Shown here: piece by piece, positions 1 through 60,282 of the stretch
Numbering within the stretch: position 1 is the stretch's first letter
Layout: each line of letters starts with the position of its first letter
Origin: Pseudomonadota bacterium
GTDB lineage: Bacteria > Bdellovibrionota_B > Oligoflexia > Oligoflexales > CAIYRB01
Direction: 5' to 3'
DNA: 60,282 bases
NCBI GenBank assembly: GCA_031416315.1
Contig: JANOTL010000054.1
Location: 1-60,282 of the forward strand
The notes under the pieces: generated by a model
Seen by the model: only the letters and a program-made list of their open reading frames with translations
The model's database searches: none
Told to the model about the DNA's origin: nothing
Translations under genes and position numbers: made by a program

Positions 1-71
1 GGTGGGGGGGGCCCTGGCTCCGGGGGTGTGGTACGGGGGTGGATGGGCTCTTCTATAAAACCCGCTAAATA

Positions 72-875
72 ATGTTTTGTATCTACTCGGGCGCCGCTTC
101 TATCGACGTCTACGTGGCAAACAAGCGGCTAGTCGACGTGGAGAACCGATCCAGCATCACGATTCACAACGCCTACCGGATCGCCGAGCGCGGCGAGCGT
201 CGCTACTCGCCCCACCTCGGCGTGAAGCTTCACCTGCCGAACCTTCAGGAGAAGCTGCAGCTGCGCTTCACGAGCTACGACGAGGACGTCGAGGAGCGCG
301 GCATCAACGAGAACCGCTACCAGCAGGCCCCGGCGACCCGCAACTACGGCACTTCGCTCGCGATTTTCGAGCAGCTAGGCTCGGTGAAGACCGAGTTCCG
401 CCCGCGGGTCGAGTTCAACAAGGAGCTCCTCACCTCCTACCTCTTCAAGTTCTCCAGCGACGCCGAGCATGGCGCCCTCACGGTGAAGCCGGAGCTGCAG
501 CTCTTCGCCCGCTCCGACACCGGCACCGGCGAGTTCGTCGCCGTCGACCTCGAGTACAAGCTGAGCCCTCAGGACAAGCTCGAGCTGATCAACGAGCAGC
601 AATACACCGACGGTGACAACACGACGCGCACGAACCAGGGCGTCCGCTGGGAGCACACGTACGACGAGATCTTCTCGCAGGAGCAGGCGCTGATCTTCGA
701 GTCGAACAACCGCCCGACCTACCACCACGAGCGCGCCGTCCTCAGCACGACCTTTCGCCACCGCTTTCGCCGCAACATCTTGCACTACAGCGTGACGCCG
801 TACGCAGCCTTCGCGAAGTCACAGAATTTCCACCCGGCCACCGGCCTCGACTTGCGCCTGGAGATCATCTTTTGA
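72..875 (+). CDS. Probable outer-membrane beta-barrel protein; 5' end unreliable
   Basis: Alternating amphipathic beta-strand pattern and C-terminal Phe (LRLEIIF). No signal peptide, and the first ~100 nt of the window look compositionally aberrant, so the true N-terminus is probably missing. Confidence 0.55.
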   Translation: MFCIYSGAASIDVYVANKRLVDVENRSSITIHNAYRIAERGERRYSPHLGVKLHLPNLQEKLQLRFTSYDEDVEERGINENRYQQAPATRNYGTSLAIFEQLGSVKTEFRPRVEFNKELLTSYLFKFSSDAEHGALTVKPELQLFARSDTGTGEFVAVDLEYKLSPQDKLELINEQQYTDGDNTTRTNQGVRWEHTYDEIFSQEQALIFESNNRPTYHHERAVLSTTFRHRFRRNILHYSVTPYAAFAKSQNFHPATGLDLRLEIIF

Positions 876-877
876 TC

Positions 878-893
878 CGGCGCAGATCTTGCT
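878..893 (+). promoter_or_regulatory. sigma54 -24/-12 promoter
   Basis: CGGCGCAGATCTTGCT: GG-N10-GC with TTGC at -12, 54 nt before the ATG at 947. Confidence 0.7.
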
Positions 894-946
894 TAGCAAG
901 GTCCACGATCGACAGCTTCTCGCGCTTCACCCGACGAGGTCTCCTC

Positions 947-1405
947 ATGAAGAAAAGCCGACGCAAAAAAGCTGAGCCTGCCGCCCCGCACTTCCCGGAC
1001 CGCGATCAGATCTTCGACGATGGGCATCGCACTCATCCCTCGGACGCCGTACAGGAGTTCCTGCGCGCCTGGTCCGGCGACGCGGAGGAGCGTGCCGGAG
1101 GCGACCGCGACCCCAACGTCGACGCCGTGGACGATCTCGCGCGTGTCGGCCGTATCACCGGCGCCAAGCCAGGCGAATCCGGAGTCGACGAGATGCGCTC
1201 CCATCTAGGCAAGGTCATCCTCCACGACGAGGAGATCCCCGACGCGGAGAAGGACGTCACCGAGCGTTTCAGCCCGGAGGATATCCGCCGCATCGCCGTC
1301 GCGCTCAACATCCCCGGCCGCGGCACGATGGGCCGTCACCAGCTGATCCAGGCCATCCGCTCCGCTATGGCGGGTAGCGGCACACCTGGCAGCCCGCACG
1401 CTTAA
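947..1405 (+). CDS. Hypothetical protein with C-terminal Rho-N-like (HeH) motif
   Basis: ATG at 947 after GAGG. The C-terminal IRRIAVALNIPGRGTMGRHQLIQAI resembles the Rho termination factor N-terminal motif. Confidence 0.6.
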   Translation: MKKSRRKKAEPAAPHFPDRDQIFDDGHRTHPSDAVQEFLRAWSGDAEERAGGDRDPNVDAVDDLARVGRITGAKPGESGVDEMRSHLGKVILHDEEIPDAEKDVTERFSPEDIRRIAVALNIPGRGTMGRHQLIQAIRSAMAGSGTPGSPHA

Positions 1406-1429
1406 GATCCTGAATCATTTGGAGATAAT

Positions 1430-2149
1430 ATGTTGAAGTCCGTTCTCGCCCTGAGCCTCGCGACCGCGGCGCTCGCCGCATCCGCCATCGCCGATACCGA
1501 GCCCCGCGGCTTCCCCGTGCTCGTCGACGTCAAAAGCGTGTTCATCCCGAACGGCTTCGACGACAACGACGAGATCCAGCTGCGCATCGAAGGCACGCTT
1601 CCCGACACCTGCCACCGCATCTCGCGCACCGAGACGGCCTACGACGACGCCTCGAAGACCGTGACGATCAAGCAATGGGCCCGCAAGTTCCGCGCGGCCT
1701 GCCTGCAGATCGTCGTGCCGTTCTCCCTCGAGGTCGAGCTCGGGCAGCTGCCGTACGGCGACTTCGTCGTCGCCGCGCAAGGCGCGCCGCCGGAGCCGCT
1801 CCGCGTTGCCGAGGCGACTTCTTCCGGACCGGACGAATACCTCTACGCGCCGGTCGAAACCCTGACGATCACGGGCGACTCCCCCACTACCTTGCAGGTC
1901 ACATTGGACGGACGCTTCGCAAATAGCTGCATGCGCCTGAAGGAAATTCGCGTCATTGACTCCGGAAAAACGATCGAGGTCCTGCCGATTGCCGAGATGG
2001 AGAGCCGCGACGGCTGCGAAGCGGTCGACACGCCCTTCTCGCAAAGCGCGGCCTTGCCGGCCGGCCTGAGCCCGGGCCGCCATCTGCTGCACGTGCGCAG
2101 CCTCAACGGCAAAGCCCTCAATCAGATGTTCGTCATTCAGCCGGGCTGA
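1430..2149 (+). CDS. Secreted hypothetical protein with two Cys-containing beta-rich repeats
   Basis: GGAG RBS and a signal peptide. The two halves share a pattern (IEGTLPDTC / LDGRFANSC). Confidence 0.75.
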   Translation: MLKSVLALSLATAALAASAIADTEPRGFPVLVDVKSVFIPNGFDDNDEIQLRIEGTLPDTCHRISRTETAYDDASKTVTIKQWARKFRAACLQIVVPFSLEVELGQLPYGDFVVAAQGAPPEPLRVAEATSSGPDEYLYAPVETLTITGDSPTTLQVTLDGRFANSCMRLKEIRVIDSGKTIEVLPIAEMESRDGCEAVDTPFSQSAALPAGLSPGRHLLHVRSLNGKALNQMFVIQPG

Positions 2150-2228
2150 GCTCGAAAGCCCACGATTGTACTGCGGTTCGCGGCGGCATTCGGCTCGTCG
2201 AAGACCTGGTTACGTTTAGCGAACGGGC

Positions 2229-2257
2229 TTGCAAATGGGGGGCCGATCCGTTACTTT
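2229..2257 (+). promoter_or_regulatory. sigma70-type promoter of the helicase gene
   Basis: TTGCAA-N17-TACTTT. It implies the true start lies downstream of 2229 (first in-frame candidate is TTG at 2268). Confidence 0.45.
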
Positions 2258-2267
2258 CCGTGATCAT

Positions 2268-4730
2268 TTGTCCTCGAACCGCAAAGCTCCCACTCCCATC
2301 GCCAATCTTTTCCAACGCCTTCAATCCCACTTCCGTGCGGCCCGGCACAAGAAGCTCCTCACGCGACTCGGCCTCGAAACCGGCGATCGCGGCATGCTCC
2401 TGCGCGCCGAGCGCCGGATCGAAGACCGCGGCGTCACGACCATGCTGCATGCCGTGGCGACTGCTCCGCAAAATCCAGAGACCTTGCTCCACCCCGAGCT
2501 GCTCACGAGCTACCGGGACACCCTGGCGGCAGAGACCAACTCGGCGCTGAGCGAGGCCGAGACGGCCGTCAAGGCGCTCATCGATCTCGCTCTAGACCCC
2601 GCGATCGTCCGATGGCAGAGCGGCGGCGAGAGCGCGATGCGCGAGAATCATTTGAAGCTGCCGCCGTCGCTCGAGGCGCCCGACGCCCTCGCGACCGCGA
2701 AGCATCACTACCGCAAGATCCAGGCCGCCACCCAGAAAAAACGCGCCGAGTTCCTCGACGCCCGCCTGAAGAAGCTGGTGCCGGGGACGCGCCTCAACGG
2801 CAAAGAGCTTTCGACCCGATTCATGGAGAAGATGCCGCTTCTGACGAGCGCGATCGAGATCGAGCTCAACGTCGAGGCTTCGCTCTCCGAGGCGCAGACG
2901 ACGCAGCTCATCGACCTTCCCGACGACGCGCTACCGAAGACCGTCGAAAACATGATGGTGAAGGCGCGTCGCTCGCTCGTGGCAAAGCTCTCGGCGCAGC
3001 TCAAGGAGCTCGCGGGCCGCATCCGCACGCTGCCGCACATCGAGCTTCTGACCGACGACGAGATCTCCGCAACGGTCGCGCCCTACTACGGCGGCATGAG
3101 TCGAGACCTGAAGCGCCGCCGCGCCAAAAGCGCCTTCGTCGCCGTCGAGGAAAGCGCCCGCGAGGCGAAGTACCAAGGCGACGTGGCGCGGCTCAACGAG
3201 AAGCGCGACGCTTACGCCGACGTCGCCAGCTATTATCCCGTTGCGCGCGGCCTCAAGCGCAAGCTCGTCCTTTACGTCGGCCCGACGAACAGCGGCAAGA
3301 CCTGGCGCGCCCTGAACGACCTCGCCGCCGCCAGCTCGGGCTCCTACCTCGCCCCCCTCCGCCTCCTCGCGCTCGAAGGCCAGGAGGAGCTGGAGAAACG
3401 CGGCCGACCGACCTCCTTCATCACCGGCGAGGAGCGCGACCTGAAGCCGGGCTCGCATTTCGTCAGCTCGACGATCGAGATGCTGAACGTCGAGCAGGCC
3501 GTCGACGCCGTCGTCATCGACGAGGTGCAGCTGTTGGCCGACGAGCATCGCGGCTGGGCTTGGCTGGCCGCGCTCGTGGGTGCTCCTGCCTCGACCGTGA
3601 TCATGACCGGCTCCCCCGATTGCGTCGACATCGTCAAGGACCTGGCCGCCTACCTCGGCGAAGAGCTCACCATCCACGAATTGACGCGCCACAACGAGCT
3701 GCACGTCGCGCCGGCGCCGATCCGCATGCGGGACATCCGCCCGGGCACCGCGATCGTTTGTTTTTCGCGTCGGGACGTGCAGCGAATCAAGAACACCATC
3801 CTGGAGAACTCGGAGCTGAAGGTCGCCGTCGTCTACGGCAACTTGAGCCCCCAGGTCCGGCGCGAGGAGGCCCGACGCTTCCGCTCCGGAGAGGCGCAGA
3901 TCCTCGTCGCGACCGACGCGATCGCCATGGGCCTCAACCTCCCGATCAGCGAAGTGCTGTTCTACGCCACGGAAAAATTCAACGGCGAAGAGGTCTTGCC
4001 CCTCTCACCCTCGGACATTCGCCAGATCGGCGGCCGCGCCGGTCGTTACGGCTTCGCCCAGTTCGGCGTCGTCAACGCGCTGGACCAGAAGAGCCTCGAC
4101 CGAATCCGCGACGCGCTCGAAGAGACGCCGACGATGCTCGAGCGGCCGTACTACGTCGCGCCCGGGCACAACCACGTGCGCATCATCGGCGAGGTCTTGG
4201 GCACGAGCTCCTTGGAGCGGATCCTCACCTTCTTCGAGCGCGCGATCGAGTTCTCCGACGAGCGCTTCGCCCGCTCGAACATCGACGCTTTGTCCTACTT
4301 GTCGACCTTCGTCGACGAGCGGCTGCCCTTCCTCGACGTGACCGAGCGGCTGACCATCGCGGCGACCCCGGTTTCGATCCGAAGCGAGACCGGCCTACGC
4401 TGGTTCATCGACCGCATGCTGAGCTGTTTCCCCGATCCGGAGGATCCGGACCGGGGAGAGGATGATCTCAACGACCTGTTCCGCGTGGCGTCACGGTTCG
4501 ACCATGACGCGGCGCGCACGCAACTCGAGCTGCGGGACGCGGAAGACTATCTCAAGACGCTCACCGTCTACGCCTGGCTCGCCTTTCGCTATCCGACGGT
4601 CTTCACGCGCATCGAAGAATGCGAGGCGCGCCGAGAAATCGTGAACGGCTTCGTGGAGCGGTCGCTGCGCACGTCCTCGGCAAAAGAGAAGCCACCCCAA
4701 AGGGACCGTGGCGGCCGCAGGCGTCGCTGA
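2268..4730 (+). CDS. SUV3-family SF2 RNA/DNA helicase
   Basis: Motifs GPTNSGKT, YLAPLRLLA, STIEM, IDEVQ...RGWAW, FSRR, ATDAIAMGLNLPI, QIGGRAGRYG. Start codon uncertain. Confidence 0.9.
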   Translation: MSSNRKAPTPIANLFQRLQSHFRAARHKKLLTRLGLETGDRGMLLRAERRIEDRGVTTMLHAVATAPQNPETLLHPELLTSYRDTLAAETNSALSEAETAVKALIDLALDPAIVRWQSGGESAMRENHLKLPPSLEAPDALATAKHHYRKIQAATQKKRAEFLDARLKKLVPGTRLNGKELSTRFMEKMPLLTSAIEIELNVEASLSEAQTTQLIDLPDDALPKTVENMMVKARRSLVAKLSAQLKELAGRIRTLPHIELLTDDEISATVAPYYGGMSRDLKRRRAKSAFVAVEESAREAKYQGDVARLNEKRDAYADVASYYPVARGLKRKLVLYVGPTNSGKTWRALNDLAAASSGSYLAPLRLLALEGQEELEKRGRPTSFITGEERDLKPGSHFVSSTIEMLNVEQAVDAVVIDEVQLLADEHRGWAWLAALVGAPASTVIMTGSPDCVDIVKDLAAYLGEELTIHELTRHNELHVAPAPIRMRDIRPGTAIVCFSRRDVQRIKNTILENSELKVAVVYGNLSPQVRREEARRFRSGEAQILVATDAIAMGLNLPISEVLFYATEKFNGEEVLPLSPSDIRQIGGRAGRYGFAQFGVVNALDQKSLDRIRDALEETPTMLERPYYVAPGHNHVRIIGEVLGTSSLERILTFFERAIEFSDERFARSNIDALSYLSTFVDERLPFLDVTERLTIAATPVSIRSETGLRWFIDRMLSCFPDPEDPDRGEDDLNDLFRVASRFDHDAARTQLELRDAEDYLKTLTVYAWLAFRYPTVFTRIEECEARREIVNGFVERSLRTSSAKEKPPQRDRGGRRRR

Positions 4731-4751
4731 GGTGAGCGCAAGACGCGCGTC

Positions 4752-4856
4752 TCAGTCCTTGTTCTTTTTCTTCTCCTGCTTCTCCTGCTTCTTCTCCTTC
4801 GGGGATTTCAACGGGGCTTTCTTCTCGTTCTTCTTCTGGTCTTGACCCTTCGCCAT
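4752..4856 (-). CDS. Small Lys-rich protein, 34 aa (MAKGQDQKKNEKKAPLKSPKEKKQEKQEKKKNKD), absent from the ORF track
   Basis: AAGGAG RBS 7 nt before the ATG, open frame to TGA, starting 12 nt after the dehydrogenase stop. Confidence 0.75.
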   Translation of the reverse strand: MAKGQDQKKNEKKAPLKSPKEKKQEKQEKKKNKD

Positions 4857-4868
4857 GGCATTGCTCCT

Positions 4869-6038
4869 TCAGTGCATTTGCATGACGATCTTGGTACACC
4901 CGTCCTGCTTTTTTTGGAACATGTCATAGCCCGCCGGCGCGTCGTCCAGGGTCAGCTTGTGACTGATGACGAAGGAGGGGTCGATCGCCCCTTGCTCGAC
5001 CTTTTCCAAGAGGGACCGCATGTACTTCTGCGTGTGGGTCTGGCCCATCCGGAAGTTGAGCCCTTTGTTGAAGCCCATGCCGAAGTTGAACTTGTCGATG
5101 AAGCCGACGTAAACGCCCGGAACCGATACGGTTCCGCCCTTTCGGCAGACCCGGATCGCCTGCCGCAGGGCGTGCGCCCGATCCGGCTGGACCCGCAGGG
5201 CCGCCTTGGCGGAGTCCATCAGCGCGTCCAGCGAGCGCCCGTGGGCCTCCATGCCGACCGCGTCGATGCAGGAGGCAGGACCCTCGCCCCCGGTCGCTTC
5301 CATCAAGTGGTCGTAGACGTCGACCGCCTCGTAGTTGATGACTTCCGCGCCACCTGCCGCCGCGAGCTCGAGGCGCTCCGCGAAGCGGTCGATGGCAAAG
5401 ACGCGGCCCGCTCCGAGCATGAAGGCGCTGCGGATCGCGAATTGCCCGACGGGGCCGGCGCCCCAGACGGCGACGGTATCGCCCGGCTGGATGTCGCAGT
5501 TCTCCGCGGCCATGTAGCCGGTGGGAAAAATGTCTGAGAGGAATAGGACTTTGTCGTCCGAGAGGCTCGCCGGCACCTTGAGAGGGCCGACGTCGGCATA
5601 AGGGACGCGCACGTATTCGGCCTGGCCTCCGGCGTAGCCACCGCACATATGCGTGAAGCCGAAGAGCCCCGAGCAGGCCTGCCCGGTCGCCATCAGCGAC
5701 AAGCTCGGGTTCGGGTTCGAGTTGTCACAGGCCGAGAATTGCTCTTTCTCGCAGAAGTAGCATTTGCCGCAGGCGATGTTGAAGGGCACGACGACGCGAT
5801 CGCCGGCCTTGAGATTCTTGACGCTGCGCCCGACCTCGACGACTTCGCCCATGAACTCGTGACCTAAAATGTCGCCCTTCAGGATCGAGGGCACGCACCC
5901 GCCATAAAGGTGTAGGTCCGAGCCACAGATCGCGGTCGAGCTGACGCGGATGACGGCGTCGCGCGCGTTCAAGATCTGCGGATCGGGGACGGTCTCGACG
6001 CCGACTTTGTTGCGGCCCTGCCAGGTGACGGCTCTCAT
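4869..6038 (-). CDS. Zn-dependent MDR dehydrogenase (formaldehyde dehydrogenase-like, YbdR-type)
   Basis: ICGSDLH, GHEFMG, structural-Zn CGKCYFC...C, SDIFPTG, GAGPVG. Confidence 0.92.
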
Positions 6039-6619
6039 GCGTGGACCTCCTGCGCGGCGCCATTGAGGTGCGCGCGATTTTTCGTTTCTCCGGACTCGAC
6101 ACGTGCGGCGCCCTCGCCGTCTTCCTCGTCGACGAGGATTTTGCCGAGCAGGCTGCGCTCACCGTGGGACTGGCCCTCGACGGTCGGAACTTCGCCAGCC
6201 TCGAGGAAAGCCTTCAACTGCCGGAGCACGAGCCAGTCGTGCTCGCCGTCCTTCGACTCGATGCGCGTTCGCTTGCCGTCGACGGCCGTGCTGAGCCTCA
6301 AGGAAGTCAAGGAGCGCTTGTCGATCGGTGCGCCGCCCAGCTCAAACAGCGTCTCGACCTCTTCTTTGGCTTTATTAACGACGATCGCCCGGTCCTGGCG
6401 CTGCATCGATTTTGCGGCATCGCTCGTATCGCTGCCGAGACGCTGGGCGACGACGCAGTGCCCGGTCAGGCCGCGCCCTAAGAATCCGGCGCCGATGGCG
6501 GCCGAAGCCGCGCGAAGCACGAGGTTCGCGCCTTTACGCCGCCGAAAGACGGGGAGAAGCGACAGGGCGCCCAGGGCCACGGAGATGCCCCGCTCGACGC
6601 TAGAAATGTTCTTTTGCAT
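6035..6619 (-). CDS. DUF2892/YgaP-like membrane domain plus shortened SRPBCC-like domain
   Basis: N-terminal NISSVER...RGLTGHC and C-terminal [28 protein letters not shown]; the stop overlaps the dehydrogenase start (ATGA). Confidence 0.75.
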
Positions 6620-6648
6620 TTCGACCCTCCAATTGGAGCCGAAAGGCT

Positions 6649-6664
6649 TGCATAAGTCGTGCCC
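6649..6664 (-). promoter_or_regulatory. sigma54 promoter for the DUF2892-dehydrogenase-small ORF operon
   Basis: Minus strand GGGCACGACTTATGCA (GG-N10-GC). Confidence 0.7.
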
Positions 6665-6669
6665 GCGCT

Positions 6670-6685
6670 TGGTACGCGTCTTGCT
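6670..6685 (+). promoter_or_regulatory. sigma54 promoter for the hemerythrin gene
   Basis: TGGTACGCGTCTTGCT, near-consensus. Confidence 0.8.
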
Positions 6686-6747
6686 GAATACCGGTCGTTC
6701 CCGTTTCGTATCACTCGTATCACTCTGCACCATCGAGGACGAACATC

Positions 6748-7296
6748 ATGGCCACTGCCACAAAAACCCCCGCTAAAAAAACCGCCCCCAAGAAAACCGT
6801 CGCCAAGAACCCTGATGCCGTCGCGTTCCTCGAATCGCAGCACCGCGAGGTCGAGGCGCTCTTCAAGAAGCTCGAGGACGCCGGCGACGACGCGACCAAG
6901 ACTAAGCTGAGCCTCTTTCAGGAGATCGCGCAAAAACTGGGCGCGCACGCTCAGCTCGAGGAGACGATCCTTTATCCAGAAGGCAAGCCGATCGACCCGG
7001 ACATGACGCTCGAGGCTTACGAGGAGCACGACGTGGTGAAGGCTTTGATCGCGAAGATCGAGGCGACCGATCCGAGCGACGAGACCTTCATGGCGAAGTG
7101 CACGGTGCTGAAGGAAGTCGTCGAGCACCACGTCGAGGAAGAGGAAGAGGCATACTTCCCGGAGCTCGCGAAAAAGCTCGGCAAGGAGCGGATGCAGGAG
7201 CTCGGCGCCGAGCTCGAGGCGGCCTTCGCGGCGCTCGCGTCCGGCGAGGAGGCGCAGAAAAAGCCCGCGTTGAAAGCTGCGTCGAAGCTGCGCTGA
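6748..7296 (+). CDS. Hemerythrin/HHE cation-binding domain protein
   Basis: QHREVEALF, HAQLEETILYP, EAYEEH, HHVEEEE. Lys/Ala/Pro-rich N-terminal tail; GAGG RBS. Confidence 0.9.
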   Translation: MATATKTPAKKTAPKKTVAKNPDAVAFLESQHREVEALFKKLEDAGDDATKTKLSLFQEIAQKLGAHAQLEETILYPEGKPIDPDMTLEAYEEHDVVKALIAKIEATDPSDETFMAKCTVLKEVVEHHVEEEEEAYFPELAKKLGKERMQELGAELEAAFAALASGEEAQKKPALKAASKLR

Positions 7297-7360
7297 GACA
7301 TCAGCGCGCCGCGTTCCGAGCACGTGGCGTGCGCCGGCTCCTGCGCATAAGCCATCGAAA

Positions 7361-7383
7361 TTAATGTGTTATCTAAACATTAA
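7361..7383. promoter_or_regulatory. AT-rich inverted repeat, candidate operator
   Basis: TTAATGT-N9-ACATTAA, perfect 7-bp arms in a GC-rich background. Confidence 0.45.
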
Positions 7384-7408
7384 GGACGGCCGTGTTTCAA
7401 GCCGAAGA
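7381..7408 (+). promoter_or_regulatory. sigma28 (FliA)-like promoter
   Basis: TAAG-N16-GCCGAAGA, ending 7 nt before the ATG at 7416. Confidence 0.4.
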
Positions 7409-7415
7409 CTAGGGC

Positions 7416-7967
7416 ATGCGCTCCCTAGTCCTCCCGCTCGTCCTCTTCGTGCAAGGCTGCGGCTATTCCGGCGGCTTGAGCGAAGGATATGTATCCGACG
7501 CCAACGCCTGCCGACGCGCGCCAGGCGCGGACGCGCTCGCGATTCCGGAGGACGCGGGCATCATGCGCTTGAGCGAGAGCGACGCCCAACCGCCTGAGAT
7601 CGCGCAGCGTCTGGTCCTGCCTGATCGAGATGCTTTGCTCTGGGGACTGCGACTCGCCTTGGTTAAATCCGAAGCGACGGACGGCGGGGAAGCGCTCGTC
7701 GATGTTTACGAGGCGCGCGCGACGAGCGTAGGCGATGGCGCGCCCAAGCGCGACGTCCTGAGCGTCGCGAAGGTGTCGGCGTACGACGTCACGGGCACGG
7801 CGAGCTGGATCGAAGTCTCGCTGACCAGGCCGATTCGCTTGGAGAAGGCGCGGGAATACGGCGTCGCGCTCCGAGCGGAGAGCCGGGACCATTATCCGAG
7901 GAGCTTGGCCTGGGCGCACGTCTTGGGCGAGGGCCTGATGGGCCTGGTCGAGTGTGGCGATGAATAG
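7416..7967 (+). CDS. Hypothetical lipoprotein
   Basis: Hydrophobic signal and lipobox (VQGC); beta-rich body. Confidence 0.7.
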   Translation: MRSLVLPLVLFVQGCGYSGGLSEGYVSDANACRRAPGADALAIPEDAGIMRLSESDAQPPEIAQRLVLPDRDALLWGLRLALVKSEATDGGEALVDVYEARATSVGDGAPKRDVLSVAKVSAYDVTGTASWIEVSLTRPIRLEKAREYGVALRAESRDHYPRSLAWAHVLGEGLMGLVECGDE

Positions 7968-8574
7968 GTTCTTCGCCGCAATTTTCGCGCTTTCGGCGAC
8001 CCCGGCGCTAGCCGTCTTCCCGAACGACGTCAAAATCACCTCGCGGGACACGACGATGTACGGGGGCTACGCCGTGAGCCTGCTGGACGTCGGAGACAAA
8101 GATCGAAGCTTTCGCCTCGATGGAACGGCCGTCGGCCTGGGCTACGCCGTCAACTTCGGCATGCAAGGCGGCGACGCCGCGGGGATCGGCGTCAACTTGA
8201 AGGCCGCGCGCTACATCAACGATTTCGGCGCCGCCGGTGCGACCGAGACGATCGATCACGCCGCAGTCGGCGTCGGCATCGTCGGGTTTTCCGGGACCTG
8301 GGTTCGCTACTACCTCGGGATCTCCGGCGACATGTTGGAGCTGCGCCGCGGCGGCGCGGAGCCCGTGCATCAGCGCTATAATCCGGCCCTCGGCTCCACC
8401 TTCGGGATCGGGCTCGGGCCGCGCGGCGCCAAAGCCGGCTGGCAGCTGCGCGGCGAGCTCGGGCTCAGCAAGTTTGACGACGGACGGGATTTCGAAGGCA
8501 ATGGCACGAAGCTCTTCGCGATCGGCTTGACCTCCGTCCTGGCGGCGCTCGAGCTGAGCATGGTGAGCAAGTGA
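7960..8574 (+). CDS. Secreted small beta-barrel-like outer-membrane protein
   Basis: Signal peptide ending ALA-VF; about 8 Gly/aromatic amphipathic strands; overlaps both neighbours. Confidence 0.6.
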   Translation: MNRFFAAIFALSATPALAVFPNDVKITSRDTTMYGGYAVSLLDVGDKDRSFRLDGTAVGLGYAVNFGMQGGDAAGIGVNLKAARYINDFGAAGATETIDHAAVGVGIVGFSGTWVRYYLGISGDMLELRRGGAEPVHQRYNPALGSTFGIGLGPRGAKAGWQLRGELGLSKFDDGRDFEGNGTKLFAIGLTSVLAALELSMVSK

Positions 8575-9830
8575 AGGAGACGCCGGAAGAAAGCGCGCAG
8601 ATCAAACGGTGGCTCGTAAAGCAGGCCGACCGGCGGGCGGCGAACATGTTGCCGGCGGCGATCGCCTTCCACCTTTTCTCCCTGGCGTTGGGCTTCCTTC
8701 TTTATCGCGGTGCCTGGGCGACGATCCTCCCGGGCGTCAACGTCTTCCTGCTCATCTTCAACACCGTTTCCGTCCTCATCAACAAACGGGGACACACGAG
8801 CTGGCCACGATCGGCTCTCTATATCGGCGATATGCTCACGGTGTATGCGTTCTCGTTTGCCAACTATATGAACCGCCGCAGCGGCTCCGACGACGTTGCT
8901 ACGATGATCGGCGACTACGGCCTCGTCGCGATGACAACGTTTATCGTCATGACGTCGACGCATTCCGGGCTCAAAGTCTACGTGACGGCCTTCGTCTACG
9001 CCCTTGCGATCATCCCGTCGCTGACGGTCGCGTCTGGCGACTTGTACAATGACTTCGGCCTCTATCTGTTCATCATTACTTGCACCGCCGGCAGCGCCCT
9101 GCGCGCGTCGACCGATCGGTTGGAGCGTGCGCATGCCCTTGCGCAACAGCGGCTGATGGCGAAGCTCGCCCCCCGCCAGATCGTCCGGCGCGCCATGGAA
9201 TCTGGCGAGGACACCTCGATCGATACGATTTTCGCTCCCGAGGACCGCTTTTGCATCTGCATCTGCTCGGACTGGCGCTCGTATCAAGCACTGACGCAAT
9301 CAATGCCCGCGCGCGATGTCGTGCAAGCGCTCGAATCGTATTACGAGGTCGCCGAGGCGTTGCTGGCGCAGGCCTTTCCCGATGGGAACTACTTTAGCGA
9401 CTGGATCGCCGACGAGCTTTTCGTCGTCGCGTTCACGGGGACCGAGCGCAGAGATCAGGAGAATCTCGCGCGACAAGCGACCGCGTTCTCGCGCGCGCTG
9501 CTCGTCGCCAAGGCTGCGCGCGCGGCCGAGGGCCTGCCGCCGCGCGGCATTGACCTCGGCGTCGCCGCCGGCATCGCCTCGGTCGGCATCATCGGGCCGC
9601 GGCATCACCGCAAGGCCACGGCTCTGGGCGAGATCCCCGGGCGCTCGCGGCGCCTCCAGACCGCCGCTAAGAGCTTGAGGGACAAGCTCGGCGTGCGCGA
9701 CCGCGCCATCCTGGGCGCCGAGGTCGTGGCGCTTTTGGGCCCGGACCACGAGCTGACGCGGTTTACCTTCGAGGACGAGGCGCAGGTGAAGGATCTCGCG
9801 GATCGCGATATTTTTTTCCTGGTGGCCTGA
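8571..9830 (+). CDS. Multi-TM class III nucleotide cyclase-like protein with an atypical active site
   Basis: About 6 TM helices, then CSDWRSY, DWIADELF, IDLGVAAG-x3-VGIIG, TALGEIPGRSRRLQ and VKD, matching the adenylate/guanylate cyclase fold. Confidence 0.75.
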   Translation: MKETPEESAQIKRWLVKQADRRAANMLPAAIAFHLFSLALGFLLYRGAWATILPGVNVFLLIFNTVSVLINKRGHTSWPRSALYIGDMLTVYAFSFANYMNRRSGSDDVATMIGDYGLVAMTTFIVMTSTHSGLKVYVTAFVYALAIIPSLTVASGDLYNDFGLYLFIITCTAGSALRASTDRLERAHALAQQRLMAKLAPRQIVRRAMESGEDTSIDTIFAPEDRFCICICSDWRSYQALTQSMPARDVVQALESYYEVAEALLAQAFPDGNYFSDWIADELFVVAFTGTERRDQENLARQATAFSRALLVAKAARAAEGLPPRGIDLGVAAGIASVGIIGPRHHRKATALGEIPGRSRRLQTAAKSLRDKLGVRDRAILGAEVVALLGPDHELTRFTFEDEAQVKDLADRDIFFLVA

Positions 9831-9899
9831 GAACGGGACCAGCGGCGATTCTGTCGCATGGTTCCGAGCGAAACCACGCCGCGCCGAGCCCTCGTCGGC

Positions 9900-11738
9900 T
9901 CACCGCCTTTTCCCCATCGGCGACGCCAGGCTCGCGACCAGGGCCACTAGCTCGACCGACTCCACCGGCTTCGGCAAATGCGCCTGAAACCCGGCCAACA
10001 TCGCCCGCGTCCGATCCTCCGCCCGCGCGAACGCCGTCAAAGCGATCGCCGGCGTCATCCCGCCGGATGCAGACGAGCGGCTGCGCATGTCGCGCACGAA
10101 CTGGTAGCCGTCCCGATCGGGCATGCCGATGTCGGAGATCACCACGTCCGGTCGCTCCTTCTCCAAGAGCGCGAGCCCTTCGTCGGCGCTGGAGGCTGAG
10201 ACGACCTCGGCCCGATTCCGCGTCAAGAAGAGGCGCAGCAAGTCCCGCGCATCGCTCTCGTCGTCGACGATCAGGACCTTGACGCCTTCGAGGTGCACCG
10301 CGAGCGGCACGGTCTTCGGCTGTGCCGCCGCGCCCGCGGTTGCTAAGGGCAGCGACACGACGAAAGTCGCCCCTCGGCTTTCGCCCGCGCTCTCGACGCG
10401 GACGCTGCCGCCGTGGAGCTCGGTCAGATGATTCACGATCGAAAGGCCGATGCCCAGGCCGCCGAAGCGCCGGGTCACCGAGGAATCCGCCTGACGGAAG
10501 CGCTCGAAGACGTGCGGCAGGAAATCGGGCCGGATGCCGATCCCCGTATCGCGCACCGTGACCGTCGCCTGCGTGCCGTCGCGCTGGAGCAGGACGTCGA
10601 TCCGCCCTCCTTGCGGGGTGAACTTCACCGCGTTCGCCAGGAGGTTCCAGACGACCTGCTGCATGCGGTTCGGATCCCCGGTCACAGGCCCCGCGGTCGG
10701 GTCGAGGGTCTTCCGCACCTCGAGCTTTTTCGCCTCGGCCGACGGCCTGATGCTCGTGATCGCGGCGTCGATGACCTCGACAAGGTCGAGCTCGCGCATG
10801 TCGAGGCGGATCTTCCCCGAGATGATCCGGCTCATGTCCAAGAGGTCTTCGATCAGCTGTGTTTGCGCCCGCGCGTTGCGCCCGATCGCCTCGATCCCGG
10901 CCGCAAGATCCTGCGGCTCGTAGTCGCCCGACGCCAAGATCTGCGACCAGCCCATGATCGCGTTCAAGGGCGTCCGCAGCTCGTGCGACAAGGTCGCGAG
11001 AAACTCGTCCTTCATGAAACTCGTGCGCTCCGCCTCCACGGCCGCGCGCTTCGCGCCCTCGTAGAGACGCGCGTTGTCGATCGCCATCGACGCCTGCGCC
11101 GCGACGCCGACGATCAAGCGCTCCGAGCGCTCGCTGAAGCGCGCGGCCTCGCTGTGCCCGAAGAAGAGACCGCCGATCACCTCGCCCGAGCGCGCGAATA
11201 CGGGCACCGCCAGGTAGCTGCAGACGGGCAAGTGCCCCGAGGGCATCCCGAAATGCGGCCCCATCTTCCCGTAGCGCGGGTCGAGCTTGACGTCGTCGAT
11301 GCGGATCGGCTTCTCGCCGCGGAAGGTCGGACCGAAAAGCTCCGTGGCGCGCGGGTGGCCGAAGCTCTCGAACTTCTCGCGCGGGGCGCCGGAGAGCGTG
11401 TAGAGAAGGAGAGTCTCGTCCTTTTCGTTTTTCACCGTGTAGAAGAACGCCCCAAACTGCGCGCTGCAGAGCTGCGTCGCCCGATCGGTGATCGCCTGCA
11501 GGAGCGTCTGGAAATCGAGGGTCGAGCCGATGATCTTGCCGGTCTCGTTCAAGAGCTCGAGGACGCGCGTCTCGCCTTCGAACTCCTCCGTCTTCAGCTC
11601 AAGCGCCGCCTTGGCCTGCTGCAAGGCCGCCTTGGCCTGCTGCAAGGCCGCCTCGGCCCGCTGCCGCGCGGCCAGGTTGATGGCGGCGGTTTGCGAGGTC
11701 ACAGGCCGCTGCGCCGGGTCTCGTAGATCGTCGCTCAA
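9900..11738 (-). CDS. Hybrid sensor histidine kinase (GAF-HisKA-HATPase-REC)
   Basis: GAF (SYLAVP...GGLFFGH), FLATLSHELRTPL, NAVKFT, DTGIG, GLGIGL, receiver IVDDE...SDIGMP...KP. Confidence 0.95.
   Translation of the reverse strand: MSDDLRDPAQRPVTSQTAAINLAARQRAEAALQQAKAALQQAKAALELKTEEFEGETRVLELLNETGKIIGSTLDFQTLLQAITDRATQLCSAQFGAFFYTVKNEKDETLLLYTLSGAPREKFESFGHPRATELFGPTFRGEKPIRIDDVKLDPRYGKMGPHFGMPSGHLPVCSYLAVPVFARSGEVIGGLFFGHSEAARFSERSERLIVGVAAQASMAIDNARLYEGAKRAAVEAERTSFMKDEFLATLSHELRTPLNAIMGWSQILASGDYEPQDLAAGIEAIGRNARAQTQLIEDLLDMSRIISGKIRLDMRELDLVEVIDAAITSIRPSAEAKKLEVRKTLDPTAGPVTGDPNRMQQVVWNLLANAVKFTPQGGRIDVLLQRDGTQATVTVRDTGIGIRPDFLPHVFERFRQADSSVTRRFGGLGIGLSIVNHLTELHGGSVRVESAGESRGATFVVSLPLATAGAAAQPKTVPLAVHLEGVKVLIVDDESDARDLLRLFLTRNRAEVVSASSADEGLALLEKERPDVVISDIGMPDRDGYQFVRDMRSRSSASGGMTPAIALTAFARAEDRTRAMLAGFQAHLPKPVESVELVALVASLASPMGKRR
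11605..11653. repeat. Perfect in-frame 21-bp tandem repeat (2.3 copies)
   Basis: GCCGCCTTGGCCTGCTGCAAG twice plus a partial copy; encodes AALQQAK twice in the kinase N-terminal coiled coil. Confidence 0.95.
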
Positions 11739-11990
11739 GCGCCCATCCTCCGCGAGCGATCGATCGGTTCGGTCGGAATCGCCGTCATCGTCTTGATCTC
11801 CCGCGCCGAAGATACCAAATATCCCTTACGAAACAGGATGGTATTCGCCGGATGGCGCTGAACCCAGTGATTTTAGGATCATACGCAAGACGGTGGCAGG
11901 CGCGTCCACGCGCCTGGTCCAGGTAATGCTGAGGAAAGTCGCGGATCGCACGCGCTCCGAAAGATTCGCCGCCAGCACTGCGCCAAGGCC

Positions 11991-12018
11991 TCAAGAAAGC
12001 GCCCGTTACCTCCGAAAT
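11991..12018 (+). promoter_or_regulatory. sigma28-like promoter
   Basis: TCAA-N16-TCCGAAAT upstream of the surface protease gene. Confidence 0.4.
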
Positions 12019-12059
12019 CATTGGGGTTGGCAAAGCCCCTATCCTTCGCAGGTTTACAC

Positions 12060-14633
12060 ATGCGCTTTCGTCACTTCTCCCTCACCGTGGCCATCGCCGC
12101 GACGCTCGGCGCATGCAAGCCGGACGAGCCCGCGGCGGAGGAGACGCCGAGTAAGCCAACGCTCGTCACGGCGACGCAGCAGCCGACCGCTGGCTCGCAG
12201 ACCGGCGGCGGCACGATGACGCCGATCGAGACCGTGCTCGGTGGCGCCGATTCCGCCGCGAGCCAGGAAGATTTGGCGGCCGTCGCGGCAGCCAAAGCCG
12301 CGCTGACCTTTGCCGTCTTCGCCGGCGCCAACACCGAGATCACGCAAATACGCTCGGACCTCACGCTGCCGGCCGCGTATCTCGAAACGAGCCTGACCTG
12401 GGACGCCACGCCCGGAGACGTCGCCGCGACCGGCGTCGTCACGCGCAAGGCTTTCGGTCTCGGTGACACCGCCGTCGCTCTTACCGCCACGATCACCAAG
12501 GGCTTGGCCCAGGACGCCAAGGTCTTCAACCTGGTCGTCTTGCAAGCCGACCCGGCCGATCAGGACGCCGTCGGCGCCGCGCTTCTCGCGCTCGTCGAGA
12601 GCACGATCAAGAAAGCGAACGACTCCCTCCTGCGCATAAGCGGCGATCTCGAGCTGCCCACGAGCGGCGCCTATGCCACCACCATTTCGTGGAGCAGCAG
12701 CCTCGCCGCGATCGCCGCCGCCGGCGTCGTCACCCGGCCGACCGCGAGCGCCGACGGCACGCTCACAGCGACGGTCACGCGCGGCGGCGCGCAGGGCAGC
12801 AAAAGCTTCCCGGTGCGCGTCCTGAAGGTGCAGCCTCTCGTCATGATCACTGAAGTTCACGCCGGCAGCGACTACGGCTGGGTGGAGCTTCACAACACCA
12901 CGGGGGCCGACGTCGATCTCTCGAGCTACTATCTCCGCACTTGCAATAACACCCATGACTGCGTCTCGAACTACGCCGGCATGCTTCCCGTATTCACACT
13001 GAAGGCCGGCGCATACGTCACCGTCCACTTCGGTGACTCTGGACACGCGAGCGGCTACTTTCCTACGACCGATCGCGACGTTTACTCGCTCGTCACCTAT
13101 TTCCTCGCGAAGAATGGCTATATCGACCTGCGCAACGCCGCCAACTCAGCCTCCATCGATTTCGTGCGCTGGCGCGACCCGACCTACGTCTCGGGGACGG
13201 CGCAGACGCGCTCGCCCCTCACGGGCACGTTCACGGGCTCGGCGGCGCTCTACAACGCCAACGACGGCACCTCGCTCCAGCGGGATTTTCCCTACGACGA
13301 CACCGATGCCGCCGCCGATTGGGCTTGGGGCACTGCTGCGACCCCGGGATTCAAGAATGCCGCGAGCGCGACAGCGAGCGACAGCGACGGCGACGGCCTG
13401 AGTGACGTCTACGAGACGACGCTGCTCGGCACCGACCCGACGAAAGCCGACACGGACGGCGACTGGTTCACCGACGGTCAGGAGGTCCTCGCGAGCGGCA
13501 TCAACGGGATCAACTTGAAGGTGCTCGGCGCCGACCCCTTGGTTCGCGACATCTTCGTCGAGGTCGACGCCATGATCGACCCGGTCGGCGGCGCCAACAA
13601 TCTCAACGACATCACCGGAGCAAACAGCACCGCCCTCCGCCCGCGCAAAGCCGCGCTCGACCGGGTCGTCGCCGTCTTCGACGCCTACGTCCCTGACGCT
13701 GACGACAACGGCGCCGCCAGAATCAAGCTTCACTTCGACGCCGGCAGCCTGATCCCCGAGTACGACCTCGGCGGCGGCAACGCGATCCCCTTCAAGCGCT
13801 GCCTCTACTTCGGCTACGGCAGCGTCGACGCGAGCAGCGTCACACGCAGCTCGGCGAATTGTGCGAACTTCTACGAGCTCAAAACGCAGCACTTCGATGC
13901 GGCGCGCCGCTACGTCTTCCACCACATGATCTTCGCCTGGTCGCAGGAGACGAACGGAAGCCTCGCTTCGAGCGGCCTCGCCGAGCATCCCGGCAACGAC
14001 ATCATCATCACCGTCGGCAACTGGGGCGCAGGCCTGGACGAGACGACCATCGTCAACATTCAAGCGGCGACCATCCTCCACGAGCTCGGCCATAACTTGA
14101 GCTTGGACCATGGCGGCCATGAGGCCATGAACTACAAGCCGAGCTACGTCAGCAGCATGAACTACCTCTACCAGATCGACGGGCTCGACGTGGAAGACGA
14201 TGGTAAGGTCTTTTACACCGAGCTCTCCCACCCGACACTCGCCTACACGAGTGCTCAATACTGGGCGCGCCTCGGCTCAACCGCCTTCCCGATCGGCTTC
14301 TCTTACGGCACGCGTCGCACTCTGAACGAGGCCTCGCTCGACGAAACCATCGGTTGGTCCGTCACCGCCGGCCGCCCGGTCGACTTCAACTTAAACAATG
14401 CCTTCACGACCAACGTCGCCGCCAACGTCCAGCCGACCACGGCCAACACCTCCTCGACTGACGTCCTCACCGATCACGACGACTGGAAGAACCTGGCCAT
14501 CCGCTTTCAAGAAGCGCAAAGCACGGCCGCGAACGGCATCGGCTTCGGCTCCTTAGGCCTCACCGACGCGGACACGGATGATAAACAGCCGGTGGCCAAG
14601 ACGCCATGCCTCGGCTTCCGCGAGCATTTCTGA
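12060..14633 (+). CDS. Modular surface lipoprotein: two Ig-like repeats, lamin-tail domain, Ca-binding DxDGDG repeats and a metzincin-type Zn metalloprotease
   Basis: Lipobox LGAC; repeats DLTLP...W / DLELP...WSSS; VMITEV...WVELHN; DSDGDGLSD and DTDGDWFTDGQE; HELGHNLSLDH with Met-turn SSMNY. Confidence 0.85.
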   Translation: MRFRHFSLTVAIAATLGACKPDEPAAEETPSKPTLVTATQQPTAGSQTGGGTMTPIETVLGGADSAASQEDLAAVAAAKAALTFAVFAGANTEITQIRSDLTLPAAYLETSLTWDATPGDVAATGVVTRKAFGLGDTAVALTATITKGLAQDAKVFNLVVLQADPADQDAVGAALLALVESTIKKANDSLLRISGDLELPTSGAYATTISWSSSLAAIAAAGVVTRPTASADGTLTATVTRGGAQGSKSFPVRVLKVQPLVMITEVHAGSDYGWVELHNTTGADVDLSSYYLRTCNNTHDCVSNYAGMLPVFTLKAGAYVTVHFGDSGHASGYFPTTDRDVYSLVTYFLAKNGYIDLRNAANSASIDFVRWRDPTYVSGTAQTRSPLTGTFTGSAALYNANDGTSLQRDFPYDDTDAAADWAWGTAATPGFKNAASATASDSDGDGLSDVYETTLLGTDPTKADTDGDWFTDGQEVLASGINGINLKVLGADPLVRDIFVEVDAMIDPVGGANNLNDITGANSTALRPRKAALDRVVAVFDAYVPDADDNGAARIKLHFDAGSLIPEYDLGGGNAIPFKRCLYFGYGSVDASSVTRSSANCANFYELKTQHFDAARRYVFHHMIFAWSQETNGSLASSGLAEHPGNDIIITVGNWGAGLDETTIVNIQAATILHELGHNLSLDHGGHEAMNYKPSYVSSMNYLYQIDGLDVEDDGKVFYTELSHPTLAYTSAQYWARLGSTAFPIGFSYGTRRTLNEASLDETIGWSVTAGRPVDFNLNNAFTTNVAANVQPTTANTSSTDVLTDHDDWKNLAIRFQEAQSTAANGIGFGSLGLTDADTDDKQPVAKTPCLGFREHF

Positions 14634-14636
14634 GCG

Positions 14637-16961
14637 CTACAGTAACGCGTCGAACAAGCCGCGCTGCCCGTTCGTCCGACACGCCTTCTCCGGATCGAAG
14701 CCCGAGAGACCGGCGAAGATCCCCACGATCGGCACGATCTGCTTTTCCACGTAGTGCGCGTGATCGACCGCGGCCGTGACGAGCCCCACCGGCTGGGCTC
14801 CCGCGGCCGTCATCACGTAACGCACGACGCGAGGGACCTTCGGCAGCATCCGCGCCGCACGCACGTGGGGCGGGGTCGTCGTCGTATACGACTCGACCGG
14901 CCGCCGCATCTGCTTGCGGTAGACCAGGTCTTCGTCGCGCGTCCCGGCATTCACCGCCTTGATCACGTTGCGCACCTTTTGCTCAAGGGCCGCCGCCGGC
15001 TCTCCGGCGAAAAGCATCGCCAGGAGGTCGCGCTGCAACCCGCGCGCGAGCGGCGTCCAGTCGCTCCGCACGGCCTCCATACCAATGATCTCGACCTTCT
15101 CCCCGCGCTCGTCCTGTCTCAAGCCGGCATAGCTCTTTGGCCGCCCGAGCCCGCCGCGAGACTGCGGCAATAGCAGCCAGCGATAGTACTTCTCGAACTT
15201 CAGGTCCAAGCGCGACTCGACCTTGTAAGTTTCGCGCACATGCCGCGCCAAAGCCTCATTCGCCCCGACGGCGAGCGCTTTCCCGCGCCGCACCGCTTCG
15301 GTCGACGTCACCGCCTCGGGCAGACTCGCCTCGACGAAGAGCGAATCCGTATCGCCATAGAGCACCTTGGCGCCGCAGGCCTCGAAATGCGAGCGCGTCC
15401 ATTGCAGGAGCGCCTGCCCGAAGCTCGTGATCGATCCGGCGAGCGCCGGCGTCGCGAACCGGCAGTTGTCGGTGCCCAGAACGCCGTAAAATGAGTTCAT
15501 GATGATCTTGTAGGCGTAGGCGGCGACGTCGTCGCCTTCCTTCAACGCGGCGGCTCGGCTCGCCGTGAAGCGGTCCAGAACTTCGGGCAACACCGAGCGC
15601 TCGCGCGCGAACGCCGCGCCGTTCGGCGCCACGATCGGCTGCGCCTCTTTGCCCGCCGCTGCCAGCGCGTGCGCCAAAGGATCGATGTTGAAGGTCCGCA
15701 TGATCGACGGATAAAGGCTCCGAAAGTCGAATACCAAAATGCGGGGATGCAGGCCCGGCTCCGGATCCAGCACCAGACCGCCTGGGACGTTGCCGACCGC
15801 CGTCGCGTCGACGCCGTAGCTCGGCGCCACGCGCCCGCGACGCCTCAGCTCCGTCATGTACATGAACTCGAATGAGGCGACGCTGCCCCAGGTCTTGGCT
15901 AGCGGCAGCCCAATGAGTCGCGAGCGCTCGACCGTCAGCTCGATCAGCTTCTCCTTGCGCAAAAGGTCGCGCACGAGCCGAGAGTCCTCCAGACAGTAAA
16001 GGGCGAACTTCGCGCGGTCCGCGTGGTAAGTCGTCATGATCTCGTCGGCCGCGAGTACCTTGCTGCGACCTAGGACCTCGTTGGCCACGGTTTGCAGCCG
16101 CAGATCCTCGAACCGCTTACCCGACGAGCGCACGAGCCGCAGCGCATCGAGCATTTGCCGCCCCTGATGCGGCGGATACTTCCCGCCCACCCGCCCAACG
16201 CCCGGCCGCGTGCGCCCTAGATCCAGATCCTTCCCGTATCGCGCCATGCGTCGCGACAATACGGGCAGATCGAAATCGGCGATGTTCCAGCCCGTCAGCA
16301 CATCGGGATCCAAAGCCTTCAGTCGCGCCACGAACCGGTCCAAGAGCTCGCGCTCGGTCGCGCACGTCGCCATCCACGGCGGGTCCTCCGGCCGCGGGGC
16401 GCCGAGCACCAGGACCTCTTCACCCTCCTCCCCGTGCCCATAAACGACGAGAGAGACCGCCAGGACCTCCTCGGTCTCCATGTCCGTCTCGATGTCGAAT
16501 GCCAGGACACGCAGTTTCGGCACCCAATCCGCAGGCGAAACCTCGGGATTCACGTAGATCCGCGCCACGTGATCCGACGCGCGCCACGCGCCTTCGATCT
16601 GCACGCTCCCGCGCAGCCCATTCTCCATCAAGTAGGCGTGCGCGAAGTCGATGTCCCCCTCGTAAGTGCGGATGCCGTCGCGATGCAAGGCGTCCGCCGC
16701 GCGACGGCGGCCACGCACGTCAGCCGTCCGCAAGGCAAAGACGGCCTCACCGTCCATCGTCGCGAGCTGCGTCGGCACCGCCTCGGGGACGCGCCGGAAG
16801 TCCGAAGCCCGCACGTAAAGCGTCGGCTTCCGGCGGTCGTCGACGATGCCGAACGTCTCGCCGGTCGAAAGCCGCCCGATCGCGTACACGACCGCGTGGC
16901 CGTCGCGGGTTCCCGTAAAGCAGTCGAGGATGAATCCGAGCGTAGGCGTTGCGACCGTCAT
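14637..16961 (-). CDS. polB: DNA polymerase II (family B)
   Basis: Exonuclease FDIET, GWNIADFD, YCLED; polymerase DFRSLYPS, KIIMNSFYG, YGDTDS. Confidence 0.92.
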   Translation of the reverse strand: MTVATPTLGFILDCFTGTRDGHAVVYAIGRLSTGETFGIVDDRRKPTLYVRASDFRRVPEAVPTQLATMDGEAVFALRTADVRGRRRAADALHRDGIRTYEGDIDFAHAYLMENGLRGSVQIEGAWRASDHVARIYVNPEVSPADWVPKLRVLAFDIETDMETEEVLAVSLVVYGHGEEGEEVLVLGAPRPEDPPWMATCATERELLDRFVARLKALDPDVLTGWNIADFDLPVLSRRMARYGKDLDLGRTRPGVGRVGGKYPPHQGRQMLDALRLVRSSGKRFEDLRLQTVANEVLGRSKVLAADEIMTTYHADRAKFALYCLEDSRLVRDLLRKEKLIELTVERSRLIGLPLAKTWGSVASFEFMYMTELRRRGRVAPSYGVDATAVGNVPGGLVLDPEPGLHPRILVFDFRSLYPSIMRTFNIDPLAHALAAAGKEAQPIVAPNGAAFARERSVLPEVLDRFTASRAAALKEGDDVAAYAYKIIMNSFYGVLGTDNCRFATPALAGSITSFGQALLQWTRSHFEACGAKVLYGDTDSLFVEASLPEAVTSTEAVRRGKALAVGANEALARHVRETYKVESRLDLKFEKYYRWLLLPQSRGGLGRPKSYAGLRQDERGEKVEIIGMEAVRSDWTPLARGLQRDLLAMLFAGEPAAALEQKVRNVIKAVNAGTRDEDLVYRKQMRRPVESYTTTTPPHVRAARMLPKVPRVVRYVMTAAGAQPVGLVTAAVDHAHYVEKQIVPIVGIFAGLSGFDPEKACRTNGQRGLFDALL

Positions 16962-17046
16962 GGCCGCCTACCGTATCACGCGCGCAATAGCTCGGCCACC
17001 GCCACGGGAGTCTTCCCGCTCTGTGCGGGCACGGCGAAACACTTTT

Positions 17047-17508
17047 TCATGCTCCACTTTCCGTTTGAAAGTGCGCCTTGCCTTCGTGCACCGCCTTGCC
17101 GTTGAAGATGACGCGATACACGATCGGACAACTCGCCGCGATCATCGCGCTGACGCCGCAGTAGAGAGACTGTGATTTCTCCACCGCATCGATCAACGGC
17201 GCCGCCGCGGCCTCGCCTTCGGCCGTCGCCTCGAAGAGGAGGCTGACCTGCTCGAACACGCGCGGCTGCCCGCGCGTCTGCTCCGCCTCGGCCGTGATCT
17301 TGAGCGAGCCTAGGCTCACTTTGGCTTTCCGCATCAGCCCCGCGACATCCATTCCGGTGCAGCCGCAGATCGCCGCGAGCACCAGCTCCTTCGGCGACGG
17401 CCCGTGGTCGTCGCCGCCGGAAGCGGCGCCGGCGTCCATGACGAGCGCGTGTTGCCGCACGGTGCCGTTGAATTCGTACTTAGATTTCCAGGAGACTTCG
17501 TACTTCAT
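17047..17508 (-). CDS. OsmC/YhfA family protein
   Basis: GGDDHGPSPKELVLAAICGCTGMDV and SQSLYCGV. Confidence 0.88.
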   Translation of the reverse strand: MKYEVSWKSKYEFNGTVRQHALVMDAGAASGGDDHGPSPKELVLAAICGCTGMDVAGLMRKAKVSLGSLKITAEAEQTRGQPRVFEQVSLLFEATAEGEAAAAPLIDAVEKSQSLYCGVSAMIAASCPIVYRVIFNGKAVHEGKAHFQTESGA

Positions 17509-17980
17509 GGGCAGCAGCATAGCCCGGCGCTCTCTCGAGCCGCAAGAGCTTGAGCTTGCGCTCGAGCCCGCCGCCGTAGCCGCCGAGGCCGCCGCCCGTC
17601 GCGACGACGCGGTGGCACGGCACCATGATGCTGACCGGGTTCCTGCCGTTGGCCGAGCCGACGGCGCGCATCGCCTTCGGCTTGCCGATGCGCTGCGCGA
17701 GCTCGGCGTAGGAAATGGTCGCGCCGTAAGGGATCCGCCGCAGCTCCTCCCAAACCCGCCGTTGGAAGGGAGTTCCGACCGAGACCGCCCTCGGCACGCT
17801 GAAATCGCGGCGCTCGCCGGCGAAATATTCCGCGAGCTCCCGCGCCGCGCGCACGAGCATCGGCGTTTCCTCGAACGGCGAGCCCATCGGCCCGAACCAG
17901 ATCCCACTCAGCCCGTCCTCGCAAGCCTCGAGGTAGAGGTCTCCCACCAAAGTTTCCAACTTCATTTGGCTTTTGCGCAT
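17480..17980 (-). CDS. ogt: Methylated-DNA-protein-cysteine S-methyltransferase
   Basis: GTPFQRRVW, RAVGSANGRNP, active-site PCHRV. Confidence 0.95.
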   Translation of the reverse strand: MRKSQMKLETLVGDLYLEACEDGLSGIWFGPMGSPFEETPMLVRAARELAEYFAGERRDFSVPRAVSVGTPFQRRVWEELRRIPYGATISYAELAQRIGKPKAMRAVGSANGRNPVSIMVPCHRVVATGGGLGGYGGGLERKLKLLRLERAPGYAAAHEVRSLLEI

Positions 17981-19350
17981 GCGTCTCTCCAGAGGCAATG
18001 GGTCAGGTAAGCTCGCGCGGCGCGCCATGCCGTCGGGTCATCGCCGGGCTCGGCCAGAACGCGCTGGATGACGAGGTCGTTGGCGGGGAACGCGTCCGGA
18101 TCGCCCAGGCAGCGCATGGCGATCATCGCCGCGGTCCACGGCCCGATGCCCTTGATCGCGCGCAGGGTCGCCGTCGCGCTCGCGAACTCCGCCGGGGTCT
18201 CGAAGTCGACGATGCCGTCGTGATGGGCCTGCGCCAAAGCGCGGATCGCCGCGCCCTTGCTGCGGGTGAGGCCGACTTCCTCGACCGGCGCCGTCGCTAA
18301 GGTCTCTGCCGAGGGAAACGCGTAAACAGGGAGCCCGGCGTCTTCGCCGAGCACGGTCCCGAAACGCTCGACCAGCTTTCTCAGCGAAGTCCGCGCGCCC
18401 TGCGTCGACACCAGCTGGCCCAGGATGATCGACACCGCCGTCTCGAAGGGGTCAAAGGCGCCCGGCACGCGGATGCCCGCGGCCACCGCCGGCAGATCGA
18501 TCGGATTGTGCTCGGTGTCGAAGAGGCTCCGCAGCCGCGAAAGCACCGAGCGCAGGCTGGCCAACGGCACGCCGGCGAACTCGGCCCGCAGAAAATCCTT
18601 CCCGCCGGCAGAAGAGATCATGAACGATCCGAACGATTTTCCGTCTTCCGACGGCAGAAACCGGCGGTACGTACCGTTCTCGACGCGCTCGATGCCGAAG
18701 GTCTCGTGGCGCGCCAGATACGCGATGACGCTCGCCCAGTCGTAAGGAAGGCGGATGGCGAGCTTGAGCACGACGCCCTCGGTCGTCGCCGTTCCGCGGG
18801 CTTTGCGCACCGTCGACGGCGGCAGCCGGTAGCGCTCCTGGAACGCCTCGTTGAATCGCCGCACCGAGTGGAAGCCGGCGGCGAAGCCGATCTCGGTGAT
18901 CGGCAGGCTCGTCTCGGTGACGAGCTGCTTGGCGAAGTGCAATTTTTGCGTGAGCAGGATCTCGACCGGCGACGCGCCCAGGTGCTGGTCGAAAAGCCGC
19001 CTGAGGTGCCGGTCGGTGACGCCCAGGGTCGCGGCCAGGCGCTCGACGCTCAAGGTCTCGGCGCCGCCTTGGATGAGCTTCAGCGCGCGGGAGACGGTGT
19101 TGAGGGTGCCGTCGAGCCATTTTGTGCCGGGCGCCAGGTCGGGGCGGCAACGCAGGCACGGGCGGTAGCCGCGGTTTTCGGCCTCGCTCGGGCTGCGGAA
19201 GATCAGGATGTTTTCTGGCTTCGGCCGCGCCGGGCAGATCGGCCGGCAGTAGATCGTCGTCGTCTTCACGCCGAAATAAAAGCGGCCGTCGTAGCGCCGG
19301 TCCCGGCGTGCGATGATGGTCTTCATGTCTTGTTCGGTTAAGAGATTCAC
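17962..19350 (-). CDS. alkA: AdaA-AlkA fusion (Ada Zn domain, AraC HTH, AlkA 3-methyladenine glycosylase)
   Basis: YCRPICP...RPCLRCRP, AraC HTH (AGFHSVRRFN), GQLVS, HhH IKGIGPWTA, DAFPANDL. Start is GTG 19350 or ATG 19326. Confidence 0.93.
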   Translation of the reverse strand: MNLLTEQDMKTIIARRDRRYDGRFYFGVKTTTIYCRPICPARPKPENILIFRSPSEAENRGYRPCLRCRPDLAPGTKWLDGTLNTVSRALKLIQGGAETLSVERLAATLGVTDRHLRRLFDQHLGASPVEILLTQKLHFAKQLVTETSLPITEIGFAAGFHSVRRFNEAFQERYRLPPSTVRKARGTATTEGVVLKLAIRLPYDWASVIAYLARHETFGIERVENGTYRRFLPSEDGKSFGSFMISSAGGKDFLRAEFAGVPLASLRSVLSRLRSLFDTEHNPIDLPAVAAGIRVPGAFDPFETAVSIILGQLVSTQGARTSLRKLVERFGTVLGEDAGLPVYAFPSAETLATAPVEEVGLTRSKGAAIRALAQAHHDGIVDFETPAEFASATATLRAIKGIGPWTAAMIAMRCLGDPDAFPANDLVIQRVLAEPGDDPTAWRAARAYLTHCLWRDACAKAK

Positions 19351-19386
19351 GGCCTGCCGTACATAGCCCGAGTCGGGCAGAAGATA

Positions 19387-19402
19387 CTGGCGGTTTTCGG
19401 AC
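19387..19402 (-). promoter_or_regulatory. Candidate Ada-binding site in the adaA/arsM divergent spacer
   Basis: Minus strand GTCCGAAAACCGCCAG; loosely resembles the Ada AAAGCGCA box and lies where autoregulation would be expected. Confidence 0.3.
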
Positions 19403-19423
19403 CTAGACGCTAGAAGGACCCTC

Positions 19424-20476
19424 ATGCGCAATGATCTCAAAACCATGGAGCTGGTGAAGGAGTACTACGGCCGCGTCCTGTCGACGTCCGCCGATCTCCA
19501 GACCACCGCCTGCTGCGTCGCCGAGGCCCTCGATCCCCGCATCTCGGCGATCGTGGCACAGGTCCATACCGAGGTGCGCGAGCGCTTCTACGGCTGCGGC
19601 GTGATCGCCCCGGCCGAGCTCGAGGGCCGCACCGTCTTGGATTTGGGTTGTGGCACCGGCCGCGACGTCTTCGTTCTGTCGAAGCTCGTCGGCGAGGAAG
19701 GCCGCGTGATCGGCGTCGACATGACGGCCGAGCAGCTCTCGGTCGCGCGCCGCCATCTCGATTTCCATGCGCAGGCTTTTGGCCACGCCCGGTCCAACGT
19801 CACCTTGCTCGAAGGTCACATCGAAGACCTCGAGAGCCTAGGCATCGCCACCGCCTCCGTCGACCTCGTCGTGTCGAACTGCGTGATCAACCTCTCTCCG
19901 GCGAAGGAACGCGTGTTCCGTGAGGCTCTGCGCGTGCTGAAGCCGGGCGGAGAGCTGCATTTTTCCGACGTCTACGCCGACCGCCGCCTCCCGGCGAGCT
20001 TCGCCGAGGATCCCGTTCTCCTCGGCGAATGTCTGGGCGGCGCGCTCTACGTCGAGGATTTCCGCCGTCTCCTCCTCGCCGCCGGCTGCGCCGATCCGCG
20101 CCGCCTCACCAGCGCGCCCATCGGCATTACCAACGTCGATCTCGCGCGGAAGCTGGGCAACGTCACTTTCGCCTCGATCACGTACCGCGCCTTCAAGCTG
20201 GATCTCGAGGATCGCTGCGAGGACTACGGCCAAGTCGCCTACTATCAAGGCACGATTCCGTCGGCGCCGAACGCCTACCGGCTAGACGATCATCACCTGT
20301 TCGAAGCGCACCGGCCGCTGCCGGTGTGCAGCAACACGGCGGCCATGCTCACCGAGACGCGGCTTGGAGCGCACTTCAAGGTGGTGGGCGATACGTCGCG
20401 GCATTTCGGGCTTTTCGATTGCGGGCCTAAAACGGCGGCTACGACTGCAACTGCGACGGCGGCGGCGTGTTGTTGA
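19424..20476 (+). CDS. arsM: AS3MT/ArsM-type SAM-dependent (arsenite) methyltransferase
   Basis: YYG...LQTTACC, YGCG, LDLGCGTGRD, SNCVINL, GECLGGA, CEDYGQ, C-terminal CC. Confidence 0.8.
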   Translation: MRNDLKTMELVKEYYGRVLSTSADLQTTACCVAEALDPRISAIVAQVHTEVRERFYGCGVIAPAELEGRTVLDLGCGTGRDVFVLSKLVGEEGRVIGVDMTAEQLSVARRHLDFHAQAFGHARSNVTLLEGHIEDLESLGIATASVDLVVSNCVINLSPAKERVFREALRVLKPGGELHFSDVYADRRLPASFAEDPVLLGECLGGALYVEDFRRLLLAAGCADPRRLTSAPIGITNVDLARKLGNVTFASITYRAFKLDLEDRCEDYGQVAYYQGTIPSAPNAYRLDDHHLFEAHRPLPVCSNTAAMLTETRLGAHFKVVGDTSRHFGLFDCGPKTAATTATATAAACC

Positions 20477-20493
20477 GGTCGATTCGGCCAACT

Positions 20494-21291
20494 TCATCCA
20501 ATGCGAAAACTCGACACACACCATCCACCCATGAATGCCTCCTCGTGGTAAACGAGCGACGCTTTCTCAGCCTCTGCCGCGCCCACCGCCACCATCAAAG
20601 GCAGCAAGTGATCCTCGCGAGGATGGGCCTGCCGCGCCGATGGGGCTTTCGACCATTCCCGGAGCCGCGCCACCCGCGCCTCCGGCGAAGACCGCAGCAT
20701 CGTCTCCTGCAGCCATGCGTCGAACGCCTTCGAAGGCGCCGCCGCCTTCGGCCCCATTTGCCCCAGGTTGTGGTAGCTGAGGCCGCTTCCTAAAATCAGG
20801 ATCCCCTCGTCGCGCAGCGGCGCCAGCGCCCGCCCGGCCGCGACGTGCGCCATCGGTTCGAACGTCTTTAGGATCGAAAGCTGCACCACGGGCACGTCCG
20901 CCTGCGGATACATCGGCTGCAATGGCGTGAACGTCCCGTGATCGAAGCCGCGCTCCGCGTCGACCCTCGCGGGAATCCCCGCCTTCCCCAGGAGCTCCAC
21001 GACCCGATGCGCCAGCTCCGGCGAGCCCGGCGCCGGATACTTCACCTGATACGTGTGCGGCGGGAAGCCGCCGTAATCGTAGATCATCGGCGGCGCCTTG
21101 CTCCCGCTCACCGTGAGCTCGCGCTCTTCCCAGTGCGCCGTGACCACGAGCAAGGCCTTCGGCTTCTCCGGCAGCGCTTTCGGGAGCGCCACAAGCGCAG
21201 CCTCCAGCTCGTCGAAGACGCCCGGCATCTCCGCCTTCATCCAAGGCCAAGGGCCGCCGCCATGCGAAAGAAAATACGTCGGCAGTGTCAA
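20494..21291 (-). CDS. Class III extradiol dioxygenase (LigB/DODA/YgiD family)
   Basis: SHGGGP, TAHWE, YDYGGFP, RGFDHG, GSGLSYHN, AHPREDHLLP. Confidence 0.92.
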   Translation of the reverse strand: MTLPTYFLSHGGGPWPWMKAEMPGVFDELEAALVALPKALPEKPKALLVVTAHWEERELTVSGSKAPPMIYDYGGFPPHTYQVKYPAPGSPELAHRVVELLGKAGIPARVDAERGFDHGTFTPLQPMYPQADVPVVQLSILKTFEPMAHVAAGRALAPLRDEGILILGSGLSYHNLGQMGPKAAAPSKAFDAWLQETMLRSSPEARVARLREWSKAPSARQAHPREDHLLPLMVAVGAAEAEKASLVYHEEAFMGGWCVSSFRIG

Positions 21292-21494
21292 AGCAATAAC
21301 TCCAATGTTCCGGGGACATCCGTCCCCACCCCCCCCGGCGCGATTGACCCCGGTCTATTCTGATGTTATCTCTCCGCCCCAATCCTCCGCCATGGCGCTC
21401 TGCCATGCGCCTCCACTCGCAGATTACATTCAGGCCGTTCATGGCGTCCACGCGACCTCCGTGGCGTCGCTCTTTCATTCGCAAAGGGAGTTCC

Positions 21495-22766
21495 ATGCCT
21501 GCCATGAAGGTCCTGATCGTCGCCGACCACGCCACGGCGCGCTGGGGCGGCGAGGCCATCCTCCCCTTGCACATCTTCCGCGGCCTTCGCACCGCCGAGG
21601 TCGAGGCCTGGCTCTGCGTCAGCGAGGCGAACCGCGCGGAGCTCGAAGCCGCCCTCGGTGACGATCGCGACCGCGTGCGCTACGTCGAGGAAACGCCGCT
21701 GATCAAGAAGCTGAAGGACATGCACGCCAACGGGCCGGGCTACGGCTTGCCGCGATACCTCTACTTCTTCATGGCGATTTTGGCCCTTCAGTACCGCCAG
21801 CGCGCGGTGATCGAGCGCCTGATCGACGAGCTCGGCATCGACCTCGTCCATCAGCCGACGCCGGTCTCGCCGCGCATTCCGAGCTTCCTTGGCCGCTTGA
21901 AGCGCCGTCCCTTGGTCGTCGGCCCTTTGAACGGCGCGATGGTGATGGCTCCCGGTTTCGCCTTCCTGAGCTCGCGCAAGCAACGCTTCATCAAGAAAGC
22001 CGCGCAAATCATCGGCAAGATCATCGCCGTCTTGATCGACGGCCGTCGCCACGCCGACCTCACCTTGGTCGCCAACGTCCGCACGAAAGATGCGCTCCGC
22101 CCGCGGCAGAAGGCCAAATCCCGCATCCTGGTGGAGAACGGCATCGACCCGAATCTCTGGATGTCACCGCTGGAGCCCGCACCTTCGGCGCCGCTGCCAG
22201 CGGGCGCGCCGCTGAAAGTCATCTTCGTCGGCCGCCTCGAGCGCTGGAAAGGCGTCGAATGGCTCGTCGATGCCGCAGCGCTCGCCATGCGGACCGTCCC
22301 CATCGAGCTGACGATCGTCGGCGACTACCAGGGCGCACGCGCCGAGCTCGCGACCCGCTGCCGCGCGCTCGGCATCGAGCGGCACGTCAAGCTCACAGGC
22401 TGGGTGAAGCAGGAGGAGGCCGCACGTCTCGTCCGGGCAGCCGACGTCTTCGTCCTCCCGAGCGTCCTCGAATGCGGCGGCGCCGTCGTGCTCGAGGCGA
22501 TGGCCGCCGGCAAGCCCGTCATCGCCGTCGGCTGGGGCGGCCCGGCCGACTACCTCGACGCCAGCTGCGGCGTCCTCCTGGAGCCGCACGGCCCCGAGCG
22601 CCTGACCCAGGACCTAGCCCGCGCGCTGGAGGCGATGGCCGCACAGCCCGAGCGCCGCGCCCGCCTCGGCGCCGAGGCCCGCGCGCGCGTCTTGCGCGAA
22701 TTCACCTGGCCGGCGAAGATCGGGGCTCTGATCGAGCACTATCGCTTCACGCTTGGCGGTGCATGA
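21495..22766 (+). CDS. Glycosyltransferase family 4
   Basis: [27 protein letters not shown]. Start at 21495 or 21504. Confidence 0.9.
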
Positions 22767-23977
22767 ACGTCCTGATCCTGAACTGCGGCTCCTCCTCCCT
22801 GAAATTCCAGGTGATCGACACTGATCTCGCCAAGATCGAAGCCGGCGCGGACCGGCTCCTCGCGAAGGGCGTCTATGAGCGCATCGGCAGCCAAGCGCTC
22901 GTGACCCTCACCGCCGAAGGGCAGCCGGTCGTCAAGGCGGCTCTCGCGCTCCGCGATCACCGCGCCGCAATCGAGCATCTCTGCGGCTGGCTATCCTGGA
23001 AGATCGACGGCGTCGGGCATCGCGTCGTGCACGGCGGGGAAAATTTCAAGACCTCCCAACTGATCACGCCCGAGGTCGTGCGCGGCATCGAAGACTGCAT
23101 CGACCTTGCGCCGCTCCACAATCCGGCGAACCTCCAAGGCATCCGCGCCGCCAGCGAGATCTTCGGACCTGAGGTGCCCCAAGTCGCCGTCTTCGACACC
23201 GCCTTCCACGCGGAGATGCCCGAAACCGCCTTTCTCTACGCGATCCCGTACCAGCTCTACCGCCGCTACAAGATCCGGCGTTACGGCTTTCACGGCACTT
23301 CGCACCGCTACGTCGCGTATCGCTATCGTCAGCTCACGGGCAAGGCGAAGGAGGACGTGAAGATCATCACGCTCCACCTCGGGAACGGCTGCTCGGCGTG
23401 CGCCATCAAAGGCGGGCGCTCCGTCGACACCTCGATGGGCATGACGCCGCTCGAAGGCCTGACGATGGGGACGCGCTCCGGCGACCTCGATCCGGCCATC
23501 CTCGAGTACCTGGCGCACAAGGAAGGGCTGAGCTTCGACCAGCTCGATACGCTTCTCAACAAGCAATCGGGTCTGCTCGGGATCTCTGGCCTGACCAACG
23601 ACATGCGCGAGCTCCTCGACGAGGAGCGGGAAAACCACGACCGCCGCGCCACGCTCGCGATCGAGATCTTCTGCCATCGCATCCGCAAGTACGTCGGCGC
23701 TTATTTCGCCGAGCTCGGCGGCGCGGATGCTCTCGTCTTCACCGGCGGCATCGGCGAGAACGCGCCCCAAATCCGAGCCCGCGTCTGCCAAGGCCTGGAA
23801 GCGATGGGCATCTTCCTGGACGCGGGACTCAACGCAAAGACCGTCGGCACCGAGGCGCGAATCTCTCAAAATGGCGCCGGGACTGCGGTTTTCGCGATCC
23901 CGACGAACGAGGAGCTCCTGATCGCCCGCGACACGGTGCGTGCCGTCAGTGCGCCGGCGGCGGCGGCGTATCCGTGA
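22763..23977 (+). CDS. ackA: Acetate kinase
   Basis: [58 protein letters not shown] overlap with the GT4 stop. Confidence 0.96.
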
Positions 23978-24191
23978 TGTTTTCCTGAAACTCCTCGGGA
24001 CTGCACTTCAGATGCACTCCGTCGTCGTCCGCCGACTCGACCCAGTCGAGCGGGAACCAATGGTGGCGGCTGTCATCGGAATCGTTGCGCTTCAGCTTGA
24101 CCCACTGATTGCCTTCCATGTGGTCGACGGTGCCCACGTGCACGCCGGCGGCGTGGACGTGCATATCTGGCTTGATCATCTCCGTGTTCAT
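23946..24191 (-). CDS. DUF2171 family small protein
   Basis: [12 protein letters not shown]...KLKRNDS...[16 protein letters not shown]. Confidence 0.8.
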
Positions 24192-24230
24192 TGGCTTCTC
24201 CCGATAAAGTTGGCTTGACCGTCCCACTCC

Positions 24231-24246
24231 AGCAAGATGCGCGCCG
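24231..24246 (-). promoter_or_regulatory. sigma54 promoter for the DUF2171 gene
   Basis: Minus strand CGGCGCGCATCTTGCT. Confidence 0.72.
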
Positions 24247-24285
24247 ATTTTTGCATAAGGGCGGACAACCTGAGAAGGAGCGACC

Positions 24286-24801
24286 ATGCCGAACACGAGA
24301 AAATTGTCAGACGACGCGAGCAAGATCTTCGACCTCTTAGACAGCGCCAAGCTGGGGATGTTGGTCACCGGCGGCGAGTCTGGCGCGCCCCTGCGCAGCC
24401 GCCCCATGTCCTTCGTCGAGGTCAGCCGCGACGACATGGTGGTGAGGATGTTCAGCACCGCCGATTCCCCCAAGGAAGATGAGCTGGAGAAGGACGCCCG
24501 AGCCAACATCAGCGTCATGGACCCGGCGAGCCAGAACTTCGTCTCACTTTCCGGCCTGATCGCGGTCCGCAACGATCCGGAGCTGAAGATGCGGCTCTGG
24601 AAGCCGATCCACCTCGCCTGGTATCCGAGCGGACCGACGGACGCGGACCTGCACGTGCTCGAGTTCAAGATCGCCGGCGGCGACTTCTGGGATGCGCCCT
24701 CGAGCCGCATCGTCCAGTTCGTCGGAATTGCCAAAGCCATCCTCACCCGTGAGACTTACACGGGCGGGACGGTTGGCCACATGGGCGTGCTGCACGTCTG
24801 A
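24286..24801 (+). CDS. General stress protein 26-like / pyridoxamine 5'-phosphate oxidase-like FMN-binding protein
   Basis: LRSRPMS, FVSLSG, LWKP...AWYPSGP, FWDAPSS; AAGGAG RBS. Confidence 0.85.
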   Translation: MPNTRKLSDDASKIFDLLDSAKLGMLVTGGESGAPLRSRPMSFVEVSRDDMVVRMFSTADSPKEDELEKDARANISVMDPASQNFVSLSGLIAVRNDPELKMRLWKPIHLAWYPSGPTDADLHVLEFKIAGGDFWDAPSSRIVQFVGIAKAILTRETYTGGTVGHMGVLHV

Positions 24802-24897
24802 TTCAGAAGGCGTAGCCGACGCCCAAGTCGAAGGTGGTACCCTACGCCACCATCGCCAAACGCCTGGACCGTCACGGCGACCTTTGGGAGCCCGTGA

Positions 24898-25770
24898 TCA
24901 ACCTGCCGTCGTATCGCCGCCCAGAAGCGTCAAAACCTCGCCGGTGATGTAGCTCGAGTCGGAGTTGGCGGCGAGAAACACGAAGGCCGGCGCGATCTCC
25001 TCGGGTTGCGCCGGGCGCCCGTACCTCGTCTTCGCGCCGAAACGCGCCACTTCCTCCGGGTCGCGGTCCGCGGGGTTGAGCGGTGTCCACACCGGTCCGG
25101 GCGCGACGCAGTTGACGCGGATGCCGCGTTTGACCAGGTTTTTCGCTAGAGACTTGGTGAAGGCGTGGATCGCGCCTTTGGTCGCGGAGTAGTCGAGGAG
25201 TCCTTCGCTGCCCTCGAGGCCCGTGATCGAGCCGGTGTTGATGATGGCGCCCCCGCGGCCGATCACGGCGAGCGCGGCCTTGGCCATATAGAAATAGCCG
25301 TAGATGTTGGTCTTGAACGTCAAATCCCACTCTTCGTCGCCCAGCTCCTCGATCGAATCGTGATGCTGCTGGTAGGCGGCGTTGTTCACCAGCACGTCGA
25401 GCCTGCCGAACTTCTTGACGACGCGCTCGACCGCCTTTTTGCAGAAGGCAGGATCGCGGACGTCGCCCGGGATCTTCTCGCAACGCCGGCCTTCGGCCTC
25501 GACCGCCTGTACCGTTTCGTCGGCGTCGGATTCCTCCGCCTTCAGATACACGATCGCGACATCGGCGCCTTCGCGCGCATACAAGACGGCGACGGCGCGT
25601 CCGATCCCGGAGTCGCCCCCCGTGATCAACGCCACACGGCCTTCCAGCTTCGCGGCGCCGCGGTAGTCGGGGGCCTCATATTGAGGTCTTGGCCTCAGTT
25701 TCGACTCAAGGCCGGGCTTGGTGAGCTTTTGCGCTGGAAATGGCGGCTTCGGTTTGGCCTTCGCGGACAT
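24898..25770 (-). CDS. SDR oxidoreductase (YghA/YdaD general stress protein 39 type)
   Basis: TGGDSGIG, NNAAYQ, YSATK, APGPVWTP, GRPAQPEE. Confidence 0.93.
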   Translation of the reverse strand: MSAKAKPKPPFPAQKLTKPGLESKLRPRPQYEAPDYRGAAKLEGRVALITGGDSGIGRAVAVLYAREGADVAIVYLKAEESDADETVQAVEAEGRRCEKIPGDVRDPAFCKKAVERVVKKFGRLDVLVNNAAYQQHHDSIEELGDEEWDLTFKTNIYGYFYMAKAALAVIGRGGAIINTGSITGLEGSEGLLDYSATKGAIHAFTKSLAKNLVKRGIRVNCVAPGPVWTPLNPADRDPEEVARFGAKTRYGRPAQPEEIAPAFVFLAANSDSSYITGEVLTLLGGDTTAG

Positions 25771-25798
25771 GTGACGTCTCTCCCATCGTCAATTCAGG

Positions 25799-25814
25799 TG
25801 GCGTATCCCTTGCA
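25799..25814 (+). promoter_or_regulatory. sigma54 promoter for the gene at 25853
   Basis: TGGCGTATCCCTTGCA. Confidence 0.75.
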
Positions 25815-25826
25815 ATGCCCACGCCG
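25811..25826 (-). promoter_or_regulatory. sigma54 promoter for the SDR gene
   Basis: Minus strand CGGCGTGGGCATTGCA; shares TGCA with the opposite promoter. Confidence 0.7.
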
Positions 25827-25852
25827 TTCCCCCGTTCCACGAGGAGATCCCC

Positions 25853-26320
25853 ATGTATTGGTCGAAAGCCTGGGAAATCGGCGCCGGGAGCGTCGCCTTG
25901 CGCGGAAGCATCCCTCATCCGCAACGGGCGATTGTCGAGCACGATGCGTGGACGATCCGCCGCCCGATCGAGGACGTGCACGACGCCTGCTGCGACGCCT
26001 CGATCTGGGAGCGCATCGGTACGGGCTTGCCGGCACTCGTGCCGGTGCTCACGAACGAGGCTGGCGGCATCGTCTGGCGCTCGCCGCCGCACGCATCGCC
26101 CTCGATCGAGGTCCGCCTGCGGCTGGAGCGCGGCCGCGACGAGCGGGAGACGCGCCTCTTCGCCTCCGTCATCTACGAGCCCGCGGACGGCCTTTTCCAC
26201 GCGCTGGCCAGCCGCGCGAGCAGCCCCCTCGTCGCGCAGCGCATTCATGAGGCGCTCCGTCAGCTGAAGCAGCTGATCGAGAGCGGCCAGATCGCCACCG
26301 GCGAGAGAGTCGAGAAATAA
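25853..26320 (+). CDS. Divergent SRPBCC (START-fold)-like protein
   Basis: GAGGAG RBS; TIRRPIEDV at the start and LRQLKQLIESGQIAT at the end, as in stress-associated cyclase/dehydrase proteins. Confidence 0.6.
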   Translation: MYWSKAWEIGAGSVALRGSIPHPQRAIVEHDAWTIRRPIEDVHDACCDASIWERIGTGLPALVPVLTNEAGGIVWRSPPHASPSIEVRLRLERGRDERETRLFASVIYEPADGLFHALASRASSPLVAQRIHEALRQLKQLIESGQIATGERVEK

Positions 26321-26362
26321 AGGCTCTCGTCGGGCACCGAAACAAGACATCCGCGTCGATCG

Positions 26363-26761
26363 TCAGAGCTCCAACCTAGACGCGGCGAAATCGTCGTCGG
26401 TCAGTACGGTATCGACATTCAGGACATTGATCTGATTGACGACGTCATCGACGCCGAGGCATGCCTCGACGGCGGACTGTGCCGCATCTTTCTGGAGACT
26501 CGTCTCGACGAAGCCCAGGAGGGTCACCGAGGCGCCCTTGACGTGGACCTGGATGTTCGTCGCATCGACTTCAGCCTTCCGGAACAGGGCCTTACAGACC
26601 TCGTCCTTGAGGCGCTCTTCAGGGCGCATGCCGCTGCGGCCTTCGTCGCCGGTGAAGGTCCATCCGTGCTCTCCAAACCGACGCTCGCCGCTACTGCCCT
26701 GACCGAAATAACCACCACCCTGCTGCGGAAAGCGACCGCCTTGGTTCGATCGTTCGGTCAT
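26363..26761 (-). CDS. BON domain protein
   Basis: EERLKDEVC...VDATNIQVHVKGASVTLLGFV...GVDDVVNQI. Confidence 0.85.
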   Translation of the reverse strand: MTERSNQGGRFPQQGGGYFGQGSSGERRFGEHGWTFTGDEGRSGMRPEERLKDEVCKALFRKAEVDATNIQVHVKGASVTLLGFVETSLQKDAAQSAVEACLGVDDVVNQINVLNVDTVLTDDDFAASRLEL

Positions 26762-26792
26762 GGTACACCCCCTGCGTGAACGCGCCTGGGAA

Positions 26793-26808
26793 TGCAAGGT
26801 GCGATCCA
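26793..26808 (-). promoter_or_regulatory. sigma54 promoter for the BON gene
   Basis: Minus strand TGGATCGCACCTTGCA. Confidence 0.68.
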
Positions 26809-26828
26809 TGTGTCCCCTTTCTCACGTA

Positions 26829-26844
26829 CGGTACGGAGCTTGCT
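26829..26844 (+). promoter_or_regulatory. sigma54 promoter for the YihY gene
   Basis: CGGTACGGAGCTTGCT. Confidence 0.75.
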
Positions 26845-26884
26845 TCGCACCCCCTGGGCTCTGTTTTTGGAGGCAATGCAGCAA

Positions 26885-27787
26885 ATGAGCGACATCTTGT
26901 CGATCCTGAAGACCACCGTAAACTCCTGGCTGGACGACAAGGGGCCGCGCCTCGGCGCAGCACTAGCGTACTACTCGGCCTTCTCCTTAGGACCGCTCCT
27001 CGTCATTGCCGTCGCGGTCGTCAGCGCCTTCTTCGGCGAGGAAGCCGCTCGCGGCGAGCTCGACCGCGCTCTGATCCAGACTTTCGGCGCGACCGCCGGC
27101 GCCGCGATCAAGGGCCTCCTCGAAAGCTCGACCAAGCCCGGCGCGACCGGTGCAGCCACCACGGTCGGCGTCGTCGTGCTGGTCATCTCGGCCACGGCCG
27201 TCGTGATCCAGCTGAAAGACGCCCTGAACACCATCTGGTCCGTGCGTCCGAAACCGGGCCGCGTGCTGCGCGTCTTCTTCCGCGACTACATCATCTCGTT
27301 CGCGGCCCTGCTCGGCGTCGCCTTCATCCTCATGGCCTCGCTGATCGTCACCGCGGGCCTCGCGATCGTGACCGACTACCTCGGCACCATCATGCCGGTC
27401 GACAAGAGCGTGATCGAGGTGGTCAACTTTCTGATCTCCTTCGGCTTCATCGCCGGCCTCTTCGCCATGATGTTCAAGCTTCTACCCGACGTGAAGATCC
27501 GCTGGCGCGACGTCGTCGAAGGCGCGCTCCTGACCGCGCTCCTCTTCACGCTGGGCCGCTTCGCCGTCGGCGCCTATATGGGCTACGTGAGTTACGACTC
27601 CACCTACGGCGCCGCGGCGTCCGTGATGGTCGTGCTTGCCTGGGTCTACTACATGGCCCAGATCTTCTTCCTGGGCGCCGAGCTCACCAAGACGATCGCG
27701 CACGCCCGCGGCATCAAGACAGTGCCCAGTCGCGACGTCGACGTGGTGCGCGAAGTCACCCTCGACCGGGCTCAGACGACGACGTGA
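26885..27787 (+). CDS. YihY/virulence factor BrkB family membrane protein
   Basis: GAALAYYSAFSLGP, LNTIW, YGAAAS...WVYY...FLGAE. Confidence 0.92.
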   Translation: MSDILSILKTTVNSWLDDKGPRLGAALAYYSAFSLGPLLVIAVAVVSAFFGEEAARGELDRALIQTFGATAGAAIKGLLESSTKPGATGAATTVGVVVLVISATAVVIQLKDALNTIWSVRPKPGRVLRVFFRDYIISFAALLGVAFILMASLIVTAGLAIVTDYLGTIMPVDKSVIEVVNFLISFGFIAGLFAMMFKLLPDVKIRWRDVVEGALLTALLFTLGRFAVGAYMGYVSYDSTYGAAASVMVVLAWVYYMAQIFFLGAELTKTIAHARGIKTVPSRDVDVVREVTLDRAQTTT

Positions 27788-27805
27788 CACGGTGACCGTG
27801 ACGTC

Positions 27806-28282
27806 TCAAAGCGCGCAAACTTCGGATGAGACCTCGTAGTCCCCAGAAACGCGAAGCATGCCGAAATCGCCGCCGTTGGCGTTGTGGTCGAAATAGCTCC
27901 GCTCACCCATCTCGAGGACGGCGATCGCGTCGATCGGATTGCATGGGAAAACCAGGCTCGGGTCGTTCGGGAGGGTGACGTAGCGCACGAATCGGCCGAC
28001 GCGGGCGTCCTCGATCAGCGCCGCGGTCGGCGCATAGATGCCGGAGCCGGGGGCGTGGACCACGAGCTTCGGCGCGGTGCCGCTCTGATCGACGCGGACG
28101 TCGACGGTCGCCTCGAGGCGGCATTGACTCCGGGAAAGCGGGACGACCTTGGCGCGGCGAAGGACGACGCGGCATTCGCGGTCGGCGACGTCTTCGCGCT
28201 CGGTGGCGGAGGCGGTCGTGCCGAAGAATGCGCCCGAGATCAACGCGAGCGCCGAGAGCGAGCGGACGGGGGCGATGGGCAT
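27806..28282 (-). CDS. Secreted hypothetical protein
   Basis: AGGAG RBS, signal peptide, four Cys, FDHN motif. Confidence 0.6.
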   Translation of the reverse strand: MPIAPVRSLSALALISGAFFGTTASATEREDVADRECRVVLRRAKVVPLSRSQCRLEATVDVRVDQSGTAPKLVVHAPGSGIYAPTAALIEDARVGRFVRYVTLPNDPSLVFPCNPIDAIAVLEMGERSYFDHNANGGDFGMLRVSGDYEVSSEVCAL

Positions 28283-28350
28283 GGCGGCTCCTGGCAAGAA
28301 AAGGGCGTAATGCTGGCAAGAGACCGCAATTCAAGGGCTTTGTCAACGCC

Positions 28351-28854
28351 TCAGAGGATCGCGACGATCTCGTACTCACGCGTGCCGTCTTTCGCCTCGA
28401 CCGTCGCCGCCTCGCCCACGGTCTTGCCGAGCAGCGCAAGGCCCAGGGGCGCGCCGACCGTCACGGTTTGCACGGCGCGTCCCGCCGCCTTCAGCGCATA
28501 GCCCGCGGCGTAACGCAGCACGAAGACGGTCAGGAGTTGGCCGCTACCGAGCTCCAGGTCGACCAGGGCCGTAGCGGCGATCTTGTCTTCAGGGCCGAAA
28601 GCGCGCGACGCGGTGGCGCGGATCGCCTCGAGCGTCGCCTCGAGCTCGGAGACGCGTTCCTTCTGCGCGCCGGCGAGATAGGATGCCTCGAGCCCACGTG
28701 TGTCGTACTTGTTCTCCGCCTTCGCGTCGGGATGCGTCGCCGCCGCGTGCGTCGCGTCGGCGGCCTCGCGAATGGTCGCGAGCTCCGCTTCGATCTGCGC
28801 CGCGAGCTGCCGCAGGAGGTCCGTCTTGATCTCGTCCGAAGAGCCCGTTTTCAT
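28351..28854 (-). CDS. GreA/GreB-like transcription factor, non-canonical tip
   Basis: Coiled coil with ATHPDAKAENKYDTRGLEASYLA; Gre C-terminal domain APLGLALLGKTVGE. Confidence 0.8.
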   Translation of the reverse strand: MKTGSSDEIKTDLLRQLAAQIEAELATIREAADATHAAATHPDAKAENKYDTRGLEASYLAGAQKERVSELEATLEAIRATASRAFGPEDKIAATALVDLELGSGQLLTVFVLRYAAGYALKAAGRAVQTVTVGAPLGLALLGKTVGEAATVEAKDGTREYEIVAIL

Positions 28855-28986
28855 CGAGAAGGTCGTAGCATACGTGGTGCGCCTGCGCGACGGCGGTGGC
28901 AGAGCCACGGGCATCCAGCGCAAGTCCCCGTAGCCTCTCGTCATTTCGCGCTGGCGCCGCCGCTCGTTCCCGGGTAGCTTGCGCGC

Positions 28987-29667
28987 ATGCGCAAGTTGAT
29001 CCGCGGTATCACGAGTTTTCGGAGTCAGTCGACGCCAGAGCAGCGAAGCCACTTCGCCCGGCTCGCGCTCGGTCAACGTCCCAACGCCCTCTTCGTTTGC
29101 TGCAGTGACAGCCGCGTCGCGCCAAACGTCTTCGCCTCGACCGACCCGGGCGACCTCTTCGTCGTCCGCAACGTCGGCAACTTGGTGCCAGCGAGCGACG
29201 ACTACGGTCGCAGCTTGTCGGACCGCTCCGAGGCCGCCGCGATCGAGTTCGCGATCACGACGCTCCAGGTGCGCGACATCATCATCTGCGGCCACTCCGA
29301 ATGCGGCGCCATGCACGCGCTGCTCGGCGGCCTTGAAAATGTCCCCTACCCGAACCTGAAGTCCTGGATCGCCACGGCGCAACCGGCGCTGCGCCGATGC
29401 CGCGCCGGCGAGGAGATCGACCCAGGCCTCTCCGACGTGAACCGCCTGTCGCAGCTCAACGTCCTCGAGCAGGCCTCGCACTTCACCACCTACCCGTTCG
29501 TGCGCGACCTCATCGACACCGGCAAGGTCTCGGTCCACGCCTGGTGGTTCGACATCGCACGCGCGGAGGTCCTGGCGTTCGACCCGAGAATCAAGCGGTT
29601 TGCGCCGGTAGACGACTGGGTCGAGCACTTGGCATTGACGGGGCCTTGCGTGGGCAGGGAGCCGTAG
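28987..29667 (+). CDS. Beta-class carbonic anhydrase
   Basis: CSDSR, FVVRNVGN, GHSECG. Confidence 0.95.
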   Translation: MRKLIRGITSFRSQSTPEQRSHFARLALGQRPNALFVCCSDSRVAPNVFASTDPGDLFVVRNVGNLVPASDDYGRSLSDRSEAAAIEFAITTLQVRDIIICGHSECGAMHALLGGLENVPYPNLKSWIATAQPALRRCRAGEEIDPGLSDVNRLSQLNVLEQASHFTTYPFVRDLIDTGKVSVHAWWFDIARAEVLAFDPRIKRFAPVDDWVEHLALTGPCVGREP

Positions 29668-29680
29668 ACTCCCGTCTCGC

Positions 29681-31306
29681 TCAGTAGCTGTTGAGCGCCT
29701 TCACGATCGGCTCGAGCGACTTCAGAATCTTCAACTGCTTGTCGTTGAAGTCGCCGTCGTTGAGCAGCTTGTCCTTGGAAAACTTCGCGTTGATCTCGCT
29801 GGAGAAAGCCGCCGCCACCTCGGGGCCCACCTTCGCGTAGAGATCGATGCCGACCATGCGCAGGTCGACGCCGCCGACAGTATTGCTCACCGGGTTGATC
29901 GTCAGCGCCTTCTTGCCGTCGCCGATTCCCAAGGTGAACATCGATTCGTTCGGGATCACTCGCATCGAGTCGCTGCCCAGTTCGATCGCGAGCTGCTGGA
30001 TCAGCAAATGGAAGTGCCCCTTCTCCGTGACGCTGCCGGCGAAGTTGGCGCCGTACTGGACCGCGGCGTTGACGCGCTTCTTCACGCCGTCCTTGAAGCG
30101 GCCCCACCAGCGCTTGGGCTCGCTGTTGACGGCCATCACCTCGATGAACTCGAAGCGCAGCTGGCCGTTGATCGTCGGATAGTGGCGCCCGATGTTGCCC
30201 TGGGCCAGGTCGTCGTCGCAGGCCGTCAGGCACTGCGTGATCGTGCGGATGTCGGTCGGCACCGGCATACGCCCCCAATTGATCCGCGCGATCGGGCGGC
30301 GCTGCGTGCCGCTGCCGAAGTTGCCCGAGACGTTGATCGCCATCGCGGCGGGCGCGTCGGACTTGTAGGAGAAGTGCGGGATGTAGTCCATCGTGCGGAC
30401 GTCGACGACCTTCTTGTCCGGCGGCAGGGCGTCGTACGCGGCGCCGCGGATGCCGACCGGACCGCCCATGCCCGGGCCCGGACGCAGGATCACGCGCATG
30501 CTCGGCTGAACGCCCTGAGGGCCGTACCCCAAGGTCACCGAGAAATAAAGCGGCGTCCACGCCTTCGCCTCGTCGGCGAGGGACTCGACGTAAACGTCGC
30601 GCGCGACCTTGTAGAGGTTCTTCTCGTTCGCCACCGCCTGGCTCACCGCGGTGAACGCGTCGGCCTGGTCGTAGAGGTCGAGGATCTTGTCGTATTCTTT
30701 CGCGTCGCCGATGCGCGCCGCTTGCAGAAGGATGCCCGTGAGCATCAGGCCCGAGTCCTTGACCCGCGCCGCGACGCTGCCCGCCTCCGGCTCCGGCAGC
30801 TCGACGTCGGCCGGCAGGGTCAGGACCTCGTAGGTCAGCTGCCGCTGCTCGCCCGATTCCAGCGCCTGCTCGACGCTCGAGCCGAGCCGCGAGAAGAACG
30901 GCATCTTCGAGGTGTCGAACTCCTTCGCCCACGGATCGGTCTTCGCCCGCGCCTCGAGCTCGCGAATCAAATACTGCTCGTAGGTGGAGTTGCTCATGAA
31001 CGTCTCGTTCAGAGCGGTCCCCATGTCCTCGAGCGTGCGGATGACGAACGCCATCGGCGCCGTCACGCCCGGATCCTTGCCGGCGCGCCGGCCGTACATC
31101 ACGCGCGCGACGTTCAGGTTTACCGCGCGCTCGACGGCGCTGGCGAAGCCGTCGGCGATCGCGAGCTTCGCCTCGATGTTGGTGCCGGCGTCGTCGCCGA
31201 CGACCACAACGCGCTTATAACGCGCGCCGCTCTCGGCCGCCTCGGCGCCGAAGGCGGAAAGGAGGAGAGGCGCCACGACCAAGAGCTTCAAATTCAGAGT
31301 CTGCAT
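29681..31306 (-). CDS. Secreted hypothetical protein (541 aa)
   Basis: Signal peptide MQTLNLKLLVVAPLLLSAFGAEA; codon usage like its neighbours; 11 nt downstream of the lectin lipoprotein gene. Confidence 0.7.
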   Translation of the reverse strand: MQTLNLKLLVVAPLLLSAFGAEAAESGARYKRVVVVGDDAGTNIEAKLAIADGFASAVERAVNLNVARVMYGRRAGKDPGVTAPMAFVIRTLEDMGTALNETFMSNSTYEQYLIRELEARAKTDPWAKEFDTSKMPFFSRLGSSVEQALESGEQRQLTYEVLTLPADVELPEPEAGSVAARVKDSGLMLTGILLQAARIGDAKEYDKILDLYDQADAFTAVSQAVANEKNLYKVARDVYVESLADEAKAWTPLYFSVTLGYGPQGVQPSMRVILRPGPGMGGPVGIRGAAYDALPPDKKVVDVRTMDYIPHFSYKSDAPAAMAINVSGNFGSGTQRRPIARINWGRMPVPTDIRTITQCLTACDDDLAQGNIGRHYPTINGQLRFEFIEVMAVNSEPKRWWGRFKDGVKKRVNAAVQYGANFAGSVTEKGHFHLLIQQLAIELGSDSMRVIPNESMFTLGIGDGKKALTINPVSNTVGGVDLRMVGIDLYAKVGPEVAAAFSSEINAKFSKDKLLNDGDFNDKQLKILKSLEPIVKALNSY

Positions 31307-31317
31307 TTTCAAGCCTT

Positions 31318-33309
31318 TCACCCTGGGTCGAGGATCCACTGTTGGTTGTCGCCGCCGTGGCAGTCGGTATGGAAGTAAACGCGGCGACCGTTCTTGTTCC
31401 CGTTCGGCGCGCTCTTCGCGCTGGTGTCGATGTCCAGGCAGCTCATATTGCCGAACAAGCCGTTGTGGATCTCGGACCACGGCATCCCGGCACGCGGCAA
31501 GGTCAACTCGGGGCGCCTGCCGAAGGAGAAGACCTGGTTGTACTGCTCGTGGCAGCCGAACATGTAGACGTATCCGGCCTTTTTCTGCTTGTCCCCGGTG
31601 TGCGTGTCGATGCACTTGCCGGTCAGGAGATTTTTCAAGACGTAAGTGTCGCCGCGCGGCTCGATCAGCCAGCGTTGGTTTACTTCGCCGTGACATGGAT
31701 GCGCGTAGACGTAGTCCTTGTTCTTGTCGGGAACGTCGAGGCACATGTCGGAGTACTTGCTCTTAATGCGCCAGCCGTTGTGCGGCATGCCGTCATTGGC
31801 CTGCGGCGTCGTGTTGACCACGACCGAAGGGCCGGTGACCACCGGCGGCGGCGCCGGCTCTTCCATTTTCGCGGTCTCTTTTTTGTCGATGGCCTCGAAG
31901 GCGGCGGCGAAGAGCGAGTCGACGAGCGCAAGAGCCGGCACCGTCTGCAAGGCCTCGAGCCGACGCCCAGGCGTCTTGGTCGCGTCGGCGCCTGAGAGCG
32001 CCAGGTCGAAGTGGCTCAAGCGCAGGACGCCGACGAGCCGCGCCTCGACGCCTTCCGGCACCATGTTGGTCGGGATCACCGCGTGCTCCAAAGCGACGAC
32101 GCCGTCGGAGAGCGGAAACTTCTGGTACAAGGGCATCAAGAGCTGCGCAGCGATGTCGTTCAGGCCCAGCTTCGCGCCGCCGTTGTCGCCGCCGCCGCCC
32201 ATGCGCGGGAAGAAGCGCAGGTTCGTGGGATCCTGGATCGCCGCGACGTGGGCGATCTGCACCTTGTCGCCGAGCGCTTTTTTCTGCGCCTCGCTCCGCG
32301 CCAGCGCGAAAGTCGTGCCCTTCAGGCCGTTGAGCGCCGCCGCGCGCTTTTCGGGCGTCAGCCAATCGGCCGGCCGCATCACGGCTTTGAACACCGCGTC
32401 GTCGGCGTTGGCGATGCCCACGATTTCGGAGCGCTTCGCGATCTTCTCGAAGGCGCGCGTCACTTCCTTCTGCGCCGCGATCGCCGGCAGGGCGCCGCCG
32501 ATCGGGCTGCCGACGGTCACGAGCACGGCGGTCCGGTTCCTGAGCTTTTGCGCGTCGCCGCCGTCGCCGCCCATCGCGTGCAAGACGATCGGGCCGGCGA
32601 CGCCGTAGGCCCAGATCGCGAGCACGTCGGTGTCGGCCAAGTCTTTGCCGAGCGCCGTCTGCGCCGCCGCCACGCCGGCCTCGAGCCCGCCTTCGGCCGC
32701 GACCGCGACGTCGCGGAAGCCGACCGCGCTGCCTTCGAGCGCCGCTTTCACCGCGGTCAGCGCGCCGTTGGTGACCTTCGCCTCTTCGCCGGTGACGACG
32801 ACGAGGGTGAGCTTCAAGCCGTCGGCCTTGAGCGCGTCGCCACGCCCCTTCAGCGCCGCCATGACGTCCTTCGGCACTTCGTCGCCGCCGGGGAAGCCGC
32901 CGGCGCCTTTGCACGCGAGGAACGTGTAGGTCGGCAGGGTGACCCATTCCTCGAACTTGTCCCAGCTGAGAACGTTCCCCTTCAGGACCTGCTGGATCGA
33001 GCCGACGAGCTCGCCGCGGTTGCGGCCCCAAGAGGACTTTTGTTTACCCGGAGCGCCCGTGACCGCATACCGCGCGGCGTGCGCGCAACCGGCAGCCGGC
33101 TGATCCGCGGCCGCCAGGCGCGCGCCGAGCTTCCGCGGGAAGGCCCCGGTCGGCTCGAGCGCGAAATCCTTCAAGCCGCTGCTGACGCCGGAGAGGTCGC
33201 CCGAGCCGCCGCTATCTTCGAGCTTCAGCTCGCTCCCAGATTTGCGCGGCTTGCACGCCAGAGATCCGGCAAATAGCGCCAAAATCACCAGAAACGATGT
33301 CTTCGTCAT
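31318..33309 (-). CDS. Lipoprotein with a degenerate alpha/beta-hydrolase-like domain and a C-terminal ricin B-type lectin
   Basis: Lipobox SLAC; LVTVGSPIGG, SDGVV, LSHFDL; three CLD/CID...NQxW/F ricin repeats. Confidence 0.75.
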   Translation of the reverse strand: MTKTSFLVILALFAGSLACKPRKSGSELKLEDSGGSGDLSGVSSGLKDFALEPTGAFPRKLGARLAAADQPAAGCAHAARYAVTGAPGKQKSSWGRNRGELVGSIQQVLKGNVLSWDKFEEWVTLPTYTFLACKGAGGFPGGDEVPKDVMAALKGRGDALKADGLKLTLVVVTGEEAKVTNGALTAVKAALEGSAVGFRDVAVAAEGGLEAGVAAAQTALGKDLADTDVLAIWAYGVAGPIVLHAMGGDGGDAQKLRNRTAVLVTVGSPIGGALPAIAAQKEVTRAFEKIAKRSEIVGIANADDAVFKAVMRPADWLTPEKRAAALNGLKGTTFALARSEAQKKALGDKVQIAHVAAIQDPTNLRFFPRMGGGGDNGGAKLGLNDIAAQLLMPLYQKFPLSDGVVALEHAVIPTNMVPEGVEARLVGVLRLSHFDLALSGADATKTPGRRLEALQTVPALALVDSLFAAAFEAIDKKETAKMEEPAPPPVVTGPSVVVNTTPQANDGMPHNGWRIKSKYSDMCLDVPDKNKDYVYAHPCHGEVNQRWLIEPRGDTYVLKNLLTGKCIDTHTGDKQKKAGYVYMFGCHEQYNQVFSFGRRPELTLPRAGMPWSEIHNGLFGNMSCLDIDTSAKSAPNGNKNGRRVYFHTDCHGGDNQQWILDPG

Positions 33310-33414
33310 GGAGGATTCCCATGGAGAGATGCCGCGGATTTGAAAGGGGATCGCCTCCACTATAGCAGGCTTCCCAGCCCGCTTCGCCGCGCCACGCCGG
33401 CAAACACGCGACGC

Positions 33415-34533
33415 CTAAGCGAAATTCGCGAAAGATTCGCCGCCCGACAAGGCCGCGAAGAACGCGGTCCCGGCGCGTGCGCGCACGGGCCGGGAGGCGC
33501 CGAGGAATCCGCCTAGATGGCTCCACAGGTAGCGCAGGCGCGCCATCGCCGCTTGGCTCACCGGGATCTCCGGCACCTCACGCCCAGGCGACAAAACGAA
33601 CGGCGCGCCGGCGAGCATTCCCGTGAGCGTTGCGGCCGCGCGCTCCCAAGCCTCCGGATCGTCGCCGCAGTACGCGCCGAGGCGTCCCGCAGCGACGCGC
33701 GCGATCAATTTCTCCGGGCTCTGCATCGACAGCTCGTTCAAGAGCGCGAAACAGAGCAGCGCGTTGAGAAGCACCGCGCTCGTCAAAGCCAACGGCGCGC
33801 CGCGCCTCAGCTCCTCGAAGATCCAAGGATTACGCAGGGCGCCGCGACCGATCATGACGCCGCGGACGTCCGGTGCCTGGGCCACCCGCTCCCGCAAGGT
33901 CTGTGCGCACGTCACGTCGCCCGATCCCCAAGTCGGCGCCGCCGCTTTCGCCGCGAACGCCTGGACGACGGCCCAGCGGGATTCCCCGCGATAAGCTTCT
34001 TTCCGCGTGCGGCCGTGCACCGCGAGCCGCGCCAGCGAAAGCCCCGCGACACAGTCGACGAGCGTACGGCTTTCCGCCGCATCGTCGATCCCGATGCGCA
34101 TTTTTACGGCGAAACGCCCGGCGCCGAGCCGAGCCGCGATCCGCTCCAAGCTGCGGGCGAACCGCTCGGGATCGCGCAAGATGCCGCTGCCCGCGTCTTG
34201 ACCCAGGGCCGTCGGCGCCGGGCAGCCGCAATTCAGCTCGACCGCCGCGGCGACCTCTGGCGGCAGATGCTCCGCGGCCCGCAAGAAGCTGTCCGGATCG
34301 GTCGCGATGTATTGCGGCGTGATCGCGTACGGCAAGGCCCCGCGCAAGGCGAAGAGCTCCGGCGCGAAAAGGAGCGGCAACTCCCCCGCCGGCTGCGCGC
34401 GCGTCACGCGTAGAAACGGCGTCGTCATGGACGCCGGTCGCGACGCCATCGCGAGCCAAACGCGCGTCGCAAAGCCGGTGACGCCCTCCATGGGCGCCAC
34501 GCCGAGCTCGAGTTTTCGCTCTGCCGAAGCCAT
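33415..34533 (-). CDS. tRNA-dihydrouridine synthase family protein
   Basis: APMEGVT, LNCGCP, GSGIL, VKMRIG, VHGRT, GD, MIGRGALRNPWIF. Confidence 0.9.
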   Translation of the reverse strand: MASAERKLELGVAPMEGVTGFATRVWLAMASRPASMTTPFLRVTRAQPAGELPLLFAPELFALRGALPYAITPQYIATDPDSFLRAAEHLPPEVAAAVELNCGCPAPTALGQDAGSGILRDPERFARSLERIAARLGAGRFAVKMRIGIDDAAESRTLVDCVAGLSLARLAVHGRTRKEAYRGESRWAVVQAFAAKAAAPTWGSGDVTCAQTLRERVAQAPDVRGVMIGRGALRNPWIFEELRRGAPLALTSAVLLNALLCFALLNELSMQSPEKLIARVAAGRLGAYCGDDPEAWERAAATLTGMLAGAPFVLSPGREVPEIPVSQAAMARLRYLWSHLGGFLGASRPVRARAGTAFFAALSGGESFANFA

Positions 34534-34590
34534 CGTGCGACTCAAGTAGCACTTTGGCGGCGTCACGGCTTCGTCAACCGCGGATCGAGC

Positions 34591-35184
34591 TCAAGCCTTC
34601 GGCAGCTTCGCCGCCAACGTATTGATCTTCTTAGCAAGATCGGCGAAATGGTCGTTGTCGCGCAGCTTGATCGGCGTCGAGGGCCGGCCTTCGAGGAGCT
34701 CGTCCAAATACTTGTGGACCTGCACGAGCGGCCCGGCGCGACTGTCGCTCACGAGGCGCTCGGCCATCATATTGAGCTTTCCAGCGAGGTCTTTCAGCTG
34801 GTCGGACTGACGGAGCTGGATCGGCCGCGGCTTGCGCCCGTCGAGGATGTCGTCGAGATAACGGTGGATCGAGACCAGGGGTCCGTAGATCTCGTGCGTG
34901 TAACGCACGGAGACCAAGACCGTCGTCACGACGAAGAGCAGGATCAAGCCGCCGCCGATGGCGAGCGGCACGCTGAACTTCTGCAAGGTGACCTGGCTCT
35001 CGGCGCCCGAAAGCTTGAAATACGTGGCGACGGCGTCGAACATGTCGAGCACGTAATAGCCGAAGACGCCGATGATCATTGCGGCGAAGGCGAAGTTCAC
35101 CAACAAGAACATCAAGCCTAAGCGTACCTGCTTGTAGGGCTCGACGAACCAGGACGCGAAACCGCGTCTACGGCCTTTTTGCAT
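34591..35184 (-). CDS. 2-TM membrane protein with two tandem HAMP-like repeats and no output domain
   Basis: GPLVSIHRYLDDILDG...LRQSDQLKDLAGKLN and GPLVQVHKYLDELLEG...LRDNDHFADLAKKIN. Confidence 0.75.
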   Translation of the reverse strand: MQKGRRRGFASWFVEPYKQVRLGLMFLLVNFAFAAMIIGVFGYYVLDMFDAVATYFKLSGAESQVTLQKFSVPLAIGGGLILLFVVTTVLVSVRYTHEIYGPLVSIHRYLDDILDGRKPRPIQLRQSDQLKDLAGKLNMMAERLVSDSRAGPLVQVHKYLDELLEGRPSTPIKLRDNDHFADLAKKINTLAAKLPKA

Positions 35185-35232
35185 GATGGAGCCTCTTCCG
35201 TGTTTGGAGAATATCCTAGCACACGGAGGGCT

Positions 35233-35967
35233 TTACCGGTGAGAGGCCATGAAAGCCGCTGCCGCGAGCGCGGCCGTCACCGCGCGCAGGATCGACTCGC
35301 CGCAATGGACGGGCACGAAAGCCGCGCCCGCAAGGCGCTTCCGGTCACCTTCGCCGAGACCGGCCTCGCTGCCGACGACGCAGACGATGGCCGCCTTCGC
35401 CCCGCCCGAAGCCGCGAGCAGGGAAGAGCTCGCGCCAGGGGCAAGAACGAACCGCCCCGCTCCGGGCCCCATGCTTCCCGTCCGCTCCAGATGCGCGAGC
35501 AAGGCCTCGAGCGAAGGATGGGCGGCCACCGTCGCCGCGAAGGGCCGCTTGCATTGCTTCAGGGCCTGCGTCGCGATCCGCTGCCAACGCTCCACTGCCT
35601 TCGGCGCGATCCTCGTCTTGTCGACGCCCTCGCTCAGAAACGCGTGCACTTCGTCGATCCCGAGCTCGACCAGCGACGCCAAGATCTCATCCAGTGCGCC
35701 GTGCTTCAAGGCGCCGAGCGCAAGGACCAGCCTAGGCGTCTTGCGCTCGGCCACAGTCTCGACCTGCGGCAACACGAGAAACGCCTTCTTTCCCGCCTCC
35801 ACGACCGTGCCGACCGCCGCCCGGCCCGCGCCGTCGCAGACCTCGACCTCGCAGCCGACCTCGAGCCGAAGAACGCGGCCGAAGTGCGTCACCTCGTCTT
35901 CGTCGTCGACGCGCCAGCGCCCGTCGTCCTCGCGGCGGCCGAGGAAACGGAAGCGGTGCGCGCTCAA
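35233..35967 (-). CDS. rsmE: 16S rRNA m3U1498 methyltransferase
   Basis: H-x2-RVLRL, VELG, ALKQCKR, VGSEAG, ILRAVTA; downstream of prmA. Confidence 0.88.
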   Translation of the reverse strand: MSAHRFRFLGRREDDGRWRVDDEDEVTHFGRVLRLEVGCEVEVCDGAGRAAVGTVVEAGKKAFLVLPQVETVAERKTPRLVLALGALKHGALDEILASLVELGIDEVHAFLSEGVDKTRIAPKAVERWQRIATQALKQCKRPFAATVAAHPSLEALLAHLERTGSMGPGAGRFVLAPGASSSLLAASGGAKAAIVCVVGSEAGLGEGDRKRLAGAAFVPVHCGESILRAVTAALAAAAFMASHR

Positions 35968-35977
35968 CTTTGCGTCC

Positions 35978-36916
35978 TCACTTCGTCATCACCAGGCAGG
36001 CCCAGTCTTCTTGGCGGCCGCGCGCCATGCAGCGCAATCCAACGGCCTTGCCGCACTCGATCAGCTCCTCTTCTTCCGCGACGAGGAGGCCGGAAAGCAC
36101 CAAATGCCCGCCCGGCTTCGTCGCCGCCGCGAGCTGGTCCATGATCCGCAGGAGCACGACGGCCAGGATGTTGGCGAACACGAGGTCGGCCGGCGCGCCT
36201 TCGCCCGCCGCGGGGATCGAGCCCTTGCGAAACTCGAGCTTCGCGTCGTTCAAGCGCACGTTCTCGGCCGCGGCCAAGATCGCGTCATCGTCGATGTCCG
36301 TCCCGAGCGTCGGCCCGAAGCCCAAAAGCTTGGCGCCGATCGCGAGGATCCCCGTGCCGGTGCCGACGTCGAGCACGTTGAGGCCCGCCACCTTGCCGCC
36401 ACGAGCCTTGTAAATCGCGCCGAGCTGATCAAGGCACAGCCGCGTCGTCGCGTGCTGCCCCGTGCCGAACGCCATTCCTGGCTCGATGGTGATGGTCAAG
36501 AGCCCGGCCGGCGCCGGCTCTTTCTCCCAGGGCGGGCGCACGTAGAAGGTGTCCGTGGCGAAAGGCTTGAAGCTTTCCTTCCAGCCTTCCATCCACGTCT
36601 CGGTCGGCATCGTATGCATCTCGATCTTCTCGACCCGGCTCGCGAACTCGCGCGTCAGCCTGACCGAAAGATCGTCGAGCGACTCTTTGCTGTAACGGTA
36701 GATCGAGAGCGGCGCGAGCTCGCCGCCGAACTTCTCCCAGAAGTCGGGCTCGGGCTCGCCGTACTCGTGGTTGTAGTCGACGTCGAGCGCGCCCTCGACG
36801 AAAGACTCGACACCCGAGAGCAGGAGCCAGTCGATCAGCTTTTGCTTGGTCTTGATGGATTCGCGGGCTTGCGGATCGAATGTGACGCGCAGCTCGTAGG
36901 TCAAGGGCGGGTGCAT
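35978..36916 (-). CDS. prmA: Ribosomal protein L11 methyltransferase
   Basis: EPGMAFGTGQHATT, LDVGTGTGILAI, ANILA, LSGLL. Confidence 0.95.
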   Translation of the reverse strand: MHPPLTYELRVTFDPQARESIKTKQKLIDWLLLSGVESFVEGALDVDYNHEYGEPEPDFWEKFGGELAPLSIYRYSKESLDDLSVRLTREFASRVEKIEMHTMPTETWMEGWKESFKPFATDTFYVRPPWEKEPAPAGLLTITIEPGMAFGTGQHATTRLCLDQLGAIYKARGGKVAGLNVLDVGTGTGILAIGAKLLGFGPTLGTDIDDDAILAAAENVRLNDAKLEFRKGSIPAAGEGAPADLVFANILAVVLLRIMDQLAAATKPGGHLVLSGLLVAEEEELIECGKAVGLRCMARGRQEDWACLVMTK

Positions 36917-36961
36917 AGGCGCCCTGTTTCGCCCAGCAGCCCCTAAAAGTCACGCCAAAAT

Positions 36962-38893
36962 TCACTCCAGGGGGCGAGTCGCCAGGGCCATGATGCCGAT
37001 CGGCGAGGAAAACCCCTCTCGGGACGCGGCGTAACGGGTGGCCCGCGCCAACTCGTCGAGCTCCAGCTGCTCCTGGTCGGCTTCCGCTTTCTTGCCCATC
37101 CGCTGGTAGCTTTGGAGCCTGAGCCGCCGCGGCGTAACGTAGCCCGGCTCGGCCTTGATCCAGCGGTTCAGGATCACTACGGCGGCGACGTACATCTCTT
37201 TGGCGACGTAGTACTCGGCCTTCAGCATGTCGGCCCAGTAGCGCTGGCCCTTCGTCTGCAGGTGCCGCTCGAGGTCGCGCAGGATCTGCGGCACTTGTTG
37301 CATCTTCCCGCCGCGCGCGAGCGCCATCCCGAGCGCCGCCAAGGACTCCCAGCTCTTCTGCAAGCGATATGCTTCCTGGAACTCGGCCGCCGCGAGCGTC
37401 TGCATGCGCGGCGCCGCATCCTGCATCATGTAGTTGATGCCGCGCATGTGCCGCGAGAAGACGTCCTCGCCGTACGCGCGCTCGTAGACCTGCAAGGCTT
37501 CGTGCGCTTTGTCGTACCGCTCGCCGGAGATCAGAGCGCGGGCCTCCCATTTGGAGAAGCTCTGCGTGGCTCCCGCGCGGTCGGCCGTCTTGCGCAAAAG
37601 CCCGAGGAAAGGCTCCTCCTGGCGCGCTTTCAACGCCTCGGGCCCGAGGATCTCGATCAGCTCGAAATCGCTGCGCGCCCGGATCACGACGTCCTCGCGC
37701 GCCAAGAGGGCTCGTACGATCTTCGGCCGGTCCTTCGCCGTGCTCAGCTCGGCCAGGAGCTTCAGCTTCAGCTTCGGCCCCTCTTCGACCGCCTGCAGGT
37801 CGGCAACGGCCTCGACCACCAGATTCTTCAGCTTCAGCATCTCGCCGCGTGCATAAAGGTCGACGGCTTGCGTCTCGTAAATATGCTTACGAAGTGCCAC
37901 GGCGTCGCGCGGTGCCGCGTCCAGCGCCAGCGTATAGCGCTGATCTGCCGTCTGCGGCTTGCCGTCGAATAGCGCATGCTTCGCGCCCGCGAGCCAGAGC
38001 CGCGCCTGCGCCTTCGGCTCGAGCTTGCCGCGCCCGCCGAACAGGGTGCGCGCCGCGTTTGCCGGCAAGTCGTTCTGGTCGACGGCGAGCAAAGCCCGCG
38101 CCACGCAGGCATTGTTCTGCGCCCAGCGCTGGCAGCGGTTCTTGACGAGGCGCGCGGCTTCCTTCGGCTTTCCCTGGCGCAGAGCGGCGACGATCATCGT
38201 CTGCTGCGCATCGGCCAACGCGTCGACCGGCTTTTTCGCGTTCAACTCGGCTTCCGTCGCCTTGTCGATCTGTGCGCGCAAGGGTTCCATCGCCTGCGAA
38301 GCGCCGGCGGGATCGTCGATCAGGAGGAAGCAGTCGGCGAGCTTCACCCGCTGCGCGACGACGAGCTTCTCGCCCGTGTTCGAGGCGCCGCGCAGCGTCT
38401 TACAGTCGGCAGAGAGCGCGACGGCTTTCGCGCTCGCCTTGCGCGTCGTCGCCGCGAGTTTTTTCCCGAAGGCCGGGCGCTTCTCGTCCACAGGCGCGCT
38501 TTCGCCGCCGTCCTCGGCGGCCTCCGTATCGTCTTCGACCTTGGCGGCCGCCTTCTTCTTTTTCCCCTGGTAGCGAATCGACGTGATCGCCTCTTTCGCT
38601 CGGATGAAGCTCTTCACGGCGAACTTCCGCATGCTCGGCACCGCCGCCACCGCGCAGACCCCGAGGATCAGGACCGCGATCAGGACGTACTTGCCGAAGC
38701 TCCGCGCATTCTGCGCTCGCGCATCGAACATCACGGTTCCTAGGCGCGTCGCCTCGTTCTGCTCCTGGGCGAAGCCCATGCCGCCGAATTCCTGCGCCGG
38801 CGCCGATCGGCGCGGCGCGACCGACGCCGGGGGCGGCGCTCCGCCGAGGATCGGCGAGCGGATCTGTCCAGAGCGTTTCGGAGCGTCGGTCAC
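36962..38893 (-). CDS. Membrane-anchored all-helical (TPR-like) protein
   Basis: One N-terminal TM segment, then Ala/Leu-rich helical repeats. GTG 38893 follows AAGGAG (the ORF track starts at 38932). Confidence 0.65.
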   Translation of the reverse strand: MTDAPKRSGQIRSPILGGAPPPASVAPRRSAPAQEFGGMGFAQEQNEATRLGTVMFDARAQNARSFGKYVLIAVLILGVCAVAAVPSMRKFAVKSFIRAKEAITSIRYQGKKKKAAAKVEDDTEAAEDGGESAPVDEKRPAFGKKLAATTRKASAKAVALSADCKTLRGASNTGEKLVVAQRVKLADCFLLIDDPAGASQAMEPLRAQIDKATEAELNAKKPVDALADAQQTMIVAALRQGKPKEAARLVKNRCQRWAQNNACVARALLAVDQNDLPANAARTLFGGRGKLEPKAQARLWLAGAKHALFDGKPQTADQRYTLALDAAPRDAVALRKHIYETQAVDLYARGEMLKLKNLVVEAVADLQAVEEGPKLKLKLLAELSTAKDRPKIVRALLAREDVVIRARSDFELIEILGPEALKARQEEPFLGLLRKTADRAGATQSFSKWEARALISGERYDKAHEALQVYERAYGEDVFSRHMRGINYMMQDAAPRMQTLAAAEFQEAYRLQKSWESLAALGMALARGGKMQQVPQILRDLERHLQTKGQRYWADMLKAEYYVAKEMYVAAVVILNRWIKAEPGYVTPRRLRLQSYQRMGKKAEADQEQLELDELARATRYAASREGFSSPIGIMALATRPLE

Positions 38894-38917
38894 GGGCAGG
38901 GCGGTCTCCTTCCCAGA

Positions 38918-38944
38918 TATTCGGCAATCCATTCAATAGCTTGA
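38918..38944 (-). promoter_or_regulatory. sigma28-like promoter
   Basis: Minus strand TCAA-N15-GCCGAATA. Confidence 0.5.
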
Positions 38945-38994
38945 ATCGAAGCCGCCGCACCCGGCTTGGCACTTTCCCCCAGGCGCCGCCAAAC

Positions 38995-39522
38995 TCACCG
39001 CCGTTTCGGCGCGATCGTGACCTCGAAATGCCCGCGCAAAGGCACGCCGCGGACCTTTACGTCGGCCGGCGATTCGTCCAGGGCGGTAATCACGTCGGCA
39101 TAGCGCTGCTTCACGTGCCGGTGCACCTCCCGCGGCAGGACCGAGCCGCCTGGACCGCTGTGGAGCCCTTTCCCCGTGATGATGCGGAAGCGGACCGGCC
39201 CCTTCCGTCCCGTCAGGGCGGCGGCGATCTCCAAGTCCACGGCCAAGGTGGCCTCGTCGAGGCGCTTTCCGTGCAGGTCGATCTCAACGACGCCTCCATC
39301 CCCCCCGGACCCGCGCTTCTCGGCCTTGCGCGGCGCCTCGTCCTCCTCCCAGAGGTCCCAGCTCTTAGGCTCAACCTGCTTCATCGATTCGAGAAAGAGC
39401 TGCTCGGCGTCCGATTCGAGCTCGATCCGCACGCCGGGCTCGCGCGTCGGCGGGGCCGGCGCCTCGCTCACGCGAACTCCGAGCTTCCGCAACCGGCGTT
39501 TTTCCTTGTTTCCGCTCCCCAT
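38995..39522 (-). CDS. Smr/MutS2 C-terminal domain protein
   Basis: IDLHG, IITGKGLHS, VL. Confidence 0.88.
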   Translation of the reverse strand: MGSGNKEKRRLRKLGVRVSEAPAPPTREPGVRIELESDAEQLFLESMKQVEPKSWDLWEEDEAPRKAEKRGSGGDGGVVEIDLHGKRLDEATLAVDLEIAAALTGRKGPVRFRIITGKGLHSGPGGSVLPREVHRHVKQRYADVITALDESPADVKVRGVPLRGHFEVTIAPKRR

Positions 39523-39531
39523 CGCCCTACT

Positions 39532-39558
39532 TTACACAGCCCACGACTTGCTGTGTAA
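39532..39558. promoter_or_regulatory. Perfect 9-bp inverted repeat in the smr/mtnD divergent spacer
   Basis: TTACACAGC-N9-GCTGTGTAA. Confidence 0.55.
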
Positions 39559-39581
39559 TGCCGACGCTTTTGGAGGGTCCC

Positions 39582-40076
39582 ATGGCCAAGCTCGAATTCC
39601 GCGGCAAAGAGTACACCCAGGAAACCGACATCAAGAACGTGATGGGGGAGTACGGGGTCCAATACGAGCGCTGGGGCGTCCGCGCCTCCGCCGGCGCCGC
39701 TGACGACGAGGTCCTGACGATCTACAAGGACGACGTGGCCAAGCTTCAGCGCGAGCGAGGCTACCTGACGGCGGACATGATCGCCCTGCGCCCGGAGACG
39801 CCGAGCCTCGACGTCATCCTGGCGAAGTTCGACAAAGAGCATCATCACGCCGACGACGAGGTGCGCTTTACCGTCGAAGGCGAGGGCGTCTTCGAGATCT
39901 CCACGGCGAAGGACGACGGCCCCATGATGAAGTTCACGGCGGAGCCCGGCGACCTCATCGTCATTCCCGCGAACCGCCGTCACCTCTTTTATCTGACGCC
40001 GAAGAAAACCATCCGCACGATCCGCGTGTTCAAGACGAAAGAGGGCTGGGAAGCGATCTACCAAAAGCTTTCTTGA
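39582..40076 (+). CDS. mtnD: Acireductone dioxygenase (cupin)
   Basis: KFDKEHHHADDEVRF, GDLIVIPANRRH, GWEA; GGAGGG RBS. Confidence 0.85.
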   Translation: MAKLEFRGKEYTQETDIKNVMGEYGVQYERWGVRASAGAADDEVLTIYKDDVAKLQRERGYLTADMIALRPETPSLDVILAKFDKEHHHADDEVRFTVEGEGVFEISTAKDDGPMMKFTAEPGDLIVIPANRRHLFYLTPKKTIRTIRVFKTKEGWEAIYQKLS

Positions 40077-40152
40077 CAGAGCGAATCGCATAGTTAAGGA
40101 TCTGTTTTCCATTCGCCGAGCCTTGGCAAAAATGCCGCAGATGCGGACCTGT

Positions 40153-40184
40153 TTATCCACAGGTTCTCCACATCCTGTGGATAA
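40153..40184. promoter_or_regulatory. Cluster of three DnaA boxes
   Basis: TTATCCACA (40153-61), TTCTCCACA (40164-72, one mismatch), TGTGGATAA (40176-84, perfect, inverted). Confidence 0.85.
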
Positions 40185-40202
40185 CTTTTTTGGATTTATC
40201 CT

Positions 40203-40793
40203 ATGGCGCCTTCGGCCGAGCATCTCGAGCAGCTCTCCAATGTCGTGAGGGCCAAAGCTTTCCTCGGTCGCGAGTTCCTGACCTGGCTCTGGTACTGCGC
40301 CGAGACCCGCGACGGCTCCCTGAAGGTCTCCGCCAAAGGCCGCCAGGACGATCTCGAGATCGACTTCTGGATCGGCGACCGCATGTCGCTCGAGTCCTCG
40401 AGCGGCCTCACCCTCGACCATACGATCAAGGGCGGCGACCCCAGCCAATGCCGGGAGGCCCGCCTGGCCCTAGCCAGCGGCAAGAGCGTCCGCGAGCTGA
40501 AGCTCGTCATGGCCGTTCACGGCTACGGCGAGTTTTCGACCATGCTGAGCAGCGACGAGCTGAACCCCCGCTCCCTGAAGCTCCCGCAGCTGGAGGACGG
40601 CTCGGAGGCGGCCAAGGGCGACACCATGCCTATCCTGGTCCGCCTGAAGCAGACCGAGGCCTTCCTCGGCGCCCTCGATGGGCTTTTTGCCAAATTCCTC
40701 GCGGTCCGGACCGGCGACGATTGGGAAGACGGCGAATTGAAGCGCATGCGCGATTGGATCCGCACGCGCGCCGAGGCTGAGCTCCTCCACTAA
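40203..40793 (+). CDS. RdgC-like (deltaproteobacterial-type) protein
   Basis: FLGREFLTWLWY, EARLALASGK, SLKLP, F...R...W; matches my recollection of this family. Confidence 0.6.
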   Translation: MAPSAEHLEQLSNVVRAKAFLGREFLTWLWYCAETRDGSLKVSAKGRQDDLEIDFWIGDRMSLESSSGLTLDHTIKGGDPSQCREARLALASGKSVRELKLVMAVHGYGEFSTMLSSDELNPRSLKLPQLEDGSEAAKGDTMPILVRLKQTEAFLGALDGLFAKFLAVRTGDDWEDGELKRMRDWIRTRAEAELLH

Positions 40794-40818
40794 AGGCCGA
40801 GGCGGGGAAGGTCGATAC
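40791..40818 (+). promoter_or_regulatory. sigma28-like promoter
   Basis: TAAA-N16-GTCGATAC; the TAAA overlaps the upstream stop codon. Confidence 0.35.
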
Positions 40819-40842
40819 GTCCGTAACTCTTAGGAGCTACGG

Positions 40843-42801
40843 ATGAATCGGTATGTCATCGCCTGCGCGCTGAGCGCGACCGCCTGCGGCGGCGCCAAGA
40901 CGCGCGACGTCCTGCTCAGCTCCGAGGTGCGCCTGGAAGGCAGGTTCACGCCGCGGGTCGCCGGCGCGCCGCTCACCGCTTACACGCTCGACGCGAACGG
41001 CGTACGCGTCCCCGCCGCGAGCTTCGCGTTCGACCAGGCCACGAATCACTTCACCGCCCAAGTCGATGCGACCCAGGTCCAAACTAACTTCGTCGTGACA
41101 CCACTCGACCGCGTTCTCTCGCCAAACCTCGCGGTCGCGGGAGATTACGCCATCGGCCGTCTCGACGAGGCCAGCGCGGGAATCGTCAGCGTCGAGATCG
41201 GCCCGCCGCCAGGCGCCCTCGTCGTCACCGGCCCGCTCGGAGGCTACGCCAAGTTCGAGCTTCTCGTGAAGCGCTCGAGCGCTTTTACCGAGCGCGTCGG
41301 CGCGGTCCTGCCGATCGCGCTGGGATCGAACCCTTCGGCGGCCGCCGCTCGCGCGCGCGTCACGACCTATGACGGCGTGCCGATCGCGGGTGCGCGAGTG
41401 TTCTCGGTAGAAAGCGTCGTCGCCGCCAACGGCGCCTCGGCCATCAACGACCCGTTCGCGCCGGGGAGCAACCGGCTCGTCGCGACGACGACCGACGCTT
41501 TCGGCGAAGCCGTCGTCTTTCCCGTCCCGATAGACGCGACGACCCGCGCTTTCCAGCTCGTCGCCGACGCGCCCGGCTACTGCACGCAGACGACGAATCT
41601 GCAGCAGATGAAGTCCTCGATCGACCCGAACTTCGTCTACGTCCTGAAGCTCGCCGTATGCGACCGCTCGACGCGCCTCCAGGCGCCCGACATCCTGGTC
41701 GAGATCAGCCCGAAGAACAACACTCGTGACGACCTCGGGCAAACGGTCGCGCTCGTGCGCGCCGGCGTCCCGCTCGTCGTGAACCTGCGCCTGCGGAACA
41801 CCGTCGTCGGGCCGATCGTCGCCAACGTCTACGCCGGCATCGCCGCGATCGGCGCGCCCTTGTCGAGCGTCGTCTACGGCTCGGTAGAGGACGAGGCCGC
41901 GGTCAAGTTGCCCGAAGTCGACGGGGAATACTTCGTGACCTTCGCACCGCTGTCGAACCCTGAGAACGCGCCCGTTCGCGGCGTACGCGTCAGCCGCGGC
42001 TCCGTCGTCCCGGTCGCCCTAGCCGGCGATTTCACCGCCACCGGTCCGGGCGGCACGCCCGACGTGCTTTCCGGCTTCGCCGGCAAGAACTTCGTCGTCT
42101 CCTACGCGGGCTGCACCGGTGCCGAGTCGATCAGCTTCTTTTTCGACAAGCAGATCACCGAGCCGACCTTGCCGTTCGTCCCTTGCGATCCGGCCGGCAA
42201 CAGCTTCGACCCCGCCGAGTTCGGCTTGGACGAAGCGACCGGCCCGCAGGTGATGGCCTTCTTCGTCCGCGACATCTTCGGCAACGCCAGCGCCGTCGAC
42301 GCCGGAGGCGCGAACGAGCGCGAGGTTTTCGTCGACGTCTCGCCGCCGCTCCTCTCGGAGACGGCGCCTTCCTACACCGTCGATTTCGGTTTCGCGCCGG
42401 CCGTCGATGCGCCCGGCACGAACGCTTCGCCCTACGTCTTCCAACGCTCCGCCGCCGCGCTCGTACGCATCACGCCGGCGACGATCTCCAACTTCGTTCT
42501 GCGCTTCGCCCGTCCTAGCGCCTGCGTCAGCGCGCCCGAGCCCGGCGCGGGGGTCGCCGACGCCCGCGACGTCGCCATCGGCTTCTTCCAGATCGTCCGC
42601 TCCGGCGTGAGCAGCTTCGCAATTTGCGGCAATGACCTGCCGCTCGCGGCCGGCGACCTGCGCTTCCCGGAGGACGCGACCGCCAGCGCCAACTTCCTCC
42701 TGACCGTCAAGGACCTGGTCGGCAACACGGCGGAGCCATCGGTCTACGAGCTGCCGTCGTGCGCGAATCCGGCGGCTTCGGCGGCTTGTTGGGAGCCTTG
42801 A
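40843..42801 (+). CDS. Large beta-rich hypothetical lipoprotein
   Basis: AGGAG RBS; lipobox ATAC; Ig-like signatures (VRDIFGN, VKDLVGN). Confidence 0.7.
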   Translation: MNRYVIACALSATACGGAKTRDVLLSSEVRLEGRFTPRVAGAPLTAYTLDANGVRVPAASFAFDQATNHFTAQVDATQVQTNFVVTPLDRVLSPNLAVAGDYAIGRLDEASAGIVSVEIGPPPGALVVTGPLGGYAKFELLVKRSSAFTERVGAVLPIALGSNPSAAAARARVTTYDGVPIAGARVFSVESVVAANGASAINDPFAPGSNRLVATTTDAFGEAVVFPVPIDATTRAFQLVADAPGYCTQTTNLQQMKSSIDPNFVYVLKLAVCDRSTRLQAPDILVEISPKNNTRDDLGQTVALVRAGVPLVVNLRLRNTVVGPIVANVYAGIAAIGAPLSSVVYGSVEDEAAVKLPEVDGEYFVTFAPLSNPENAPVRGVRVSRGSVVPVALAGDFTATGPGGTPDVLSGFAGKNFVVSYAGCTGAESISFFFDKQITEPTLPFVPCDPAGNSFDPAEFGLDEATGPQVMAFFVRDIFGNASAVDAGGANEREVFVDVSPPLLSETAPSYTVDFGFAPAVDAPGTNASPYVFQRSAAALVRITPATISNFVLRFARPSACVSAPEPGAGVADARDVAIGFFQIVRSGVSSFAICGNDLPLAAGDLRFPEDATASANFLLTVKDLVGNTAEPSVYELPSCANPAASAACWEP

Positions 42802-42830
42802 CCAAGCCCTCCGCTCCTCCGGAGATCGTC

Positions 42831-44126
42831 TCAGGGTACGTAGCCGACGCCGACCGCGACCCACTTCATCACGTCTTTGATCGTCTTCGATTGCGATTTG
42901 CCCGTCGGGGCCAGCGGGTCGATCGTGACGCTGTCGGAGCGATAGGTCATCCCGGCGCGCATGTCGACGGCGATTCCGCCCTGACCCGTCGGTCGCGGCC
43001 ACCGGACGCCGCCCCAGAGCTCGGCCTCGAGACGCGACCACTTGCCGGTCGTCGCGACGGGAGCGGCACCGTCGCCGGTCTCCTTCAAGCTCACCGTGTG
43101 CGCGATCGGCACATCGACGCCTAGGCCGAGGTGGAAGCCGTCGAAAGGGCTGACGACGCCGCCGAGGTAGGCTCCGGCGCCTTTGGTCGTAAGCTCCAAG
43201 CTCAGGTCGCCCGGGTTGCCGACGCTCTTGGCCTCTGAGGACGTGAGCTTGTCGGAGCGCTGCTCGGAGGCCGTGATCAAGAGCAAGGCGCGCGACGGTA
43301 GCTTCGACGCGAAAGTCGGGCGGAAGGCGAGCTGGAGCTTCTGCGTCGAGCCTTCCATCTTGAAGCGCGTCCTCTGCGAGGAGCCGAGCGACTTGCCGAC
43401 TAGCTCGGCTTTCTGCTGCTTCACCAGGGAGACGCGCAAGCCGAACCAGTTCAAGATCGAGTCTGGCGCCAAGAGCGGCAAGAAGAGCTCGAGCTCGCCG
43501 CCGACCGTCTCGACCTCCTGACGCAGATCGGATCCGGTCATGAGGTCGTAAGCCGCGCCACGGTAGCTCTCGGTGCGCACACCCAAAAGGACGAGCGGAT
43601 TGCGATCGTGAGCGACGTTACCGCCGCCGCCGCCGCCACCGCCTTCCATGGAGCCGAGGGCGAATCGCTTCAAATAGACGCGCAGGTCGTTCTCGCGCAC
43701 GACCGGCTTACCGATAAGCTCGTTCTTCTTGAAGCCCGCGCGCAAGGCGACGAGCTCGCACTGGGCCATCGTGCGCTTGCGGCTGACTTTGCGGGCCACG
43801 AGCTCGCCGAGGATGGAGTTGTATTCGTCGCTGAGGACAAAAAACTTCTCGTCCTGCGTCATCTTCGTCATGCCGACGACCTTGATCAGCGGCGCCGCGG
43901 CCTCGACGCGGCCGACCCTGACGGGCTTCGAGCCCCAGGCCGGGCCGTTGGGGTCGGCGCCGGGCGGCGGCAACTTCACGGGAGCCCCCTCTTCAGGGGG
44001 CGCCTCGCTGTCGGCCGCATCGTCGGGCTTCACCTTCTTCCGTTTGGCGAATGCGGGCTCGCTCCATGTCGAGGACACGGCGAGAAACGCGCACAAAAGG
44101 GCCGGGAGTGGATTTCGCAGGATCAT
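42831..44126 (-). CDS. Secreted protein with a C-terminal outer-membrane beta-barrel-like region
   Basis: Signal peptide, Pro-rich and poly-Gly linkers, amphipathic strands ending VAVGVGYVP. Confidence 0.65.
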   Translation of the reverse strand: MILRNPLPALLCAFLAVSSTWSEPAFAKRKKVKPDDAADSEAPPEEGAPVKLPPPGADPNGPAWGSKPVRVGRVEAAAPLIKVVGMTKMTQDEKFFVLSDEYNSILGELVARKVSRKRTMAQCELVALRAGFKKNELIGKPVVRENDLRVYLKRFALGSMEGGGGGGGGNVAHDRNPLVLLGVRTESYRGAAYDLMTGSDLRQEVETVGGELELFLPLLAPDSILNWFGLRVSLVKQQKAELVGKSLGSSQRTRFKMEGSTQKLQLAFRPTFASKLPSRALLLITASEQRSDKLTSSEAKSVGNPGDLSLELTTKGAGAYLGGVVSPFDGFHLGLGVDVPIAHTVSLKETGDGAAPVATTGKWSRLEAELWGGVRWPRPTGQGGIAVDMRAGMTYRSDSVTIDPLAPTGKSQSKTIKDVMKWVAVGVGYVP

Positions 44127-44190
44127 ATCGAATATTATCGAAGGAAATCCCCGCCAGCGCCATCCCCCCACCAGATCTCGAGTTGGACCC

Positions 44191-45573
44191 ATGCAGACAG
44201 GCCCCCTGCAGACGTTGACGCGTCGCCTCGAAGACGCGAAATTGCCCGCGCTCGTGCGGCGCCCGCTGCTCAATGCGTGGACGCTGGTGCAGGACCTCCT
44301 GCGTTTGGACCTAACCAAACAAGCCAGCGCGATGGCATACGTAACGCTGCTCTCGCTGATCCCGTCCCTGGTGGCCATCTTTTGCGTGCTGTCGCTTTTT
44401 TCGCCGCTCCTAGGCAAAGACGGCAGCCTCGTCGAGCAGCTCCGCGACTTCATCCTGTCGAACCTCGCTCCCGACAGCGGCGGCGCCGCCGTCGACTACC
44501 TCGACCAGATGCTCGGCAACCTGAATCTCTCCACCATCGGCATCTCCTCCTTCGCCTCGGTCCTCGTCACCCTCGTCCTCCTCCTGCGCCAGATCGAGGA
44601 GGCGCTCAACCGCATCTGGCTGGTGCGCAAGGGCAGGAACCCGATCACGCGCTTCATGTATTTTTGGACCTTTCTGACTTTCGGCGCCGTCGTCGTCGGC
44701 GTCGTGGTCGGCTTCGCCACGCGCGGCAGCCTGAAGAAGATGTTCGCGGCGCAGGGCGAGCTCGTCGTGGCGACCCAAGGACAAGGGATCGTCGGCAGCC
44801 TCATCGGCTGGACCGGCAGCTTTCTCTTCTTCCTCTTCCTCTACAAGATCGTGCCAAACTGCCGCGTGATGACGCGCAACGCGGCGATCGGCGCTGCGGT
44901 CTCCGCGGTGTGCCTGAGCGTCGCGTCGAGGATCTATACGGCTTTCGTCATCGGCTCGGCGAGCTACAAGACTCTGTACGGCGCGCTCGCGCAGCTGCCG
45001 ATCTTCTTGATGTGGCTCTACGTCTGCTGGGTGATCATTCTACTCGGGGCGCTCGTCTCCTGGCGCCTGCAGGAAGGCTTTCCGCTCGACGAGAAAGAGG
45101 AATCGCTCGACACGGCGCAGTCGCCAGTGGAGCAGTTGCGCAACGTGCAGGTCAAAGCGACCTTGCCGCTCGTCGCTTTGCTCGCCATCCATCGCAAATT
45201 CACCGACGGCTCGGGCATCGGCCTCTGCGCGCAGGAGCTGGCGCACGCCCTGAAGCTCCCGCTCACCTGGATCGCCGTGGCGATCGACGCGCTCGAATCC
45301 TTCGGTTACGTGGTCCAGGCGAAGCCGAAGGACGGCGACGTCGAGGAGGTCGCTTCCGCCACCGACCCCTACTTTCCGACTGCCTCCGCCGCGACCCTGA
45401 AGATCGAGCGCATCACGACCGATCTCGGCCGCCCGCTCAGCGATTGGATGGCGGGTTGGACCCACGACCTACCTCTCGACATTCCCGCCGCCCTCCAGCT
45501 CTTCCGCGATCTAGAGCTCGGCAAGACCAAAGCGAGGACGCTCGCCGAGGCTTTGAAGATGATCCCGGCTTAG
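44191..45573 (+). CDS. YihY/BrkB family protein with a C-terminal winged-helix-like extension
   Basis: ASAMAYVTLLSLIP, LNRIW, YGALAQLPIFLMWLYVCWVIILLGA; ELAHALKLP...L...GYV. Confidence 0.88.
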   Translation: MQTGPLQTLTRRLEDAKLPALVRRPLLNAWTLVQDLLRLDLTKQASAMAYVTLLSLIPSLVAIFCVLSLFSPLLGKDGSLVEQLRDFILSNLAPDSGGAAVDYLDQMLGNLNLSTIGISSFASVLVTLVLLLRQIEEALNRIWLVRKGRNPITRFMYFWTFLTFGAVVVGVVVGFATRGSLKKMFAAQGELVVATQGQGIVGSLIGWTGSFLFFLFLYKIVPNCRVMTRNAAIGAAVSAVCLSVASRIYTAFVIGSASYKTLYGALAQLPIFLMWLYVCWVIILLGALVSWRLQEGFPLDEKEESLDTAQSPVEQLRNVQVKATLPLVALLAIHRKFTDGSGIGLCAQELAHALKLPLTWIAVAIDALESFGYVVQAKPKDGDVEEVASATDPYFPTASAATLKIERITTDLGRPLSDWMAGWTHDLPLDIPAALQLFRDLELGKTKARTLAEALKMIPA

Positions 45574-45609
45574 GCCGTCCCGAAAGCATGGCGCTCGCGA
45601 GCGCGGGTG

Positions 45610-47700
45610 TTAGAGCTTCGTGACGAGAATCCTTACCTTGGAGTCCAGCTTCAGGAGCGACGGCGAGACGGTGATCAATTTCCCTTCGCGCTCGAAGGGC
45701 ACGGAGGCGCCGTCGACAAAGACGGCCCAGTGTGTGCCGACGCCAGTGGGAGCCTCCGGAACCTCGAAGCGGTTCATGGTCTGGACCACATAACCGTACG
45801 AGATGCGAACCTCATCCATCGTGTCGGCGCTGCAGCCGAAGCTCACCATGCGTCCTTCGACCGTGGTGCGATCGACGCAATCCTGACCGTCGGGGCCCAA
45901 AGCGGTGACTTCGACCTGGCCGTTCAGAGGATCGTGGGCGAGCTCGACTGAGTTCATGTCGGCGCTGTTGCCGAAGTCGTAGACGACGTCGACCTGACGA
46001 CCCGTCCAGACGTCGTTTTGGTCGAACCAGAGCTTGCCACCTTCGAGACTGACCTCTACGGCCTCTCCGGTGGCGACGTCGACCGCGCTCACGTCGTGGC
46101 GCAGCTCGCCCTGCATCGACGCCGGATCGTAACTGAGCACGCGGCCGTCCTTGCCCTTGAAGCTGATCTTGACGACCGCGCCGTCTTCCGGAGCGGCACC
46201 GATGGTGACGACGTTCGTGACGGCGTCGTAGCTCCACTGGTCGGAGGCGAGCGCGATCTCGTCGACCGTGACGGAGAGCGGCGTGCCCTCCATCTCCTCG
46301 GGCATCTCGAACTGCGCGTGCAACGGCATGCTACCGTCGCGGAACTTGACCTTGATCTTCGCCGCATCCGGCGGCATTTCGACGAAGTAGATCTCCTGAG
46401 TTGCGGCGTCGTACATGATCTTTGCATCGTCGACCGGCTGATCGTCGAAGAAGGCGTCGATCGTCTCGCGCGCGGCCGGGATGGAGAGCTGGAAGCGGTC
46501 GAACTTCGGCTTCGAGTCGTAGCGGTAGTTGACGGCGAGCTTCAGCGCCGTGTTGTCGACCATCTTCAGCTTGACCTTCTTGTCGACGATGTCGAAGTCG
46601 GTGAAGGGGGCGCCGTCGAGGGTCAAGGACAAGGATTTCACATCCGGCGCGAATTTCAGCTCGAACTCGCGCTTGAGTCCGCGCGACACGTCTTCAGAGA
46701 TCTTCTTCAGGGTGTTGGTGAAGTTGTTCTTGCAGATCGAGCCGGAGAGGCCGCCCACGAGCTCGACGAAGTCGCGATACTCTTTGCCGTCACTTTCGTC
46801 GCTAGGACTGCGGCAGTCATCGTCCGTGGCGCGCGGGTACCAGGTAAGCGAGTAAGCCCGCGTCTTCTCCTTGACGCCGCCTTTGAGGCTCAGCATCAAT
46901 TCGGCGAGCGCAGCGCCGGTATCTTCTTTCACGCAGTCGGTAGCGTTCACGCCAGCGGCGCAGAAATTGCGCTCGTCGCTGACGATGAAGACGCCTAGCG
47001 CCGCATCGGGGCGGATCCACTTAGGATCGAGGTAGCCGTCGCATTTGCGCTCGTCGACGGCGCTGTGGCTCTCGCATTTACCTTCGACGGCGCGATAAGC
47101 GTAGTACAAGCCGGCCTCGCGCCCGCTGCCGTTCGTCCCGGCTTCGACCAGCGCCTTGAAGTCCTTGCTGTTCTGCTCGATCTCGGCAGGCGTCGTGCCC
47201 TTCTTGATGACTTTGTCGAGGCGCAGCCGGCTCGAATCGGTCGTGATGACCGCGATCTGCCAATCCGAGTTCGCGAGGTTGGCCGTCAGCGCCTCGAGGC
47301 GCTTCGACAGGTTCTCCTGCTCGTCTTCCATTGAGCGCGAATTGTCGACGACCACGAGGAGGTCGAGCTTGCCCAATGAGGACACGTCGAACTCTTCGGT
47401 CGCCGGCGCGCCGTCGTGCCCTTGCACGAACGCGTCGACCTTGACGCTCCGATCGATCTGGTGGTTGACGAGCACGCGCGGCGCCAGCTCGGCCAAGGCG
47501 AGGCGCTGGGTGAGTTGCCCGTAAGGTGGATTCACCTTGAGGGACTCAGCGCCCATGGTCGCGGCGGCGAACTCGCGATCAACGACGATCTTCGGATTGG
47601 TCTGGTCGGCGCTGTTGGCTGCGAACTCGGCGCCGTTGCAGGCCGAAAGCGCCGAGGCGACGGTCAAAAGTAGCGACCCTTTGGTCTTCCGGGAGATCAC
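45610..47700 (-). CDS. Lipoprotein with a vWA/MIDAS-like domain and repeated small beta modules
   Basis: Lipobox LSAC; DLLVVVDNSRSM (DxSxS), VITTD, IVSDE; C-terminal repeats of the form YDA...P-DG...KI. Confidence 0.8.
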   Translation of the reverse strand: MISRKTKGSLLLTVASALSACNGAEFAANSADQTNPKIVVDREFAAATMGAESLKVNPPYGQLTQRLALAELAPRVLVNHQIDRSVKVDAFVQGHDGAPATEEFDVSSLGKLDLLVVVDNSRSMEDEQENLSKRLEALTANLANSDWQIAVITTDSSRLRLDKVIKKGTTPAEIEQNSKDFKALVEAGTNGSGREAGLYYAYRAVEGKCESHSAVDERKCDGYLDPKWIRPDAALGVFIVSDERNFCAAGVNATDCVKEDTGAALAELMLSLKGGVKEKTRAYSLTWYPRATDDDCRSPSDESDGKEYRDFVELVGGLSGSICKNNFTNTLKKISEDVSRGLKREFELKFAPDVKSLSLTLDGAPFTDFDIVDKKVKLKMVDNTALKLAVNYRYDSKPKFDRFQLSIPAARETIDAFFDDQPVDDAKIMYDAATQEIYFVEMPPDAAKIKVKFRDGSMPLHAQFEMPEEMEGTPLSVTVDEIALASDQWSYDAVTNVVTIGAAPEDGAVVKISFKGKDGRVLSYDPASMQGELRHDVSAVDVATGEAVEVSLEGGKLWFDQNDVWTGRQVDVVYDFGNSADMNSVELAHDPLNGQVEVTALGPDGQDCVDRTTVEGRMVSFGCSADTMDEVRISYGYVVQTMNRFEVPEAPTGVGTHWAVFVDGASVPFEREGKLITVSPSLLKLDSKVRILVTKL

Positions 47701-47803
47701 GATACGTTACCTCTAGTTGGTGCGTCCCTAGTCCCTGGAACGAAAATCTGACGGCACGAGCCATGTGCCGCTGGCAATCGCTGAGGAGTCTTCGTAAAAC
47801 GCC

Positions 47804-47840
47804 AAAAAAACTTGACCGCCTTCACGAAGATTGCGGTCAA
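47804..47840 (-). terminator. Rho-independent terminator after the two-component operon
   Basis: Minus strand TTGACCGC...GCGGTCAA stem with an inner CTTC/GAAG pair, followed by G and T7. Confidence 0.65.
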
Positions 47841-47955
47841 ATTGATTGGATGTCAGCGACTTAGGGGATGTCTGCAATGCCTTGCTTAGCTTCGGCCGGA
47901 GGCGAGGGCAGCGACGCCGCGACCGATTTCAGCGACAGACGTCCTTACGAGCGAA

Positions 47956-49503
47956 TCAACTCGTGGAGACCACGGGCGGAGGGTTCGGGCGCAGGGTCCG
48001 CGGCGGCGGCGGCGTCTTCGGCAGCGACGCCAGCTCGCGAGCCACGGCGCTAGCGCGCGCCCGGCCGATGCCGTCGCCCAGCTCCTCGGCTTTCGACGGC
48101 CCCGCGGCGATCTTCACGCAGAAGGAGGCGCCTTCGCCCGTCTTCGACCGCACCGTAATCGTGCCGTTGTGCAGCTTCACCAGCGCCATCGCGAGCGAGA
48201 GGCCGATGCCCGTGCCGCCGGCGGCGCGGTTGCGCGCGCTGTCGACGCGGTAAAACGGGTCGAAGATGTAGGGAATGGAGTCGGCAGGAATGCCTTCGCC
48301 GGAGTCGGTGATTTGGAAGATGACGGCGTTGGGCTCGGTGGAGACCTCGAACTCGACGGAGGTCCCCGGGAGCGAGTGCTTGGCCGCATTCAGCAGGATG
48401 TTCTTGAGCGCCAGCGTCAAGTAGCCCGGATTCGCGTGCATCCGGTGGCCGGCGCGATTGACGAGACGCAACTGCACTTTCTTCGCCTCGTAGACCGGCT
48501 GGACGACGTTGACGAGATCGCTCAAAAAATCGGCCGTGTCGAGCTCGAGCCAGCTCATCGCCACGGCTTTGCTTTCGGCGCGCGCGAGCAGCAAGAGGTC
48601 CTCGATGATGCCGGTCATGTGATTGGCTTCGATGACCATGGTCTTTAGAGAAGCGCGGTAATCTTCCGGCGAGCGCTCCTTGCGAAGAGCAAGCTCCGCT
48701 TCACCGCGAAGAACTGCGAGCGGAGTGCGCAATTCGTGAGACACGTCGCCAGTGAAACGACGCAGGCGCAAGAATGCGTCCTCGAGGCGGTCGAGCATCT
48801 CATTGAAAGTCTTCGCGAGCTGCCGAAGCTCGTCGTTCGCCTCGGTGAGCGGCAGGCGGACGCTGAGGTCGTCGGAGCCGAGCTTGGCGGCAGCGACGCT
48901 GATGTCGGTCACCGGCTTCAAGGAGCGCTTCGTCAGGACGTAGCCGAAGACCACCGAGAGCGCGAGGCCGAGCGGGAAGGTGATCCAAAGGACCCAGCCA
49001 ATCTCCCGCATCGTCATGAATGTGGAGTCGAGCGGAGCGGCGACTTGGATGAGCTCGCCCGTGAATCGGCCGAACTTCACCACCGGCAGGGTCACCTGGC
49101 GCAACGGCGAGGCGTCACGCGCCCGCGGCGGAAAGGTCTCGAAGGTCTCGAGTCCGTGCTCGGCGCGAGCCAAGGCCTTCGGCGTCACGGGCAGGCTGAC
49201 CTGCGTGTCGGTCTTAGCGCTAATCTTTCCGGAGAGGTCGACGAGCTGGGCGTAGGGCCGGATGAACTTCTCGCCGAAGAACTGGTTGAGGAAGCGCTCC
49301 ATGAGCGGCGGCGAGAAACCACGGATGAAGCGCGCGTCCCGGATCGACTGCGCTGACACCAAAAGGGAGGCGTCTACCGAGCGGTAGAGATTCATCTCCA
49401 CCACCCGATAGAGCCCATATCCCACGCTCAGAAAGAGCAGGGCCATCCAAATGGCATGGCCCAAAGAGAGCCGCAGCCTTACGGGGATGCGGTCAAGGAG
49501 CAT
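47956..49503 (-). CDS. Sensor histidine kinase (CusS/QseC-like: TM-HAMP-HisKA-HATPase)
   Basis: FTGDVSHELRTPL, NAAKHS, DSGEGI, FYRVD, GTGIGL. Confidence 0.95.
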   Translation of the reverse strand: MLLDRIPVRLRLSLGHAIWMALLFLSVGYGLYRVVEMNLYRSVDASLLVSAQSIRDARFIRGFSPPLMERFLNQFFGEKFIRPYAQLVDLSGKISAKTDTQVSLPVTPKALARAEHGLETFETFPPRARDASPLRQVTLPVVKFGRFTGELIQVAAPLDSTFMTMREIGWVLWITFPLGLALSVVFGYVLTKRSLKPVTDISVAAAKLGSDDLSVRLPLTEANDELRQLAKTFNEMLDRLEDAFLRLRRFTGDVSHELRTPLAVLRGEAELALRKERSPEDYRASLKTMVIEANHMTGIIEDLLLLARAESKAVAMSWLELDTADFLSDLVNVVQPVYEAKKVQLRLVNRAGHRMHANPGYLTLALKNILLNAAKHSLPGTSVEFEVSTEPNAVIFQITDSGEGIPADSIPYIFDPFYRVDSARNRAAGGTGIGLSLAMALVKLHNGTITVRSKTGEGASFCVKIAAGPSKAEELGDGIGRARASAVARELASLPKTPPPPRTLRPNPPPVVSTS

Positions 49504-50245
49504 GTTGCTCCGTGGAAGGTTTGTCGGCCGTCTTGCCCGGGACGGTCGCCTTGCCCGGAATCTGGGCCGTGTTCCCCGGGAAGTCCAGCATGTAGCCGTG
49601 ACCCCGGACGGTCTTGATGAGCGGCGTGTCGAAGGGCTTGTCGACCTTCGCGCGCAGGTAGCCGATGTAGACGTCGACGACGTTGGAGGTCGGCTCGAAG
49701 TTCATGTCCCACACGTGCTCGGAGAGCTGGGTGCGGCTAAGGACCGTCCCCGCGTGGCGCGCCATGTATTCGAGAAGCGCGTACTCTTTCGCCGTGAGGT
49801 GGATCGGCGCATTGTTGCGCGTCACTTCCTTGCGGCTCGGATCGATCTTGATCGGTCCGACTTCGATCGAGGTCGCGATGTCCCCCGGTTGGCGGCGAAG
49901 CAACGCGCGGACGCGTGCCAGCAGCTCGTCGAGGTTGAAGGGTTTGGTGAGGTAGTCGTCGGCGCCTTTGTCGAGGCCTTTGACCACGTCTTCTTTGGTG
50001 TCGCGCGCCGTCAGAATCAAGACGGGAGTCACGACGCCGCCATCACGCAAGGTCTTGAGCACTTCCATGCCGTTCTTACGCGGCAACATGAGGTCCAAAA
50101 TGATCAGATCGTACGGATTCTCGAACGCGAGCCATTCGGCTTCCTGACCGTCCGGGGCGTGGTCGACGGCGTAGGATTCTTCCCGCAACGTGCGGATGAG
50201 AATGCTGGCCAACGGCGCATCGTCTTCAACAACGAGGATACGCAT
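49493..50245 (-). CDS. OmpR-family response regulator
   Basis: LVVEDD, DLMLP, GADDYLTKPF, SNVVDVYIGYLR, TVRGHGY. Confidence 0.96.
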   Translation of the reverse strand: MRILVVEDDAPLASILIRTLREESYAVDHAPDGQEAEWLAFENPYDLIILDLMLPRKNGMEVLKTLRDGGVVTPVLILTARDTKEDVVKGLDKGADDYLTKPFNLDELLARVRALLRRQPGDIATSIEVGPIKIDPSRKEVTRNNAPIHLTAKEYALLEYMARHAGTVLSRTQLSEHVWDMNFEPTSNVVDVYIGYLRAKVDKPFDTPLIKTVRGHGYMLDFPGNTAQIPGKATVPGKTADKPSTEQHAP

Positions 50246-50459
50246 ACAGTCCCCTCCTTAAGCTCATACCGTCTTTTAACATGACATTAAGGTTGCCAGT
50301 CCATTTTAATGAAATGGGCTGGAATAAAACTAATATACGCCCGCCCAAATGAGAAGAGTGTGAGGCATTTCTGTATGATGAGAAGTAATTTAAGCTGAAT
50401 TTATGGTGACTTAAGGTCTGGCTTGCGTCTGCAGTCCGACCAGGGCAGTTTGCAAGGCG
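50246..50459. promoter_or_regulatory. AT-rich divergent promoter region with OmpR-type direct repeats
   Basis: TTAAC-N6-TTAAG, ATGAG-N6-GTGAG and a second ATGAGAAG copy. Confidence 0.45.
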
Positions 50460-51224
50460 ATGAAGATCTTGACCCTGAACGCCAACGGCATCCGGTCGGC
50501 CCACGCCAAGGGCTTTTGGACTTGGGCGCTCGCGCAGCAGCCCGACGTCATCTGTCTCCAGGAGATCAAGGCCCATGAGGCGGTGATCCCGGCGGAGTGT
50601 CGGCCGAGCGGCTTTCACTCTTATTTCCATCCGGCGGTGAAGCCTGGCTATTCGGGCGTTGCCATCTACGCGCGGAGGAAGCCAGACGCAGTGAAGGTCG
50701 GCCTCGAAGCCGACTGGATCGACACCGAGGGGCGCTATCTTCAACTCGACTTCGGCAAGCTGAGCGTGGCTTCCGTGTACTTTCCTTCGGGCTCCTCCAG
50801 CGAGGTGCGCCAGCAGGTCAAGTATAAGTTTCTCGAGCATTTCGAGACGTTCGCCAAGGGCATCCGACGCAAGCGGCGCGACTACATCTTCTGCGGCGAC
50901 GTCAACATCGCTCACAAAGAGATCGACCTGAAGAACTGGAAGGCGAACCAGAAGAACTCCGGCTTTTTGCCGGAGGAGCGCGCCTGGATGGACCGGTTCA
51001 CTGGCGATCTGGGCTTCGTCGATGGTTTCCGCGAGGTCAATCAGGAGCCCGACCAGTACACGTGGTGGTCGCAGCGGGGCGGCGCCTATTCGAAGAACGT
51101 CGGTTGGCGGATCGACTATCATCTGATGTCGGCGGGCCTCAAAGGATCGGTCAAGAAGGCCGCAATCTATAAGGACGCGAAGTTCTCGGATCACGCGCCG
51201 CTGACGCTCGACTACGATCTGTGA
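50460..51224 (+). CDS. xth: Exodeoxyribonuclease III
   Basis: NANGIRS, LQEIK, GYSGV, GDVNIAH, YTWWS, GWRIDY, SDHAP. Confidence 0.96.
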   Translation: MKILTLNANGIRSAHAKGFWTWALAQQPDVICLQEIKAHEAVIPAECRPSGFHSYFHPAVKPGYSGVAIYARRKPDAVKVGLEADWIDTEGRYLQLDFGKLSVASVYFPSGSSSEVRQQVKYKFLEHFETFAKGIRRKRRDYIFCGDVNIAHKEIDLKNWKANQKNSGFLPEERAWMDRFTGDLGFVDGFREVNQEPDQYTWWSQRGGAYSKNVGWRIDYHLMSAGLKGSVKKAAIYKDAKFSDHAPLTLDYDL

Positions 51225-51628
51225 GCTTGCCGAACTGGATGACGCGTGAGGTCATGGCGGCGATCGGGGTCGTTTCGGTGGTCATGCTCGTCGCGAGCAT
51301 GGTCTTGACGCCTGCGATTCTCGCGAAGCTGCCGGCGGATTATTTCCAGCGTGAGAAGCCGCATTTGCTCACACGCTTTCGCCAAGCGGGTGCGCTCGAA
51401 TGTTTCGTTCTACTCGGGAAGAATGTGTTGGGACTCGTTGCGATTGCGGCTGGGATCGCGATGCTCGTTCTGCCGGGACAGGGAATTTTGACGATCATCA
51501 TTGGGATGGTGCTTGTGGACTTTCCGGGGAAGGCGGCGGTTGAGCGGCGGTTTGTGGCGGCGCCTAAGGTGCTGCGGGCGGTGAATTGGTTGAGGGGGAA
51601 GGCGAAGAAGCCGCCGCTGGTGCTATAG
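51221..51628 (+). CDS. PGPGW-family membrane protein
   Basis: LPADYF, KNVLG, MLVLPGQG, DFPGK. Confidence 0.8.
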   Translation: MSLPNWMTREVMAAIGVVSVVMLVASMVLTPAILAKLPADYFQREKPHLLTRFRQAGALECFVLLGKNVLGLVAIAAGIAMLVLPGQGILTIIIGMVLVDFPGKAAVERRFVAAPKVLRAVNWLRGKAKKPPLVL

Positions 51629-51711
51629 CGGCAGCTCGACTAAGGGCGAGGGACGCGGCCAATATCGAGGGGGTCTCGACGGCCAAAGAGATGATTTATC
51701 AACACAGGTTT

Positions 51712-52506
51712 TCAGCTGGATGCTGACGCATAAGCCCTAAGCCCAAACCGCCAAAGAGCCAAAATCACGCCCAAGAACCCCAGCGACACCCCCACCAAAT
51801 GCAAGGCCAAGCCCGGGTCGAACGGCCCGAGCAAAAGGCGCGCAGGGAAGCTCGCGATCAGGGACAGTGGCAGTACAGTCGTCAGGATCACGCGGAGTGT
51901 GCCGCGAAAAAGCGCGTCAGGCCGCTCCGTAAAGCGCGACATGATGTGATAAACGGTGCTGAACCCCTTGCCCGAGTGCGTCCAAAACGTCGGGATGACG
52001 AAGAGGATCGCGGTCAGATAGTGGATCATACTGCCGTTCAGGAGGAGGAGCGGCAGCATCGCGAGCTTTGCGGGCGTCAGCACCTGCAGATTCTGTGCTA
52101 GCGCCCACACCATGATGCCGCTGGCGAAGATCAAATTGATCGCGGAGCTCACCGAGAACTCGCGCAGGCTCACGAAGAAAAGCGTCGAGACGGGGCGCAC
52201 CAAGTAGTAGTCGAGGCTCCCTTCGTTGATCATGAACGGCAGCGCCCACAGGTTGTTGGTGAACATCGTCATGTGGATCGCGTCGACGACGAGGAAGATC
52301 GCGACGAAGACGAGCGCCTCGGTCTCGTTCCAGCCGCCGAGCACGTCGGTGTGCAGGAAGAGGATCTGGAAGAAGGCGATGTTCACGGCGTAAAACACCA
52401 GATCCATGACGATCCGGAAGAAGAAATCCATCCGAAACTCGAGCGACTTGCCGAAGGCGAAGCGCAGGAAGCTGCCGTAAAGCCGCGGATAGCGCGCGAG
52501 CCCCAT
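51712..52506 (-). CDS. ABC-2 type (DUF990) permease
   Basis: GGW, GSLDYYLVRPV, multi-TM, ends YASASS. Confidence 0.88.
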   Translation of the reverse strand: MGLARYPRLYGSFLRFAFGKSLEFRMDFFFRIVMDLVFYAVNIAFFQILFLHTDVLGGWNETEALVFVAIFLVVDAIHMTMFTNNLWALPFMINEGSLDYYLVRPVSTLFFVSLREFSVSSAINLIFASGIMVWALAQNLQVLTPAKLAMLPLLLLNGSMIHYLTAILFVIPTFWTHSGKGFSTVYHIMSRFTERPDALFRGTLRVILTTVLPLSLIASFPARLLLGPFDPGLALHLVGVSLGFLGVILALWRFGLRAYASASS

Positions 52507-53309
52507 CAGATGCCGACCCCCGTGTACTTCAAGGATCCCGCCTTCCACAGCGCGCGATTCGCCAAGAGGAGCGCCCCGCACCAGAGCCCCATCACCAGGA
52601 AAGCCTGCGGTAAATCCGCGAGGCGAATCTGCCCCATCATCGCCTGCACCGGAAACGCGATCAGGTAGGGGAACGGCGTCCACTTGACGACCGTCTGCAG
52701 GTTCTCGGGGAACATCGCCAGGGGCAGGAGCGAGCCGCCCAGAATGCGTGTGATAAACATCACCATCACGTTCAAGCTCCAGACGCGATCCGCCCAGAAG
52801 GCGACTTGGTCAACGGCGGCGCCGATCAGGTAATTCAGAATGCCGGCGCAAAGCGCGAAGCCGACCCCGAGCGCGACCGTCCAAAAGGTCAAGGGCACCT
52901 CGGCCGGAATCCCGTGCCATAGCGCGTAGCCGCCAAGCACGAACGCGAGCTGCACGATCGCCATTGCGGCTCCCGCGACGTGCGCTACGTACTTGAAGCG
53001 GAAGAACGAGGCGGGATACACGAGGAACTTCGTCAGACCGCCGCTGTAGATCTCTTCCGCGATCGCGCCTCCGTCAACCGGGCGCGCCACGTTCTCCGCT
53101 AGCGGCGCGAGCACGTAGTAGAGGATCAACGCCTCAAAGGTGAAGCCGCGGATCGCCGTCGCGCCGGTCCGCGCGAAGACTGCGCTCCAAAGAAAGTAGG
53201 CGACGACGACGTTTGCCAGCAACGTGCCCACGAACCGAAACCAGAAGTCGACCCTATACGTGACGATCTTCCGCAACTCGAGCGACAGCACATGCAGCCA
53301 AAGCCTCAC
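52506..53309 (-). CDS. ABC-2 type (DUF990) permease
   Basis: YRVDFW, IYSGGL, PLAMFP, PFPY, ends YTGVGI. Confidence 0.88.
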   Translation of the reverse strand: MRLWLHVLSLELRKIVTYRVDFWFRFVGTLLANVVVAYFLWSAVFARTGATAIRGFTFEALILYYVLAPLAENVARPVDGGAIAEEIYSGGLTKFLVYPASFFRFKYVAHVAGAAMAIVQLAFVLGGYALWHGIPAEVPLTFWTVALGVGFALCAGILNYLIGAAVDQVAFWADRVWSLNVMVMFITRILGGSLLPLAMFPENLQTVVKWTPFPYLIAFPVQAMMGQIRLADLPQAFLVMGLWCGALLLANRALWKAGSLKYTGVGI

Positions 53310-54349
53310 GCTCGCGCACCGACCGCGCCGCCGCGGATCATCGCCTCGATGACGGTGCCGATGTCCTCGCGCTCGATGTTCAGGTCGACGACGGCAAGCG
53401 AGGCGCCTGTCAGCTGCGTCAGCAAGGCTGCGGCCACGGCCGGCGCCTCTTCCTGGCGCGCCTTGATCTTCAAGGTGTCTTCCGTCGCTTCAAGCACCTC
53501 ACTTCGTCCCGCGCCCAGCCCAGCGAAATGCCGCGCCGCGTCGTCTCCCGGCTTCATCGCTGAGACCGCAGCTGACGCGCCCGAAAGCCTCGCCGTCACG
53601 ATTTTATGACGCGCCAGCCCTGCAACGTCGCGTAAGGGCCCGTCATAGACGACGCCGCCCTCACGTAGGATCACGATGCGCTCGCAGAGACGCTCGATGT
53701 CCTCCATGTAGTGCGAGGTCAAAATCATCGCCGGCCGCCGGACGGCGCGGTACTCCAGCAGGAACTTGCGGATCGCTTTCTGTGCCGTCAAATCGAGCCC
53801 GATCGTCGGCTCGTCGAGGAAGACGACGCGGGGCTCGTGCAAGAGCGCCGCGATCAGCTCCATCTTCATCCGCTCGCCGAGGCTCAGGCGCCGCACCTGG
53901 ACTTTCAAATGCGCCTCGACCCCGAGCGTCGCCGCGAGGAAGGCCAGGCGCTCGTCGAACGCCTTCTTCGGTACCTGATAGATCTCGCGCAGGAGGAGAA
54001 AGCAGTCCGACGCCGGCAAATCCCACCAGAGCTGCGCCTTCTGGCCCATGATCAGCGCGATCTGCCGCCGAAACTCGTTTTCGCGGGCGAACGGCACGTG
54101 CCCGAGCACGCGCACCGAGCCGCCGCTCGGGTGGATGATCCCGGCCGCGATCTTGACCAGGGTCGTCTTGCCCGCGCCGTTGGCGCCGACGAGCCCCACG
54201 ATCTCGCCCTCGGAGACGTTGAAATCGACGCCTCGGAGCGCGTGCTTCTCGATCCACTTGCGGCGAAAGAGCGCGCGCACGGAGCCTTTGAGCCCCGGCT
54301 CCTTTTGGTGCACGCGAAACGTCTTCGCCAGTCCCTTGATCTCGATCAC
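53306..54349 (-). CDS. ABC transporter ATP-binding protein
   Basis: GANGAGKTT, LSLGERMK, LDEPTIGLD, SHYM. GTG start overlaps the pepF stop. Confidence 0.93.
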   Translation of the reverse strand: MIEIKGLAKTFRVHQKEPGLKGSVRALFRRKWIEKHALRGVDFNVSEGEIVGLVGANGAGKTTLVKIAAGIIHPSGGSVRVLGHVPFARENEFRRQIALIMGQKAQLWWDLPASDCFLLLREIYQVPKKAFDERLAFLAATLGVEAHLKVQVRRLSLGERMKMELIAALLHEPRVVFLDEPTIGLDLTAQKAIRKFLLEYRAVRRPAMILTSHYMEDIERLCERIVILREGGVVYDGPLRDVAGLARHKIVTARLSGASAAVSAMKPGDDAARHFAGLGAGRSEVLEATEDTLKIKARQEEAPAVAAALLTQLTGASLAVVDLNIEREDIGTVIEAMIRGGAVGARA

Positions 54350-56160
54350 GCTTTTGCGGCCGCCTCGAGCTGCTCGACCGAGCCCTTCGAGACCTTCAGG
54401 CTCTGGCGCCAAAAATCCGGCTTGGTCAGGTCGGCGCCGAGGTGCTTCGCCGCCACGTCTTCGGCCGTCATGCGGCCGGTCTCGCGCAGGAGCTCGACGT
54501 AGGCGGGGAAGAACTTGTCGCGCAAGCGCTCGCGTTGCGCGTAGACACCGAGCGAGAACAGGTACCCGAACGTGTAGGGGAAGTTGTAGAAGCTGATGTC
54601 TGCGATCGAGAAATGCAGCTTGTTCGCCCAGAACATCGGGTCCATCTCGGACAGCGTGTCGCCGTACCAGGTCTCCCACGAGGCGGCCATCAGCTTCTTG
54701 AAGTCTTCGGGGGCCAAGGCGCCTTGCGGCCTTTGCTCGTAGAAGCGCTTCTCGAACTCGTAGCGCGCCGGGATGTTCAGCACGAACGAGTCGACCTGCC
54801 GCGCGGCCGTCCACGCGACGTTGAGCCGCGCCGCGGCGTCCAGGCCCGAGCCGAGCAGATAATTGGTGACCACGGTCTCGCCGAAGATCGAGGCGGTCTC
54901 CGCTAGCGTCATCGGATAATACGTCTGCACGACCGGCAGATCGCGCATCACCCAGGAATGGAAGGCGTGCCCGAGCTCATGCGCCAAGGTCATCACCTCG
55001 CGCATGCCGCCGTTGTAAGTCATGTAGACGCGCGGCGTGCGCGACTTCGCGAAACCTGTGCAGTATGCGCCGGGGCGTTTCGAGCCGCCGACGCGGCCCT
55101 CGATCCAGTTGTTCTTCGCCATCATGCGCACGAACTCGCCCATCTCCGGAGCAACGGAGCCGTACGCGGTCGCGATCAGGTCGATCGCCTCGGCGTAGGT
55201 CGGCTTCTTCCAGCCGTCGCCCGCCCCCTTCTTCGGGCAAGGCGCGAACATGTCCCAGGGGCCCAGGCGCTCCTTCCCGAGGAGCTTCGCCTGCGCGCGA
55301 AGGCTCCGTTGGCCGAGCTCTTTCGCCTCTCCGATCGCGGTCATCATCGCGTCCAGGGTTTCGCGCCGGATCTTGCCCGAGTGGAGCGGCATGTCGAGAA
55401 AGTGCATCGGCTTTTGCGCCGAGCGCTTCTTGTAGACCGAGTGGCGCCAGCCGGAGAGCGCGTTCAGGATCGACGCGACCGCCTCCTCATGCTTCTCCCA
55501 GCCGGCGTTGATGCCGCGGAACGCAGCCTTGCGGACGCTCTCGTCCTCGTTCTGCGAAAGCGAGGCCGCCTCGGCCAAGCCGAGCGTCTTGCCGTTCACT
55601 TCGCACTGCACCGTGCCCGACAGGTTGTCGTAGAGAGTGCCCCAGGCCTCGGGGCCGTCAGTGCCGAGCGCGACGATCAAGTCCTCTTCTGCGAGAGAGA
55701 GCGCGTGCTCCTTCAGCTTGCGCTCTTCCATCAGTTGAAAGCGCTCCGGAGCCGTGTGATCGGCAGATAGATAGCGCTCGACCAGCTCGTCCGTCGTGAG
55801 CTTCAGGAACAGCTCGAACGGGTTGTAGCTTTGCTTCAGGGAGGACCACATTTGGCGCACGCGGCTCAGCGAGGCCTTTGCCGCCCCATGGCGCGCGTCG
55901 ACTGAAAGCTCGCACGAGAGGTAGGTCTCGACGTTTTGGAGAAGCTTCACCGCGTCCTGATAGAGGCTTGAAGCTTGACGGCAGGTGCCGACGGCTTTTT
56001 CGCCATCCGTCGCAGAAAGCTGCGGACCAAGCGTTACCAAACGGGCGATGAGAGCAGTCGCCGCGTCGAGGTCCTGCGCGAGTTGAGGCGCTTCGACCCC
56101 GGTGTATTCACTGGACAGATCCCAGGCGGGTCCGTGGTAGCGCGTATCGTCTTGAGCCAT
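54346..56160 (-). CDS. pepF: M3B oligoendopeptidase F
   Basis: WDLS, KRPGAYC, TLAHELGHAFH, AETASIF, FYNFPYTFG. Confidence 0.93.
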   Translation of the reverse strand: MAQDDTRYHGPAWDLSSEYTGVEAPQLAQDLDAATALIARLVTLGPQLSATDGEKAVGTCRQASSLYQDAVKLLQNVETYLSCELSVDARHGAAKASLSRVRQMWSSLKQSYNPFELFLKLTTDELVERYLSADHTAPERFQLMEERKLKEHALSLAEEDLIVALGTDGPEAWGTLYDNLSGTVQCEVNGKTLGLAEAASLSQNEDESVRKAAFRGINAGWEKHEEAVASILNALSGWRHSVYKKRSAQKPMHFLDMPLHSGKIRRETLDAMMTAIGEAKELGQRSLRAQAKLLGKERLGPWDMFAPCPKKGAGDGWKKPTYAEAIDLIATAYGSVAPEMGEFVRMMAKNNWIEGRVGGSKRPGAYCTGFAKSRTPRVYMTYNGGMREVMTLAHELGHAFHSWVMRDLPVVQTYYPMTLAETASIFGETVVTNYLLGSGLDAAARLNVAWTAARQVDSFVLNIPARYEFEKRFYEQRPQGALAPEDFKKLMAASWETWYGDTLSEMDPMFWANKLHFSIADISFYNFPYTFGYLFSLGVYAQRERLRDKFFPAYVELLRETGRMTAEDVAAKHLGADLTKPDFWRQSLKVSKGSVEQLEAAAKA

Positions 56161-56352
56161 GACGCATCGTCTCCCTACAAGAGGCCTCAGCCTATAGCAC
56201 CGGTTTCGCTCCCGCGACCGCGCCAATTCGACATAGAACGCATCTTGATATGCTTAAAATATATGCAATCGACCTTGCGCCATTCTATGAATCATTTTAT
56301 AAGCCGCCAGTCCAAACTGGCGGGCCAGCCAAGGAACATCAAGGGGGATTTC

Positions 56353-57207
56353 GTGAGTCTTTTCGGCGCACAGCGCACACTCTTCGGCGCGCTTCTCGTC
56401 ATTCTGGCGGCTCTCCCGACGCCTGTCCTCGCCGACGACGAAGGCGCGACTCCCGATGTGTGCTACGGCCGCGAGAATACGTGCAAAACCCCGGAGCAGC
56501 TGAAGGCCCAAGGGATCATTGGCGTTCGCATCCGGGTGCAGAGCCTTCGCCGCGACGAGCTCGAGGGCACGACGACCTGGTCCCTCTTCGCCTACCGCGC
56601 GGGCAACCCCGGCAACGGCAACGCCGCGACTCCGGTCACCCTCGCCTATCAGCTCGACGGCATCATCAATGAGTTCGTCCAAGGCGAAGACCAAGTTCTC
56701 GCTGCCCAGGACCGCATCTGCGCTCCTCTCGTCGCCGCCGGCCTCGACTGCAGCCGCGACCTCCTCGACGGCAACTGGTTTACCTACGCCCTCGGGAACG
56801 GCAAAGCCCCCTTCACCGTGACCTTCGCGACGACCTCGACGACGCCGCTCGCGGCCTCGGGCACTTTCGAGTCGAAGCGCTGGGCCTGCCGCATCGACGA
56901 CCTCGAGAATGACACCGCCTTCGAGGCCGAGGTCGCCTGCAAGGGCAAGTACTACACCTCGCTTCGCCTCCTCTATCTGACCAACAACACGTACCTCCAG
57001 CTAAGCGACCTGAGCTGCGCCGAGACCGGCCGCCGCCGCGGCGCCACATTCGCCACCAACGGCCTCCCGGCCTGCGACGCGACCGCAACTTACGCCGCCG
57101 CCGACTGGCAGCCCTTCGGCCTCGAGAGCTTCAGCTACGCCCAGTCGAATGCGATCCGCATCTTCCTGAACGGCTCGAACGTCGCCCTCTACCGCATGGG
57201 CCTCTGA
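56353..57207 (+). CDS. Secreted Cys-rich hypothetical protein
   Basis: GTG start after AGGGGG; signal peptide ending VLA-DD; eight Cys. Confidence 0.7.
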   Translation: MSLFGAQRTLFGALLVILAALPTPVLADDEGATPDVCYGRENTCKTPEQLKAQGIIGVRIRVQSLRRDELEGTTTWSLFAYRAGNPGNGNAATPVTLAYQLDGIINEFVQGEDQVLAAQDRICAPLVAAGLDCSRDLLDGNWFTYALGNGKAPFTVTFATTSTTPLAASGTFESKRWACRIDDLENDTAFEAEVACKGKYYTSLRLLYLTNNTYLQLSDLSCAETGRRRGATFATNGLPACDATATYAAADWQPFGLESFSYAQSNAIRIFLNGSNVALYRMGL

Positions 57208-57369
57208 GCCGCGTTGCGGCCGACCACAAACGTAAGTAGTTGTAATATAAGAAGAAACCACGGCCTCCCCGACCCGCAGCCGAAAAAGCCTCTTGTTTCG
57301 CTTTGGCCGGAAAGGTGCTAGCATCGCCGATGTTCTCGATAACGCTGACTATTTTTCGGGTCTACCCGT

Positions 57370-58716
57370 TTGGCGCACCCACGTTTACTGCCGCTTCTCG
57401 CGCTTCTCGCTAGCGCTCCGGTCGCATCCGCCGCCGACGAGCCCCTGGGCTTCCGCGGTTCCGCCTCCTGGATCAATGCCTATGTACGCGCGATGGCGCT
57501 CGACGTTCCGCGCAATCCCGACAACCAGATCCTTCAGATCCCGCAAGATCGCCTCGTGTCGGAGCTGCGCCCCAGCTTCAAGCTCGTCAGCAGCTCGTTG
57601 CAGATCGTCGCCCGCCCGCGCCTGACTTTCGCGGCGGAGCGCACCGCCCTCGACGTCGCCCCTTCTTCTCCCGACGAGACCACGACAAGGCAGCCGTTCA
57701 AAGGGACATCGAATGTCATTTGGAGCGAGGCCTTCGCCCAATGGACCATGTCCGAGCATGCAACCCTCGCGTTCGGCCGCCAGAACTTCCAATGGGGCGC
57801 GGCCGAGTCGCTGAACCCGTCGAACCGCATCGTTCACGAGACCGTCCAGGCCAAGGGCGCCCTCTACGAAGTGACCGGGCGAAACATCGCGCGCCTCAAC
57901 CTCAGCGTGGGCAAATCCTGGTCGACCGTTCTAATGGGCGAGTTCGAGGAGAACGAGGACGTCGCCCCGTTCCGCAAGGACGAGGAGTTCGAGTCCAAGG
58001 GCCTCGTCAAGAACGAGATCTCCTGGAACGACGGCGCCGACTACTTCGGCGTCGTCATCGGCGGCCGCGAACGTCACCGCGGCTGGTTCGGCGAGTACGT
58101 GAACGTCACGGTTCCGTTCGTCGACGGCTTGGCCATCTACGCCGACGCCCGGCACGAGCGCGCCTCCGAGGCTTATTACCCGCGTGAAGAGCTCGTCCCG
58201 ACGCCAGCCGGTCCCGCCCCGCTCGTGCGGCTCGAGCAGACCAAGACCGACAAAGAGCGCACCTACACGCTCGCCGTTTACGGCTTGAAGTACGACTTCG
58301 AGGGCGGCAACTCGTTCCGCGGCGAGTACATCCTGAACGACGCCGGCTACTCAGAGGACGAGGCGCGTATGGCGTGGCGCCTCTTCGACCTGGAGAAAGC
58401 GCCGCAGCAGGCGCCCGATTTCGTCGAGAACGTCCAGCGCTCGATCGCCCCCGGCCTCGAGCTCCCCGGCAAGCGCTACGCCTACGCGTCGGCGCTCGTA
58501 CCGGATTTCTTCGGGGTGGACGACCTCATCATCGTCCTGCGCTCCCTCTTCTCCCTCTCCGACAAGTCGACGAACAGCTACGGCAGCCTCGAATACTCGC
58601 TGAAAGGCGCCGGCACTCTGATCCTCGCCGGCTCCGGCACGACGGGCGAAGAGAACGACGAGCTGAAAGGCTTCGTCTCGCCCACCGTAACCGTCGGCTA
58701 CAAGCACCTGTGGTGA
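57370..58716 (+). CDS. Outer-membrane beta-barrel-like protein associated with the ABC system
   Basis: Signal peptide; GRQNFQWG...LNPSN motif; terminal strand VTVGYKHLW. Confidence 0.7.
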   Translation: MAHPRLLPLLALLASAPVASAADEPLGFRGSASWINAYVRAMALDVPRNPDNQILQIPQDRLVSELRPSFKLVSSSLQIVARPRLTFAAERTALDVAPSSPDETTTRQPFKGTSNVIWSEAFAQWTMSEHATLAFGRQNFQWGAAESLNPSNRIVHETVQAKGALYEVTGRNIARLNLSVGKSWSTVLMGEFEENEDVAPFRKDEEFESKGLVKNEISWNDGADYFGVVIGGRERHRGWFGEYVNVTVPFVDGLAIYADARHERASEAYYPREELVPTPAGPAPLVRLEQTKTDKERTYTLAVYGLKYDFEGGNSFRGEYILNDAGYSEDEARMAWRLFDLEKAPQQAPDFVENVQRSIAPGLELPGKRYAYASALVPDFFGVDDLIIVLRSLFSLSDKSTNSYGSLEYSLKGAGTLILAGSGTTGEENDELKGFVSPTVTVGYKHLW

Positions 58717-58720
58717 ACGC

Positions 58721-59404
58721 ATGAATCCGACCCCCATCGTGCGTCTCGAAGGCGTCACCAAAACCTACCGTCTGGGTGAGACCACGGTCCCCGCCCTTCG
58801 TGGCGTCAGCCTCACGCTGAACAAGGGCGAGTTCACCGCCGTCATCGGCGCCTCGGGGTCCGGGAAGTCGACCCTCCTCAACATGATCGGCTGCATCGAC
58901 GACCCCGACGCCGGCAACATCTTGGTCGACGGCATCGAGGTCACCAAGCTCGACGACGACGCCAAGAGCCGGCTCCGGAATCGCAAGATCGGCTTCATCT
59001 TCCAGTCCTTCAACCTGATCCCGGTGCTCACCGTCTTCGAGAACGTCGAGCTGCCCCTCGTGATCAACTCCGACGTCACCGCGGAGAACCGCAAGGAGCG
59101 CGTCCTCACCGCGTTGAAGGACGTCGGCCTCGAGGACCGCGTCACCAACCTCCCCGACCAGCTGTCCGGCGGCCAGCGCCAGCGCGTCGCGATCGCGCGC
59201 GCCTTGGCCGGGAGCCCCGATCTGGTGCTCGCCGACGAGCCGACCGCCAACCTCGACTCGAAAACCTCGAGCATGATCATCGACCTGATGCTGGAGCTGA
59301 ACGTCCGCCGCAAGGTGACGTTCCTGTTCTCGACGCACGATGAGCGTCTGATGGAGCGCGTCTCGCGCATGGTGCACATCCAAGACGGGGTCATCCGCGC
59401 ATGA
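58721..59404 (+). CDS. LolD/MacB-type ABC ATP-binding protein
   Basis: GASGSGKST, GFIFQSFNL, LSGGQRQR, ADEPTANLD, THD. Confidence 0.95.
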   Translation: MNPTPIVRLEGVTKTYRLGETTVPALRGVSLTLNKGEFTAVIGASGSGKSTLLNMIGCIDDPDAGNILVDGIEVTKLDDDAKSRLRNRKIGFIFQSFNLIPVLTVFENVELPLVINSDVTAENRKERVLTALKDVGLEDRVTNLPDQLSGGQRQRVAIARALAGSPDLVLADEPTANLDSKTSSMIIDLMLELNVRRKVTFLFSTHDERLMERVSRMVHIQDGVIRA

Positions 59405-60282
59405 AGCGCACGACGTCGTGGCGCCTCGCGTGGAAGAACCTCGGGCGCAACCGCCGGCGGAACCTCGCGACCGGCTCGGCGATCGCGCTCGGGTTCGCCG
59501 CGCTCCTGGCGCTCGGCGGCTACATCACGCGCGTCGAGAACTACCTGCGCGTCTACACGATCTACGGCGCGCGCACCGGCCACCTCGTCGTCTACAAAAA
59601 AGACGGCTACGAGCGCTACTCGGTCAAACCGCGCGAATACAGCCTCACCGCCGAAGACCAGAAGCGGATCGAGGGCGCCCTCGCGCAGACGCGCAACGTC
59701 GAGGTTTTCGGCAAGACCCTTTTCGGCGCCGGCCTCCTCGGCAACGGCTGCAAGACCTTGCCTTTCATCGCCACCGGCATGGATCCGCAGCTCGAGAAGA
59801 AACTCCGCGAGCATCCCGAGGTCCGGCGCTGGACGCCGAACATGTCGGCCTACACCGCGGGAAAAGGCCTTTGGAACTACCCGGAGGCTCTCGGCGGCGT
59901 CGTCCTCTCCGACGGTCTCGCGCGCCTCCTCGGCAAGGGCAAGGTGCACGACGACTTTCCCCCCGACGCGAAAGCCGTGGTCGTCTCCGACTGCCTCGCG
60001 GCCGACGCCAAGGACAAGATCCTGAGCGACGCCAACGTGCAACTCGTCTCCGGCACCTGGAACGGCATGATGTCGGCGATCGACGGCGAGGTCGTCGGGC
60101 ACTACTCGACCGGCGTCACCGAGACCAACAACTCGGCGTTGATCGCTTCGCTCGGCCTCCTGCAGAAGCTCTACGACACCGACGCCGTGACCTTCTTCAA
60201 CGTCTGGCTCGAGGATCCTTCCCACTTGGACCGCACGATCTTCGAGCTCGACGCGCGGCTGAAGGCGGCCGGCGGCGACTAC
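59401..60282 (+). CDS. FtsX/LolCE-like ABC permease, truncated by the window end
   Basis: ATG overlaps the ATPase stop; MKRTTSWRLAWKNLGRNRRRNLATG..., TM1, TGHL, large periplasmic domain; frame open to the end of the window. Confidence 0.88.
   Translation, partial: MKRTTSWRLAWKNLGRNRRRNLATGSAIALGFAALLALGGYITRVENYLRVYTIYGARTGHLVVYKKDGYERYSVKPREYSLTAEDQKRIEGALAQTRNVEVFGKTLFGAGLLGNGCKTLPFIATGMDPQLEKKLREHPEVRRWTPNMSAYTAGKGLWNYPEALGGVVLSDGLARLLGKGKVHDDFPPDAKAVVVSDCLAADAKDKILSDANVQLVSGTWNGMMSAIDGEVVGHYSTGVTETNNSALIASLGLLQKLYDTDAVTFFNVWLEDPSHLDRTIFELDARLKAAGGDY

Follow-up and report, generated by a model that had tools for sequence, protein, structure and literature searches.

The classic general-stress genes of the bacterium studied here are likely transcribed by sigma-54 polymerase and would form one arm of a regulon that comprises about 240 predicted promoters. 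The window, the whole stretch of 60,282 nucleotides that was analysed, belongs to an Oligoflexales-like genome (G000) that is 93% complete. All eight GG-N10-GC elements described in the earlier note were confirmed in the window, each on the coding strand and ahead of a gene, 30-63 nt from its start (Table 1). A purine-rich, Shine-Dalgarno-like run accompanies all eight start codons. Judged by sequence, these elements are very probably functional sigma-54 promoters. Promoters bound by sigma-54 polymerase remain closed complexes unless an AAA+ enhancer-binding protein opens them; output from -24/-12 promoters would therefore need an AAA+ activator and ATP. The eight sigma-54-type promoters, together with the failure to detect RpoS, SigB or PhyR-NepR-EcfG, suggest that these genes are likely switched by sigma-54 and an ATP-driven activator. 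It seems rather probable that they are induced together in a general response to stress or starvation.

Table 1. Promoter elements and genes of the window, and the GlrR-like activator genes of the genome. Distance is start codon minus -12 C.
Position	Strand	Feature	First G of GG	Distance (nt)	Score (bits)	Remark
878..893	+	sigma-54 element	879	54	15.2	
947..1405	+	152-aa protein				weak C-terminal Rho_N-like match, E 6.5e-4
4752..4856	-	34-aa Lys-rich small ORF				no family; likely end of 6649 operon
4869..6038	-	Zn-dependent dehydrogenase				ADH_N/ADH_zinc_N; 4-nt overlap with upstream gene
6035..6619	-	YgaP/DUF2892 membrane protein				Pfam
6649..6664	-	sigma-54 element	6663	30	9.6	weakest of eight; back to back with 6670..6685 (+)
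6670..6685	+	sigma-54 element	6671	63	18.3	
6748..7296	+	hemerythrin-domain protein				Pfam
9900..11738	-	hybrid kinase				GAF-HisKA-HATPase-REC
23946..24191	-	DUF2171 protein				Pfam
24231..24246	-	sigma-54 element	24245	40	13.0	
24238..24257	+	degenerate element			4.1	-24 GG replaced by GC; precedes YdaG-like gene; doubtful
24286..24801	+	YdaG/general stress protein 26-like				Pyrid_ox_like
24898..25770	-	SDR				passes NF005214 (PRK06701) cut-off
25799..25814	+	sigma-54 element	25800	39	13.3	
25811..25826	-	sigma-54 element	25825	41	10.5	
25853..26320	+	155-aa protein				SRPBCC-like as lead only
26363..26761	-	BON-domain (OsmY-type) protein				
26793..26808	-	sigma-54 element	26807	32	14.9	
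26829..26844	+	sigma-54 element	26830	41	15.6	
26877..26894		candidate enhancer TGT-N12-ACA			11.6	one mismatch
26885..27787	+	YihY/BrkB membrane protein				
C129:12494-13918		GlrR-like clade				
C55:713-2098		GlrR-like clade				
C68:6810-7808		GlrR-like clade				receiver-less

A scoring matrix trained on other contigs, without that of the window, gave the eight elements 9.6-18.3 bits. At 9.5 bits, a threshold fixed post hoc to let in the weakest window site, exactly these eight were recovered among the 36 genes of the window that have an intergenic region upstream. Such sites precede 8 of the 17 genes in the first 28 kb and none of the 19 further on, against a genome rate of 259/3355 genes (binomial p 0.005 for the window excess). 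The promoters at 25800 (+) and 25825 (-) overlap face to face and have in common, as their -12, a TTGCAA palindrome at 25810-25815. Divergent promoter pairs leave 82-128 nt between genes. The literal GG-N10-GC pattern alone is weak: it matches 22 times in the window and 2525 times in the whole genome, as would be expected if the elements were chance matches of a short consensus in GC-rich DNA. This explanation has a negligible probability and is ruled out by spacing and shuffle controls. Genome-wide, YGGY-N7-TTGCW occurs 15-90 nt upstream of 107 of 3337 genes, compared with 8-11 at six other spacings, and the literal motif lies upstream of 203 of 3337 genes, compared with 60 +/- 6 in dinucleotide shuffles. 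The uneven distribution within the window and the retention of the motif by orthologues also argue against chance.

Most of the gene labels proposed at the outset were upheld by Pfam, namely hemerythrin, DUF2171, BON, YihY/BrkB, YgaP/DUF2892, Zn-dehydrogenase and SDR, but the Rho-N match falls below the Pfam cut-off and the SRPBCC-like protein has no Pfam match, its label being a lead from an atlas score of 0.90. The SDR is presumably of the YghA/YdaD type. CsbD, OsmY/BON and YghA are among the targets of RpoS/SigB/EcfG-type stress responses. The stress blocks show no GC anomaly that would mark islands (62-64% vs 65%).

The motif serves many genes besides those for stress proteins. About 240 promoters in G000 carry it (243 targets), with a site-to-start distance of 26-81 nt (10th-90th percentile) and a sense-strand bias. 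Among 142 annotated site-bearing genes, 63 lack a Pfam family and stress-type genes are a minority: 9 have narrow stress markers, 10 are CBS/USP genes and many are of a secreted type (DUF4360 x5, DUF1036 x2, CAP x2, proteases and lipases). By a crude rule, signal-peptide-like starts occur in 99/243 site-bearing genes and 883/2904 others. The marker families, picked after the hits were known, are nevertheless concentrated at the sites: at equal E-value they account for 7/142 site-bearing genes and for 0/148 genes of those loci that have no site (p 0.006). In the reverse test, 8 of 9 CsbD/DUF1328/BON/YghA-type genes have a site, directly or via an operon leader, compared with 416/5469 genes. These classic general-stress targets thus have one common promoter type; one CsbD gene of G000 has no site. 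A clear site was also not found before bacterioferritin, the Dps genes of G020, G025 and G060, both otsA genes or acidobacterial BON genes. The CBS/USP block (C94/C95) has its own palindrome, TTGCGC-N6-GCGCAA, which the window promoters do not carry. The stress regulon of the earlier note stands in so far as the site is much commoner before stress-family genes than in the background, but the motif is not specific to stress.

The motif is kept before homologues in the order. Sites above 10 bits precede 10/20 CsbD genes (antisense 2) and 13/22 DUF1328 genes (antisense 3), the genome's own included in both cases, and, in relatives only, 12/28 DUF2171 genes (antisense 2) and 5/6 YihY homologues (antisense 0). 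In other phyla, promoter type tracks lineage. Hemerythrin homologues have a sigma-54 site in 17/21 cases in Acidobacteria and 0/32 in Alphaproteobacteria, where 15/32 have an EcfG site; for CsbD the sigma-54 counts are 11/11 and 0/5, respectively, and 0/3 in Myxococcaceae-type genomes. P-values for such comparisons are too strong because the genomes are related. In a single-contig Blastocatellia genome, RpoD is alone among group 1-3 sigma matches, and a canonical sigma-54 site precedes CsbD. An underpowered, EcfG-defined test led from 23 flagged alphaproteobacterial ORFs to three G000 genes, two of them hemerythrins.

The sigma factor complement of the genome is consistent with a role for sigma-54. 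A single rpoN, on which the proposal depends, was found, and it is itself preceded by a sigma-54 site. The sigma-70 family is represented by RpoD, FliA, a truncated RpoH-like protein and eight ECF-sized matches. Neither RpoS nor SigB (TIGR02394, TIGR02980) nor NepR scored over cut-off in this 93%-complete genome; for PhyR-NepR-EcfG, absence was judged by the NepR profile, and the eight ECF-sized factors were counted regardless of ECF group. One of these eight could serve stress genes. EcfG and SigB promoter motifs are not enriched upstream (0-4/3337 genes at every spacing), and the RpoS promoter motif is indistinguishable from that of RpoD. The enhancer-binding protein that the earlier note expected elsewhere in the genome has many candidates, since 18 sigma-54 activator domains, one duplicated, represent 17 distinct activators, all of which keep loop-1 motifs (GAFTGA-type). 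The hybrid kinase at 9900-11738, which had been put forward as a candidate sensor, is not supported in that role: it lacks a sigma-54 site (2.2 bits), 40 relatives contain no full-length orthologue of it, and it is one among 9 similar kinases in the genome.

Among the activators, a GlrR-like clade (19 rows, SH-aLRT 99 in a quick tree) with loop 1 G[AS]FTDA, in which the central FT is kept, is possibly the main activator of the window's promoters, as judged from genomic context. GlrR is the best NCBIfam match of C55, which has the REC-AAA+-HTH layout, and the three copies score 376.6, 355.3 and 310 bits with NF011695 (GlrR), far below its cut-off of 763. Clade genes lie within 21 kb of CsbD/DUF1328 genes in 8/26 cases, compared with 0/48 for other activators, and the clade and CsbD/DUF1328 co-occur in genomes (15/20 vs 5/21). 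Neighbours of the clade in relatives (67, hand-picked) include seven stand-alone Hpt proteins, hybrid kinases, and ferritin-like, BON, hemerythrin and KGG proteins. In G000, a CHASE-PAS kinase adjoins C129. In G003 and G010 the syntenic clade copy has lost its receiver, and that of G010 also has a stop; within the family, it is these two genomes that lack CsbD and DUF1328 matches. The receiver is kept in most relatives' clade members. In 33 genomes outside the order, profile A1 recovered no member of the clade; up to 49 candidates were scored per genome, and the best reached 470 bits. It was also not found in G002, G012 and G027, where sites before DUF2171 persist. That loss of the clade removes sites was suggested by CsbD/DUF1328 and contradicted by DUF2171 and by the csbD-operon site of G012.

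In relatives, a candidate enhancer, TGT-N12-ACA, occurs at 15/52 sigma-54 promoters next to clade genes (expectation 2.3; other spacings 1-4), and it also lies upstream of all three G000 clade genes (13.9, 12.3 and 5.4 bits). It is found near one of the eight window promoters, that of the BON gene, at a distance of 84 nt on the upstream side, where it overlies the yihY start. It is not enriched at G000 stress-type promoters (3/26 vs 24/500 in the background) and is absent from the DUF2171/YihY promoters of relatives (0/17). A de novo search of the 26 stress-type promoters by dyad and k-mer counts and palindromic EM gave nothing above the null, with two null runs per EM setting; the same EM recovered the CBS/USP palindrome. 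IHF sites are not enriched.

In the proposed mechanism, stress or starvation signals would reach hybrid kinases, which would phosphorylate an activator of the GlrR-like clade through a stand-alone Hpt protein. The activator would then bind TGT-N12-ACA and fire at least part of the stress arm, the BON promoter included. The other seven window promoters may be served by this clade acting with no enhancer that can be recognised, or by another of the 17 activators.

It is conceivable, though rather unlikely, that sigma-54 is the all-purpose alternative factor of a sigma-poor lineage, which uses it with several activators to run a programme of growth arrest or prey search. Stress proteins would then be made alongside secreted enzymes, lipoproteins and motility proteins, with the stress genes as passengers and no dedicated multi-stress switch. 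The number of promoters, the share of signal-peptide-like starts, the site before rpoN, the separate palindrome of the CBS/USP block and the lack of a common enhancer in the stress class all fit this explanation, as does G002, which has the largest genome-wide site excess and in which the clade was not found. However, synteny and co-occurrence tie one activator clade to stress markers, G003 and G010 lack CsbD and DUF1328 where the syntenic copy is receiver-less, and the same targets are under EcfG stress-sigma promoters in Alphaproteobacteria.

An improbable alternative is a two-tier amplifier, in which phosphorylated C129 and C55 would induce C68 by way of its enhancer and sigma-54 promoter, and abundant C68 would open many enhancer-less promoters from solution. 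C68 has a 14.7-bit sigma-54 site and the top enhancer score among G000 sigma-54 promoters, it retains intact Walker A/B and GAFTDA motifs, and its receiver-less orthologue in G001 is identical at 238/315 residues with many silent changes. The spacing of the divergent pairs and the enhancer-less activity known for truncated DctD250 (PMC3844500) are also compatible with such an amplifier. Yet no sigma-54 site was found upstream of the G001 orthologue, the apparent G013 site is within coding sequence, C68 keeps its helix-turn-helix, and most of the relatives' clade members keep the receiver. More improbable still is that sigma-54 mainly holds the sites closed or represses overlapping sigma-70 promoters while another sigma factor transcribes. 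Overlapping sigma-70/sigma-54 promoters exist at glmY (PMC3045617), and the pair at 25800/25825 cannot hold both directions simultaneously. The tight distance to the start, the sense-strand bias, conservation across families and phyla, and 17 activators with loop 1 intact argue against this.

Described general stress responses are run by RpoS, SigB or EcfG/PhyR/NepR, and the tabulated EcfG targets general stress protein 26, PRC-barrel and Zn-dehydrogenase overlap those found here (PMC6599016). These responses also lie downstream of a phosphorelay that includes a phosphotransferase and single receivers, as proposed here (PMC6599016). Unlike them, G000 has -24/-12 promoters, and it yielded no match to Ku, DUF892 or OtsA, nor one over cut-off to RpoS, SigB or NepR. 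In Myxococcus xanthus, the Nla28S/Nla28 system recognizes a CT(C/G)CG(C/G)AG direct repeat and, as described, targets developmental, regulatory and defence genes (bioRxiv 10.1101/2021.11.28.470282); a repeat of this type is not enriched upstream of G000 stress-type promoters (2/26 vs 45/1200). The NmpRSTU oxygen regulon of M. xanthus places CBS/USP/hemerythrin genes under sigma-54 and a phosphorelay, like the C94/C95 block (PMC11841059). Unlike the NmpR regulon, that block carries TTGCGC-N6-GCGCAA, and the NmpR box GCGCA-N5-TGCGC is not enriched (1/26 stress-type, 0/17 CBS/USP, 45/1200 background). The enterobacterial enhancer of GlrK/GlrR (QseE/QseF), TGTC-N10-GACA, fits TGT-N12-ACA (PMC3045617), but the clade differs from GlrR in its loop 1, its Hpt and hybrid kinase partners, and its targets, which are protein genes and not glmY. 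A sigma-54 site ahead of rpoN, as in G000, is reported for Ralstonia solanacearum rpoN2, which differs in being a second copy, induced in minimal medium and with no known phenotype (PMC4371752); that text does not contain the word "stress". In the openly accessible literature that was searched, no account of these genes as a sigma-54-controlled set was found; the main texts of PMC12316311 and PMC3162934 make no mention of Bdellovibrio or Acidobacteria.

How a general stress response operates without RpoS, SigB or EcfG is an open question for many abundant soil and water lineages. A tentative but plausible answer is a fourth general-stress architecture, in which survival genes are placed on sigma-54 and a phosphorelay-controlled AAA+ activator, represented in Oligoflexales by a hybrid kinase-Hpt-GlrR-like module with TGT-N12-ACA. 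On the same tentative reading, the lineages concerned would be Oligoflexales, Blastocatellia, and probably Binatia and others, and because other phyla have a different activator, the wiring would have arisen more than once. If true, the promoter type, the candidate activator, its enhancer and the phosphorelay are all named. The cultured Pseudobacteriovorax antillogorgiicola carries a protein 53% identical to the clade activator, which puts the idea within direct experimental reach. For Acidobacteria, it would also provide a rule by which stress regulons can be read. An ATP-gated, leak-free switch of this kind would follow a different logic from sigma-factor competition.

The earlier note claimed eight sigma-54-type GG-N10-GC elements; all are present in the window, on the strands given there, with start codons 30-63 nt away. 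The bare pattern is common, with 22 matches in the window and 2525 in the genome, and a genome-wide test was therefore made with 5571 genes from a purpose-made gene-calling model (assembly of 6.36 Mb, 65% GC, 226 contigs, 93% complete). YGGY-N7-TTGCW lies 15-90 nt upstream of 107/3337 genes, versus 8-11 at six alternative spacings. In the shuffle control proposed in the note, the literal motif precedes 203/3337 genes versus 60 ± 6 after dinucleotide shuffling, and on the sense strand it peaks 30-60 nt upstream. A matrix built with the window's contig left out of training (consensus YGGCACG-N4-TTGCW) exceeds 11 bits in 268/3577 upstream regions versus 32/3523 shuffled ones. The sigma-54-type promoter observation is real.

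By this matrix the eight elements score 9.6-18.3 bits and are exactly those found above 9.5 bits, a threshold chosen afterwards, in 8/36 window promoter regions. Six of the eight stand in divergent pairs with intergenic gaps of 82-128 nt. In the SDR/SRPBCC-like pair, a single TTGCAA palindrome serves as the -12 element of both promoters which, judged from this overlap, could not be occupied simultaneously.

Coordinates of promoter elements, activators and neighbouring features (window positions unless a contig of the same genome, C, is named; L, locus)
Position	Strand	Feature	Observation
878	+	GG-N10-GC element	
6649	-	GG-N10-GC element	
6670	+	GG-N10-GC element	
24231	-	GG-N10-GC element	
25799	+	GG-N10-GC element	
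25811	-	GG-N10-GC element	
26793	-	GG-N10-GC element	
26829	+	GG-N10-GC element	
2244	opposite to helicase	literal GG-N10-GC match	aimed at 2149; no gene that way
2394-4730		Suv3-type helicase	
9900-11738		GAF hybrid kinase	
14637-19425		family-B DNA polymerase, OsmC, methylguanine methyltransferase and Ada/AlkA genes	between stress blocks; no sigma-54 site before these genes
25797-25828	both	sigma-54 promoters	overlap face to face around common TTGCAA -12
26877-26894		candidate enhancer	near BON promoter
C55:713-2098		GlrR-like activator C55	
C55:16367-21482 (L104)		operon OmpA-like, CsbD-like, ferritin-like	18.8-bit site; PrkA and DUF444 genes follow
C68:6810-7808		GlrR-like activator C68	receiver-less
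C94:31000-53000 and C95 (L082, L084, L086, L089)		dense CBS/USP genes with sigma-54 sites	around activator C94:44568-46118
C126:1-18684 (L126)		inverted duplicate of itself	activator and neighbours appear twice
C129:12494-13918		GlrR-like activator C129	
C138:180385-181866 and C159:8212-9777		divergent activators	unusual C-terminal helix-turn-helix; own long branch
C153:102138-103616		rpoN	13.5-bit sigma-54 site 67 nt upstream

From 243 filtered promoters, 142, picked for clustering in 60 regions, were annotated. No Pfam family was assigned to 63/142 site-bearing genes. Narrow stress markers make up nine (DUF1328, DUF2171, CsbD, BON, PRC, two hemerythrins, DUF2383 and Transgly_assoc), CBS or USP proteins ten (nine on C94/C95), and many are of secreted type, including DUF4360 (five), DUF1036 and CAP (two each), proteases and lipases. 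Signal-peptide proteins among the targets genome-wide also include trypsin, GDSL, C13, C14, M48 and SLT proteins; this class, for which no enhancer was found, may be a secretome arm serving predation or starvation. Marker families, from a list picked after the hits were seen, occur at equal E-value in 7/142 site-bearing versus 0/148 site-less genes of common regions. The reverse test, whose members came from a family search of the genome, is less biased: a site, direct or via an operon leader, precedes 8/9 CsbD, DUF1328, BON and YghA-type genes versus 416/5469 genes. The stress regulon proposed by the earlier note is thus partly supported: nearly all these stress genes carry the promoter, but the majority of promoters do not precede stress genes. 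Bacterioferritin and the majority of Dps genes lack a sigma-54 site, and Ku, DUF892 and OtsA have no match in the genome.

Conservation of the motif before orthologues was found across the Oligoflexales. Sites above 10 bits precede 10/20 CsbD loci (antisense 2) and 13/22 DUF1328 loci (antisense 3), this genome included, and, in relatives only, 12/28 DUF2171 loci (antisense 2) and 5/6 YihY loci (antisense 0). Hemerythrin homologues were compared at 79 of 80 loci, one being too short. The canonical sigma-54 site occurs in 17/21 from Acidobacteria (0-1 at alternative spacings) and 0/32 from Alphaproteobacteria, of which 15/32 have the EcfG motif, as given in an excerpt of PMC6599016. For CsbD (30 of 43 matches had loci) it occurs in 11/11 Acidobacteria, 2/3 Binatia, 0/5 Alphaproteobacteria and 0/3 Myxococcaceae-type genomes. 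Both sets of counts include many closely related genomes. By these motifs, hemerythrin promoter type follows lineage, and CsbD repeats the pattern.

Sigma-54 requires an AAA+ activator. The genome encodes one rpoN, possibly autoregulated through its own site, and 18 full activator domains, one of them duplicated; the inverted duplication of contig C126 is probably an assembly artefact. The names attached to homologues of one activator are Oligoflexus sp., Oligoflexales bacterium and Pseudobacteriovorax antillogorgiicola, and the genome is accordingly treated as Oligoflexales-like. As to the absence of rpoS, sigB and ecfG that the note had raised, RpoS, SigB and NepR have no match over cut-off in this 93% complete genome, nor in the relatives and Blastocatellia genomes examined. 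The 11 sigma-70 matches comprise RpoD, FliA, an RpoH-like gene truncated at a contig end and eight ECF-sized factors (seven of them scanned). EcfG and SigB motifs are not enriched upstream of genes.

C129, C55 and C68 form one clade with 16 proteins of relatives (quick tree, SH-aLRT 99), with a G[AS]FTDA loop and a GlrR-like helix-turn-helix, although their scores fall well short of the GlrR cut-off. In 8/26 cases a clade member has CsbD/DUF1328 within 21 kb, versus 0/48 for the remaining activators, and the clade and these genes co-occur in 15/20 versus 5/21 genomes. The 67 hand-picked neighbours include seven stand-alone Hpt proteins, hybrid kinases, single receivers, ferritin-like, BON, hemerythrin and KGG proteins; C129 itself stands divergent to a pair made up of a CHASE-PAS hybrid kinase and an Hpt protein. 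The GAF kinase, which the earlier note named as a candidate sensor, is not supported in that role: it lacks a sigma-54 site, a search of 40 relatives gave no full-length orthologue, and it has eight close paralogues. No clade member was found in 33 genomes from beyond the order, with at most 49 candidates scored in each. In one Polyangiaceae genome (L307, G043 C207), DUF1328, CsbD and an activator with a GAFTDA loop stand in a row. Syntenic receiver-less clade activators occur in L359 (G003 C28) and L360 (G010 C296, with a stop), and neither genome has CsbD or DUF1328 matches.

TGTAG-N8-CTACA was seen in an alignment of orthologous promoters. The candidate enhancer TGT-N12-ACA occurs at 15/52 sigma-54 promoters beside clade genes versus 2.3 expected (1-4 at alternative spacings; 9/208 site-less regions) and matches the TGTC-N10-GACA enhancer of GlrR, as described in an excerpt of PMC3045617. 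With a matrix built from relatives alone, the C68 promoter ranks top in this genome, with sites also before C55 and C129. The enhancer accompanies 3/26 stress-type promoters here versus 24/500 background, 1/8 window promoters (BON) and 0/17 DUF2171/YihY promoters of relatives. Sigma-54 sites before DUF2171 persist in genomes G002, G012 and G027, in none of which a clade member was found; the excess of sites across the genome is largest in G002. These counts and genomes argue against a link between the clade and the stress promoters.

A separate palindrome, ttGCGcGAtaTCgCGCaa (TTGCGC-N6-GCGCAA; EM score 72 versus null 35-40), marks the CBS/USP class; it adjoins activator C94 and is absent from window promoters, so that the regulon comprises two or more arms. 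The C94/C95 block resembles the NmpR low-oxygen arm, with a different box, and by this analogy looks like a low-oxygen arm.

The results establish the promoter sequences, with controls and conservation, together with rpoN and activators, and no known stress sigma factor was found. In the proposed mechanism, kinases would act through Hpt proteins on a GlrR-like activator that may control at least part of the stress arm, seven window promoters being assigned to no activator. A broad growth-arrest programme run by several activators is unlikely, yet the most serious competitor. Amplification through C68, whose promoter was not seen in genome G001, is improbable, repression by sigma-54 at the sites more improbable still, and chance matches are scarcely credible.

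The component parts are known already, and no description of the RpoS/SigB/EcfG gene set under sigma-54 was found in the literature searched. New here are the link between enhancer and clade, with its limits, the evidence on how large the regulon is genome-wide and how mixed its contents are, and the swap of promoters by lineage.
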